Assembly (NCBI RefSeq): GCF_963921235.1
Contig: NC_086097.1
Span: 23,314,001-23,378,000 of the forward strand
Length of the DNA stretch: 64,000 nt
Reading direction: 5' to 3'
Source: Mobula hypostoma
Taxonomy: Eukaryota
Shown here: positions 1 through 64,000 of the stretch, one piece after another
How positions within the stretch are numbered: position 1 is the stretch's first letter
Layout: each line of letters begins with the position of its first letter
Made by a program: the position numbers and the translations under genes
The notes under the pieces: model-generated
Seen by the model: the letters and a program-made list of their open reading frames with translations, nothing else
What the model was told of the DNA's origin: nothing
Database searches by the model: none

Positions 1-175
1 CCTACCCTAACCGTACATCTTTGGAATGTGGGAGGAAGCCAGAGCACCAGGAAGAAGCCTATACATTCATGGGGAAAATGTACAAATCCCTTACAGACAG
101 CAGTGGGAATCAAACTCCTATCGATGGTGCCTGGTTACTGTAAAGCAAATGCACTAACCACTAGTCTATCATGCC
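1..175 (-). mobile_element. tRNA-derived SINE (V-SINE/HE1-like), partial
   Basis: Reverse complement of the central domain ...GGTGCTC(C/T)GGTTTCCTCCCACATTCCAAAGA..., shared with about ten other copies in the window. Confidence 0.75.
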
Positions 176-404
176 TCCCAAAAAAAGAAAATCTCCTCTC
201 TGCGTCCGCCTTTTAAGATTCTTTTCAGGAGTGTATGTTTCAATTAAGTCCCACGTTGGTGTGTTAAGCTCTAATGGATACTTGTCTACCTTGTCCAACT
301 TTCTGCATGATACCCTGTCTACTCCATGAATTATTAATTATATAATAAAAAATCCCTGGCATGGGTACATTGTCTTTTGCAGAAAGGTTGAGTAAAGAGA
401 AACC

Positions 405-680
405 GTATAACCATATAACAGTTACAGCACAGAAACAGGCCACCTCGGCCCTTCTAGTCCGTGCCGAACTCTTACTCTCACCTAGTCCCACCGACTTGCA
501 TTCAACCCATCACCCTCCATTCCTTTCCTGTCCATATATCTATCCAATTTAACTTTAAACGACAACATCGAACCTGCCTCAACCACTTCTGCTTGAAGCT
601 CGTTCCACACAGTTACCACTCTCTGAGTAAAGAAGTTCCCCCTCATGTTACCCCTAAACTTTTGCCCTTTAACTCTCAAC
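405..680 (-). mobile_element. CR1 LINE 3' end fragment
   Basis: ORF 482..679 reads RGNFFTQRVVTVWNEL...FKVKLDRYM, the typical CR1 ORF2 C-terminus, followed by 3' UTR. Confidence 0.85.
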
Positions 681-1007
681 CCAGCAAGTCAGATAACAGC
701 AGAGAGGGTAATAAGCAGCTAATGTTATGGACTGAGATCCTTCATCAGGACTGATGAAGGGTCTCGCTCAGAAGATCGACGGCTCTTTCTGTGCATTGCT
801 CAAGATTTCCTGCATTTGCAGAATCTCTTTTTTATGACTTGTCACAAATTCCAGGTATTAACTAATAAACATCTGAACTTCTATCAAAGTATGAGCATAC
901 ATCTGTGTACAGACCAGTTATAAATGCCCGAGTCATGGACACCCATGCATACAAAGGGGCTCCTACTCAAAAGCCTGATATACTTACATACATCTGTTCC
1001 TACAAAT

Positions 1008-2030
1008 AACAGACGAGAGCATCAACAGATGCTGGAAATCCAAGAAACACACAAAATGCTGGAGGAACTCAGCAGGTTAGGCAGCATCTATGGAAAAAAG
1101 TGCAGACGACGTTTCAGGCTGAGACCGTTCGGCAGGGCTGGAGTGAAAAAAGATGAGGAGGGGATTTAAAATGTGGGGGGGGGGTGGTGGGAGAGAGAAA
1201 CACAAGGTAGGTGAAACCAGGAGGGGGGATGGATGAAGTAAATAGCTGGGAAGTTGATAGGTAAAGGAGATACAGGGCTGCAGAAGGGGGAGTCTGCTAG
1301 GTGGGGATAGAAGGCTCTGGAAGAAAGAGAAGAAGGCAGGAGTACCAGAAGGAGGCAAGAAGATGAGGTTTGAGAAATTGATGTTCATGCCATCAGGTTG
1401 GAGGCTACCCAGCCAGAATATAAGGTATTGTTCCTGCAACCTGAGTGTGGTCTCATCACGACAGTAGAGGAGGCCGCGGATTGACATATCAGAAAGGGAA
1501 TGGAAAGTGGAATAAAAATGGGTGTCCACTGTGTGATCCCATTTCTTCTGGCCGACGGAATGTAGGTGTTCGGTGACATGGTCTCCCAATCTATGCTGGG
1601 TCTCACTGATATATAGGAGGCCACACTGGGAACACTGGATACAGGATATGCCCCCAATAGACTCACAGGTGAAGTGTCGCCTCACCTGGAAGGACTGTTT
1701 GGGGCCCTGAATGGTAATGAGGGAGGAGGTTTAGGGGCAGGTGTAGCATTTGTTCTGCCTGCAAGGATAAGCGCCTGGAGGGAGATCAGTGGGGAGGGAC
1801 GATTGGACAAGGGAGTCACGTAGGGAGTGATCCCGGCAGAAAGCAGAATGTGGGGAGGAGGGAAAGATGTGCTTGGTGGTGGGATCCTGTTGGAGTCGGC
1901 AGAAGTTGCGGAGAATTATGTGCTGGACGCAGAGGCTGGTGGGATGGTAGGTGAGGACAAGAGGAACCCTATCCCTGGTAGGGTGGTGGGAGGATGGGGT
2001 AAGACAGACATGCATGAAATGGAAGAGATG
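1008..2030 (-). mobile_element. Penelope-like element 3' portion (GIY-YIG endonuclease remnant plus terminal repeat)
   Basis: FTCES...CIQCSQCGLLYISETQHRLGDHVTEH...EQYLIFWLGSLQPDGMN (ORF 1077..1685) and upstream RVPLVLTYHP...CYTCP linker; ends in the family terminal repeat. Confidence 0.88.
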
Positions 2031-4053
2031 CAAATAACAGAACCAGTTTCCTTTCTCTACTTTGAAAAATCATTTGTTCTTATTAGTATTGTGTGTTTTT
2101 GATGCCATTACGATATTGTGGAGGTATGGTAATCACATCGAGTTATTTCTCTGGAGAGAAATAAACAATCAACATTTCAAACCAAGACCCTTTATCAGGA
2201 CTCTTCTCAACTTATTCCTCTCCATAGACGTAGCCTAACTTACTGAGTTCCTCCTGTGTTTTGTGTATGTTGCTCAAGATTTCTAGCATCTGCAGGATTT
2301 CTTGCATTTACAAAGTTAGTTTTCTTTGTACTTTATCACACGGACAAAATTAACTATTTGGAGATCTGTTTAAAAAAGGGGTTCCCAACCTGGAGTCCAC
2401 AGACCACTCAGTTAATGGTTGGGGTTCATGGCATTAAAAAAGGTTGAAAAGTCTTGAATTAAAAAGAAAAAGGGGTTCATTACTAGTGGACAGCCTGTAC
2501 GAATGCCAGTATGTTCCAGATGTAATCTCACCAGTGCCCTACATAAGTAAAGCTTTTTATGCATTCAATTTGTATTCAATAACAATCTCTTATCTTTCCT
2601 AATTATGTGCTGTTCTTGCACATAAGCCTTTGTCAAACTATGCACAGATCCCTAAGAGCTCTGTGATCCTTCATTTAGATAATATTTTCTTATTTTTCAC
2701 TTTTTCCCACAGTATACTCCATTGACCTACCGTTTCCTGTTTTCTCTCTTGTTCCCTTTTCAAATAAAGGGGTTACATTTATTATTTTCCAATCTAATGT
2801 AAGCCTTCCTTGATTCTAGTGAGTCCTGGAAAGTTTAAAAGTAATACTTCAACTGTTTTACCAAGTGATTTCATTTCAGCACCTGGGATGAAGCCCACCA
2901 GGCCCCAGAGCCTTGTCAACACAGAGTTTGTTGAAGTAGGTTTTGTTTATAAGCCTCTCAATTTTTTTAAATAGGACTTTATGGAGTTTATTACATATTT
3001 TATGTCTTTATATATTCTACCCTCTGTGAAGCATACAAAACTTGCTCTTGGCATTCTTGTGTCTGAGTCAGTTGTAGAAGCATTACCAGTCATAGTAGGT
3101 ACCTTATGTTTACTTTCTAATTCCTTAGATTGTAGAACATTACAGCACAGCCCCTTCATCAAACAATGTCGTGTTGACCTTTTAACCCACTCTGAGATCA
3201 ATCTAACCATTCCCTGACATAACCCTCTATTTTGCTTTCATCCATGTGCCTATCCAAGTGTCTATCAAATGTCACTAATGAATGTGACTCCAGCACCATT
3301 CCTGGTAGAAATATTCTTGTCAGCATTTATTTGCATGACCACGAAATTAGTAAGTCGTCATTTTAAATTCAGTTAGTGGCTTCTTTGTCATAATGTAAAG
3401 TTTTGTATGCATGTGTTAGGACTGATAGTATAGATCCTCTCATGAAGAATATTCACTTTTTAACAGTTCCACGTACTTCCAAAGACACCAGATTCTGCAA
3501 ATGCTGGAAATCTTGAGCAACACACATGCACAAACCATGTGTTGCTGCATCTTTCCATTTGTTAGAAGACTGATATGAATTTGGAATTTGTTAACCAGTG
3601 ACATCAAGGCATATGGAGCAAATAACCCCAGTATCTCACTGGTCGAATTACCCACCTCCAAGGTTGAATGAAGAATCCCTCATTATTTGCTATAAAATGT
3701 TCATGTAGTTAATGAAAGTATTCGCTGTTTATCTGATGGTTAGTACTGTAGTCAGTCCTACAACCTTCACTACTGCAAGAGTGGCCACTTATTTATGTTT
3801 GTCATATCATGGATTTTGACATTGGTATTAGTAGTAGTTCAGTCAGTTCAGTCTGATGGTCTCCGAAGGAGTTACCTATTGGTGAGTTCTCAGGTGGATG
3901 TAGAGGCCGATCTGGGATCCACATGTTCTGGTGTAGTATAGGCAAGAGTCCTCCAAATAGACCACAACCTTGTCATTGGGTTTAGAGGCTTGTGCCCTCA
4001 ATGACTCAGATGGCTGTATTGGTTCGAGTCAGGGTTTTATGCTTTGGCTCTTG

Positions 4054-4453
4054 TATTCTGTCTGGGTAACCTCCAACCTAATGGCATGAATATCGATTTC
4101 ACGAACTTCTGGTAATGCTCCCCACCCCCCCTCCTTCACCATTCCCCATCCCCTTTTCCCTCTCTCACCTTATCTCCTTGCCTGCCCATATCTCCCTCTG
4201 CGCTCCTCCCCCCTTTTCCTTCTTCCATGGTTTTCTGTCCTCTCCGATTGGATTCCCCCTTCACCAGCCCTGTATCTCTTTCATCAATCAACTTCAACTT
4301 TACTTCCTCATCTTTTTTTCTCCAGTCCTGCTGAAGCGTCTCGGTCCGAAACGTCAACTGTACTCTTTTCCATAGATGCTGCCTGGCCTGCTGAGTTCCT
4401 CCAGCATTTTGTGCATGTTTCTTGGATTTCCAGCATCTGCAGATTTTCTCTTG
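4054..4453 (+). mobile_element. Penelope-like 3' fragment inserted into an older repeat, with an 18-bp target-site duplication
   Basis: Encodes LGNLQPNGMNIDF then the terminal repeat; flanked by tttatgctttggctcttg (4036-4053) and tttatgatttgggtcttg (4454-4471). Confidence 0.8.
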
Positions 4454-5604
4454 TTTATGATTTGGGTCTTGGTAGGGTCACCCATCCCAAATAGGGGGTA
4501 GAGGCCAGGCTAAGAATGGTCCACTGTTCCTCCAGGTTTAGGGGTTCATCTCGGGGCCAACTACCCAGACTGGTCACAAAAAAAATTACGGGAAGAGCAG
4601 TGAAGAACCCTTCGACATCTGAGTGCAACTGTATTCCTGAGTCTCCACCCCGAAACCGCATGAATGACTGTGGTGTAAACTAAGCTACTGACTTGACGAA
4701 GGAAACCATGAGCACTGCCAGAAATGGAGGGCCTTCATAATCAGTTGTGTAATGGACAGTAGAGATTGGGCAAGAGTAAGTTGTGGCTATGGTTAGTGAT
4801 TGGGCCTTTTGCTTTTTAAAAAGACGACTAGTATTAAAATCCGAGTGATTAAAATAAATCCATTTTTCAATATTGCAATCTTCTCTACTACAAATCATGG
4901 ATGTACAACTGGATTTAAATCTGAGTGGTTAAAATACATCCAACTCCATCAGTGCTGAAGGACCTTCTTGGATTCTGTCAGAAAGAAGCCCATAGCTGGT
5001 GCATGTAAAACAGATACACTGAGGTTTCTATAGTAATTCTCCAAAGACACTGTGCGATTTCAAAATGTTAATCTATTTGCCTAACTGCAGCGTTGACCTT
5101 GCAGCTGCTTTTGGAAGGAGTTGCGCTGCTGTGTAAATGTTAACGTGGTATTTGAGCTGAATTCAAAGTCAATGCTCTGCAAGTTCCAGTGAATGTCACT
5201 GCCGGTTCCCCAAGCTGTAAGCGTACACTTTATTAAGAATGTCGCATTTCTGCTTCCAGGTGCCTGCAACCACCTGTCTACTTTTGTTATCAATGTACCC
5301 AAGTCCAATGATCTTTCTGTCGATTGAGTTTTTCCCTTCACTTCAGGGAAGTGAAATGTGGTGTAAGAGCACATAGAATCAGCAAAGGCAATGTGAAATA
5401 GCCTTTCGCATGTCACCTATCTCGTAACTATTCATCTATCTCGTAACTATTATACATACTCCTAAAGACATGAGATCCTGCAAATGCTGGAAATCTTCAG
5501 CAGCACATACAAACCAGATGTTGCTACGCATTTCCATTTGTAAAAAGATTGATAGGAAATCAGAACTCTTGCGCAAATTTAAATTGGTGCTCAATCTATT
5601 TTTT

Positions 5605-6027
5605 TCTTTATTTCGAGATACAGCACAGTAACAGTCGCTTCCGGCCAAATAAGCCCACACCACTCAATTACATCAATGTGATTAATTAACTTACGAATTA
5701 GCCTACTTTGGAATGTAGGAGGAAACCTATGTGGTCATGGAGAGATCGTACAAACTCCTTACAGACAGGAGTGGATTTGAATCGTTGTTGCTGACGCTGT
5801 AATAACATTGCACTAACCATTCCCTAGCCAGCCGGTGGTACAGTGGCATCTGGTCCAGACTTTGGGGCGAGTGGTCCGGGGGTTCGAATCCGGCAGGCTG
5901 TTTGCATGCTTTCCATCCGTGCTGGGTTGAGCATCGAACTAGCAACTCAGCCTCATAAAAAAACAGACAAAAATGCTAAAGAAATGGCAAGGCGAGGAAA
6001 GGAACAACAACCGATACCCTACTGTGC
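5605..6027 (-). mobile_element. V-SINE-like element interrupted by a second SINE
   Basis: tttggaatgtaggaggaaacc...caaactccttacagacag matches the other SINE copies; the head resumes after 6010. Confidence 0.7.
5827..6010 (+). mobile_element. tRNA-headed SINE of a different family with intact Pol III boxes
   Basis: A-box-like GGTGGTACAGTGG, B-box GGTTCGAATCC, (AAC)n tail, flanked by imperfect duplication aaccattcccta / aaccgatacccta. Confidence 0.75.
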
Positions 6028-7121
6028 CAGCCAATCACTGCTCTTTTAAAGTCTCACGTTGGTAAAGTGTTGTTAACCAGTGACATCAAGGCATGTGGAG
6101 CAAATCCCCCCAGTATGTCCTCACTGGTCGAATAGCTTCAAGATTTATTTTCCTTAGTTTCTGTGGGCAGGTGACTAATAACAAAATCATTGATCTGTGT
6201 TTCTGCGGGTCTCTAATCCAAAGAGTTTGCAAAGCCTATGAAAATCCAAATAAAGCATTTTGAAGTGTAATCATTGTTACATTATAGTAATATAGTGTAA
6301 TGTTGCAAGATCAAGGACCTCATTAAGACCATGCACTCTTCTTGCTACTACCATTGGGAAGGAGGTATAGAAGCTTGGGCTTTCTCGCTACCAGGTTCCT
6401 GAACACTTATTACCCTAAAGCCATGAGGCTTCAGACCTGCCAGGGATCACTTTACACGACACAACTCTGAACTGATTCTCCAACCTCTAGACTCACTTTC
6501 AAGGACTCCTTAATACTTGTTTTCTCATCGTATCTGTCATTTGCACAATTTGCCTTATTTTGCACATTGGGTTGTTTGTCAGTCTTTACGGATGATTTTC
6601 ATAAATTCTATTGTATTTATTGTCCTGTAAATGCCTGCAAGAAACTAAATCTCATGGTAGTATATGGTAACATACCCTCAGTGGCCGTTTTATTAGGTAC
6701 CCTCCTGAGTGCATTTTTATGGTTCTCTGCTGCTGTAGCCCAGCTGCTTCAAGATTTGACATGTTGTGCATTTAGAGATGTCCTTCTGCATGACCACTGT
6801 TGTAATGTGTAGTTATTTGAGTTACTGTTGCCCTCCTGGCAGCTTGAACCAGTCAGGCCATTCTCCTCGACCTGTCTCATTAAAAAGGCATTTTGGCCTT
6901 CAGAACTGCCGCTGACTGGATTTAAAAAAAAATTTTTACACCATTCTCTGTAAACTCTAGAGATTATTGTGTGTAAAAATCCGCAGTTCAGCAGTTTCTG
7001 AGACATTCAAACCACCCCGTCTGACACGTGCAATCATTCCACAGTCAAAGTCACATTGATGACAATTCTTCTCCGTTCTGGTGTTCAGTCTGAACAACAA
7101 GTGAACCCATTCACCATGAGG

Positions 7122-7660
7122 CTCCCCGGTAGAGTAGCAGTTAGAGTGATGCTGTTACATCTTGGGGCGACAGAGTTCGGTGTTCATTTCCGGCATCCTC
7201 TACAAGATTGTTTGTGTGCCCATCCCATGTACGCATGGGTTTCCACCAGGTTCTCCGGTTTCCTCCCACAGTCCAAAGATGCACCGGTGCAAAGTTCAAA
7301 GGACATTCATTATCAGTATGTATATAGATAGAATACAGCTCTGAGATTCATCTTCCCGTGGGCAGCCACAAAATAAAGAAACACTTTGGAATCTGTTCAA
7401 GGAAACATCAAACACCCAGCTTTTGAAAAAAGAACAAATTGTGCAAACAGCTAAAAGCAAGCAAACAACACATAGAACGTCAAACCTGGAGTCCAGTGGT
7501 ATTCAGTTTAGTTCAGTACTGTGGCACACCACTAGCCCTCTGCAGGTTAGTTGGTCATTGTAAATTGTCCTGTGATAAGGTGAGGGTTAAATCGCATTGG
7601 GCAGCACGGCTCAAAGGAATTGAACAGCCTGCTCCGCGGTGTATCTCGAACTGAATAAAT
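7122..7660 (+). mobile_element. V-SINE-like element nested in the Tc1 derivative and itself split by a reverse LINE-tail fragment (about 7290-7530)
   Basis: gcatgggtttccaccaggttctccggtttcctcccacagtccaaagat central domain; resumes at gttagttggtcattgtaaattgtcc. Confidence 0.7.
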
Positions 7661-7712
7661 GTCTGCGTGCTTTATGCACTGAACTTTCACATGATTGGCA
7701 GGTTATTAAGGA

Positions 7713-8075
7713 CCATTACTAAGGAGATCCAGCACCCAGGGCATGCCCTTTTCTCACTGTTACCATCAGGTAGGAGGTGCAGAAGCCTGAAGGCGCACAC
7801 TCAGCGATTCAGGAACAGCTTCTTCCCCTCTACCATCCGATTCCTAAATGGACATTGAACCCTTGGACATGACCTCACTTTTTTAATATATATTATTTCT
7901 GTTTTTCGCATGATTTTAAATCTATTTAATATACATATACTGTAATTGATTTACTCATTTATTATTATTATTTTATTTTGTTTTTTTTCTATGTTGTATA
8001 TTGCATTGAAATGCTGCTAATTTAACAGATTTCACATCACATGCCGATGATAATAAACCTGATTCAGATTCGGAG
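7713..8075 (+). mobile_element. Rex1/Babar-like LINE 3' end
   Basis: HPGHALFSLLPSGRRCRSLKAHTQRFRNSFFPSTIRFLN, AT-rich UTR, aataaa and (gattc)n-like tail. Confidence 0.8.
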
Positions 8076-9943
8076 ATTATATATTTGCATTAATGAACAG
8101 GTGTATCTAATAAAGTGACTACTGTGTATGCATACTTTGACAATAAATTTTCTTTTGACTTAGAATCATGGAACCCAATTTGCACATTTCAAGCTCCCTT
8201 GAAAAGTAACATAATAATGATGGTGTAATCTAATTTTAAGGATGTTAGTTGAGGAATAAGTATTGACCAAGCCTACTTGATATATCTCCCTTGCTCTTCA
8301 ATTTAGTGCCTCAGTTCCTCATGCAGGCATCAGAAAGGAGGGGTGGGCCTCGGCTTCAGATCTCACCTAAATATTAGCACCACTTTACTCCGCTGGAGTC
8401 CTCCATTCATGCTCTAGAAATGACCACTAGGGATATGTGCATATGTATAATACACCACATATGGTCTTGTTTTTTGGTTTTGTAATGGGTATTTAAGAAC
8501 ATAGAACATAGCACTGTACTGGCCCTTCAGCTCACAATGTTGAGCAAACCTTTAAACTTACTCCACGATTAATCTAACCCGTCACTCCTAGATAGCCCAT
8601 AATGCTCCATTTTTCTTTCAGCCATGTGACTAAGTTTCTCAAAATCTTTAAGGTATTTTCCTCTACAGCCACTGGTAGCAGTACATTCCAAGCACTTAAT
8701 CAGTGTATATGAAAATAAACTGCTTTCGCTATCTCCCCTGAACTCACCTTAAAACGATGTCTTCTGGTAGTAGCCATCACCGACCCTGAAGGAAAGGTGG
8801 TAACTGTGCCCTCTATCTATGCTTATACTGTATGCCTCTTCTTTGAGACTGCATCTTTGAACTCTTATGGAGATCACGCAAGGGCTTTTCTCTTTGGAGC
8901 AAACGAAGATGATAGGAAGCAGAGATAGAGCGGACAGCCAGAAACTTTCTCCTGGGGCAAATATGGCTAATACAAGGGAGCATAACTTCAGTGTGTTTGG
9001 AGGAAAGTATAGGGGTCACATGAGATGCAGGTTTTCTTGCACAGGGTGGTGGGTCCATGGAATGCGCTGGTAGTAGAGGCAGATGTATTAGGAACACTTG
9101 AGAGATTCTTGGGCACTTGGATGAAAGAAAACTGGAAGGCATGTGGGAGGGAAAGATTAGATTGACCTTGGAGTAGGTGAAAGGATCAGTACAACATCAT
9201 GGGCCAAAGGATCTGAACTGTTTGATGAAAAAATTCATAAGCAAGACACTGAGCTATGTTTCCAAGCTGCTTTCTGAACAGGGGTACTGACCTTTGAGCA
9301 TGAGTGACTGTGTCTGAAAACTAGTTGGTTTTAAACACTGGGAGGTAGTGATGATCTTTCGTGTCTTTCAATGAAAGTCATTGCTTTGGAAGCTCTTATA
9401 GCAACTGCAGCATGAAATGTCACTTTGGGGTTGAATTTGTACTGGTAGCTACAACAGCAGAAAATTACCATTTAACTTTTTGAAAAAATGTTGAAATTTG
9501 CAGGTTGACTGTCTACTGAGATGGAAATTAATCCAAATAAGAAATTAAAGCAGATGAAGATGAACATGGACAATGTAGGCTCAAGCATAATGAGGGCAAT
9601 GGAAAGTCCTGATAAGGGTCTCAGCCCGAAACGTTGACTATTCATTCTTCTCCATTGATGCTGCATGACCTGCTGAGCTCTTCCACTTTTTTTCTGCTCT
9701 GGATTTCTAGTACCTGTAGAAGGTCAGGAAAAGAGAGGTTTGAGAAGAAGAATGATTATTTTTTAAATTGGAGACTGATCAAATGGAAAAAGAAAAAAAG
9801 AGATATCAAAGATAGAAATAGAACTGTTTCCGAAGATTGCAAGCAAAGGAGTCGTCATTTAGCACTATCGTCGCTTTGCTCCATCCCTTCTCTAGTCCTA
9901 ATCCTAATTCTACTACTTTCCAGGTTTATTTGTTCCAGTGTTA

Positions 9944-10119
9944 CTCACAACAAGCTGGAGGAACTCAGCAGGTCAGGCAGCACCCATGGAAAAGATCGGT
10001 CGACGTTCCGGCCCGAAATGTCGACCGATCTTTTCCACGGGTGCTGCCCGACCTGCTGAGTTCCTCCAGCTTGTTGTGAGTGTTGCTTTGGCCCCAGCAT
10101 CTGCAGATTATTTTGTGTT
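9944..10119. repeat. Fold-back Penelope terminal-repeat insertion with 15-bp TSD
   Basis: 68-bp inverted arms within 9943-10081; tttgttccagtgtta duplicated at 9929-9943 and 10120-10134. Confidence 0.88.
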
Positions 10120-10274
10120 TTTGTTCCAGTGTTAGTACCTATATCCTCAACTGTCAAAGCTCCAGGTTTCCCTTCCTAATCCTTACCAATGTTTTATTTT
10201 AGTCTCCTCCCATTTAAGTCTCTTAAGACTTGTTTCAATGTTCATGTTCAGTACTCTAATATCTCTTTTGGCTA

Positions 10275-10920
10275 GGTGTCACGGTAGATTGGGTGATAAA
10301 GAGAGCTTTTGCTACATTGGTCTTCATAAAGCAAGGTATTGAGTACAAATTTGGGATGTTATATTGAAGTTGTATAAATTGCTAGCGTGGCCTAATTTGA
10401 AGTATTGTGTTCAGTTCAGGTCAGCTACCTACAGGAAAATTATCAAAAATATTAGAAGAGTACAAAGAAAGGATGTTGTCGGGACTTGAGGACCTGAGTT
10501 ATAGGGAAAGGTTGAGTAGGTTAAGATATTATTCCTTGGAGCATAGAATGAGGGGAGATTTGGTAGAGGTATACAAAATTATGAGGGCTATAAATAGGAT
10601 AAATGCAGGCAGGATTTTTCCACTGAGTGTGTGTGAGACTGGAGCTATATGTCGTAGGTTAAGGGTGCAGAGAAAAATACTTAAGGAGAACCTGAGGGGG
10701 AGCTTCTTCACTCAGAGGGTGGTGGGACAAGCTACCAGTGGAAGTTATGGATGTGGGTTTGATTGCAACATTTAAGAGAAGTATGGATAAGTAATGAAAG
10801 GGAGGTGTATGGAAGGCTGAGTCCAGGTGCGGGTCAATGTGACAAAGCAGAAGAACAGTTTGGCACCAACTAGATGGGCTGAAGGGTCTATTTTGTGCTG
10901 CAGTACTTTATGACTCTACG
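10275..10920 (+). mobile_element. CR1 LINE 3' fragment
   Basis: GLEDLSYRERLSRL..YSLE.RMRGDLVEVYKIM...FFTQRVV. Confidence 0.85.
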
Positions 10921-11989
10921 TTAAATTTTATTTGACACGCTGCTATTAAGAGCTTTGGGTGTTCTGCTATGGGCCCCTATAGTAAATGCTAGTTGGTGAC
11001 ATTGGTTGTCAGGTTATGATAGCTTTATATAATTATTAATTCATTTTAGCTGAAGTAAAGTTGAGTACAAAAGAGATGAAATTCTGTGGGTGGTTGACTT
11101 ACCTTTGGGGGTATACAACTCAAAACAAAATGACACTGGACAGGAGCATCAATCTCTTTGCAGCTAGTATCGATCCGCTGCAGCAAAGCAACAAATTTCC
11201 CGTCATATGTCAATGATAATAGATCTGATTATGAAAGTCTTTCATGGGAATTGCAGTGGAAGCCTGGTAGAATTTTAGATGTTGGGTCTGTACCACAGGA
11301 GGGAAAGTGGAATAGAAAAACGGAGGTACCCTGCTGGGTCTTGAGGACATTGGAGTAATTGTATATCAGACACCAGTCTGACATCAGCTGAACTATGACA
11401 GAGTTCTGGGCAATGTATGGTAGGAAAATTTGATGGCCTATCCAAGCTATCAGAGAGTTATTAGATTCATTGAAAGATGAGAGATTAAAATTATTTGGAC
11501 TAAAGGAGATTTGTTCTCTTTTACACAGTGAAGAATAGTTAAAAGCACGAGAAATGGTTTTGAAGATAAGATGTAAAGGCAGGAGTAAACCATATGATCC
11601 TTTGAGTCTGCTTAAGATTTTAATAACATCATGGCTGCTTTGATTCTTTCCCATACCTAAAATCCTTAATTTTTACTGCTATCCAAAAATCCATCTATCT
11701 TACTATGTATGTACTTGGACAAGTTTTAAAAGCCCTCTGTGATAAATTTTGATAGAAGAAATTATGATTCATCTCAGTATTAATATGAGACTCCTTTGCT
11801 AGTTCTCTACTATTCTTACAAAGTGGATATTCTCACCTTTTCTCTGTACCTCCTTCACCTCTCTATACCCCAGTTATTATCTTTTTGCCTTCTTGCTATT
11901 CCGAGAAAGATTACGAATAAGTTCCTCCTGCATTTTCTGTATTGCTGTGAATATCTAGCATCTGCAGAATCTCGTGTATATCTATAGAG

Positions 11990-13430
11990 GGGAATAAGCA
12001 TTCGTCTGCCTTCTCCCCATAACCTATCATTCCCTTACTAATCAAGAACCTATCAACCTCCATTTTAAACATACCCAATAGCTTGGCGTCCACAGCCGTC
12101 TGTGACAAAGAGTTCCATAGGTTCACCACTCTTTGGTTGAAAGATTCCTCCTCTAAAGCAATGTCCTTTGATTCTGAAGCTGTGCTCTCTGGTCCTAGAC
12201 TCCCCCACCATTGGAAACATTTTCTCCGTCTCCGCTTGATCTGGGCCTTTCTATATTCAATAGATTTCAATGAGATACCCCCCCGTTTTACTGAACGCCA
12301 GTGATTACAAACCCAGAGCCTCAAACACTCATCGTAACCCATTCATCCCCAGTATCATTCTCGTGGACCTTCTCTGCATACTCTCCATTGGCTGCAAAAC
12401 TTTCCTTAGATAAGGGGCCCAAAACTACCCATAATACTCTAAATGTTGTCTGATCAATGGATTATAAAGTCTAGGCGTTACATCATTGCTTTTATATTCT
12501 AGTCCTCTCGAAATGAGTGCTAACATTGCATTTCCAGTAAGATGACAATGTGTTCAGACACGGTGGCCTCTTGGAGGCCAACCAAAAGCATTTTTTCCTT
12601 TGTTAAGTGGCTTTTTTATGATAGCAAGACAATGCGGGACTCCAAGAGCTTCAGGTACTGCAAGTCTACCCCATCAGGGAGCTGCTCGTTGGCGGAGGTG
12701 TTGAACTGGGTGCAGACCATGTTGCAGCCTGCTACAGGAAGGCATCAGAGGCACTGGAGTTGGTATGCAAAGACAACATCATTGTCTTAGACATTTATCT
12801 TGTGATCGGACACTGTTGGACGTTGATAATGTAAAACGCCGCAGGCCTGTTTCCCTTGTTTGGTGGCATGTCACATTGTGGGGAAGCTACATAGCGAGGA
12901 CTAGTCTTCAAGCCACGGGCTTGCCTGCTGCTGCAGTCTAGCAGAGGAGACACTAGAGGCGGTGTAGCATGCTCAGTTGGAGACTGGCCTCTTCCATTGG
13001 TGCTGCCCTCCAGTCTTCGATCGGTGGAATGATAGGCTGGATTGCATGTGTCTGCGCACTGCGCACTGCCAGCAATTGTACCATCAATTTGCAGGATATG
13101 TTGCTCAGGGACTTGGACTATGTATATGTTTTTTTTTGTGTAACTGTTTTTTTTTTGCTCACGATTTTGAATGTGCTGTGTATGTTTTGCACTTTGGCCC
13201 CACCCCAGAAGAATGCTGTTCCATTTGGCTGTATTCATGCATGGTTAAATGATAACTAAACTTGAATTTGATTTGAATTGGTTTGATTTATTTTCCTTAT
13301 TAATGACTTAACCTGCAAGTTAACTTTTAGGAAATCCTGCATGAGGACTTCTAAGTTCTTCTGATTTCTGAATTTTCTCCCATTTAGAAAATAGTCTGTT
13401 CCCCTCTTCCTTCTACCATAGTGCATAACT
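11990..13430 (-). mobile_element. CR1 fragment split by a non-coding insertion (about 12540-13280)
   Basis: FNQRVVNLWNSL...FKMEVDRFL on the minus strand; CR1 sequence stops at aacattgcattt and resumes at ttttccttattaatgacttaacctgcaagttaac. Confidence 0.75.
12540..13285 (+). mobile_element. Unclassified non-autonomous retroposon, copy 1
   Basis: 5' and 3' ends similar to the reverse copy at about 38680-39558; (ttgaa/tttga)n tail; interrupts a CR1. Confidence 0.6.
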
Positions 13431-14703
13431 ATCCCTGGTGCCACCAACCTGGGACAGCCCAACATCCATGAACACTGTTCAGCACTTGTCCATGTTGCTG
13501 GCCTTTGAGCATGTAGTGAAGGCCCATGAATCCGAAAGTCTTTCGTCATTACCCTTCTGAGATCCTGCTCCATCGAGGGCAACAGAATTGAATTCTGACA
13601 GTGGGGAGAACATACTGTTGCTGCAATAGATGGTTCAAGCAACAAGGAATGTGCTTCTAGTCTTGTAAATACAGTGGAGTTGAAAAGAGAACATCTGTAA
13701 TGGTTTAAATACCCTCATTTACAATGACTGGTTATATTTCTGTGGAACACAATATAATTGGTGGCTTTTAACTCATGGGATTTATCAATAGTATTAATCC
13801 ATAGTCAGCATTAGTCTATAGAGGAAAACTAGCTCCATTTCAAGAGAGGCAATTAAATCACTCAGCAATTAAACACCAAGTAACTAATAGCATTGATCTT
13901 AGGATACCTTATCCTTGAAGGATCCAGTCAGGAAAAACTCTTGTAACATTAATTTTACTGTTGCCTGGTTGCGAAAATTTATTCAATTTCCTTTCTCTGT
14001 ATTGAAATATATTTCTCCTCCATTTATTTAAGTCTTCTTTATCCTGCAGGCCGTCTTCTGGCTGGGGATGCAGTCAGGCAGTTGACAACGGAGTCTATTT
14101 CAAAGCTGGTGAAGCAGCCAGGGGTGACTTTCTGTCAGAACTTTCTGCCTATGTATTAGTACAATATAACCAGGCCCTTTAGCCCATGATGTTATGCTGG
14201 CTTTTTAAACTTACTCCACGATCAATCTAACCCTTCCCTCCCACATAATCTTCCATTTTTCTTTCATCCAAGAGTGTCTTAAGATTTTGCAGAAGCTGGA
14301 AGTCTTGAGTCGTGCACAAAGTGCTGTTGGAACTCAGCAAGTAAGGCAGCATCTCTGGAGGGAAATGAACAGGTGAAGGCTTTCGGCCTAAAAGGTCATC
14401 TCATAAACGCAGATGTCGATCCTAATGAAAGTTTCATAAGACAACAAGATATAGGAGCAGAAGTAGGCCATTCGGCCCATCGAGTCTGCTCTGCCATTCA
14501 ATCGTGGGCTGCTCCATCAGGCCTTCTCTCTTTCAGATGTCAGATACATCTGCCATATCACCCAATTAATCATTCTTAATTCCTGAGTGGAGAAATGCTT
14601 CTGCTTAAACAAACAAAATTGTGAGAAGAAGAATAATTCTAGGGTAATCTAAGTATTTATGGTCATTTATTGTTGAAGGCCCCAGTCTTTGCACTTTCCC
14701 CAT

Positions 14704-17700
14704 TAGACCATGGAGCAGAAGTAGGCCATTTGGCGCATTGATTCTGCTCTGCCATTCAATCATGGGCTGATCCAATTCTTCTGGTCATCCCCACTCCCCT
14801 GCCTTCTCCCCATACCCTTTGATGCCCTGGCTAATCAAGAACCTATCTATCTTTGCCTTTAATGCACCCAATGACTTGGCCTCCGCAGCTCCTCGTGGCA
14901 ACAAATTCTACAGATTTACCACCCTCTAACTAAAGTAATTTCTCCGCATCTCTGTTCTAAATTGACATTCTTCAATCCTGAAGTCACGCCTTCTTGTCCT
15001 AGACTCCCCTACCGTGGGAAATAACTTTGCCATATCTAATCTGTTCAGGTCTTTTAACATTCGGAATGTTTCTATGAGAACCCCCCCCCCCATTCTCCTG
15101 AACTCCAGGGAATACAGCCCAAGAGCTGCCAGACTTTCCTCATTCAGTAAACCTTTCATTCCTGGAATTATTCTTGTGAATCTTCTCTGAAAACCTCTCC
15201 AATGTCAGTATATCCTTCCTAAAATAAGGAGTCCAAATCTGCACACAATACTCCCAAGTGTGGTCTCATGAGTGCCTTATAGAGCCTCAACATCACATCC
15301 CTGCTCTTATATTTATACCTCTAGAAATGAATGCCAACATTGCATTCACCTTCTTCACCACCGACTCAACCTGGAGGTTAACCTTTAGGGTATCCTGCAC
15401 AAGGACTCCCAAGTCCCTTTGCATCTCTGCATTTTGAATTCTCTCCCCATCTAAATAATATTCTGCTCATTTATTTCTTCCATCAAAGTGCATGACCATA
15501 CACTTTCCCACATTGTATTTCATTTGCCACTTCTTTGCCCATTCCTCTAAACTATCTAAGTCTCTCTGCAGGCTCTCTATCTCCTCAACACTACCCACTC
15601 CTTCACCTATCTTTGTATCATTGGCAAATTTAGCCACAAATCCATTAATACCATAGTCCAAATTACTGACATACATCGTAAAAAGCAGCGGTCCCAAAAC
15701 CAACCCCTCTGGAACTCCAGTGGTAAGCGACAACCAGCCAGAATAGGATCCTTTTATTCCCACTTCCTGTGTTCTGCCGATCAACCAATGCTCCATCCAT
15801 GCTAATAACTTCCCTTTAATTCCATGGCCTCTTATCTTGCTAAGTAGCACCTTGTCAAAGGCCTTCTGAAGAATCCAAGTACGCCACATCTATTGCATCT
15901 CCTTTGTCTACCCTGCTTGTAATTTCCTCAAAAAATTGCAGTAGGTTAGTCAGGCAGGATTTCCCTTTCACGAAACCCTGCTGGCTTTGGCCTATCTTGT
16001 CATGTGTCTGCAGGTACGCCGTAATCTCATCCCTAACAGTCGATTCCAACGACTTCCCAACCTCTGATCTCCAGGGTAGCAGGTCTATAGTTTCCTTTTT
16101 GCTGGCTCCCACCCTTCTTAAACAGCGGAGTAATATTTGCAATTTTCCAATCATCTGGTTCAATGCCAGAATCTATCGATTCTTGAAAGATTATTGTTAA
16201 TGCCTCCGCAATCTCTCCAGCTACTTCCTTCAGAACCTGAAGGTGCATTCCATCAGGTCCAGGAGATTTATCCACCCTCAGACCATTAAGCTTCCGGAGC
16301 ACCTTCTCAGTCATAATTTTCACTGTGCATACTTTACTTCCGTGACACTCTTAAATGTCCGGTATACTGCAGATGCCTTCCATTGTGAAGACTGATGCAA
16401 AATACACATTCAGTTCCTCTGCCATCTCTGCATCTCTCATTACAATATCTCCAACGTCATTTTCTATTGGTCCTATATCTACGCTCATATCTCTTTTACC
16501 ATTTATATACTTTAAAAAAGCTTGTAGTATCTTCTTTGATATTAGTTGCCAGCTTCCTTTCATAATTCATTTTTTTTCCCTTCCTAATGACCTCCTTAGT
16601 TTCCTTGTGCAAGTTTTTAAAAGCTTCCTAATCCTCTATCTTCCCACTAGCTTTAGCTTCTTTGTATGCCTCTCTTTTGCTTTTACTTTGGCTCTGATTT
16701 CACTTGTCAGCCATGGTAGTGTCCTTCTTCCATTCAAAAATGTCTTCTAATTTGGAATATATCTGTCTTGCACTTAATTCATTTTTCGCAGAAGCTCCAG
16801 CCATTGCTGCTCTTCTGCCCTTCCTGCTATTGTCCCTTTCTAGACAACTTTCGCCATTTCCCCTCTCATGCCATTATAATTTCCTTTATTCCACTGAAAT
16901 ACCGACACATTGGAATTTAGTTTCTCCTTCTCAAATTTCAAAGTGAACTCTATCATATTGCGATCACTGTTCCCAAAGGGTTCCTTAACCTTAAGCTCTC
17001 TTACCATCTCCGGATCATTGCACAACACCCAGTCCAGCACAGCCGATCCCCTAGTGGGCTCAACAGCAAGCTGTTCTAAAAAGCCATCCCTTAGACATTC
17101 TACAAATACTCTCTCTTGAGGTCCAGTACTGACCTAGTTTTCCCAATCCACTTTCTTGTTAAAATCCCTCAACAATTATCATGACATTGCCCTTCTGACA
17201 CATCTTTTCTATCTCCTGCTGTAATTTGTAATCCACATCCTGGCTGCTGTTTGGAGGCCTGTATACAACTGCCAATAGGGTCCTTTTACCCTTGCCATTT
17301 CTTAACTCAACCCATAGAGACCTTCCAATCTATACCTTCCAATCCTATGTCATCCCTTTCTAATGATTTAATATTATTTCTTATAAACAGGCCACAACAC
17401 TCCCTCTGCCTACTAACCTATCTTTCTGATACATCGTATATCCTTGGATGTTCAGCACCCAATGGCAGCCACCCTTTAGCCAAGTTTTAGAGATGGCCAC
17501 AGCATCATACTTGCCAATCTGTAGGTGAATTTCAAGATCTTCCATTTTCTTTCTTGTGCTGCGTGCATTCAAATACAACACTTTCAGTCCAGTATTTGTT
17601 GCTTTCTGTTGTAAATCATCCCGCCTACTGTGATTATGCCTCATCTCCTGCCTGTCCTTCCTATCATCTCTGTTGCACACTGTCTTTGATTTATTTCTGT

Positions 17701-18330
17701 TTTCCTGTTTTCCCCTTCCTCAGCCCTGTCACTCCAGTTCCCAGCTCCCTGCCAAATTAGTTTAAACCCTCTCTAACAGCTCAATTAAACCCACATGTTA
17801 GGATATTGGACCCCTTTGGGTTCAGTTGTAACCCATCCTTTTTGTACAGGTTGTCCTTCCCCAGAAGAGGCCCCAGTGATTTAAGAACCTGAAGTCTTAC
17901 CCCTCAACAGTCACTCAGCCACACATTAATAAGCCGGATCATGCTATTCCTGCGCGTGTTAGCACGTGGCACAGGGAGCATCCTGAAATTACCACCCTGG
18001 AGGTCCTGCTTTTCACCTTCCTACCCAACTCCCTGAATTCTCTCTTCAGGACCTCCTCCCCTTTTTCAACCTATGTCATTGGTTCCAACGTGTGCCAAGA
18101 CTTCTGGCTGCTCACCCTCTCCCTTCAGAATACTCTGCACCAGATCAGAGACATCCCGTACCCTGGCACCTGGGAGGCAACTCGCCATGCGGTTATCTCT
18201 ATCAGGCTGACAGAACCCCCTGTCTGTTCCCCTCACTATGGAATCCCCTATGACTACTGCATTCCTCATCTTCTTCTCTCCTTTCTGCACCACAAAACCA
18301 GACTCAGTGCCAGAGACCCGGTCGTTGACC
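14704..18330 (-). mobile_element. Long decayed CR1 LINE (ORF1 esterase-like remnant, APE endonuclease, reverse transcriptase, 3' UTR)
   Basis: VVIGDSIVRG...CLPGARV...HVGTNDIG (SGNH-like ORF1); LKVLYLNARS...AISKTWL and LDWVLCN (APE); KSPGPDG, KSCLTNLLQFFE, GVPEGLVLGPLLF, KFANDTK (RT). Multiple frameshifts. Confidence 0.93.
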
Positions 18331-18975
18331 CAATGACACATTCAGCCATTTTCATCAGAGATGATGCCGAGGCGTGTCTAGTCCAGGGGTATTTATACTC
18401 AACTCCCATTGTCCATCCCTCCTGATTGGTTCGTCCTCAACCAAATAGGTTTCTGCTGTCCCACTTCGTTTAAAATCATATTCTAGTTTTTACTTAGAGC
18501 AAGACCTACGTCTTTGTTGAAATTCACATTCTCTAGTCTTATTTCAATGGCTTCCTTCACCAGGCAGTCCCAAAAGCCATTGGCACAGCACAGTAGTTTT
18601 GTCCTGTCAGTCAGTCCTGTGGTCGTTGTGCGTGCTGTGTTCTACTACCACGGGTTTCTCCGGGAAACCCAAATGTATACACCTCCTATATTCCTTGACG
18701 CAGGTTTCCACCGTGTGCCCCATCTGACTGATACACACTGCTCCACATTCACAGGGAATCCTGTTAACGCCAGCTGTCCTGAGACCCAGGTCATTTTTTT
18801 TACTCACATAAACTGGGAGTGGCGCTTCCTCGCGGGTTTGTGGATGGCATTGATCCGGTATTTCTTCCGGATCCTGGTGATCTTTCCAGGAACTGTGGAA
18901 ATATAGGGAAGACCGGCGGTAGCAATGGATTCCTCCTCATTGTTAGTTTTCCCAGTTTTTTCTGGTTTTCTAAAA
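18331..18975 (-). mobile_element. Second Penelope-like lineage: GIY-YIG fragment plus truncated terminal repeat
   Basis: LPYISTVPGKITRIRKKYRI...GVNRIPCECGAVCISQMGHTVETCVKEY...VVEH, a decayed GVY.IPC.CG..YIG.T.R motif distinct from the other Penelope family. Confidence 0.8.
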
Positions 18976-21000
18976 GTTAACTGTTTATTCCCCTCCATAG
19001 ATGCTGCCTGACTTGCAATGAGACACTTTAATGTCCTTAATAGATCTTCTTCTACCACCACTCCAACAGCCCTCCATTCACCTATCACTCTCTGTTTATT
19101 TAAAAACAACACCCTGACATCCCTCATTTGCTTTCTTCTAACCTCCTTCAAATTATATCCTTATGTATTAGCCATTTCCACCCTGGGAAAAATTCTTTTG
19201 AGACTGGCTAACTACGTATCAAACGCTACTTGTATTAAGCCTTTCATTCTGGGAAAAAATTCTTTCATTTTTTGGAACCCCCTGTGGACTCTCTCCAGGG
19301 CCAGCATATATTTCCTTAGATATTGAGTCCAACCTCACTCACGATATTCCAGATGCAGTCTGACCAATGGCTTGTAAAGCCTCAGCAGAACATTCTTGCC
19401 TTTATATTCTAGTTCCCTCAAAATAAATTAGATGTATGCTTTCACTACCTTCATGGAAAAGTCACGTCTGATTTTTCACATCCTTTCAGATAGAATATAT
19501 AGACCATAAGATATAGGAGCAGAAATAAACCATTTGGCTCTGCTATTTCATCATGGCCACTCCATTTTTTCTTTTCCCAATCTCCTGCCTTCACCCTGTA
19601 TCCCTTCATGCCCTGACTAATCAAGAATCTATCAACCTCTGCCAATGACTTAGCCCACATAGCCGCATGTGGCAACAAATTCCACATATTTACCATCCTC
19701 TGCTTAAACAAATTCCTCTTCATCTCCACTGTCAATGGATGGCTCTCTATTCTGCAGCTGTGCCCTCCGGACTTAGACTACCCCCCTCCGCAGCAATTGT
19801 AGTTATTCTGAAAACAGGCTGCTGGATCTGTCAATCCCTATTTTCAAACTCCTTTTTGTTTCAATAGAGTAGGACAGTCGCATGTGCCTTCACCAAATTG
19901 TTCAAGCTTTTCTGTGATCTGCTGAATTTTAGGAGATGAGACTAATACATCCACTAATTCAGTGACTACCTTTCTGAGTAGTCCTATTTTTTCACAGACA
20001 TCAATTTTAACTTCATGGCTTTGAAAAATTATAACTCTTTATTTGTCTCAGAACAATTGGCACATGCATGAAAGAGAAATGAAGGGCTTTGCAGAAGGGA
20101 AGGACTAAATTGATTTTGGAGTAGGTTTTAGGGCTAAACATCGAGGCTGAAGGGTTTGTACTGTGCTGCACTGTTTTATGTTCTATTTTCTACGTAATTG
20201 GTTTTTACGAAACCCATACTGTCCTGTGCTTTGTGACCTCCAGCAACCTCCAGAATATTAGCTTCCCATTTGCTCCGTGATTACTTTCTCAACAAGGACG
20301 TGGTAAAATTCAACCTCCTACTCTAAGGCTCATACCAGGTTGCTTTCTTTCATTCTACCACTGACCACTTTGTTGCAGCGTTGTCGCCCAGACATTCTTT
20401 TGGTGCAACACACACGAAACACTGGAGGAACTCAGCAGCTCAGGCAGCGCCTATGGAGGGGAATGAAGTGTCGACGTTTCAGGCCGAGCCCCTTTCCCAG
20501 ATGTATGTGCTGCTGACTTGCTGATTTTCTCCAGCATTTCATGAATGTTGCTCGGAATTTCTGGTGCCTGAAGAGTTTGTGGTGCAGGTTTATTATTGTC
20601 ACGTGTGCTGAGGTACAGAGAACAATAAGCCATCCATACAGATCATTTCAAAACATAAAGAAATTAAGATAGTATAGAAGGAAAAGAAATAACAGAATGC
20701 AGAATTAAATGTTGCAGAGGAAAATGCAGTGCAGATAAACAATAAGGTGCATGGGCCAGGTTGAGGTAGATTGTGAGGTCAAGGATTCATCTTCAACGTT
20801 TGATAGATCTAATTTTCCTGTTGCCCTCAGGAGCAGGTAAAGTGACCCTTGAGGCTCACCTTCAGTGCGAGCTTTTCTAAAATACTGGCATTCAGAAACT
20901 GAACTTTTATGTGCTCTTGCATCTTTTACTGAGATGATCCTGCTGGGAAAGCCTAGTAGTAGTCCTCAAGGGGAAGCCCATGTGATCCCCCGGGAACTCT

Positions 21001-21335
21001 AGGCGGCGCAGAAGCCAAGTGGTCAGTGCAGTGCTTTGCAGCGCCAGCTGTAAGATCGGCGTTTTGATTCCCGCCGCTGTCTCCTACGGAGTTTGTTCTC
21101 CCTGTGCCCACATGGGTTTCCTCCAGGTGCTCGGGTTTCCTTCCATATTCCAAACATGTTCAGTTAGGGTTAGTGAGTTGTGGTCAGGCTGTGTTGGCAC
21201 CAGAAGTGTGGCGACTCTTGTGGGCTGCTCAGTGTAACCCTTACTGAATTGATTTGATGCAAATGACACATTTCACTGTATGTTTCAATCTTTCAACGTC
21301 CAGGTGACAAATAAGACTTACCTTTAAACTTTAAA
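21001..21335 (+). mobile_element. V-SINE-like element
   Basis: Decayed tRNA head followed by ggagtttgttctccctgtg...ggtttcctccaggtgctcgggtttcc. Confidence 0.75.
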
Positions 21336-21521
21336 CATCTTATTCCTGCAGGGTCTCTTTTTCACCACTTTGTCTCTGATCCTTTAGTTGCAGCTAAATC
21401 ATTCTCAATTGCTGGAAGGATTTTGCCTTTATCAGTCCTGAAGAAGGGCCTCAGCCTGAAGTGTTCATTTCATTTCCATAGATGCTGCCTGACCAGCTGA
21501 GTTCCTCCAGCATTTTGTGTG

Positions 21522-21980
21522 TGTAACTCTTGGTTCGGCTAGCAGCTTAATCTAGGGGAAGACAGCCCTTGGCCCGGCCAAACTTAAGAAATCTCGTTTG
21601 GGTGGATACTGCGTGATGTGTCCCCTGTTACAAATCAGTACCACGAAATAACTAACAGTACACAATATGCCATTAATTTGACTCAATGGTTAGTAAAGAA
21701 ACAAAAAAAAAAGAAAAGGGCCCATTTTCATGAAACAGTTTACTGTGTAACGTTGGAGCTTGCGGTTCAGTCCACTGGTTCCCCGTCGACCTCCTCTGAG
21801 CGTAGCCGACCCTCAGACCCTCACTCCAAGTCCACTCCATCTGACAGTCTACCAACTTTCTCCATTCACATCTCTCCTCATTGCTCCCCAGCAAAAGATT
21901 GCAAAATTCCCAGACCCACAAGAAAGAACAACATGCCTCTCATTGGATAGCCCACATTCCAAAGCCCCGTTATCTCCAGT
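21522..21980. mobile_element. LTR-like fragment, unclassified
   Basis: Begins TGTAAC, truncates a Penelope tail on the left and abuts a CR1 on the right; non-coding. Confidence 0.35.
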
Positions 21981-22550
21981 CATCCTTTCGTTTCAGTCTC
22001 CACCACCATCATCGGCGCCCCATTCCACGCAATCACCACACTCTGTGTAAAAAACTTGCCCCTGACATTTCCTGTGTACCTACTTCCAAGTACCTTAAAA
22101 CTACGCCCTCTCATGCTAGCTATTTTAGCCCTGGGACTGTCCACACGATCAATGCCTCTCATTATCTTGTACACCTCTATCAGGTCACCTTCCATTCTCC
22201 CTCGCTCCAAGGAGAAAAGTCCAAGTTCACTCAATCTACATTCATAAGGCATGCTCCCCAAACCAGGCATCATCCTTGTAAATCTCCTCTGCACCCTTCC
22301 TATGGTTTCCACGTCCTTCTTGTAGTGAGGCGACCAGAATTGAACACAGTACTCCAAGTGGGGTCTGATCAGGGTCCTATAAAGCTGCAACATTACCTCT
22401 TGGCTCTTAAACTCAATCCCACGATTGATGAAGGCCAATGTACTGTATGCCTTCTTAACCACAGAGTCAACCTGCGTAGCAGCTTTGAGTATTCTATGGA
22501 CTTGGACCCCAAGATCCCTCTGATCCTCCACACTGCCGAGAGTCTTATCT
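21980..22550 (-). mobile_element. CR1 ORF2 fragment with a long open frame (relatively young)
   Basis: QRDLGVQV...LYRTLIRPHLEYCVQFWSPHYKKD...RVQRRFTRM...LGLFSLE...FFTQSVV. Confidence 0.9.
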
Positions 22551-24987
22551 ACCTTGGGTAGTGAGCGGGACAGATACATTAGAGACATTTAGGAAACTCT
22601 TAGATAGGTACATGAATGACAGAGATATTATGGGCTATCTAGGAAGACCTTTGAGTTGGTTAAAGGGTTGGCACAACATTGTGGGCTGAATAGGCTCCAC
22701 TGTTCGGTAATTTTTATGTTCTACCTTTGTCAAGATCAACTTGCATAGTATGCCTCTGTTCTTTGATATGTTAATAGCACAAAAATACTGGACATCTTCC
22801 AATAAAAGGGGAAGTTGTGTTAATAACATCAGAAGATGTAATAAAGAACTCTTTCAAGAATGGTGTGTTGATCTTGTTTAAAAGCATTAAGCTTTTCCTC
22901 AATTTTGTTCTGTCAATCATCACACATATTTTGTACTCTTATAACATGATTTTTTTTGTCTAAAATCTTCCAGTAAATATAAAAAAGGGGAAATGTAGCC
23001 ATCACATCTTTTTGAATGCAAATCATTGGCATAAATAATTACTTCCATGCAGGTGATAGGGCAAATTTAGAGGAGAACTTGATGTGATATTTTTAATGAT
23101 AAATATGTCACAAATACATAACTGTAAATTATAAGACTCTTTGATTGTGGCCTCATAATTAAAAAATACAAGATTCTCTCTCTTTAGATCAAAGAAAAAT
23201 ATCCTTTCCAACTGTGGATCTATTTAGTTTGAAGCTCTGTTTTGCACTGCAGGCTTTTAACGTGTGTTATGTGAGCAAGCTGCGTGCTTTAAGTGTAAAA
23301 ATTCCTGCCATAAATATTTCAATAAAACACTTAATTGATATAATTATCATCACCTTTTCAAGATGACTCTTTATCACTATTTTTCTGGTAGTGTATATTT
23401 TTCTTTGGTTCGTTCACAATTTGGACAGCTTTTAATTGTGATTTTCTTTAAATTGGTGTTTAAGTAAACAATTGAAGTTGACTGTGATTAAAATATTTTA
23501 CAAATTCTTTTGCAATAGATTGTCTGCCATTATCATATGCTCCTAGCTGTCACCTTCCCCAAGTACTAAGTTCTTGCTTAATCTAATCCAACAGAAAACA
23601 AGGGAATTGATTAAAATGCCAACAAAGTCCTGCTGTAAAATGTTTTTGAAATGGAAGTTGCAAAATGGTCGTGCTGAGGAGCCTGGTTCTGTGCTGTAGT
23701 TCTCTATGAATATAATTTCGGTCTGTATCCTTGGAGCTTCATAAACATTGAGTCATAGAGTATTAGAAAGTTACAGTGCAGAAACAGGCCATTCGGCCCA
23801 TCAAGTTCATGCCGAAGTATTATTTTGCCTAGTCCTATCGACCTGCACCTGGACCATAACCCTCCATACCCCTATAATCCATGTACCTATTCAAACTTCT
23901 CATAAATTCTAAATGCACTCTGGCTGCAGTGATGCCAGGCTTCCTATCTTTCATAAATCTTCAGTTCTGAATTTATTTGCTTACTTTTATTATCTGCTCG
24001 ATTTTTTGCTTTTTTCTCTCTGCACATTGAGTGTTTGACTGTCTTCATCTTTTTTAAATGGGTACTTTTGAGGTTTCTTTGTTTTGTGGCTGGCTGTAAG
24101 GAGGTGAATCTCAAGATTGTATAACATTTACATACTTGGATAATAAATGTCCTTTGAACTTTGGACTTTGAAATCGCCCTCGTGTCCATCCATTCCGGCA
24201 ACTTGTTCGTTAGTTTGCCTTCACATTGATAAGCAAATATTCCAAGGCACTTCAAATGAATGTAGATGGACAACGAAAAGATAGTGAATCAAAAAGGAGG
24301 TATTAAAAAGGATGGCAAAAAGATTGCTTGAACTGGAGGGTTGCAAATAAATGATTTAATGGTTATCTAGTTGCCAATAGTGGAATTAGGAGATTGAGGA
24401 TATTCATAAGTGGACATGGTTGGCAAATGCAGTATTGCTCAGTTCTGGTATCATGGAATCTTACATATTTGCTGTCTTCAGGAAATCCAATAGATGTTGA
24501 CAAAATATTGAGCAAATGTTGCAGAAATGCTGAATTATCGATTATATAAGCAGCCTGAGTAATGGCACAGTATTGAATCTTCGTGAAAGACCAGGAACTG
24601 CGACATAAACAAGGACTCCACAACTGATGTGCTCAACATTCTTCATCCACATTTTTTTTAAATATTTGAACAGTTTGTCTTACTTTGCACATTGGCTATT
24701 TGTCACTCTTGGTTTGTATGTAGTTTTTCATTGATTCAATTGTATTTTTTGTTCTACCGTGAAATCTCTGCAAGAAAATGAATCTCAGAGTAGTATATGG
24801 TGATATATACACACTTTGATAATAAATTTACTTTGAACTTTAAACATTTGAGGCTTTAAAAGTGGCTGAAATGGACAGGTGCCTCGGGTGCCTGAGTTCT
24901 AATATCAGTCAGGTATTCAGAAGAGGTGCGACTGATGTCAAGTACTTTAAATTCCCTTAAAGTAATTCTGATTAAAAAAAATAAAGA

Positions 24988-25575
24988 GATTAGATTTACT
25001 TGTCACATGTATATTGAAACATACAGTGTAATGTGATATTTGAGGATTGTGCTGGACGGCCTGCAAGTGTCACCATGCTTCCGATGCCAACGACTACCAA
25101 CCCTGAACTATATTCCTTTGGAGGAATGTAGGAGGAAACCAGAGCACCCGGAGGCAACTCGTGTTGTCACAAGGAGAACATGTGAACTCCTTACAGACTG
25201 CAGCAGGAATTGAACCCTGGCCTTGCATATAGCACCATAAAGTGTAAAGCTATCCGCTACACTACTGTGCCACTCCTGGTATGTAGAGACCCCAAAAAGC
25301 TGCACCTCTAGCACATTTTGTTGTTTTTCCTACTCCCATTTTATTTTATTTTTTAATTAGTTGTATTGTGGAGATACAGCATGGAACCAGCCCTTCGGGT
25401 CCAACAAGCCACACTACCCAGCAACCCACCTATTTAAACCCAACCTAATCAGAGAACAATTTACAATGACCGAGTAACTTACCAACCGATATGTCTTTGG
25501 ACTGTGGGAGGAAACCGGAGCACTCAGATTAAACCCACACGTACAGACTCCTTACAGGGGACACTAGAATTGAAC
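24988..25575 (-). mobile_element. Two tandem V-SINE-like copies
   Basis: gtaggaggaaaccagagcacccggagg and gtgggaggaaaccggagcac central domains. Confidence 0.7.
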
Positions 25576-25678
25576 TGTTTCTTTTTGGAAAAAAAAAATT
25601 GAAATATCAGTTCCAATGTAACTCAGCAGTTAACAGTGGCATTTAAACCATTCAATCATTAAAATAAATTGCTAATTC

Positions 25679-26709
25679 ATCACTCTGAGCACCAGTGCCA
25701 CACAAGGCTCTGTACTCAGCCCCCTGCTGTACTCACTGTACACTCATGATTGTGTAGCCAAGTTTTCATCAAACTCAATATCTAAGTTTGCTGATGACAC
25801 CACAATTGTAGGCCATATCTCGGTTAATGATAAGTTTGAGTACGGAGAGGAAATTAAGAACCTGGTGGCATGGTGCGAAGACAATAACCTATCCCTCAAT
25901 GTCAGCAAGACAAAGGAATTGGTTGTTGACTTCAGAAGCAGTAGCGGACCACGCAACCCAATCTACATCGGTGGTGCGCAAGTGGAACAGGTCAAAAGCT
26001 TTAAGTTCCTCGGAGTCAGTATCACAAATGACCTGACTTGGTCCAACCAAGCAGAGTCCACTGCCAAGATGGCCCACCAGCGCCTTTATTTCCTGAGAAA
26101 ACTAAAGAAATTTGGCCTGTTCCCTAAAACCCTCACTAATTTTTATAGATGCACTTAGAAAGCATTCTTCTAGGGTGCATCACAACCTGGTATGGAAGTT
26201 GTCCTGTTCAAAACCGAAAGAAGCTGCAGAAGATCGTGAACACGGCGCAGCACATCACACAAACCAATCTTCTGTCCGTGGACTCATTTACACCGCACGC
26301 TGGCAGGGTAGTGATGCCAGGATAATCAAGGACACGACCCACCCAGCCAACACACTTTTCGTCCCTCTTCCCTCGGGGAGAAGGCTCAGGAGCTTGAAGA
26401 CTCGTACGGCCAGATTTGAGAACAGCTTCTTTCCAACTGTGATAAGACTGCTGAACAGATCCTGACCCGGATCTGGGCCGTACCCTCCAAATATCCTCAC
26501 CTGCCTCTCGGTTTTTTTGCACTACCTTACTTGCCATTTTTCTATTTATGATTTATAATTTAAATTTTTAATATTTACTAATTTTTACTATTTTTAATAT
26601 TTAATATTTGTAATCCAGGGAGTGGGAAGTGCAGAATCAAATATCGCTGTGATGATTTTACGTTCTAGTATCAATTGTTTAGTGACAATAAAGTATAAAG
26701 TATAAAGTA
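25679..26709 (+). mobile_element. Rex1/Babar-like LINE, 5'-truncated (RT C-terminal half plus 3' UTR)
   Basis: QGSVLSPLLYSLYTHDC...KFADDTTIVG...WCEDNNLSLNVSKTKELVVDFR...FKFLGV...QRLYFLRKL...LPSGRR; tail aataaagtataaagtataaagta. Confidence 0.9.
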
Positions 26710-26730
26710 ATCAGGAGGCCCATCAACATA

Positions 26731-27590
26731 GTGGCATGGTAGTGTAGTGGTTAGTGTAATGTTCTTTCAGTGCCAGCAGCCTGTATTCGATATCAGCTGC
26801 ATTCCGTAAGGAGAATCAGAACCGGGTTTAATATGACTGACATACTGTATGTCACGACATTTGTTGTTTGGAACAGCACGGTAACGTAGCGGTTAGAATA
26901 ACACGTTACAGCACCAGCGACATGGGTTAAATTCCTGCTGCTATTTATATGGACTTTGTATGTTCTTCCCCGACTTTGTGTGTTTCCTCCGGGTGCTCCG
27001 GTTTCCCCCCACATTTGGAATGATGTGCGGGCGAGCTTGTTACCATGTTGCATCGCTTAAATAAATAAATAAATACTTCTTAAAAATCTACTTCGGGGAA
27101 CAAGGGATGGGTAAGTAATAGCAGATATCTCAAAGTCAAGAGAAAATGATGCAGTATCTTTTCTCCCTGCGCCTGACGCTGTCTAAACCAGTGTCACCCT
27201 TCAATCCGGCTCAGACCAACTCTTGAAACAGAAGTGGGCTATTGTATCGAATATGGTCACTACACACTCTAAGCAGACATGTTGCTGGTATATGAATTAT
27301 TTATTTATTTAGAGATACAGTGTGAAACAGGCCCTTTCAGCCCAGTGAGCCCCACCACCCAGTAACCCACCTATTTAACCCCAGCCTAATCACAATTTGC
27401 AATGACCAATTAACCTTCGAACCAGTCTGTCTTTGGACTGCGGGAGGAAACCGGAGCACCCAGAGGAAACCCACGCAACTTCGCGGGCTGAATGTGCAAA
27501 CTCCTTTCAGACAATGCTGGATTTGATCTCTGAACCCTGGAATGCCTCAAGCCATAACAACGTCGAGTTAACTGCTATGCTATTGTGGCA
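26731..27590. mobile_element. Cluster of V-SINE-like copies (+ at about 26731-26810 and 26875-27045; - at about 27296-27590)
   Basis: tRNA-like heads gtggcatggtagtgtagtggttag and cagcacggtaacgtagcggttag, with the central domain in both orientations. Confidence 0.7.
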
Positions 27591-27937
27591 CCCGCTTCCT
27601 GGTCTGCTATTTTAAGCAGCTGTTTTGTACAGAGAAACAAAGTGCTGTTAAATTGTTCCAGAAAAAAATTCTCTCTGGTACCATCAAATGTCAATATATA
27701 TGGAAAAAAAAGCTCTGACTGTCTGACCCAGCAGTTAGTTATCCCCTGAATTATTCCACTAAGTGTAGTTCAGTTTCAGAGTGGCCACGTGTTTGGCCTA
27801 TTATTCGGGAGACTAGGCCATTGATCTGGAGATGTTTCAGGGTGAGAACCTTCATTAGTACCAGAAAGGAAGAGGGCAGAAGCCGGAATAAGAAGGTGGG
27901 AGGAAAGGGTGGAGTACAAGCTGGCAGGGGAAAGGTG

Positions 27938-29625
27938 ACACACACAAAATGCTGGAGGAACTCAGCAGGCCAGGTACCACCTATGGAAAAAAGTACATTC
28001 GACGTTTTGGGCCGAGACCCTTCGGCAGGACTCGAGAAAGAAAGATGAACAGACAGAGTAAGAGGGTGGGGGAAGAGAAGGAAGAAACACAAGGCGATAG
28101 GTGAAACTGGGAGAGGGAGGGGTGAAGTAAAGAGCTGGGAAGTCGATTGGTGAGAGAGATACAGGGCTGGAGAAGGGGGAATTTGATAGGAGAGGACAGA
28201 AGGCCATGTAAGAAAGAAAAATGGGAGGAACACCAGAGGGAGGTAATGGGCAGGTAAGGAGATAAGGTGAAAGAGAGAAAAGGGAACGGGGAATGGTGAA
28301 GGGGGAGGCGGCATTACCAGAAGTTCGAGCAATCGATGCTCATGCCGTCAGGTTGGAGGCTATCCAAACGGAAAATAAGGTGTTGCTCCTCCAACCCGAG
28401 TGTGGCCTCATCGTGATAGTAGAGGAGTTTGTGGACTGACATGTCAGAATGGGAATGGGAATGGAATTAAAATGGGTGGCCACTGGAAGATCCTGCTTGT
28501 TCTGATGGACGTAGGTGCTCAGTGAAGCTGTCTCCCAATCCACATCCAGTCTCACCAATGTACAGGATCACCAGACACAGTAGAAGACCCTGACAGACTC
28601 ACAGATGAAGTGTTGCCTCACCTGGAAGGACTGTTTGGGGCCCTGAATGGAAGTGAGGGAGGAGGTGTTGGGGCAGGATAAGTGCTAGGAGGGAGATCAG
28701 TGGGGAAGGATGAATGGACAAGGGAGTTAGGAGCAATCCCTGTGGAAAGCAGAAGGTGGTGGGGGCAGGGTAAGATGTGCTTGGTGGTGGGATCCCATTG
28801 GAGGTGGCAAGTTACAGAGAATTATGTGCTGGACGCAGAAACTGGTGGAGTGGTAGGTGAGGACAAGAGGAACTCTATCCTTGTTGGATGGATAGGGTGA
28901 GGGCAGATGTGTACAAAATGGAAGAGATGTGGTTGAGGGCTGTGCTGATGGTGGAGGAAAGGAGACCCATTTCCTTGAAGAAGAAGGACATCTCCTTTCA
29001 TTCTGGAATGAGAAGTCTCATCCTGAGAGCAGATGTGGTGGAGGTGGAGGAATAGAGAGAAGGCGATGGCATTTTTACAAGTAACTGGGTGGGAAGAGGG
29101 TACAGGAAGCAGCACAAATTCAGTCGCCGATATAGGGTAGGAAAATTGGGGAGTGACAGCAGTGTAGGCTTGGAATGTAGGCTGTTCCATTTTGCCAATA
29201 AAAGGCAGGCATAACTGGGATCCGTGTGGGTACCCATGGCTACACCTTTTCTTTGAAGGAAGCAGGAGGAGCCAAAGGAGAATTTGTTGAGAGTGAAGTC
29301 AAGTTCTGCCAGATGGAGGAAAGTGGTGGTGGAAGGAGACTAGTTGGATCCTGTGTTCAGAGCTTTGAGACCTTCCTGGTGGGGGATGGAGGTGTATATG
29401 GACTGGGCATCCATGGTGAAAATCAGATGCTCAGGGCCAAGGAACTTGAAATATTTGAAGTGTCACAGATGTAGGTAGGAAGAGACTGAACCAGGGGGTA
29501 TAAAACTGAGTCGAGGAGTGCAAATATGAAGTCAGTTGGGCAGGAATAAGTAGAAACGATGGGTTTACCTAGACAGGCAGGTTTGTGGATCTTGGGTAGG
29601 AGGTAGAGGCAGGAGTAGCAGGGTG
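27938..29625 (-). mobile_element. Penelope-like element (RT remnant, GIY-YIG remnant, terminal repeat)
   Basis: MGTHTDPSYACL RT motif and DLPVATHFNS; co-linear with 1008-2030; short inverted terminal fragment at about 29660-29740. Confidence 0.88.
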
Positions 29626-30296
29626 AGGGAACTGAAAGGTGAGACTAGGTGAGAGGGGGAAAGGGCCTCGGCCTGAAATGTTCATTCCCCTCCATGCATG
29701 CTTGCTGACATGATGAGTTCTTCCAGCATTTTGTGTCTCCTGTTCCTCTGTCATTCCTGATGCAGCAGGATTGATGATTGAGAGTGAATGTCTAGGAACC
29801 TTTTTTCCTCTGACCCCACTTAAATCTCCCTAGTCCCCATTCTCACCATGAATCCATTGCTAAGGTCCCCTTCCAAGTACCTGCCGCAATATTCAGAAGG
29901 GGGCATATACCCTGAACACCCATCACATGCTAATAATGCCAGGAAATTAATTCTACATGATCTCCCCACTCCTAGTTTTAATCTGACATACCCCAATTCT
30001 GTACAATTGTTGGTCATTGCTTTCACTGGTTGTCAGTTAGAATGTGTGTAAGAATATAATTAATAAGGTGTGAAGATATTACAGCGTTTTGCAACAAAAT
30101 TGAATTCATTATGGTAGACAAGTTAACCAATTGGCCTGTTAAGTTTACACAATTCTTTCAACACTAGATGTAAATACCTACAGAAAAGTGAATCCCACAG
30201 TGGTGTATGGTAACATCTACATATGCTGATAATAACAAGAACAGAATAGCATAAGCTGTTGTCACCTCACGTCACCGTTTGACTTTTTCCCCACAG

Positions 30297-30500
30297 AGGC
30301 ATCCATTCTCAGCTACGACGGCAGCATGTACCTGAAGATAGTCATGCCCTGGGTCATGCACACAGAAGCCGAAGACGTTTCCCTCCGCTTCATGTCCCAG
30401 CGAGCTTATGGCTTACTCGTGGCCACGACCTCGAGGGACTCAGCTGACACACTTCGCTTGGAGCTTGACGGAGGGCGAGTGAAGTTGACAGTCAACTTAG
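30297..30500 (+). CDS. nrxn3: Alpha-neurexin internal coding exon (start of LNS/laminin-G domain 4), 204 nt, phase 1-1
   Basis: Acceptor tttttccccacag at 30284-30296 and donor gtattg at 30501. Translates (E)[67 protein letters not shown]. From recalled sequences, [26 protein letters not shown] and DGGRV fit NRXN3 better than NRXN1 or NRXN2. Confidence 0.93.
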
Positions 30501-33382
30501 GTATTGTATGACACTTGACTGTGTGGCTGTCTAGCCTTTCATTGGTGATGGATCTGTTAACAATTTCTTGAATACAGTAAATACCTCCTAAAATTTGTTT
30601 CTTAAAATATTTATATTAATTTGTAAACGAATATTAATTTGAATGTTGTGTAAAATGTGCATGAAGTTATCAATCTGATGTAATTAAGTAATTCCAGACC
30701 TGTTAGATCTGAAATCCATGTTTAAATGGACCATCTTTTGAGCAAATATCCATGTTTTTGCATCATATCTGTTTGTACTGCCAAGTAAGCCACAGCAAAT
30801 GTTTGGTTTTAAGAAAAAAAAAGTGTCAAAAAAATTACTCTGAGGCAGGTGCCTGCCAGTTTAAATCATTCTGATAATCCCGTTATAAATCTCCCTTGTA
30901 GAAGTGGAAATGCTGTGGCCTACTTAAGGTCAGTTTAATATAAAAATCTTTTATAAGAATACTTTGCAAAATTTGTGAAGTTTTTCTTTTTTTTACTCAT
31001 TTTTGTTTTTGGTTAAGTTTGTGGTTTTAAAAATAAGTTTTAAAATTTAAACTTAATGCTTAACTTTTTTTTAATCAAAATGCTTCATGAGTCATCAGTC
31101 AAAAGATGGCTATCAACCCCTTCAAAGGCCTGAAGCCTGCGGCCCGCTTGGCAAACAGCCCTGAGAACAGAGAGCACAATCAAACCTGCAGCTGGATCGC
31201 TTTACCTCTCAGTCACCCAATTCTTTCCCCCTTGCCACTTCCTCATTGTCCCTTATAAATTGGAAAATTTTCTACTTGATGAATACAAGATTGAGCCAAT
31301 AATCAGCATCGAAATAGTGTATTCTTTTTTAAAATATATTTCTGTGGTTCAAAGCTATTTCAAATCTCCACCATGAACCATTTATAATTAAGGAACAAGA
31401 CATTATTTGTTAGAAGTATGTACGTGAATATTTGTAAATCAATGCTTCGAGGACATCGAACAAAGGCAGTAAACTTAAAACAAGTTGGGAATTTTAAAAT
31501 GTGTAATTATTAAGCTTTTGAGGGATGCTCTCCTTTAAGAGCATTGATCTATTGATTTTTTAGACTAATTTGTCTGAAATAATAGTGGACAAAAAGACAG
31601 ATATTGACCCAGATCTTCAAAGGAGAAGAAGTATGCAGCTTTACACCACATTCGCCCTGACACAGCCTCCTTATGTATAGCAAGCCTCGTTTGCTAATTG
31701 GTGAGGCCTATAATGTAGCAAAGAACATTTGTCACTGCAAATGTCAGACTCTGCCACTGAAACTCTCTGTAGTTTTGTCCATACTGGAGAAGAAGACTAG
31801 AGATCAAAAGGATTGTATGAGAGTGGATTTTAGCTGGCCTGGCCTATTTGAGACTGAGAAAGTGGACTTTAAGATGGTTGAAGGAAAGTATAGGGGAGGG
31901 GATGTCAGGTGTTTTTTTTAAGAGTAGTGGGAGCGTGGAATACTCTGCCAGTGGTGGTGGTAGAGGCAGACATATTAGAGGCACAAGAGACTCTTAGATA
32001 GGCACATGGATGAAAGAAAAATGGAGGGCTATTGATCTTAGAATAGGTTAAAAGATCAGCAGAAGACATTGTAGGCCAAAGGGCCTGTTCTGTGCTGTGC
32101 TGTTCTGTAGACTCTTACAAAGGGTGGTTGTAATCTGAAACACACTCTCTGAGTGGATGAAGGAAGCAGGTACTCCTATGACAATTAGGAAGTATCTGGA
32201 TGAGCACTTCAATTGCCAAAGTTAAGGAGCAAGTATTAGTAAATGGAGTTTGTGTCTATTGGTAAGTGGTGGTCACCGTGGATGTGACTGGTCAATGGAC
32301 CTTTGTCTTATACAAATCTATGAATCTTTGCTTGTAGTTCACAAGGCACAGCTGTGAGATCGGACACAGTAGTTCATTTCAGCGGTAACTGGTGTGCCAT
32401 GAGTGGCGGCCATTTTCTGATGCAAAGGCCAGACAACACCAGTAAGCTGGTGAGCTCCATGAGGAGGAATTTCTTTAGCCAAAGGGTGGCGAATCTGTGG
32501 AATTCATTGCTACAGGTAGCTGTGGAGACCAATTCATTGGGTTGAGAGGTTCTTGTTTAATCAAGGTGCCAAAGGTTACAGGGAGAAGGCAGGAGAATGG
32601 GGTTGAGAGGGATATTAAATCAGCCATGATGGAATGGCGGAGCAGAGTCTGGACCGAATGGCCTAATTGTGTTCCTATTCTATGGGATGCCATGGGACTT
32701 GGTAACATTCCTGAGCGAATGCCTGGAGGTGGGAGTGAAGATGCTGGGAAGGGTGAGCTGTGGGCATACTATGTTGATACCTCAAGTGTGGCAACACGTG
32801 CACAATCTTCGTTGGCTGAATTTGGCATAAACGATGCATTTCACTAGATATTTCCATGTTCAATATGCATGTGACGAAAAAATGCTAATCTTTTATTTTT
32901 GTTAGATGGGTGGGCGTCCTAGGTAGGCACCTATGAACCTTAAATCACATTCCAATTAGGGGTTGTAATTACCACTGTTACAAATGATTTGCTGACCCCT
33001 CCCCCCCCCCCCCCGGAAGATCTGGGCCATTACCGTTTATTACCAAAGTGCAGTTTTGCAATTTGTTATCTGTTCAAGTATATAAATATTGCTACTTGAT
33101 GAAATGCAATTGATTATCTTATTTAGTGCAAAAACATGGTGGATTTTTGAAAGACAAAGATTAGTACTGATTCTCTGTGGAAGGGAAGGGAAAGTGAAGT
33201 TTAATGCTGACCAGAATCCTATATATTCCAATAGAAATTTTACTGAACTCACCGTTGAGGTAAATTCATGAACATATTCAGTGACTAATTGTTTTCTCTC
33301 TCTCTCCAGTGCTGTCACTACCTCTATTTCTGGTCCTGTTGAAGCTTTCCTTCATCATTGTACCTTATTGTTTAGTGATTTT

Positions 33383-33398
33383 TGCCATCTAGTGGTCA
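33383..33398 (-). promoter_or_regulatory. Candidate CTCF binding site
   Basis: Minus strand TGACCACTAGATGGCA matches the CCASYAGRKGGC core, in repeat-poor intron sequence. Confidence 0.5.
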
Positions 33399-34929
33399 CT
33401 CTGTAACATAGCGGCTCTCTAAGGTAACCCCGGGTAAGTTGGATGCAGCATCTCAATGCAGCCAATTTGGATGACTGGGCTTAGTTTTCTACAGCAAAAA
33501 AAACAAAAATGGGAAAAAGTATAGTTTTGTTTAACAAGTATCGTTCCTAGTTGCCTTCAAAACACAAGAACATTGAATTCTCAGCTTGTGTTGCACTAGG
33601 CTCAATAAGTGTTCGGCATATGATTCAAAATAAATTTATTATCAAAATACATATATGTCATCATACGCAACCCTGAGATTTATTTCCTTGCAAGCATTCA
33701 CAGTAGAACAATAAAATATAATAGAACCAATGAAAACTGTACACAGACTGACAAATATGAATTTGATACGACACATATGGATGATAGTGGGATAGTCATT
33801 TACAGTAATATTAATCATACAATTCTACCAATCTCAATTGTCTATATATTGCACATGACAGCAGAGTAGTGTTCACTGCTGTATATGATGGCAACTCGTT
33901 TTATCAAGACATTTTGTGCCAGTTTTTGTTTCTTGCAGAATCCCTGTCATCAAGTGTATTAAGGTAAAAACGGGATTAGAGATTTCCCAGCAAAGAGGAA
34001 AATCAAGTTTTATTAATACTCAAATTGTTTAACTGATAGTCTGCTCAATAAATATCAGAGATACATATACAAATTATGTCAAAGTTAGACCAATATAACG
34101 TTTGGACATTTTACAAAATCTATTGAGTCATAACATGCAGGATAGTTCTTGTACTCACTGCTAGACTTAGTGACGAGTATGTTCTTTTGCAGATCCTCTG
34201 TGAACTTATAAAATAAAGAAAGCCAAAAGCCTTAATTAATGAATTCAAATAGGTGCAAGAGAACTGATGCTTAGCCCATGATCCTCATAGCCAACCTGAT
34301 GAATTGAAATAATTCACCCTGTTTCATCAGTAGGTTTAACTGTCAGAAGCATATACAATTAAGACAAAGCTAGAGCGACGTAACTAATAAACATTATCAA
34401 ACCCATCGCGTCAATGAACTATGAGTGCAAATGCTGAGGAATCACTTTAAGTTTTGATCTGTCATCGTGCTCCATGGAATGGAGTAACCAGCAAGATCAC
34501 AACTTTGACATTCATGTAGAAGGCCTGAGCCTGATGTCACTTAACAGAAAATGCTGTCACTTTCCAGAAAGTTTCTGCTGAAGGAATTATCACTCTTATT
34601 CATGTAATAGCAAAGTCACTGGCCTTTTTAAAATAAAAAAAAAATCAGTCAAATATCTCAGAATGCCAGCAAAACACATTTGATGAGACATGCCATCCCA
34701 CTGAGTAGTTTCTAAACAGCCGAAGTTCATGCCTGTTCAAATTCATTTCTTTTGAATGAAACAGAAAGGGCTGCAAACAGCACCGTTTACAGGGAAGTGC
34801 TGAATCACAAAAGCCATTTCACAATTTTTCTGTTAAAGTATTTAACCCCAAGCTACCGTCAACTTTATGTGCAAAGACTGTGATGTCAATAATTCTGTTG
34901 TCATTATTTTTGCAAAATCGAATCAAAGA

Positions 34930-36320
34930 GTCATAAGGCAACACAGCATGAAAACAAACCCTTCAGCCCAATTTTTCCATACACAGGTGCCCCGCGAGGC
35001 TAGTCCATGTTTGGCCTATAACCTTCTAGACTTTTCCTATTCATGTGCTCATCCAAATATCTTTTAAATGTTATTATTGTATCCACCTTAACTAATTTCC
35101 CTGGCAGCTCATTCCAAATATGCACCATAAGACCATATAGGAGCAGAAGTAGGCCATTTGGCCCATTGAGTCTGCTCCACCATTTAATCATGGGCTGATC
35201 CAATTCTTCCAGTTATCCCCACTCCCCTGCCTTCTCCCCATACTCTTTAATGCCCTGGCTAATCAAGAACCTATCTATCTCTGCCTTAATTACACCCAAT
35301 GACTTGGCTTCCACAGCCGCTTATGGCAACAAATTCTACAGATTTACCACCCTCTGACTAAAGTAATTTCACAACATCTCTGTTCTAAATGGACGTCCTT
35401 CAATCCTGAAGGATTAGGAGATCCCCTCTCATTCTCCTGGAAGAGCTGCCAGACGTTCCTCATACAGCAACCCTTTCATTCCGGGATCATTCATGTGACT
35501 CTTCCCTGAACCATCTCCAACGTTAGTATATCCTTTCTAAAATAAGGAGCCCAATACTGCACACAATACTCAGTATGGTCTCAGGAGTGCCTTATAGAGC
35601 CTCAACATCACATCCCTGCTCTTATATTCTATATCTCTAAAAATGAATGCCAATATTGCATTCGCCTTCTTCACCACTGACTCAACCTGGAGATTAACCT
35701 TTAGGGTGTCCTGCACAAGGACTCCCAAGTACCTTTGCACCTCTGCATTTTGAAATCTCTCTCCATCTAAATACTAATCTGCACATTTATTTCTTCTACT
35801 AAAGTGCATGATCGTGCATTTTCCAACATCGTATTTCATTTGCCACTTTCTTGCCCAGTCCCCTAATCTGTCTAAGTGCTTCTGCAGCCTTCCTGTTTCC
35901 TCCACACCAATCTTCATATCATCTGCAAACTTGGCAACAAAGTCTTCTATTCCATCACCTAAATCATTGATGTACAGTAGAAAAAGAAGCAGTCCCAACA
36001 CTGACCTCTGCAGAACACCACTTGTCACTGGCACCCGACCAGAAAAGGATTCTTTTATTCCCTTTTTTCCCTTTAAACCTTTCACCTATCATCCTTAACC
36101 TATGATCTTTAGTTCTGGTCTCAACCCAAGCTCATTGGAACAAGCTTGCTCACATTTACCCAATCAATACCCCTCATAATCTTGTATACCTCTATCAAGT
36201 GTCCCCTCTTTATTCTACTTTCTAGGGAATAAATTCCTAACCTATTCAACCTTTCCCTAATACTCAGGTCCTCAAGTCCTGGCAACGTTCTTGTAAATGT
36301 TCTCCTTAGTCTTTCAATCT
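34930..36320 (-). mobile_element. Nested CR1 fragments (a younger copy at about 35127-36060 inside an older copy)
   Basis: VTSGVLQRSVLGLLLF...KFADDMK...CTIMHF; flanking parts read WNELPG...FKRYLDEHM. Confidence 0.85.
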
Positions 36321-37289
36321 TTATTAGCTTGCTCTTTTAGTTTGGTTTAGGAAGTTGTGCCTTCAAGGAGTCTGACTGCAAAAGTAACTTACTTTCTGGA
36401 ACTTGCATCAGTATTCTTATCACTTACTCCGTGGATCAATGCACACGCTGAAGCAGTTAGGGGCACTTTGGGATAGATAATGATAATTGCTTGGCTCATT
36501 TAATGAAAGCATGGGAGCAAAGTATCTGAACCATTGATTTTAACTGCAGTCACTCAGAGCGAGATGGTGCTGCAGAACATAATGTCATAAGTGGCCGCAT
36601 TTTTTACCATAACATCTCTGAGCGATCTGAGTTAAATTATTTTGCAAAAATAATTAGACTTTTGTACCGCGTTTAAAATTCACTGCAGTGCTTGAAAAAA
36701 TTTGATTTGTACGTCTTTGTTCTCTGCTTGCAAGGCCCCTTTTCCACATTTCCTACCTGGAAAAATCTTTGTAAGGAGCTTCCAAGGGCGGGGGGGGGGG
36801 GTTCATCCATGAGACATGAATCTTATTCTCTAGCTGTGAGTTGATATCCATAGAGAGCTAGAACCGTGAACAGACTTCCAATGATGAACTCTGAAATGAA
36901 CAGGGTCCTTCTAGGAAAGCAATCTCTGTAGTTCATAACTGCCTTTAAAACCTTCAGTGGTTTTTAAGATCACAAAGATTCATATAATAGAATCAGAGCA
37001 CAGAAAGATACCCTATTGGCTAACCTTGACCATGCCAAGTACTAATTCCATACGAGAATGGTTCCAGGAAAGAAATGGTAAACATATGAGGATTATATTA
37101 GGCCTCTTCTTATTCGAGTACTTGATCAAATGTCTTTGAAACACTGTGACTGTATGTGTGTCTTCCACTTCCTCTGGCAGCTTGGCCCAAGTAACCACCA
37201 GTCCTTGTATGCAAAACTCACCTCTCAAATCTCCTTTATTTATCTTGCATTGTGCCCTCTAGTTCCAGACTCATTTGTCCTGGCATAAC

Positions 37290-37570
37290 AAATTTGCATC
37301 AGGGTCACATGAAGCCACGGAAGCAGGTGGTGGATGGTTGTATGAGCAGCTTATGCATATCACAAGCCCTCATTATGCGATCAATGACACCAGGCAGACA
37401 GCCTTTGAAGAGCATTGATAATGACTGGGGTCACCCGCCTTGTAAAGCCACTGCCCAGAAGAAGGCAATGGCAAACCACTTCTGTAGAAAAATATGCCAA
37501 GAACAGTCAGAGTGATGGAAAGACCATGATCACCCATGTCATACGACGTGGAACATAACGAATGAACAAA
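37290..37570 (+). mobile_element. SINE with an RTE-type 3' tail
   Basis: gaaggcaatggcaaaccactt motif (RTE/Bov-A-like 3' end); second copy inverted at about 37917-38125. Confidence 0.6.
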
Positions 37571-37916
37571 CACACAAAGAGAAATCAATAATTTGGATAG
37601 CTGCATGTCCCAATTCTTATATTCAGTGTTTCGGGCTATGAAGGAAAGCTTGCTTTCTTCACTGTCCATTTTTAACAAGCCCTGAACTTCCACCATAATG
37701 ACCCTCTGCTCCTCAGCACTCTTGAGGTCCATACCATTTAGACCATGGAACAGTACAGCACAGTGCAGGCTCTTCATCTCACAATGTCGTGCCGACCTTT
37801 TAACATACTCCAAAACCGGTCTAATCCTTCCCTTCCTCCTATTTTCCCTCATCCAAATTTCCTTCAGCCATTTACTCTATGTCTGACTGGAATTTGTTTT
37901 TTCAAAGTGCATTACC

Positions 37917-38125
37917 TTCATTCATTCATTCATGTGCTGTGTTGTATGATGTGGACAATCATGGTCTTGACCATGACCGTTCTTGGCAAGTTTTTCTGCA
38001 GAAGTGGCTTGCCTTTGCCTTCTTCTGAGCAGTGTCTTTATAAGATGGATGACCCCAGCATTTATCAATACTCTTCAGAGACTGTCTGCCTGGCATCAGT
38101 GCTCGCATAGCCAGGACAAGTGATG
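37917..38125 (-). mobile_element. SINE with an RTE-type 3' tail, inverted copy
   Basis: Reverse complement aligns with 37370-37570; (ttca)n tail. Confidence 0.6.
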
Positions 38126-38679
38126 ACATTACCTTACGGTAGTCTGAGTTCCATCTGCCAGCAGGCCATCAAACTTTCCAGCTGACCTATGTACTGCTGT
38201 ATTCTTACACAATCATCTTTGCTCTCTACAACTCCACCAATTGTTGTCTCTTCTGCAAACTTAACAATCAGATAACATGTACAGTATATTATACGGCTTA
38301 CAAACAACAGAGGTCCCAGCCATGATCCTTGTAGTACCCCACTTGTGACTAGCTTCCAATGAGAAAAACACCCATGCACTGTTACCTTCTACCTTCTGTA
38401 ATCCAAGCCAGTTTTGGTTTCTGTTTGTCAACAGGCCTCAGATTTCTTAGACCATATGACCATAAGATATAGGACCAGAATAAGGCCATTTGGCCCATCA
38501 AAACTGCTCTGCTATTTCATCATCGCTGATCCATTTTCCCTCTCAGCCCCAATCTCCTGCCTTCTCCCCATATCCATTCATACCCTGACTAAACAAGAAT
38601 CTATAAACCACTGCCTTAAGTATGCCCAATACCTTGTGGCAAAGAACTCCACAGATTCACCACTCTCTGGCTAAAGAAA

Positions 38680-39558
38680 TTCAAATCAAATCACATCACA
38701 TCAAGTTTAATTGTCATTCAGACCATATATCGATATAGCCGAACGAGACAGAATTCCTTCATGGCCAAAGTGCAAAAACATACATGCGCATTCAAAATAA
38801 TGAGAAAGGAAAAGAAAAAGATCATATTCACAGAAGAAAACACATTTTCTGTCTAAGACCCTGACCAACAAGTCTTGCAAATTGATAGTTCCCAGCAGTC
38901 CAGCCTGTAATTCCACTGATCCAACACAAGAGGGCAGCACTGACAGGAGTGCCCATCCCAAGCTCGAATGCCATGCTACAACGCAAGCCACAGCTTGAGG
39001 CCTAGTCCTCGCTACAAGTGAGGCGACACTGCAGCCTTATTGTCTGTCTTGCCACCAAACAAGGGAAGAAGGCCTGTGGCAAGCAATGTCGAACAAAGTC
39101 TTGCAATCACAAAAGAAACGTCCAAGACAGTCACTCACGGTTTCACTATAAGCTGTCTTCGCGCCAACTCAAAGGCACCAACTCCGGTGCCTCCAAGTAG
39201 CAGGCAGCAGCGTAGTCTGCACCCAGGTCAGCTCTTCCGAACCCAATCTAGCTCCTCCTGCAGCCCGACATCCTGACTCGTCTCGCCTTCCTCAGCCCGA
39301 CAGCCCAACACGACTCCCTCTCCCCATGCCTGAGTCGATTCTCTCGGTCCATCTGGCCAACTCACCTTCTCTGTACCGCTGACTGGTTCTTACGACACCC
39401 CGACCGCCTACTCCAAACAATGAGCAGCTCACTGATGCAACAGATCTGCTGTATGCATAGTTACTGAAGTCAAGAATAGTCTTATAATGTATAAAAACAC
39501 ATTTAGCAAGGAAAAAAAAACCTTTGGTTGCCCCCAAGAGGCTGCTGCGTGTGTTCGC
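38680..39558 (-). mobile_element. Unclassified non-autonomous retroposon, copy 2, inserted in a CR1 3' end (about 38450-39730)
   Basis: CR1 breaks at ctggctaaagaaattc and resumes at atctctgttctaaa; ends similar to 12540-13285. Confidence 0.6.
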
Positions 39559-40759
39559 ATCTCTGTTCTAAAAGTATGCCCCCTCTATTCTGAGGCTGTG
39601 TCCTTTGGTCTTAGACTCCCCCACCATAGGAAACATCCTCTCCTCATCCACTCTGTCAAGGCATTTCAACATTTGATACGTTTCAATGAGGTCTCCCCTC
39701 ATTTTTCTGAATTCCTGTGGGTAGAGGCCTAGAGCCTCGAATGTTTGTGCCTTATGCCTTAACCTTCAAATTTTAAAGCTTCTCAAAGTAAATTTATTAT
39801 CAAAGTACCTATATATCACAATTTTCTTACAGTAGATACAAAGAAACACAATAAATCAATAAGAAAACTATTCACAAAGACTGACGAGCAACCAATGTAC
39901 AATGCTATCATACAAGCATAATACAATTATGCTGATGAGCTGCATTCCCACCAGAATCAGCCATGATCCTTATGGAAGAGAAGAACAAATGTGAAGGGCC
40001 GAATGTCTATTCTTTCTTGTACTTATCCATGTTTTAGAGTCATAAAATGCTACAGCACAGTAGCCCATCTAGTCCATGCCAACCTGACCTTCAGCTTGTC
40101 TCATGTACCTGCACCTGGACCAGAACCCGCCAAGCCCCTCTCATCCACGTGCCTGCCTGAAGTGTTACAATTGAAACTGTTTCTGCCACTTCCACTGGCA
40201 GCTCTTCTCGTACTCACATCCACCTTCTGAGTGAAGTAGTTCCCCCTCAGGGTCCTCTTAAATATTTCACCTTTCAGGTTTCAAAGTAAATTTAATTATG
40301 TACATGTCTTGTACATATGTACGTAGTACATGTCACGTACATATGCTACCCCGAGATTCATTTTCTTGCAAGCATGCGCAGTAGAACAAAGAAATACAAT
40401 AGTATCATTGAAAAAACTACACGTAGAGACTGACAGACAATAATGTGCAAAAAAGGCAAGCTGAACAAACACTGTACAAGATACACAACATAATAACAAT
40501 AAATAAGTAATAAATAATATTGAGAATATGAGTTGTAATGTCTGGGTTCTGGGCCAGCATCCCATGTTGAACCTTGTTAAAAGCCTTTTCCCTAGTAGTA
40601 GTCTTCAAATCCCTTCTTGAACACATCTCATGAGACCCAATCCATTGATCATACCAGCCAATATTGAGAAAGTAAAAAAAAACACAACCTTGTTGCTTTT
40701 GCATCTTTTGCAAGCTGCCTACATAACTGTTCTTCTGATTCTCCGACTACTATAAAGAC

Positions 40760-41045
40760 GAGCTTTACTTCTCACATGTACATTGGAAACACGCAGTACA
40801 GTGAAATGCATCATATGCATCAACGATCAAAACAGTTCCAAAATGTGCAGGGGGCAGGCAGCTTGCAAGTTTTGCCCACAATTTACTAATATATATCTTT
40901 GGAATGTGGGAAGAAATTGGAGTGTCTGGAGGAAATCCACAAGGCCATGAGGAGATAGTGCTAACTCCCTACAGACATCAGTGGGAATTGAACCCAGGTC
41001 GCTGGCACTATAAAGCAATACACTAACTATGCTACTGTGCTGCCG
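40760..41045 (-). mobile_element. V-SINE-like element
   Basis: tctttggaatgtgggaagaaa...ctacagacatcagtgggaattgaacccagg. Confidence 0.7.
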
Positions 41046-41469
41046 CTTGAAAGAGATTATTATATATGATAATCCCATCAATGTGATTTTGCTTATTACT
41101 TAGTTTTATCTATATGGAACCTCTTTGGATGAAACCTTCAGTATATCCTCCTTTAGTACCGTCACAATACTGTTCAGCATTGCCACACGCCCCCTCTGCC
41201 TGAGGACTGCCCTCCATCTCAGCTGAACCTACGATAGCCCCAGTCATTCCTGCCCTTCCCACAGCCACTTTGCCATAATTGTAATAAAATCATAATACCA
41301 TGTGACAGTGAGCTCTTATTGCTGGACTGCAAAGTGCCTTGAGGAAGGACAATTTCTGTTTTATATTATACCTATTATAAGGCCATGTATTTGGTTTGGA
41401 TTAGTCACAACTTTAACGACTGGCAGTACAGCTTTGAAAGACCAAATGACCTATTTCTATTCTTAGTAA

Positions 41470-42330
41470 CACGCACACAAAATGCAAGAACAGAGGCCCC
41501 AACCTGGGGTGAATGGAGTTAGTGGCAGATAAAATGTTGGGAACCTCTGTGCTGGAGGAACTCAGCAGGTCAGGCAGCATCTATGGAGAGGAGTAAAGAG
41601 CCAACATGTCAGGCTGAGATCCTTCATTATGCCAGGATGGGAAGCTAGAGTAAGAAATTGGGAGGAAGGGAAGGAGTACAAGCTGGCAGGTGATTGGTGA
41701 GACCAGGTAAGGGGGAAGGAGGATGAAGTGAGAGCTGAGAGGTGATAGGTAGTGCTGTTGCGTGAATGAAATCAGCGGAGAGAATTACAGGCAGATTCAA
41801 AGCAGCTTCTTTATTCAACAAAACAAGGCACAGCAGGTATCACATGGAGACGCCCTTGGTGGAAAGGTCTACTGGCCCAATGAAGGGCTCGATATTTGTT
41901 TGCTAAACACAAAGGGCAATTCCATATTTACAAGGTATAGACAATGCTTTCTTTTGAAGCTACATAACAAACTTCACACCTTCTGATTCGCATCCATCCC
42001 ACAGACGCCAGTCTCGTCTGTGGACTGGGATTCACAGCTTTTAGGAATGCATTGTTCCGAATTAAATCCACAATACATTTTCAAGGAACAGAAGACTGGT
42101 AGCCAAAGCCATTCACTAAATGTAAATGACCTAAACCCAAAAATCACTCTAACGGATGGGAGAGGTAAACGGCTGAACAGGAAGGAATCTGATAGAAGAG
42201 GAGAGTGGACAATGGGAGAAAGGGAAGGAGAAGGGGCATCAGAGGAAGGTGATGGGCAGGTGAGGAGAAAGTAAGGGGTAAGAGGGTAGCCAGAATGGGG
42301 AATGGAAAAGAGAGATTGGAGGAGGTTAAT
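41470..42330 (-). mobile_element. Penelope terminal region interrupted by an unclassified insertion of about 400 bp (41753-42154)
   Basis: Purine-rich tail matches 1180-1360 and 28060-28320 on both sides of the insert. Confidence 0.65.
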
Positions 42331-44894
42331 TATTATTCCTATCTCTATTAGTATTTCATTGTTTCTGTTCTGCTGCGTTGCTGTTTATGATAATTAGATG
42401 CAAATTTTATTCGTAGCACCACTGACCCCTGAATTATTGATTCCTGATAGGAATGACCCCCTGAGATTTTATTAATATTAAATGAAGCATCTCCCAATTG
42501 ATGCCCTGTCTGGAATCAGGCATATAAAGAAATATTAAATAAATATTCGTTCTTTGTTCTTTCCTGATCCAGCAGTAAGAGGTATTTGCAAACAGAGGAA
42601 ATGCTATGTATATGTTAAAAGTTATTTTTTTAAAAATAGCTATTTTATTGGAAAACTCATTAATCACTTAATAAAACACAGAAGGAAAGAAGAATACCAA
42701 TAAACCAACCTGATAAAATGCAGCACAGAACCCCAGGTGTCTGATACATGCTTCTACAATCATCTCTCGCTCTCTCATGTCAGTCTCTCTTAGCACTGCT
42801 TGCAACCCCAGCCTAAGATTCCTCACTTGCTCAAATGAGTAGCCCCTTTTTGTTAATGCCTTTCAGAACCTCATTCCTACAAATCTTCCATTCAGTCGTG
42901 TTACCAGTCTGTATCTTCTTATCCCTTGTAACCTCTGCCAGGCACCTAACTTAAAAGCAGAGAGAGCTGAAGCGCATACTTTCCACCATTATCTCGCCTC
43001 AGAGCTGTGTATTTCTGCAAGTTCTCAAAACATTAGACACAAATAGGGTCGGCGCTAAAAACATACCACCATTATAACACGGGCAACAAGGGTTCAATTC
43101 CCACCACTGCCTGTAAAAAGTTTGTATGTTCTCCCTATGACCATGTGGGTTTGCTCCAGGTGCTCTGGTTTCCTCCCAAAGACCTAAAAGCTAGTAAGGT
43201 AATTGGCTATAAAACATTACCACATTACAAACTGACGCCATGTTGTCTTACAACCACCACTTTGGTATGTTTCAAAGAGAAATCAAATATGACTTCTGGA
43301 TATTTTAATTTTCTCCCCACAAGGTGACTGGGCAGAAAATAGTCATCAAGTGTTGTTGAGTCAGTTACCAGTATAGATCAATGTCACATTCATTCGCAAG
43401 TCACTCAAAATACATACTCATAAGGGTCCTGTTTCACTTCCCTGTTCATTATTTGAAAATGTTCTTTAAGTGTACGTAAAAATGTTTTCTATATTGCTAA
43501 TATCTTGCTCAGATTTAGTCTAGAGTACATCAGCAAAATGGATGCTTTAAAGATGAAAAGTTGGAACTGCAAACACTGAAGACATTCACTTCTCATCAAA
43601 GGGCCCATACCATCTCTTGTTCCATCCAACTAACACATTAATTTTCAGAACTGCTCTCTAAACTGGCCATTTTTGACTTGAAATTAAGATACAGTTGGTT
43701 ATCCGTGATGTTTTTTCAGGATAGGGACAATACAATGATGAAGGAAACCCATTATTCCCCAAAAAGGTATCGCGGCCTCTGTATGGTGATTGTGCCGAAT
43801 GGTCCGTGGCTGTTTGCACCCACTTTTCTGTTGCGGTTGACGACACATGACAAACCTGGCCATGTGAAACTGAACCCAGATTGTCGACTCTCTCCCGTAC
43901 TGTTGCTCAAGAATTTCTCTGCACATATCTGGTTTTCTTGGGGCTTGACTGATCTCAAATTTTATTTTGTAAAGCACAACAAGACAATATTGTCAATTTG
44001 TAATGTCTAAAATGAGAGAAGTATTGGCTCCCTACTTTAATTGGATGAATAATTACAACAAATTAAACCTGTGATATGAAAATAAATCTTTTTACAATGA
44101 CCAAAGTGAGCTGAGGCCATCTGATAAATAAGGATGATGCTTCATAATTGGTGTCTATAATTTTGTACCTTTACATTTTTTAATAAAAATTGTCTTTTTT
44201 TATTGGTCCTGATTTCACTATGTGAAAAGTATCAGCAAAATTTGTACTATCCTCAACAGATTCATATTTTTCTGCTTTAATCCTGTACTTTTTACTGAAA
44301 TTCTTGAGAAACCTGATAAATACTCAGAGATCACTGCTCCTACCAATGTGCACCGCTCACCCATCTTCTTGCCAAATACTGTTGTCCATCTCTTCTCAGT
44401 GTATTTGATAGACTAGTTGGTCATGAGCGTGTGCAGTAGTTGGGCCAGTCTATCTTTGGGACATGCAATTGGAACAGTCCCCCCACTGGATCTTGGCTGA
44501 GTTTTCACATGGCTAGTTGTTTGCAAGTGGCCATTTTATGAAAAAAAAGAGGTGGTGGTGGGAGAGTGAGGGTGAGAGAAGAGTTTGGGGGTAAAGATAT
44601 GTTGACACCTATTCTAAAATTAACATAGGCTTCTGCTTCTGCAGTGGTTTTTGAAAGTGAGTATAAGGTAATGTGAAAAAAATGTGTAAGACTATTGTTG
44701 TATGAGAATAACCAGTTTATGTTTGGGTCTCATTTTTGTAAAGATACTTGCATATGTGAAGTGAAGTGTAAAGTAAAATGGCCACCTTCTTGCGTGTGTC
44801 TGTCCCCGGAAGGGTGGACTTATTGTTATTGGATGTCTGCAGCTGTTACCTTGAAGGATGCGATTTCATCTTTCATTTATTCTTCCCCGTCTAG

Positions 44895-44921
44895 ACTGTA
44901 TCAGGATTAACTGTAACTCCA
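44895..44921 (+). CDS. nrxn3: Neurexin alternative splice site 3 (SS3/AS3) 27-nt microexon
   Basis: ttcttccccgtctag|ACTGTATCAGGATTAACTGTAACTCCA|gtaagt. With the G carried from the upstream exon it reads D-C-I-R-I-N-C-N-S, the known SS3 insert that follows ...VNL in alpha-neurexins. Phase 1-1 and frame-preserving. Confidence 0.95.
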
Positions 44922-46334
44922 GTAAGTTATTGTTCAAGTTTCATTTTGTTCTTAATGCTTTTATCATGTTTAAAAAAATTTAATATGTATGTTGTTATGT
45001 CTTTAGAAACACTGGGGAAAACTGGCAAGGTTGACTTTCTGAAAATGCATAAAGTTAATTTAAAATAATCCACAGTCAAATCACATTTAACAAATACCAA
45101 TTAAAATGTGTAAAATTTTATTTTATCTATCACCTTGATACAGAACAGTAATTTAATTCTAAATATTCTTAGTGAATATGGGAGTTAATTAGGGTTACCT
45201 GATGCTAATCAAGCTATTCTTAAATCTCAAATTATTGCCAAGTGTTTTGTCAGCAGCAGGGTACGGTTTAATGGTATTTGACTGTTCTAGTAACTGCCTG
45301 CATGTTTTCAATGGTCAGGGGAGTCATGTGATTAAAATGCTTCTATAGTCACAAAGGAAATAAGGGGAAAATCCATCAACGAGCAAATATGGGGCTATTT
45401 TATTGGAGGTTCGAGAGGTTTGTAGTGTAGATTTACCCATGTCTAGATGACCCAGTGAGAAACTAACAGTCAGAAATTTTACAGTTTCTCTGTGTCTCCA
45501 AGGTCACTTACTGTATTGTATTCAATGATGCCTTTGCAAATAGGAGAAACCTAACAAGACTGTTAGTCAGAAATAAAGATGAGTCCACAGTCTGTGTGCA
45601 CTGTGTGAGGTGTTAAGTGTTTACATTAGCCAGTCTGTTCTTATTTACCGTTACATGGCAAGCATAAATAATCCAGGTAGGCAGCAACTGCTTATTTTCC
45701 AACAGAGTAGCTTGTACATAGTCAAAAGTCCTTTTCACTATCTAGACTGTAAGGTAAGTATTCTGCTGCTGGATCTTCAGAGAAAATTACTGTTCTTAAG
45801 TTGCTGTTCTGTTTACATTTGTGTCAGGCTTTTTCGTTATTAGAGCTCCATGTTGGCTTTTTGTGCTGAACATTCAGATTCACTTCATTAGATCATAAAT
45901 ATTCCATTCCTAAACAAATCACTGCATCTCAAACTACAAAGAAATTACTAACTATTCTTTAATAATATCGGTAGTCCTTTCTGTTTATTTACACACTAGA
46001 TGTGAATATCATGGATAATTTATTGTCTCAGTATGGAAGAAGCAATTAAGAATCTACCACATTGCAGGGTCTGGGGTCATATATGGAACATATTCTAAAG
46101 GGGAACATTGAATCAGTTGGGTTTTTACAGCAATCAATTAATTTCAGTTACCATCAATGAGAGCAGCTTTTTAAAAAAATAAAATTCCAGATCTTAAAAA
46201 ATCCCAGCTGCCATTGTGGATTTCAATCCCACTTCTTTGAATCAGTAGACCATAACACTAGCTTCTAGTCAAGCTGCTTAACCTCTACAGTGATAATTTA
46301 TTCTTTATAAATCCAGGGAGGGAGAGAGAAAACC

Positions 46335-46540
46335 AGAAATGCAAGAGATTCTGCAGATGCCGGAAATCCAGAGCAACACAAACAAAATGCTGGAGGAACT
46401 CAGCAGGTCAGGCAGCATCTGTGGAAATGAATAAACAGTCGATGTTTCAGACTGAGATCCTTCATCTGTCCTGATGAAGGGATTCGGCCTGAAACGATGG
46501 CTGTTTATTTTCCTCCATAGATGCCGCCTGACCTGCTGAG
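46335..46540. repeat. Fold-back pair of Penelope terminal repeats
   Basis: ctcagcaggtcaggcagcatct...gatccttcatc, spacer tgtcct, then gatgaaggga...agatgccgcctgacctgctgag. Confidence 0.8.
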
Positions 46541-46779
46541 GAAACCTGAAAATGTAGACCAGTCAGTCAGTGGTAGGAAGAATGCTAGAATCTAACATTT
46601 GAGAAGTGAGAACAAAACATTGAGGAATAAAACAAGGACTGGACAGAGTCGATACGAATTGAGGGAAATTGAGTTGAGTTTATCAGACTTGTTTGCCTTC
46701 ATCTATTCTGATAGTTGCAACTATTTGGACTTTCAATAAAATGCCACATGACTATTAAACATAATTAGAGCACACTGTA

Positions 46780-49110
46780 TAAGGGATATAGCTCTCTACT
46801 CACTGGATTTTAGAAGAATGAGGGGGTGATTTCATTGAAACCTATCGAATAGTAAAAGGCTGAGATAGAGTGGATGTGAAAAGGATATTTCCAATAGTGT
46901 GAGAGTCTAGGACAAGAGGGCACAGTCACAGAATACAAGGATGTTCCTTTAGAACAGAGATGATGAGGAAATTCCTAATGACACGAGGATCAAATTTAAT
47001 GGGTCCAAAGTTTGCTGATGATTCAAAGTGTGCTGGTGTGCCTCAGTGGAGCTTGAGCAGGAGACCAAGTGCACCGTATAGATAGATTCAGTGAAAGTGC
47101 AAGGACATGACAGCTTGAATATAACCTGGAAAATTGGATGATGTGAGATCGGCCATTTTGGTAGGAGTGAAAATGAAAGCAGAGGCTTTTTTAAACTAAT
47201 TTGTGCACAGATTTCCAGCGATAGTTGATTTCTGGGATGCTGGGATTGTCTTATGATAATAAATTAATCAAATTAGGCCTCTATTTTCAGTGTAGAAGTA
47301 AGAGGGCCGATTTAATTAAAACAATCAAAAGACTTGTGCAGCTGATGTGGGAATAACGTTTCCTGGCTGCAGTGCTTAGAACCAGGAGCAGCAATCTCAA
47401 AATATTAGGTCAGCAATTTAGTGGAGAAGTAAGAGATTTTTTCATTCAAGGGCAGAAAATTCTCTTTTTGCACTATTTATTTATTTTTCTAACGTATATG
47501 AATTTTTGTTTCTTGCAATGCTGTGGCAAAACTTATGTCAGTGATAATCAACCAGATTCTGATTCTAAAGTTTTCTGCCTGACAATGCTGTGGAGGCTCA
47601 GTCACTGAGGGTATTCAGGGCACAGCCCCGTGGATTTTAGATAGCTGCTCCAGGGTTCCGATCTGAGGACTCAGTTTTGGTTCGGAATCCTGTTATTCAT
47701 GTCAATTATTTGCATGATTTTGTATTTTTTCCTTCCACTTATGCATCGAGTGTTGGTCTTTTACCTTTAATCTTTTTTGCTTTAAATGGCTTCTTTGCTT
47801 TGCTTTGTGGCTACCTGTGAGCAAGCAAATTTCAAGGTTGTACATTCTTTGATAATAAACATGCTTGAATCTTGAGTGTTAGTGTGGATCATATTTCAAC
47901 TAAGCTATCAGTGGGATCACACTTGGAGTATTGAGTGCAGTTCAATTTTTTACAGAGAAATGTTTACAGAAAAAAATGACAAAGATGTTACTGGGACTTA
48001 AGAGATTGAGTCCATAGGACCATAAGATATAGGAGCAGAAGTAGGCCATTCAGCCCATCGAGTCTGCTCCGCCATTCATTCATGGGCTGATCCAATTCTT
48101 CCAGTCATCCCCACTCCTCTGCCTTCACCTCACACCCTTTGATGCCCTGGTTAATCAAGAACCTATCTAATTCTGCTTTGAATACACCCAATGACTTGGC
48201 CTCCACAGCCGCTCGTGGCAACAAATTCCATAGATTTACCACCCTCTGAATAAAGTAATTTCTCCGCAACTCTGTTCTAAATGGATGTCCTTCATTTATG
48301 AGTCATGAGGAAGGGCAAGATGGACCGGGGCTTCTTTATACCCCCTGAAACACAAGAGAGGTGACCCATAGGGGTATTTAAAATCATGAGCATAGGTTCT
48401 TAATCGGTGTGTATAACGTCATGTAGGTAGTGTGGATAGACACTGATTGGTTCCAAAGGTGAAGAGGCTTATACAAGAGGGCATAATTTTAAGGTGATTG
48501 GAGGAAAATACAGGGGAGATGTCTGAAATAGTTTTTTTTTTACACGGAGTGGTAAGCACGTGGAAAGTCCTGCCTGGGGCAGTGGTAGAGGCAGGAACAT
48601 TAGGGACATTTAAGAGTCTTTTAGATAGGCATATGGATGATTAAAAATGGAGGACAATGTGGGAGGGAAAGGATAGATTAATTTTGGAATAGGTTAAAAG
48701 ATCGGCACAACATTGTGGCCGAAGGGTCTGTACTTTGCTGTTCCAAGTTCCGTTGCGGAGCATAGATAAGGTGAATAGTCACAGTCTTTTCCCCAAAGTG
48801 GGAGGGGGGGAGGTGAGTCTAAAGCTAAAGGGCATAGGTTTACGGTGAGAGGGGAAAGATAAAAAAATAAGTATCCTGAGAGGACATTTTGAAGTGACCA
48901 GCAGGTGGTGAGTATATGGAATGAGATGCCAGAGGAAGTGGTAGAGATGGAAAAATTACAACTTTAAAATGCATTTACACAGACACATGAATAGGAAAGG
49001 TTTAGATGGATATGGGCCTAACGCAGGTAAATATGACTAGTTCAAGCAGACAAGATGGTTGGCATGGATGGGTTGACCAAAATTCTGTGCTCTTGTCCTA
49101 TAACTCTATA
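46780..49110. mobile_element. Cluster of nested CR1 fragments, with one Rex-like tail
   Basis: Repeated CR1 motifs (agaatgagggg, tttgctgatga, ataagatataggagcagaa tail at about 48014 on the minus strand). Confidence 0.7.
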
Positions 49111-49243
49111 GCCATATATTAAGGGGATTGTGAGATATATTGTTCATACAGAATAGTGGGAATCAAGAAGGAAATCAGCCTTACTTGGCGAATGACTGGG
49201 AAAATGAGAATTACAGTCAGCTGCATCTTTGATTCTTAATTTG

Positions 49244-50850
49244 CACTGCCTATAAAAAGTATTCACTCCCCTTGGAAGTTTTCATGTTTTATTGTTTTAC
49301 AACATTGAATCACAGTGGATTTAATTTGGCTTTTTGACACTGATCAATAGAAAAAGACTCTCTTCTGTCAAAGTGAAAACAGATTTCTACAAAGTGATCA
49401 AAATTAATTACAAATATAAAACACAAAATAATTGATGGCATAAGTATTCACCCCCTTTAATATGACACACCAAATCATCACTGATGCAGCTATTTGGTTT
49501 TAGAGGTCACATAATTAGTTAAGTGGAGATCACCTGTGTGCAGTCAAGGTGATTGTTGTAAAAATACACCTGTGTCTGGAAGGTCCAACTGCTGGCGAGT
49601 CAGTATCCAAGCAAAAGCTACACTGTGATGACAAAAGTACACTCCAAGCAACTCCATGAAAAGTTTATTGAAAAGCACAAGTCAGGAGATGGATGTAAGA
49701 AAATTTCCAAGTCACTAAATATCCCTTGGAGTACAGTTAGTCAACCATCAGGGAATGGAAATAATATGATTTAGCTGTAAATCTGCCTAGAGCAGGCCAT
49801 CTGCAAAAACTGAGTGACCATGTAAGAAATGGACTAGTGAGGGAGGCCACCAAGAGACATATGACAACTCTGGAGGAGTAACAAGCTTCAGTAGCTGAGA
49901 TGAGAGAGAATGTGCATACAACAACTGTTGCCTGGGTGCTTCACCAGTTGCAGCTTTATGGGAGAGAGGCAAAGAGAAAGCCACTGTTGGCAAAGAAATC
50001 TCACATGAACTCTCATCTAGGGTTTTCCAGAGGCATGTGGTAGATTCTAAAGTCAGCTGGAAGAAGGGTCTATGGTCTGATGAAACCATAATGGAGCTTT
50101 TTGGCATCAAACTAAATGCTGTGTTTGGCATAAGGCAAACACTGCCCATCATCAAAAACTCACCATCCCTACCATGAAGCGTGGTGGTGGCTGCATCATG
50201 CTGTGGGGATGCTTCATTGCAGCAGGCCCTGGAAGGCTTGTGAAGGTAGAGGGTAAAATTAATGCAGCAAAATACAGGGAAATCCTGGAGGAAAACCGGA
50301 TGCAGTTTGCAAGAGGACTGCGACTTGGGAGATTTGTTTGCCAGCAAGACGATGACCCCAAGCGTAAAGCCAAAGCTACAAAAGATTGGCTTAAAAACAA
50401 CTAAGTTAATGTCCTAGAGTGGCCAAGTCAAAATCCAGACTTCAATCCAATTGAGAATTCGTGGCTGGACTTGAAAAGGGCTGTTCACTCACAATCCCCA
50501 TGCAATCTGGCAGAACTTGAACAGTTTTGCAAAGAAGAATGGGGAAAAATTGCAGTGTCCAGATGTGCAAATCTGATGGAGACCTATCCACACAGACTCA
50601 ATAGCTGTAATTGCTGCGAAAGATGCTTCTACTAAATACTAACTTGAAGTGGTGAGTAATTATGCAATTCATTATTTTGTGTTTAATAATCGTAATAAAT
50701 TCAGACCAATTTGTTTTCACTTTGACAGGAAAGAGTCTTTTTCTGTTGATCAGTGTCAAAAAAGCCAAATTAAATCCATTGTGATCCAAAGTTGTAAAAC
50801 AATAAAACATGAGAATTTCCAAGGGGAGAGAATACTTTTTACAAGCACTG
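49244..50850 (+). mobile_element. Full-length (1607 bp) defective Tc1-family DNA transposon with long TIRs
   Basis: TIRs of about 210 bp (cactgcctataaaaagtattc... / ...gaatactttttacaagcactg followed by TA); decayed transposase at about 49628-50640 with WSDET, KRGGGCIMLWGCF, QQDDDPK and WPSQNPDFNPIEN motifs; stops and frameshifts present. Confidence 0.95.
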
Positions 50851-52339
50851 TATATTGGCTAAGTGTTATTATTTTAGTTTGGCTGTAAGATATAGTAGCA
50901 GAATTAGGCAATTTTGCCCATTATGTCTGCTCTGCCATTTCATCATGGCTGGGTTTGTTTAGGATAACGGGAAAGTTGGGGAATGTGGTAGAGTTCTTCT
51001 GGTTGTGAATAAAAATGCGTGCAGTAATTGCCCCACAGTTATGTTTGCTTTTTCATGTTCACTCTGTTGATGTCAGAGGAAATGATTCAGAGGAGATTAT
51101 GACTAACCTATCTCTTAGATAGGCACATGGATGAATTAATAATGGAAGGTTGCATGGGAGGGAAGGGTTAGACTGATGCAATAGATTTAAAGGTTGGTAC
51201 AACATAGAGGGCCAAAGGGTCTGTACGGTGCTGTAGTGTTTTATGTTTTAACGGCTTTCTTCATGACCAAAGGAAAGTTCCTCTGCCCATAGCTGCAGGA
51301 CATAAAAGGAAATCCCTAGCGTTCCCAGAAGGATTTCAGTCACTGATTCCTACCATGCAAATAGATTTGCATTCAGTGACACCTCTTGTATTCTGCGGCC
51401 ATTTCTTTGCCATCTATTGATCATCAGCTATTCAAGTACTTGAGGAACCCATAACCTTGGCAATTGGAACAAATAGGTGGCTGTGATCTACTTTAAAAGT
51501 GATTGATTTTGAAGCAGTCCAGCTTTGATCTTGGATCTGGTAGCTAGTTCACAGAACAAATGGAAATTAATACAATTAGTTCCTTGGAGGGAAGTAATGT
51601 TTGAATGCTTCTGATGGCTGTTTTATTTTATTGAAACTAGAGGCCCTTAAAACCTCCTAGATATCAGCTCCCTTTGGCAATATAACCATTTATAGCAAAT
51701 AATAATTCACATAAAGTAAAAGACCTTCAACATTTTTGAAATATTGTGCAAAAAATCATGAACATCACCAAGTCCTTCATTGTAATTTTTGAATTTATCA
51801 AGTTGCTGGACTTCAGACAGACAATTATTTAGATGGTGTGTTTAACTCTTTTATGAAGCTTTGGCATGAAGTTTGCAGTCATCAGACATATAAGATGAAT
51901 TGCTACCTTCTTCCCCAGGCCTTCAAGATTGACGATAACTTGATTTTGGTTTTGTTAACAGTACGAGCCATTGATTTGACTGGATGCCAGAGAGAACAAG
52001 GTATCTTTAGGATAACTGGAGCTCAAAGAAATGCATCTGGATATAGATGAAGTTAGCAGAGTGTGGGGACATTTAGAACAAGTTTCCTCCTCAGCTGTGC
52101 AGATATCTGTTTTCATTTAAAATAGATAAGACACGTTGGTATGGTTGGTATTTCTTGGTTATTCTGCTAAACCTTTACACTGGCAGTAAGCTGCCATCTT
52201 AAACTGTTGTGGTAAAACAGTGCCTTATTCCATATGTGTAAGGTAGATTTCTTCTTCTCTGATCTCCTTTTTCTCCTTTAATGTTCACAGGTTCCATTTT
52301 ACCCAATTACAATTTGCTGTAGTTTGAATTAATACCTCT

Positions 52340-52625
52340 CAGAACAGAGGAGTGTCCTTTTAGAATGGAGATGGGGAGGAATTTCTTTTGTCAGAGAGTG
52401 GTGAATCTATGGAATTCGTTGCCACAAGCAGCTGTGGAGACCAAGTCTTTGTGTATATTTAAGACAGAGGTTGATAGATTCTTGATTGGTCAGGGTGTGA
52501 AGGGATCAGGGGAGGAGGCAGGAGATGGGGCTGAGGGGAAAAATTGGATCAGCCATGATGAAATGGCAGAGCAGACTCAATGGGCCAATGGCCTAATTCT
52601 GCTCCTATATCTTGTGGTCTTAATG
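52340..52625 (+). mobile_element. CR1 3' end
   Basis: RNFFCQRVVNLWNSLPQ...FKTEVDRFLI plus tail ctgctcctatatcttgtggtct. Confidence 0.85.
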
Positions 52626-53479
52626 CCACCCAAGATCAGCACTGGAAAAAACTTCATGTGACGTTCTCTTACTCTATGAATCATTTAAGCAGTGCAACTT
52701 ACTCCATCAAACAATTTCCCTTTCAGAGCAGTATCAAAATGTACTTTCTCCTTGCTGCAGGGTCAAAAATGTATCATTGTGTTCTCTCTCCTCCTTGCAA
52801 ATTGTCAGAAGCATTCAACATAGAAACGAATCATTTGGGCAATTGTTATGTATTTCATTTGTTGGGGTCTGGGCATTTCTGGTAAGGCCAGCAATTAATT
52901 CCTGTCCCTGACCAACCCTTGATGGTGCTAAGTGAGCAACCGGCTGAAACTATGAATTCAGAACAAATGGAGAAAGCATTTAAGAGTCAACACTTAGAGT
53001 AGCACTGGTATCAGATACAAGCTAGATTGGATAAAGAGGGCAGATTTTCTCTCTTGAAGAACATTAATAACTAGATGAGTTTTTTAATGACAGTTTGATG
53101 TTTTCTTGTGGTCATCATTCCCAAGCCTAATAGCTCGAATTGTAAATTCCAAGTTACTCGCAAGATTTAAATTTCATATTTGCTTCCACCACTTCCCCTG
53201 GCAGCCTGTTCCAGGCACCTTTCAGAGAGGAGGTACAGGAGCCTGAGGATGCACTCTCAACGTTTTAGGAACAGCTTCTTCCCCTTCACCATCAGATTTC
53301 TTGGGGGTCCATGAACACTAAATCACTATTTTGCTCTTTGTGCTGTAATTTATATGCTTTGTGTATTGCACTGTAATTCTGTTACAAAACAAATTTTATC
53401 ATATTTTTCAAAGATCATAAACCTGATTCTGATTTTGAATTTTGATTCTTTTCACTCTGTGTTTATATAAAGATAAAGC

Positions 53480-53975
53480 CCTGTTAATCTCCTTTTCCCT
53501 CTAGTATTTCACATTTCCATTCTTGGGGGGGTGGGGTGGAGGGAGGGGAAGGTTCTGACTATCTACCTTACCTGTGTCTTTCACAATTTGATATGCTTTC
53601 TATCAATTCACCTCTTGGGCTCCAGCACCACAGAGGAAACAATCTAAATTTGCCCAGCCTCTCCTTATACAGTCGCTAAAGCTCCCTAATCCAGTCAAAA
53701 TCCTAATGAATAGCTTCTGCGCCCTCACCGCAAGCTTCGTAACTTTCCTAAAATGCAGCAACCAGAATTGCATGCTGTGCTTCAAATGAGGCCTAACAAG
53801 TGCAAGCAATGAATTGACTTTTAAAACTCGGTGCCCCAACTGTGGAGGGCAAGCATACCACAGGCTGTCTTTTATCATCCTGTCCACTTGTGTTACTAAT
53901 TTCAGGGAGCTATGGACTTCTAGCTCACGTTCCCTATGTACGCCAGTGTTTCTAAGGGTCCTGCCATTGTTGGAA
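53480..53975 (-). mobile_element. CR1 ORF2 fragment
   Basis: LVRPHLKHSMQFW in ORF 53603..53980. Confidence 0.7.
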
Positions 53976-54689
53976 ACCACTTTTTTTTAAATAGTACTTT
54001 TTATAAGATCTGTACTTTTCAACAAACTCACATATTTTTCACAGTATGTAGTGGTTCACCCCCACTTACTGGCAGAGAGTGGTATAGCAGTTAAACTAAT
54101 GATTTATCACTGGCTAAGTATGAGCACGTTACCCACATGATATAATTGTTTTAATTATGTAGCTTGTTAATTAGTTTATTCTCTCTCAGATAGTTCCCTT
54201 ATCTATAAAGGTGAGGAGCTATCTTTATTCCTTTACCTTTGCATTCATACACCTCTTAGCACCGTTTCTCAGCTCCTTATTCAGTTTGCTTTGTGTGTGC
54301 TTGTTCTCCAAAATAAACTGAAATATTGGAATTCAGAGTGCTCTTTATTCCTGACTCCAGGAAGAACCCCTAAGGAACAGAAAATAAACAGAGATCCAAC
54401 AACCATAGCGTAGAAGCATCTTCCAAACTTGTGTTCTTTCCATATAAAGCAGAAACAAAGCCATGATTGAACTCGGTCTTTCAAAAAAAAACCTTAAATC
54501 AATGGAAGTGATCTTAGACCAAATTTACGGTGTGCATCATATGAATTGAAACACATAATCCAGTAGAACAAAGTCCAATTTATACACAACTAATATGTGT
54601 AGTTTTCAAAAACTGAAACATTCTGTACATTATGTTAGAAAGATCTTCACTAGTAGCAGACAGTGATGAAGGTCATCAAAGCTTGCACT

Positions 54690-55510
54690 TGTATCTGGAC
54701 CAACTGGAAAATTGGACTGAGAAGTGCCAGATGGAGCTGAATGTGAAGTGTAAGATGTTGCACTTGAAGAGGCCAGGGTAGGATTTACAAGTGCTGAATG
54801 GTAGGCTACAGTGGTATGCAGCAAAACAAAGGAACCTGAGAATACGGGTTCTTGAAAATCACATCACAGTTAGATTGGGCCATAAAAGTGCCTTTGGCCC
54901 ATTGTCTTTCACTAATCAGGGTACTGAGTACAGGAGTTGTGATGCTATGTTAAAGTTATATAAGACATTGAAGTGGCCAAATCTAGAGTATCATATCAGT
55001 TCTAGTCACCTACCTACAGGAAGGTGTCAATAAGTTGGAAATAGTACATACAAAATTTACGTTGATGTTGCTGGGATTTGACGACTTGAGTTACAGGAAA
55101 AAATTGAATAGATTAGGATTTTATTTTCTGGAGTGTGGGAGAATGAGGGGAGATTTCATAGAGGTATACAAAGCTTGAGAGGTACGGATAAGGTAAGTGC
55201 AAGCAGAGATTTTCTACTGAGGTTGGGTGAGACTAGAACTAAAGATCATAGATTTAGGATAAAAGGTGAAATACTTAAGAGTAGTCTAAAGGGGAACTCC
55301 TTCACTCAGGTGGTGTGAGTGTGGGGCAAGCTGCCAGCAGAGAGGGTAGAGGGTAGATACAGGTCCTAGACAAACTTAGATAGGTACATGGATGAGGGGT
55401 ATGGAGATCTATGGTGCAGATGCAGGTTGGTGTGACTAGGCAGAACCAGGCTGGTACAGACTGGATGGGGCAATGAGCCTGTTTCTGCCTGTAGATGTCT
55501 ATGACTTTGA
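54690..55510 (+). mobile_element. CR1 3' fragment
   Basis: MLKLYKTLKWPNLEY...GNSFTQVV; co-linear with 10275-10920. Confidence 0.8.
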
Positions 55511-56022
55511 CTCAGTACAAGCTTTCTGCTCATTCCTTCTCTGTTGGAGAAATTGGAGATGGGTTCCAAGTTTGATTATTTCAGGGAGATCAATATTTTT
55601 TAAATCCAATGCCCTGGTACAAGAAAAGGTTGGTGGAGAGCAAACTTGGATGGGTTACTCACCTATTCCAACTCATTGTGTTCCTGCTATCTTCAGATCG
55701 AAGATCAATCCAGATAGAAGAAAATTAAGTGCTTTATAACCGACAGGCTGAAGTTCTAATGTGGGGAAACTAGAAGCCAATGTCTCCTCACTAAGAATGT
55801 ACTCGTGGCCGGATTATCTATTTCCTTTCATTGATGGATAAACATACGTTATCACTTCAAGAATAACCCTTGTTTTTCAGAATACTACCATGATTTTCTT
55901 CATACCTCTTAAAAGGCAGAGATGCTTAGTGTTTACAGAAGTCACCAACAATTAAGAACCAATTAGTCAAAAACTCTCAGGATGAATTTTTAGGCAGACA
56001 TTTGTTTTTGATCTATTTCCAA

Positions 56023-56721
56023 CAGGCCTTCTCTCTTTCAGATGTCAGCTGCATCTGCCATATCACCTAATAATCATTCTTAATTGATAAGTGGGAAAAT
56101 GCTGCTGCTTAAACTAACAAGGTTGTTAGAAGAATAATAATCCTAGGGTACTCTTAAGTATTTATGGTCATTTATTGTTGAAGGCCCCAGTCTTTGCACT
56201 TTCCCCATAAGACCATGGAGTAGAAGTAGGCCATTTGGCCTATCGATTCTGTTCTGCCATTGAACCATGGGCTGATCTAATTCTTCCAGTTATCCCCATT
56301 CTCCTGCCTTTTCCCCATACCCTTTGATGCCCTGGCTAGTCAAGAACCTATCTACCTCTGCCTTAAATGCACCCAATGTCTTGGCCTCAACAGATTTACC
56401 ACCCTCTGATTAAAGTAACTTCTCCGCATCTCTGTTCTAAATGGACGTCCTTCAATCCTGAAGTTGTGCCCTCTTGTCCTAGAATCCCCTACCATGGGAA
56501 ATAACTTCGTCTTATTTAGTCTGTTCAGGCCTTTTACCATTTGGAATGTTTCTATGAAATCCCCCCTCATTTCCTGAACTCCAAGGAGTATAGCCCAAGA
56601 GCTGCCAGACGTTCCTCATACGGTAACACTTTCATTCCTGGAATCATTCACGTGAATCTTCTCTGAACCCTCTCCAATGTCAGTATATCCCTTCCAAAAT
56701 AAGGAGCCCAAAACTGCTCAC
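56023..56721 (-). repeat. Duplicate of 14518-15246 (about 185 bp of non-CR1 flank plus the CR1 3' end)
   Basis: caggccttctctctttcagatgtcag...aagtatttatggtcatttattgttgaaggccccagtctttgcactttccccat shared, with the same LINE junction gaccatggag. Confidence 0.9.
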
Positions 56722-57320
56722 GAGAAGACATAGGAGCAGAATCAGGCTATATGACCCATTGAGTCTGCTCCACCATCCTATCATGGCTGGTTTATTATCC
56801 CTCTCAAGCACATACTCCTGTGTTCTTCTCATACCCTTTGACACCTTGTAATCGAGAACCTATCAACCTTTACTTTAAATACCCTACTATGACTTGGCCT
56901 TCACATAGTCACCAACCCCTGGCTAAAGAATTTCCTCTTCACCTCTCTTCTAAAATGACATTCCTCTATTTTGAGCTGTGCCCTCTGCTCCTAGACCCCC
57001 CCTCCCCCAATTATAGGAAATGTCCTTTCCACATCCACTGCATCTAGAGCGTTTGATCTTCATTAGGTTTCAATGAGATCCCTCTCATTCTTCTAAACTC
57101 CAGCGAGTGCAGGTCTAGAGCTGTAAAACGTTCCTCGTACATTAATCTTTTAATTACCGGAGTCATTCTTGCGAACCTCCTCTGTACCCTCTCCACTGGC
57201 AGCACATCTTCTTTTACAGATGAGTAAAACTATTAAATGCTCCAAGTGTGGTCTGACCAATGCCTAATAAAGTCTCTGCATTGTGTCCTTGCATTTAGAT
57301 CCTTGCATTCCAGTCCTTGC
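56722..57320 (-). mobile_element. CR1 3' fragment of a different subfamily
   Basis: ataggagcagaatcaggc tail and ctggctaaagaatttcctc. Confidence 0.75.
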
Positions 57321-59477
57321 CAGTGAGTGAATATTGTTAATGGTTAGTACATGAAATAGACAACACACACACAATGCTGGAGGAACTCAGCAAGACAGAC
57401 TGTAACTGTGAAGGGGAATGGATCATCAACGTTTTGGGTAGATGTTGGAAATCCAGAGCAACAAACAAAGTGCTGGCAAACTCTGCAAGTGAGGCAGCAT
57501 CTATGGAGTGGAATGCACAGCTGACGTTTCAGACTGGGAGCAGTTACATGATCTGCAGTACATTCAATGGGCATTTTAACTTGAGTTGGAAGCTTTAGGT
57601 TATTTAGTTTGCATAATTTTAATGAAAAGCTCTATAGTTGAATTATTAATATCACTTCTGAGTTAAGCATGCATTTCATATTCTGAATACTTCCATTCCC
57701 ATGGCATATAATGAAATAAATGTCAGTATTGATTGTTTTCTATGGTACAGTCATCTGCTCTGTAACACCACTTGAAATAGTGTATGTAGCACAAATTGAT
57801 GTGCAGGCTATCTCAGACATAAAAAGTGCACTTAAAGCAGGATTGCTTTGCACCTCAATAATACCAGCGCACTAAGATGCTGCCAGCACCTGCTGCCTCC
57901 CCATCCAGAGTGAGCTATAGTTGTTCATGGGCATAGTTTCTGGGCTGACAAAATTGTGGGGTAGTGGGATGCTCAAAAGGGTGGGAAAGACCCTCTGGAG
58001 AGGGTCTGTAATTAACAGTGAGGGGACTGAAAGATAGGGCAGCTCCAACTGTGCCGTGTAAAAGGAAGCATTTGTAACTTCAGGATAAGTGTGATCAATT
58101 GGCTAGAAATTACAGTGCAGATCAAATTAATGCAAGTTGTATCTCATAAAACCAGTTATTTAACAAGACTTGATATTATCATCTTGTTAATTTGCCTTGT
58201 TCCTCGGCAGATAATCATTTGAATACATTACAGATTCTTTTCAAGTTTAGCCATGGGTGTTGTCCATTTATCGAAAGCTAGTGTAGAAAATAATAGTCCT
58301 GAGAAACGAATGGAAATGAAAAGAATTTATAATGATTTGTTCAAAGACTAATGTTGAATGTTTTTTAAATAATATTGAGTTAATTCCCAATAGCTAAATG
58401 CCCTTGCTGCAGCTCCCAATTATGACTTTATTAATTTCCCTTTTTTTTCTTTTGTTGTACCTGGATGTTCCATCCATTAAACTAATTTGCACAGAACATT
58501 GTAAGGCCAATTTCTTGCTGCACCTTATTTCTCATCTCATTAGTTAGATAAACCAAGATTCATGCCCCTATTCATTCTGACTGCCAAAGCCACCCTCCCT
58601 GCTCCCCCCCCCCCCGCCTCCCCACAACCCCGAGTACTCAATCCTGAATTTAATTGCTCCATCAGTCAAGTTGGTCGTCTCAGCTCAATGCTAGTACAAT
58701 TCGGGGCATTGGAGGTCAGAGCTCAATTTTGACGGTGTCTGCACTAAGAAGTCTGTACGTCCTTCCCATGAGCACATGGGTTTGGGGTGCTGTGGTTTCC
58801 TCCCACAGTACAAAGATGCATGGGTTAGAAGGCAAATTGGTCGTTGTAAGGTGTTCCGTGATTAGACTAGAGTTAAATAGGTGAGTCACTGGGCCTTGCA
58901 GCTCTTTGAGCCGTAAGGGCCTGCTCCATGACGCAAGTCTAAATTAAATAAATGCCAAGCCATTGCACCATTCTCTGAACGAAGAAGTTCCTCCTCAGAT
59001 TCCCTTAAATATTTCGCCTTTCACCTATGATCTCCAGTTCTGGTCTCATCCAACCTGAGTGGAAATAGCCTGCAACATTCACTGTGTCTTTACCTCCCAT
59101 AATTTTGAATAGGTCTGTAAGATCAGCCTTCATTCTTCCGCATCCTGAAGCTATTCATTCTTTCTCTATCACTCAAGTCCTGGCAGCATCCTTGTAAATT
59201 TTCTCTGTTATCTTTCAAGCTCATAGATACCTTTCTGAGGGCGGATCCCCAGATCTGCATAAAATATTGTTATCATTACAGAGCATAGAATTTTCAAAGT
59301 TCAAAGTAAATTTATTATCAAAGTACACTCATATCACCATATAATACCTTGAGATACATTTTCTTGCAGGCATTCACATTAGAACAAAAAATTACCATAG
59401 AATCAATGAAAAACTACACACAAAGACCAACAAACAACTGCTGTGCAAAAGAATAATAATTATTATTATCAAACTGC

Positions 59478-60150
59478 ATAATAAAAGACCAGGAAATTGA
59501 AGATGATAAATATTGAAAATGCCGAGGAAATACCAGAAACATTCCAACATGTTACAGGATCCTGTAGCAGTTTAACACAATCTGATTACTTGTACGGTCA
59601 AGTGGCAAACATCATTCATCAAATATTGCTTTAACATACAAACGCATAAATTAAATCACACCTAACTATAAATACAAGCCTGATCCAGTTTTAGAATCAA
59701 AATACCACAAATTATGTTACAGCCGATCTGTTATTACAGATAGGACAAACCATAGAACTGTCTGGATATAATAATACAAGATAAACAAGCAAGAACAACT
59801 TATTTAATAGATGTAACCATTCCAGACACACACAACTTGCAGGAATCTATAAGTGGAAAAGCACCAGCAATATGCTGAATTAAAAGGAAATTGAAAGACT
59901 TTGGAACATGAACAGGGTATACATTGTCCCAATAGTAATATCTACAACTGGTAGCATTCCGAAGACACTACACAATAACATTAAACAATTAGGGCTACAA
60001 AATAATAACGATGTAAATCTTCAGAAAACCACAATACTAAACATCACTAGAATAGTCCAGAACTTCTTAACAATTGACAAATGAGAGTGCTTGGCTATGC
60101 CCATACCTCAGGTTTTACCAACTTGAGCTGGGAAGAAATATAAAGAAAAT
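59478..60150 (+). mobile_element. R4/Dong-like non-LTR retrotransposon 3' fragment (zinc knuckle plus restriction-like endonuclease)
   Basis: Frameshifted translation DDKY*KC...ETFQHVTGSC...QVANIIHQ...ITDRT...DIIIQDKQARTTYLIDVTIP...YAELK...LWNMNRVYIVPIVISTTGSIPK...LQKTTILNITRIVQNFL, stop at 60082-60084; flanked by TAA repeats. Confidence 0.8.
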
Positions 60151-60409
60151 AATAATAAATAAATAATACTGAGAACCATGAATTGTCATTACCAATGAAC
60201 AGCAGTGTGAAGTGAAATGTCCTCATTTGCAAAGTCCAGGCAAATGTGAAGTGATGCATTTTGAGAGAGTTGATGCAAGAGGAAAGAATACAGTAACTGG
60301 CAAGGCCCTTACAAACTTCTGCAGCGGGATCTTGGCGTGCAAGTCCATAGCTTTCTGAATGTAGAAACACAAGTGGATGGAGTGGTAAATAAGCTGTATG
60401 ACAGACTCG

Positions 60410-61190
60410 GAACCAAATTAGGTTGATTATGTCTGACATATGTCACGAAATTTGTTGTCTTGTGGCAGCAGTATAGTGCGGGATATAGAAATTACATAAC
60501 TGAAGTTACATAAAATAACTAAATAAATAGTACAAAAGAAGAATAGCGAGGTACTGTTCAGAAATTTGATGGCAGAAGGGAAATGTTGAGTATCCCAGCT
60601 GGTGAGGGTCCTTAATGATGGATGCGGCCTTCTTGACCACCTTTTGAAAATGTTCTTGATGGTGGGGAGCCTGAATCCCCGCCCTCTGCAGCCTCTTTTG
60701 ATCCTTCACATTGGGGCCTGCTTATCAGATGGGGTTGTAACCATTCAGAGTGCTCAGTATATCCACAGACATTTTCTAGAGCAGTGGTTCCCTACCTGGT
60801 GTCCGTGGACCCTTTGGTTAATGGTAAGGGTCCATGGCATTAAAAAAAAAGGTTGGGAACCTCTGTTCTGCAGTCTTTAGTGATGTACCAAATCTTCTGA
60901 AACTCATGAAATATAGCCATTAGTGTAGCTTCTTCATAATTCCATCATTATGTTTGGCTCAGCTTAGATGTTCAGAGACGTTGATGACCAGGAACTTGAA
61001 GCTGTTCACCCTTTTCACCCTTGGCCCTCAATGAGGACTAGTGCGTGTTCCCTCAACTTCCCCTTCCTGAAATCCACAATTAATTCCTTGGTCTTACTGA
61101 CGCTGAGTGAAAGCTTGTTGCTGTGAAACCACTCAACCAACTCATCTACTTCACTTCTGTACACGTCCTCATCACCATGATTGTCTTCAT
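60410..61190 (-). mobile_element. Rex1-like LINE fragment
   Basis: YRSEVDELVEWFHSNKLSLSVSKTKELIVDFRKG; KAASIIKDPH. Confidence 0.75.
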
Positions 61191-62274
61191 GATGGCAAGT
61201 CATGTTGCAGCTATAAAAATCTTTGGTTAGGCCATTTTTAGAATATTGTTACATTTCTGGTCTCCACACTATAGGAGAAGATGTGAAGGCGTTGAAGATG
61301 GGCTCAAGATGTTCACCACGATGTTGCCTGGATTGGAAGGCATTAGCTATAACTTGGACTATTATGTCTGGAACACCAGAGGCTGAGGAGTGACTTGATT
61401 AAGATCCTCCAAACTTGTGCCTGACGCATACATGGCCCACAACCTATGAAGGAGTGTTTGGGAGATGGGTGGGTGGATCTGCCAAATGCTGCAGGGCTGT
61501 AGACATCTTCCATTGTGTACAGAGACTATTTGAGGCTGTTTTTCCAACCTTTGAACTGCTCAGGCTATGAACAGTTCTCGGGAGTGGAATGTTTCCATAA
61601 CCTGGGAAGGAAGTATGTAAATATGAGAGGCAGAGATAGGTTAGAAAGTCAGAATCTTTATTTCCCTAGGTGGACAAGTCAAATACAATGGGCTTTGAGG
61701 TGACATCGGAGAAGTTAACAGGAGATGAGGAAGATTTTTATTCAGTGTGGTAGATGTCTGCATCATGCTGCAAGGAAATTGTTGCATATATGATGCACCA
61801 TTTAAGAGGCATTTAGATGAACACAAACAGGCTGGGACTAGAGGGAGCTAGACCAAATGCAAGCAGATGGATTAGTTAGATTAGTATTGTAGTCGGTGCA
61901 GACATGGCGGACCAAAGACTTTGCTGCATTGTTCTTTGTTTTATGTTACAAAATAAAGCTTGAAGGTGCATTTGCTTGCATTAAAATCACTTACATTGTC
62001 TGTCCTAAAATGCATTTCACCATATTTATTCCTGAGGAGTGACTTCACTTGACCAGATGATGTCATAGTATTTGGTTTCACAATCTAAATAGTTTTCACT
62101 TCCATTTACTTCGTCCCCATTTTATAGACAAACAAGCATTGTGCCCATAAAAATAAGAGATTCTGCAGATCCCAGATGCTCTTAAACTCTGCATATGGTG
62201 GTATTCAGGACTGGTGATCCACAAATGTACACTAGGCCCACTTAAGACCTCCGCAAAGTCATCTTGCGTGCGCA

Positions 62275-63130
62275 GTGACAATTCCAGACCGAACTGGAAT
62301 CACAGAAGGGTGCTCGCCAGCTGTGGCAGGGTTTGAATGCAATCATCTCCTACAAAGCAAAACCATACATCATAATTGACAAGTAAGTTTAGTTCCCCAA
62401 GTAGCTCAATGCTGTTTATGCTCACTTTGACCGATAGAAAATGGAAGCACCTTCACAAACCCCCACAACCTTGACGACCCTGTGATTTCAGACCCTGAGG
62501 CTGACGAGAGAGCATCCTTTGGGAGGGTGAACCCAGGGAGAACATCTTGTCCAGACAGTATACCAGGCCGAGTACTGAAGACCTGTGCTAATCAACTGTC
62601 TGCAGTGCTTACTGATATCTTCAACCTCTCTTTGGCAGTGTGAAGTGTCCACCTACTTCAAGCAGGCTTCAATCATACAGGTGCCCAAGAAGAATGTGGT
62701 TACCTGGTCTCAATGACTATCGTTCAGTAGCACTTATGTCCACTGTAATGAAATATGTTGAGAGGTTGGCCGCGAAGCAAATCAACTCTTGCCTGAGGGC
62801 TGACTTGGATCTGCTTCAATTTGCCTACCATTGCAACAGGTTCACAGCAGATGCTATTTCAATGGCTCTACACTCAGCTCTGGTAGATGCACACATCTGG
62901 CTGCTCATCCTTGACAATAGATCAACATTCAACATTACCTTCCCCTTGAAGCTAATCACTAGACTCCTAGACCGATAACTTCTTGTGGAACTGGATCCTC
63001 GCCTTCTCACTTGCAGACCCCTATCATTATGGAATAGCAACATCATCTCCTCCATGTTCACCGCCAGCAAAAAGGGAACCACCAGACTCCATGCTTAGCC
63101 TCCCCTGCTATGCTTGCTATTGTACCTATA
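62275..63130 (+). mobile_element. Rex1-like LINE RT N-terminal fragment
   Basis: LNDYRSVALMSTVMKYVERL...LDLLQFAY...STFN. Confidence 0.8.
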
Positions 63131-63134
63131 AATT

Positions 63135-64000
63135 CAGAATTGGAATCAGGTTTAATATCATTGGCATATGTTGTGAAATTTGTTGTTTTGTACATTGCAA
63201 TACATAAAAACTATAAATTACAATAATTATATACAGTGTATATAAAAAATGTAAGGAGGGCAAAGAGAGTGGAAAAATACTGAGGCAGTGTTCATGGGTT
63301 CATTGTCCATTCAGAAATCTGGTGGAGGAGAGGAAGCTGTTCCTGAAATGTTGAATGTGTGTCTTCAAACTCCTGTACCTCCTCTCTGATGGTAGCAATG
63401 AGAAAAGGACATGTCCTGCGTGATGGATGCTGCCTTTTTGAGGCATCACCTTTTGATGGTGTCCCAGATGCTGTGGAGGCTCATGCCATGATGGAGCTGC
63501 CCAAGTTTACAACTTTCTACAGCTTTTATCTGATCATGTGCGATGGTCCTTCCATACGAGATGGTGATGCAACCAGTTATACTGCTCTCATCTGTAGAAA
63601 TGTTCGAGCATCTTTAGTGAGATACCAATTCTCCTCAAGCTCCCAATGAAGTATGGCCACTGTCGTGCCTTCTTTGTAATTGCATCAATATGTTGGGCCC
63701 AGTGTAGATCCTCGGAGATGCTGGCACCCAGGAACTTGAAGCCGCTCACTTTTTCCACTGCTGATCACTCAAAGAGCACTGGTGTGTGTTCCATCGACTT
63801 CCTCTTTCTGAAATCCACAATCATTTCCTTGGTCTTAATAACTTTAAGTGCAGGGTTATTGCTGCAAAACCACACAACCAGCTGATCTATCTCACTCCTG
63901 TATGCCTCCTTGTTACCGTCTGAAATTCAGTCAACAATCGTCAATGACAAATTTATAGGTGCCATTTGAGCTATGCCTATTCACACAATTGTGGGTGTCG
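63135..64000 (-). mobile_element. Rex1-like LINE 3' fragment running off the window
   Basis: (gattc)n-type tail at about 63135-63150; aggaacttgaagc (FKFL) and ttccttggtctt (KTKE) on the minus strand. Confidence 0.75.

Follow-up and report, generated by a model that had tools for sequence, protein, structure and literature searches.

Remnants of a probable Neptune-type Penelope-like element carrying a predicted, degraded hammerhead motif in neurexin introns of a ray

The window considered here, that is, the whole 64-kb stretch of DNA that was analysed, includes part of a neurexin gene. A coding exon at 30297..30500 (+; 204 nt, bounded by AG and GT) encodes a laminin-G/LNS domain of neurexin-alpha, and a 27-nt micro-exon at 44895..44921 (+), in phase with it, is presumably neurexin 'splice site 3'. 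The larger exon matches neurexin-1-alpha (PDB 3qcw) with E 3.2e-37 in phmmer; its Pfam match to Laminin_G_2 (E 0.0014) is below the cut-off. The micro-exon has two PDB matches only, both to neurexin-1-alpha (E 0.36-0.47) and both directly following the residues aligned to the larger exon, and the codon joined across the two exons specifies Asp. Since the larger exon lies on the + strand, the pre-mRNA strand is also +, as the first-pass annotation of this DNA had proposed, and sense and antisense are used here in relation to it.

A profile built from the copies themselves detects 28 pieces of a terminal repeat in the window at E<=1, 27 of them at E<=0.032, and nothing at E<=0.05 in the reversed window; 13 pieces lie on + and 15 on - (p 0.85). 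The whole core of the hammerhead-like motif is spanned by 14 of the 28, five of them sense (core base C3 at 751, 4328, 9609, 21438 and 46471) and nine antisense. All ten copies listed previously, including antisense ones with C3 at 1135, 2198, 20500, 28028 and 46468, were found where they had been placed, and four more antisense copies (748, 27858, 41630 and 57550) had been overlooked. Core copies occur on both strands at two loci (751/748 and 46471/46468), while same-strand sense core copies are spaced 3.6-25 kb apart.

Three copies stand behind a Neptune-type GIY-YIG coding remnant, and the Penelope origin earlier ascribed to the terminal repeat is supported. The element at 1003..2041 (-) is 5'-truncated, with a GIY-YIG coding remnant (2003-1350), a pyrimidine-rich 3' region, the motif (C3 1135, A6>C) and a tail, and is flanked by an 11-bp target-site duplication (1003-1013 and 2031-2041); at 11 of the 12 loci examined such a duplication is at chance level or absent. 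The sense 3' end at 4050..4463 (+), used as the reference for a depth analysis of public contigs, retains the last endonuclease codons (4050-4118), the 3' region, the tail and the best-preserved motif of all (4323-4360, +; C3 4328, A6>C). The longest element, at 27820..29762 (-), is degraded; besides reverse transcriptase (RT) and endonuclease remnants (29414-28164) it has a motif (C3 28028; A6>C, G12>A) accompanied by a partial tandem copy (C3 27858; G5>A), and its 5' end bears an inverted short pseudo-LTR (pLTR; 29658-29762, +).

As judged from sequence, the source is likely to be an endonuclease-bearing Penelope-like retrotransposon of the Neptune type. P0002 aligns to 2003-1365 with 75% identity (tblastn, E 2e-95) and also to 28164-29109, and homologues in two ray species show 56-74% identity. 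Four of five homologues contain GIY-YIG (Pfam E 1e-4 to 2e-3, one at the cut-off), and four of five have a CX2-5CxxC linker upstream of the endonuclease; the order of RT followed by C-terminal GIY-YIG is seen in the homologues and in the remnants at 29414-28164, and Pfam gives no match on the window's own element fragments. The repeat is abundant, at about 150,000 contigs per DNA run.

The remaining copies are solo, tandem or inverted. Sense solo pLTRs lie at 9575..9722 (+; C3 9609, G8 deleted), which has a weak inverted arm on its upstream side (p ~0.02), the joint being at stem I, and at 21433..21535 (+; C3 21438, A15.1>G, with a deletion across the cleavage region). An antisense pLTR at 41549..41703 (-) keeps its native pyrimidine-rich upstream sequence (C3 41630; C3>A, G5>A, A14>C), and two antisense pLTR pieces form a partial tandem at 57358..57555 (-), with four changes in the core near 57550. 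That tandem and the 27858/28028 pair are the only two in the window, and neither has intact cores.

Inverted pairs involve both strands. Those at 678..825 and 46347..46540 are head-to-head about an axis in CAG-TC-CTG, at the motif's 5' boundary; the former has an antisense core with C3 at 748 (G12>A, A13>T) and a sense core at 751 (A15.1>G), the latter an antisense core at 46468 (U4>A) and a sense core at 46471 (U16.1>A). At 2148..2298 the opposite arm of the head-to-head pair starts at the first base past the predicted cleavage site of the antisense core (C3 2198, G8>A) and the joint is at stem I, while at 20400..20577 the opposite arm begins about 20 nt downstream of an antisense motif (C3 near 20500; A6>G, G8>A). 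Two pairs have their axis at GGCC: the near-perfect one at 9937..10110, inside stem II, in which neither arm has CUGANGA, and one found with the copy-built profile at 14283..14401, whose antisense arm ends inside stem II and whose sense arm is short and weak (E 0.01). The predicted folds of 9925-10125 and 46335-46550 have minimum free energies of -137.5 and -108.0 kcal/mol, respectively.

In five insertions, two inverted arms meet head to head no more than 8 nt from the 5' edge of the motif, and the joints of these inversions lie mostly at its self-complementary parts. A 10-nt fold-back at 21436 (p 0.17) and a possible arm at 57555 (p 0.28) are outside this count. Arms beginning at the cleavage site might be ascribed to cleavage of the RNA. 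We set this reading aside, since it could not be told apart from joining through the complementarity of helix I; in the 14 public matches with an upstream inverted arm, that arm never starts at the cleavage site. The contig depth profile was likewise discarded as a map of truncations, as its loose ends run into the motif past an indel of the reference.

The ancestral sequence of the repeat, taken as the majority of the 14 core-spanning copies, fits the minimal type I hammerhead published for Penelope-like pLTRs. It has all 11 invariant core bases (C3 U4 G5 A6 N7 G8 A9, G12 A13 A14 A15.1 and U16.1) as well as H17, and the majority of the loose ends in public contigs matches the core from G8 onward. 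The ancestral form also has both stems, an unpaired base before the G10.1-C11.1 pair and a palindromic, loop-less helix III, so that the hammerhead layout first described for the repeat holds at the level of its predicted ancestor; the stem lengths needed correction, stem I being 5 bp (CAGTC/GACTG) rather than 4 and stem II comprising a U-G pair in addition to its three G-C pairs. Pair probabilities in the stems are 0.90-1.0 in the 38-nt consensus and about 0.55 in a 129-nt context. The double form scores -19.9 kcal/mol against -21.0 for two monomers, under an energy model that cannot score a hammerhead core. Not one of the 14 individual copies in the window has a complete core.

That the resemblance to a hammerhead is a chance property of a common repeat seems highly improbable. 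Rfam covariance models find no family in the window at E<=1, and at E<=10 the eight weak matches in 46300-46600 include no hammerhead; the best of them, at 46399-46540, are to miRNA-precursor models, which fit the inverted-repeat hairpin and score far below gathering thresholds. A generic minimal hammerhead descriptor has 0 matches in the window vs. 0.3 in 100 shuffles, the minimum-energy fold of the consensus pairs part of the core otherwise (-12.7 vs. -10.5 kcal/mol), and stem covariation among the 14 window copies is no higher than in shuffled alignments (0.210 vs. 0.217), although none is expected among decayed copies of one source. Against chance stand the full complement of core bases, H17, stems, unpaired base and palindromic helix III in the ancestral form, and the covariation of the same layout across families that carry homologous endonucleases: in 40 aligned short-class motifs it reaches 0.464 vs. 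0.133 (0 of 500 shuffles), with all slid controls at most 0.132, the search pattern itself having fixed helix III and the two outer pairs of stem II. The core pattern has 110 distinct public matches; H17 is present in 102 of them, and 55 form a stem I of at least 3 bp (9.2 in permutations). A homologue of the window's endonuclease is present at 8 of the 124 public loci with the pattern, none of which is a close relative of the window pLTR (one marginal match, E 0.009). Nor do we think it at all probable that some copies have been co-opted and still cleave, or act on, the neurexin pre-mRNA. Several are a single base away from the canonical core, and a natural A6C hammerhead has low but detectable activity (PMC3088659); the window nevertheless has no descriptor match and no covariation among its copies, sense copies lack a close same-strand partner, and the motif would be buried in the long hairpins predicted for the inverted pairs. 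X19 and X20, two runs guessed to be RNA, consist of unstranded contigs and show no clustered ends, a result that is silent on cleavage or expression.

A further proposal is that selection removes or disables sense copies within introns, since any intact hammerhead there would cleave the pre-mRNA of the host gene. The first-pass annotation was right that every sense core is defective (A15.1>G at 751 and 21438, A6>C at 4328, loss of G8 at 9609, U16.1>A at 46471), with no intact core in five; each has exactly one core change, and minimal disabling would look alike. Sense copies are also fewer, at 5 vs. 9 core-spanning copies (p 0.42) and 3 vs. 7 single-orientation loci (p 0.34), both in the direction of purging, and a preprint (10.64898/2026.07.22.740005) reports retrozymes to be under-represented in introns of Xenopus compared with intergenic DNA, with no strand split seen in the available part of that account. 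However, the antisense cores are at least as broken, with none of nine intact and 17 changes at 99 positions vs. 5 at 55 in sense copies (p 0.23), and neutral decay alone would give 0 of 5 intact with a probability of 0.59-0.72. The copies diverge at about 20% of non-CpG sites and 39% of CpG sites; non-CpG changes affect 20 of 140 core positions (14%) vs. 40 of 196 non-core ones (20%; p 0.19), and in public contigs the catalytic G12 changes at the CpG rate (0.20-0.27, with 0.18-0.22 for the loop CpG). Two antisense copies and one sense copy have A6C, which also makes up the majority in public contigs, where shares represent reference-biased depth rather than copy counts; its presence on both strands and its prevalence in the contigs point to an inherited subfamily trait, not one selected in place. 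The wide spacing of sense copies and the report of single motifs without cleavage (PMC4209133, as far as its description of them goes) likewise argue against selection. LINE pieces tilt in the same direction (6 + vs. 13 -, non-significant), so the ribozyme is not required to explain any strand bias, and the pyrimidine tract and CAG upstream of the motif offer splice signals as an alternative reason for purging sense copies. We found no published work on strand-specific selection of hammerheads in Penelope-like elements or on this ray family. Selection on the ribozyme therefore appears unlikely at this locus, although 14 copies give low power and are too few to exclude a genome-wide strand effect; about 140 copies per strand would be needed to separate 15% from 5% intact, and about 700 to separate 15% from 10%.

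It is likely, then, that the copies lost their core bases by neutral decay or by inheritance and not by strand-specific selection, and simple decay, which the earlier note had offered as its alternative, is the better reading given that antisense copies equally lack intact cores. We put at roughly 0.85 the probability that the copies in these neurexin introns are Neptune-type Penelope-like remnants with a predicted pLTR hammerhead, their cores decayed or inherited as defective rather than selected. The suggestion that the lineage seeds introns with ribozyme modules goes too far; what is there is decayed debris, with sense copies kilobases apart, whereas such motifs reportedly require dimers. 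In the proposed sequence of events, an element nuclease would nick the host DNA and reverse transcriptase would copy the RNA from its tail backwards, as demonstrated for another family (PMC11167929, as described there); for the present one, insertion of this kind is suggested by the 11-bp duplication and the 5' truncations. Most copying stopped early, leaving tail and motif, often as head-to-head inversions. Going by the literature, the motif of the source element may cleave only weakly, as a dimer or with the help of protein. Mutation of the copies after insertion is sufficient to break most cores; with cores broken in this way, the copies are predicted not to cut the neurexin pre-mRNA.

A more speculative role for the hammerhead, which we regard as possible though doubtful, is that of a landmark in reverse transcription rather than a cutter. 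Copying of uncleaved element RNA into cDNA would halt where helix I begins on its 5' side, and the self-complementarity of the motif would prime the second strand, with helix I, CAG-TC-CTG and GGCC letting the cDNA end fold back or anneal. If true, no antisense template would be needed to account for the head-to-head pLTR palindromes, and the amplification of a subfamily with a weakened A6C core would be explained as well. The clustered junctions and the A6C subfamily thus bear on the part played by the hammerhead in Penelope-like transposition. More generally, a known motif is now extended to a very abundant repeat in a ray, the neurexin locus shows nothing to suggest that the host selects on the ribozyme, and the size of the family suits a sense-versus-antisense test of whether dispersed minimal hammerheads cut host pre-mRNA.

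Cervera and de la Pena (2014, PMC4209133) described minimal type I hammerheads (min-HHRs) from pLTRs of Penelope-like elements of metazoans. In fishes they are reported from Xena, Poseidon and Neptune elements, for the most part as single motifs that are dispersed and highly variable. As that paper depicts them, they share with the window repeat the core, a helix I of 4-5 bp, the unpaired base between 9 and 10.1, the G10.1-C11.1 pair and the palindromic 15.2-16.2; the short stem II (3-4 bp) and the large A6C subfamily set the window repeat apart. The portion of the paper available names no cartilaginous fish with a min-HHR, and its supplements may list one. Endonuclease-positive elements of the Neptune clade (Craig et al. 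2021, PMC8557442) are described with the same RT, CX2-5CxxC linker (common to Neptune and Nematis) and C-terminal GIY-YIG endonuclease, and with 5' truncation, partial tandems, an inverted truncated 5' copy and a pLTR hammerhead, whereas the window has degraded fragments only.

The Poseidon element PAc of Anolis carolinensis (Frangieh et al. 2024, PMC11167929) belongs to a different clade, and the window repeat is known from sequence alone; in the published description of PAc, as in the window, the hammerhead lies next to the reading-frame start and reverse transcription begins at an internal tail. Its ribozyme is said there to need protein and to be dispensable for insertion in vitro, which fits the amplification of an A6C subfamily in the window family. 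Non-LTR retrozymes (PMC7229834; 10.64898/2026.07.22.740005) also have a type I hammerhead in a repeat related to Penelope-like elements, but are described as arrays in which successive head-to-tail units carry complete motifs, while the window has dispersed or inverted copies, all of them incomplete. Closest in the matter of junctions are the Penelope pLTRs of Adineta vaga (Arkhipova et al. 2013, PMC3846280), which are likewise inverted, with palindromes at the junction that were interpreted as self-priming. That account, in the part bearing on these junctions, favours an antisense template and does not relate them to a hammerhead, whereas the window junctions fall mostly on self-complementary parts of the motif. 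The A6C variants or the junction observations may already be in print; the clustering of junctions is a refinement of a pattern that already is.

The repeat that carries the predicted minimal type I hammerhead, the pseudo-LTR (pLTR) of a Penelope-like element (PLE), was searched for with a profile made from eight seed copies, which finds 28 pieces in the window, 13 on the + strand and 15 on the − strand, and gives no matches in the reversed window. The complete core is spanned by 14 copies, five sense (on the pre-mRNA strand) and nine antisense, named here by the position of core base C3; all ten copies listed in the first-pass annotation are among them, and its observation of a repeated motif is confirmed. 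The ancestral helix I is 5 bp long (CAGTC/GACTG), and the order is CUGAUGA, one unpaired A, helix II (GGGU/GCCC), GAAA, a loop-less ACGU palindrome and a GUC triplet. Antisense copies 748, 41630 and 46468 have in common a G>A at the third helix II base, which may mark a subfamily; in 748 and 46468 the partner is changed too, giving an A-U pair, and the G>A is absent from the opposite arms of the inversions at these two copies. Contigs of four public runs, of which run X1 may be the assembly's own sample, were aligned to reference stretch 4270-4470, the two runs tentatively classed as DNA (organisms A and B) contributing 159,315 and 148,823 contigs, and the two tentatively classed as RNA 15,936 and 6,992; the majority sequence of their loose ends fits the motif from G8 on.

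The surrounding gene is represented by two pieces of neurexin on the + strand, from a six-frame reading that may miss shorter or masked exons (unmasked stop-free frames of at least 36 residues: 311 on + and 313 on −). One is an exon at 30297-30500 that matched neurexin-1-alpha structures (E 3e-37), the other a 27-nt micro-exon at 44895-44921, flanked by AG and GT, that extends the same protein in phase. Both exons are internal, and we therefore infer that the entire window lies within the + strand pre-mRNA. Among other elements, a degraded frame at 18500-18950 (−), which we take to resemble a second, Poseidon-type GIY-YIG element, lies beside a scrap of Neptune-type pLTR at 18972-19016 (+); broken frames at 49765-50640 (+) presumably resemble a Tc1-like transposase, and frames at 59655-60081 (+), we assume, the C-terminal endonuclease of a site-specific non-LTR element. 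Pfam gave no match for 18500-18950, 50084-50401 or 59655-60081. LINE-type reverse transcriptase (RT) remnants, 19 merged pieces from 575 to 63941, lie six on + and 13 on − (p 0.17), with RVT_1 matches at 15470, 25676 and 62616.

Copies 4328 (sense) and 1135 and 28028 (antisense) follow coding remnants alignable to ray proteins that show RT and GIY-YIG features. The closest named endonuclease homologues are those of Hypanus sabinus and Mobula hypostoma, which makes a ray the likely host. The CX2-5CxxC linker, attributed to Neptune and Nematis in PMC8557442, is present in four of five homologues. The insertion at 1014-2030 has an 11-bp duplication on both sides. Three of the homologous ray proteins (P0003, P0006 and P0007, annotated as mucin-2, chitinase-domain and kinase-domain isoforms) have element coding sequence inside, which is either exonised element DNA or annotation error. 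A pyrimidine tract of 76-92% C/T abuts helix I upstream at 4305-4325 (+) and in 1135, 28028, 27858 and 41630 (−); in the best-kept copies it ends in CAG and looks like a 3′ splice site, and in D. virilis Penelope an intron ends at helix I, according to PMC4209133.

Rfam returned no hammerhead match, and there is no covariation among the 14 decayed window copies. Public contigs scanned with the core pattern alone gave three viral loci and, from two of the 64 parts of the metagenome collection, 121 metagenome loci. Base 17, unconstrained in the pattern, is A, C or U in 102 of 110 distinct matches, and helix I reaches at least 3 bp in 55 of the 110 vs. 9.2 ± 2.8 in permutations. For 39 short-stem public matches plus window copy 4328 the covariation score is 0.464 vs. 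0.133; such scores are inflated by related sequences, but no slid control exceeds 0.132. The window's endonuclease has a homologue at eight public loci, and a ninth was found with ray protein P0002; at eight of these nine loci the homologue sits upstream of the motif and on the same strand. The layout is thus conserved in elements of this kind, although the public loci belong to other families. The three viral contigs that match the core pattern, L001-L003, are likely chance matches, L001 having G17 and no helix I and L003 a helix I of only 2 bp.

No core is intact on either strand (0/5 sense, 0/9 antisense), and the earlier suggestion that selection acts against intact sense-strand cores in the neurexin pre-mRNA finds no support at this locus, in a 14-copy sample where only a very large effect would be detectable. 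The sense copies carry a single core change each, and antisense copies are commoner than sense (p 0.34-0.42), as such selection might leave them. Core changes, however, number 5/55 in sense vs. 17/99 in antisense copies (p 0.23), and non-core changes are similar between strands both outside CpG (13/70 and 27/126) and within it (13/35 and 25/63). These non-core rates predict that about 6% of copies would keep an intact core, so that under neutrality 0/5 has a probability of 0.59-0.72, and 0/14 one of about 0.4. The premise that such motifs would cut is itself mechanistically weak: PMC4209133 has single motifs without cleavage, the Anolis motif required protein (PMC11167929), the sense copies here lie 3.6-25 kb from each other, and the inverted pairs are predicted to form long hairpins. 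As to individual changes, an A-to-C change at core position 6 (A6C) is common to 4328, 1135 and 28028, the three copies joined to coding remnants, and A makes up only 22-29% of aligned contig depth there, a share biased toward the reference; this shows A6C to be a large inherited subfamily. A natural A6C hammerhead is given a rate below 0.1 per minute in PMC3088659. G12, which lies in a CpG, is changed in 20-27% of contig depth, much like the loop CpG (18-22%).

Native pyrimidine-rich upstream sequence is retained in five of the 14 core-spanning copies, while the remaining nine, at seven loci, begin at the 5′ edge of helix I. An inverted arm of this repeat makes up the upstream DNA at five of the seven (four with p <0.001, one with p 0.02), with the axis at CAG-TC-CTG at 750 and 46470, the joint at helix I at 2205 and 9605, and the joint further downstream at 20500; two further pairs have their axis at GGCC within helix II. 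Five breakpoints fall in 8 nt vs. two in the ~280 nt upstream (p 3e-7 under a uniform model, by a test picked after the data were seen that leaves out copies broken inside the motif). An inverted arm lies just upstream in 14 of 109 testable public matches, four of the arms beginning no more than 6 nt from C3, and four more matches, at three loci, reach the edge of the search window. Two junction classes could arise from a single cDNA end located at the edge of helix I, and fold-back and annealing of two cDNAs yield identical products. A near-perfect inverted pair at 9937-10110, with arms of about 75 bp (MFE −137.5 kcal/mol for 9925-10125), comes from a distinct, little-diverged subfamily and would be predicted to make long double-stranded RNA in the pre-mRNA.

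Palindromes at head-to-head junctions are already known and have been read as self-priming in PMC3846280; what this locus may add is that the palindromes fall on complementary parts of the hammerhead itself. In the longest element remnant, 27820-29762, a partial tandem lies on the 3′ side and a short inverted copy on the 5′ side, a layout described in PMC8557442 and PMC3846280. The ancestral form of the motif likewise agrees with the features given for minimal PLE hammerheads in PMC4209133, which supports the original identification.
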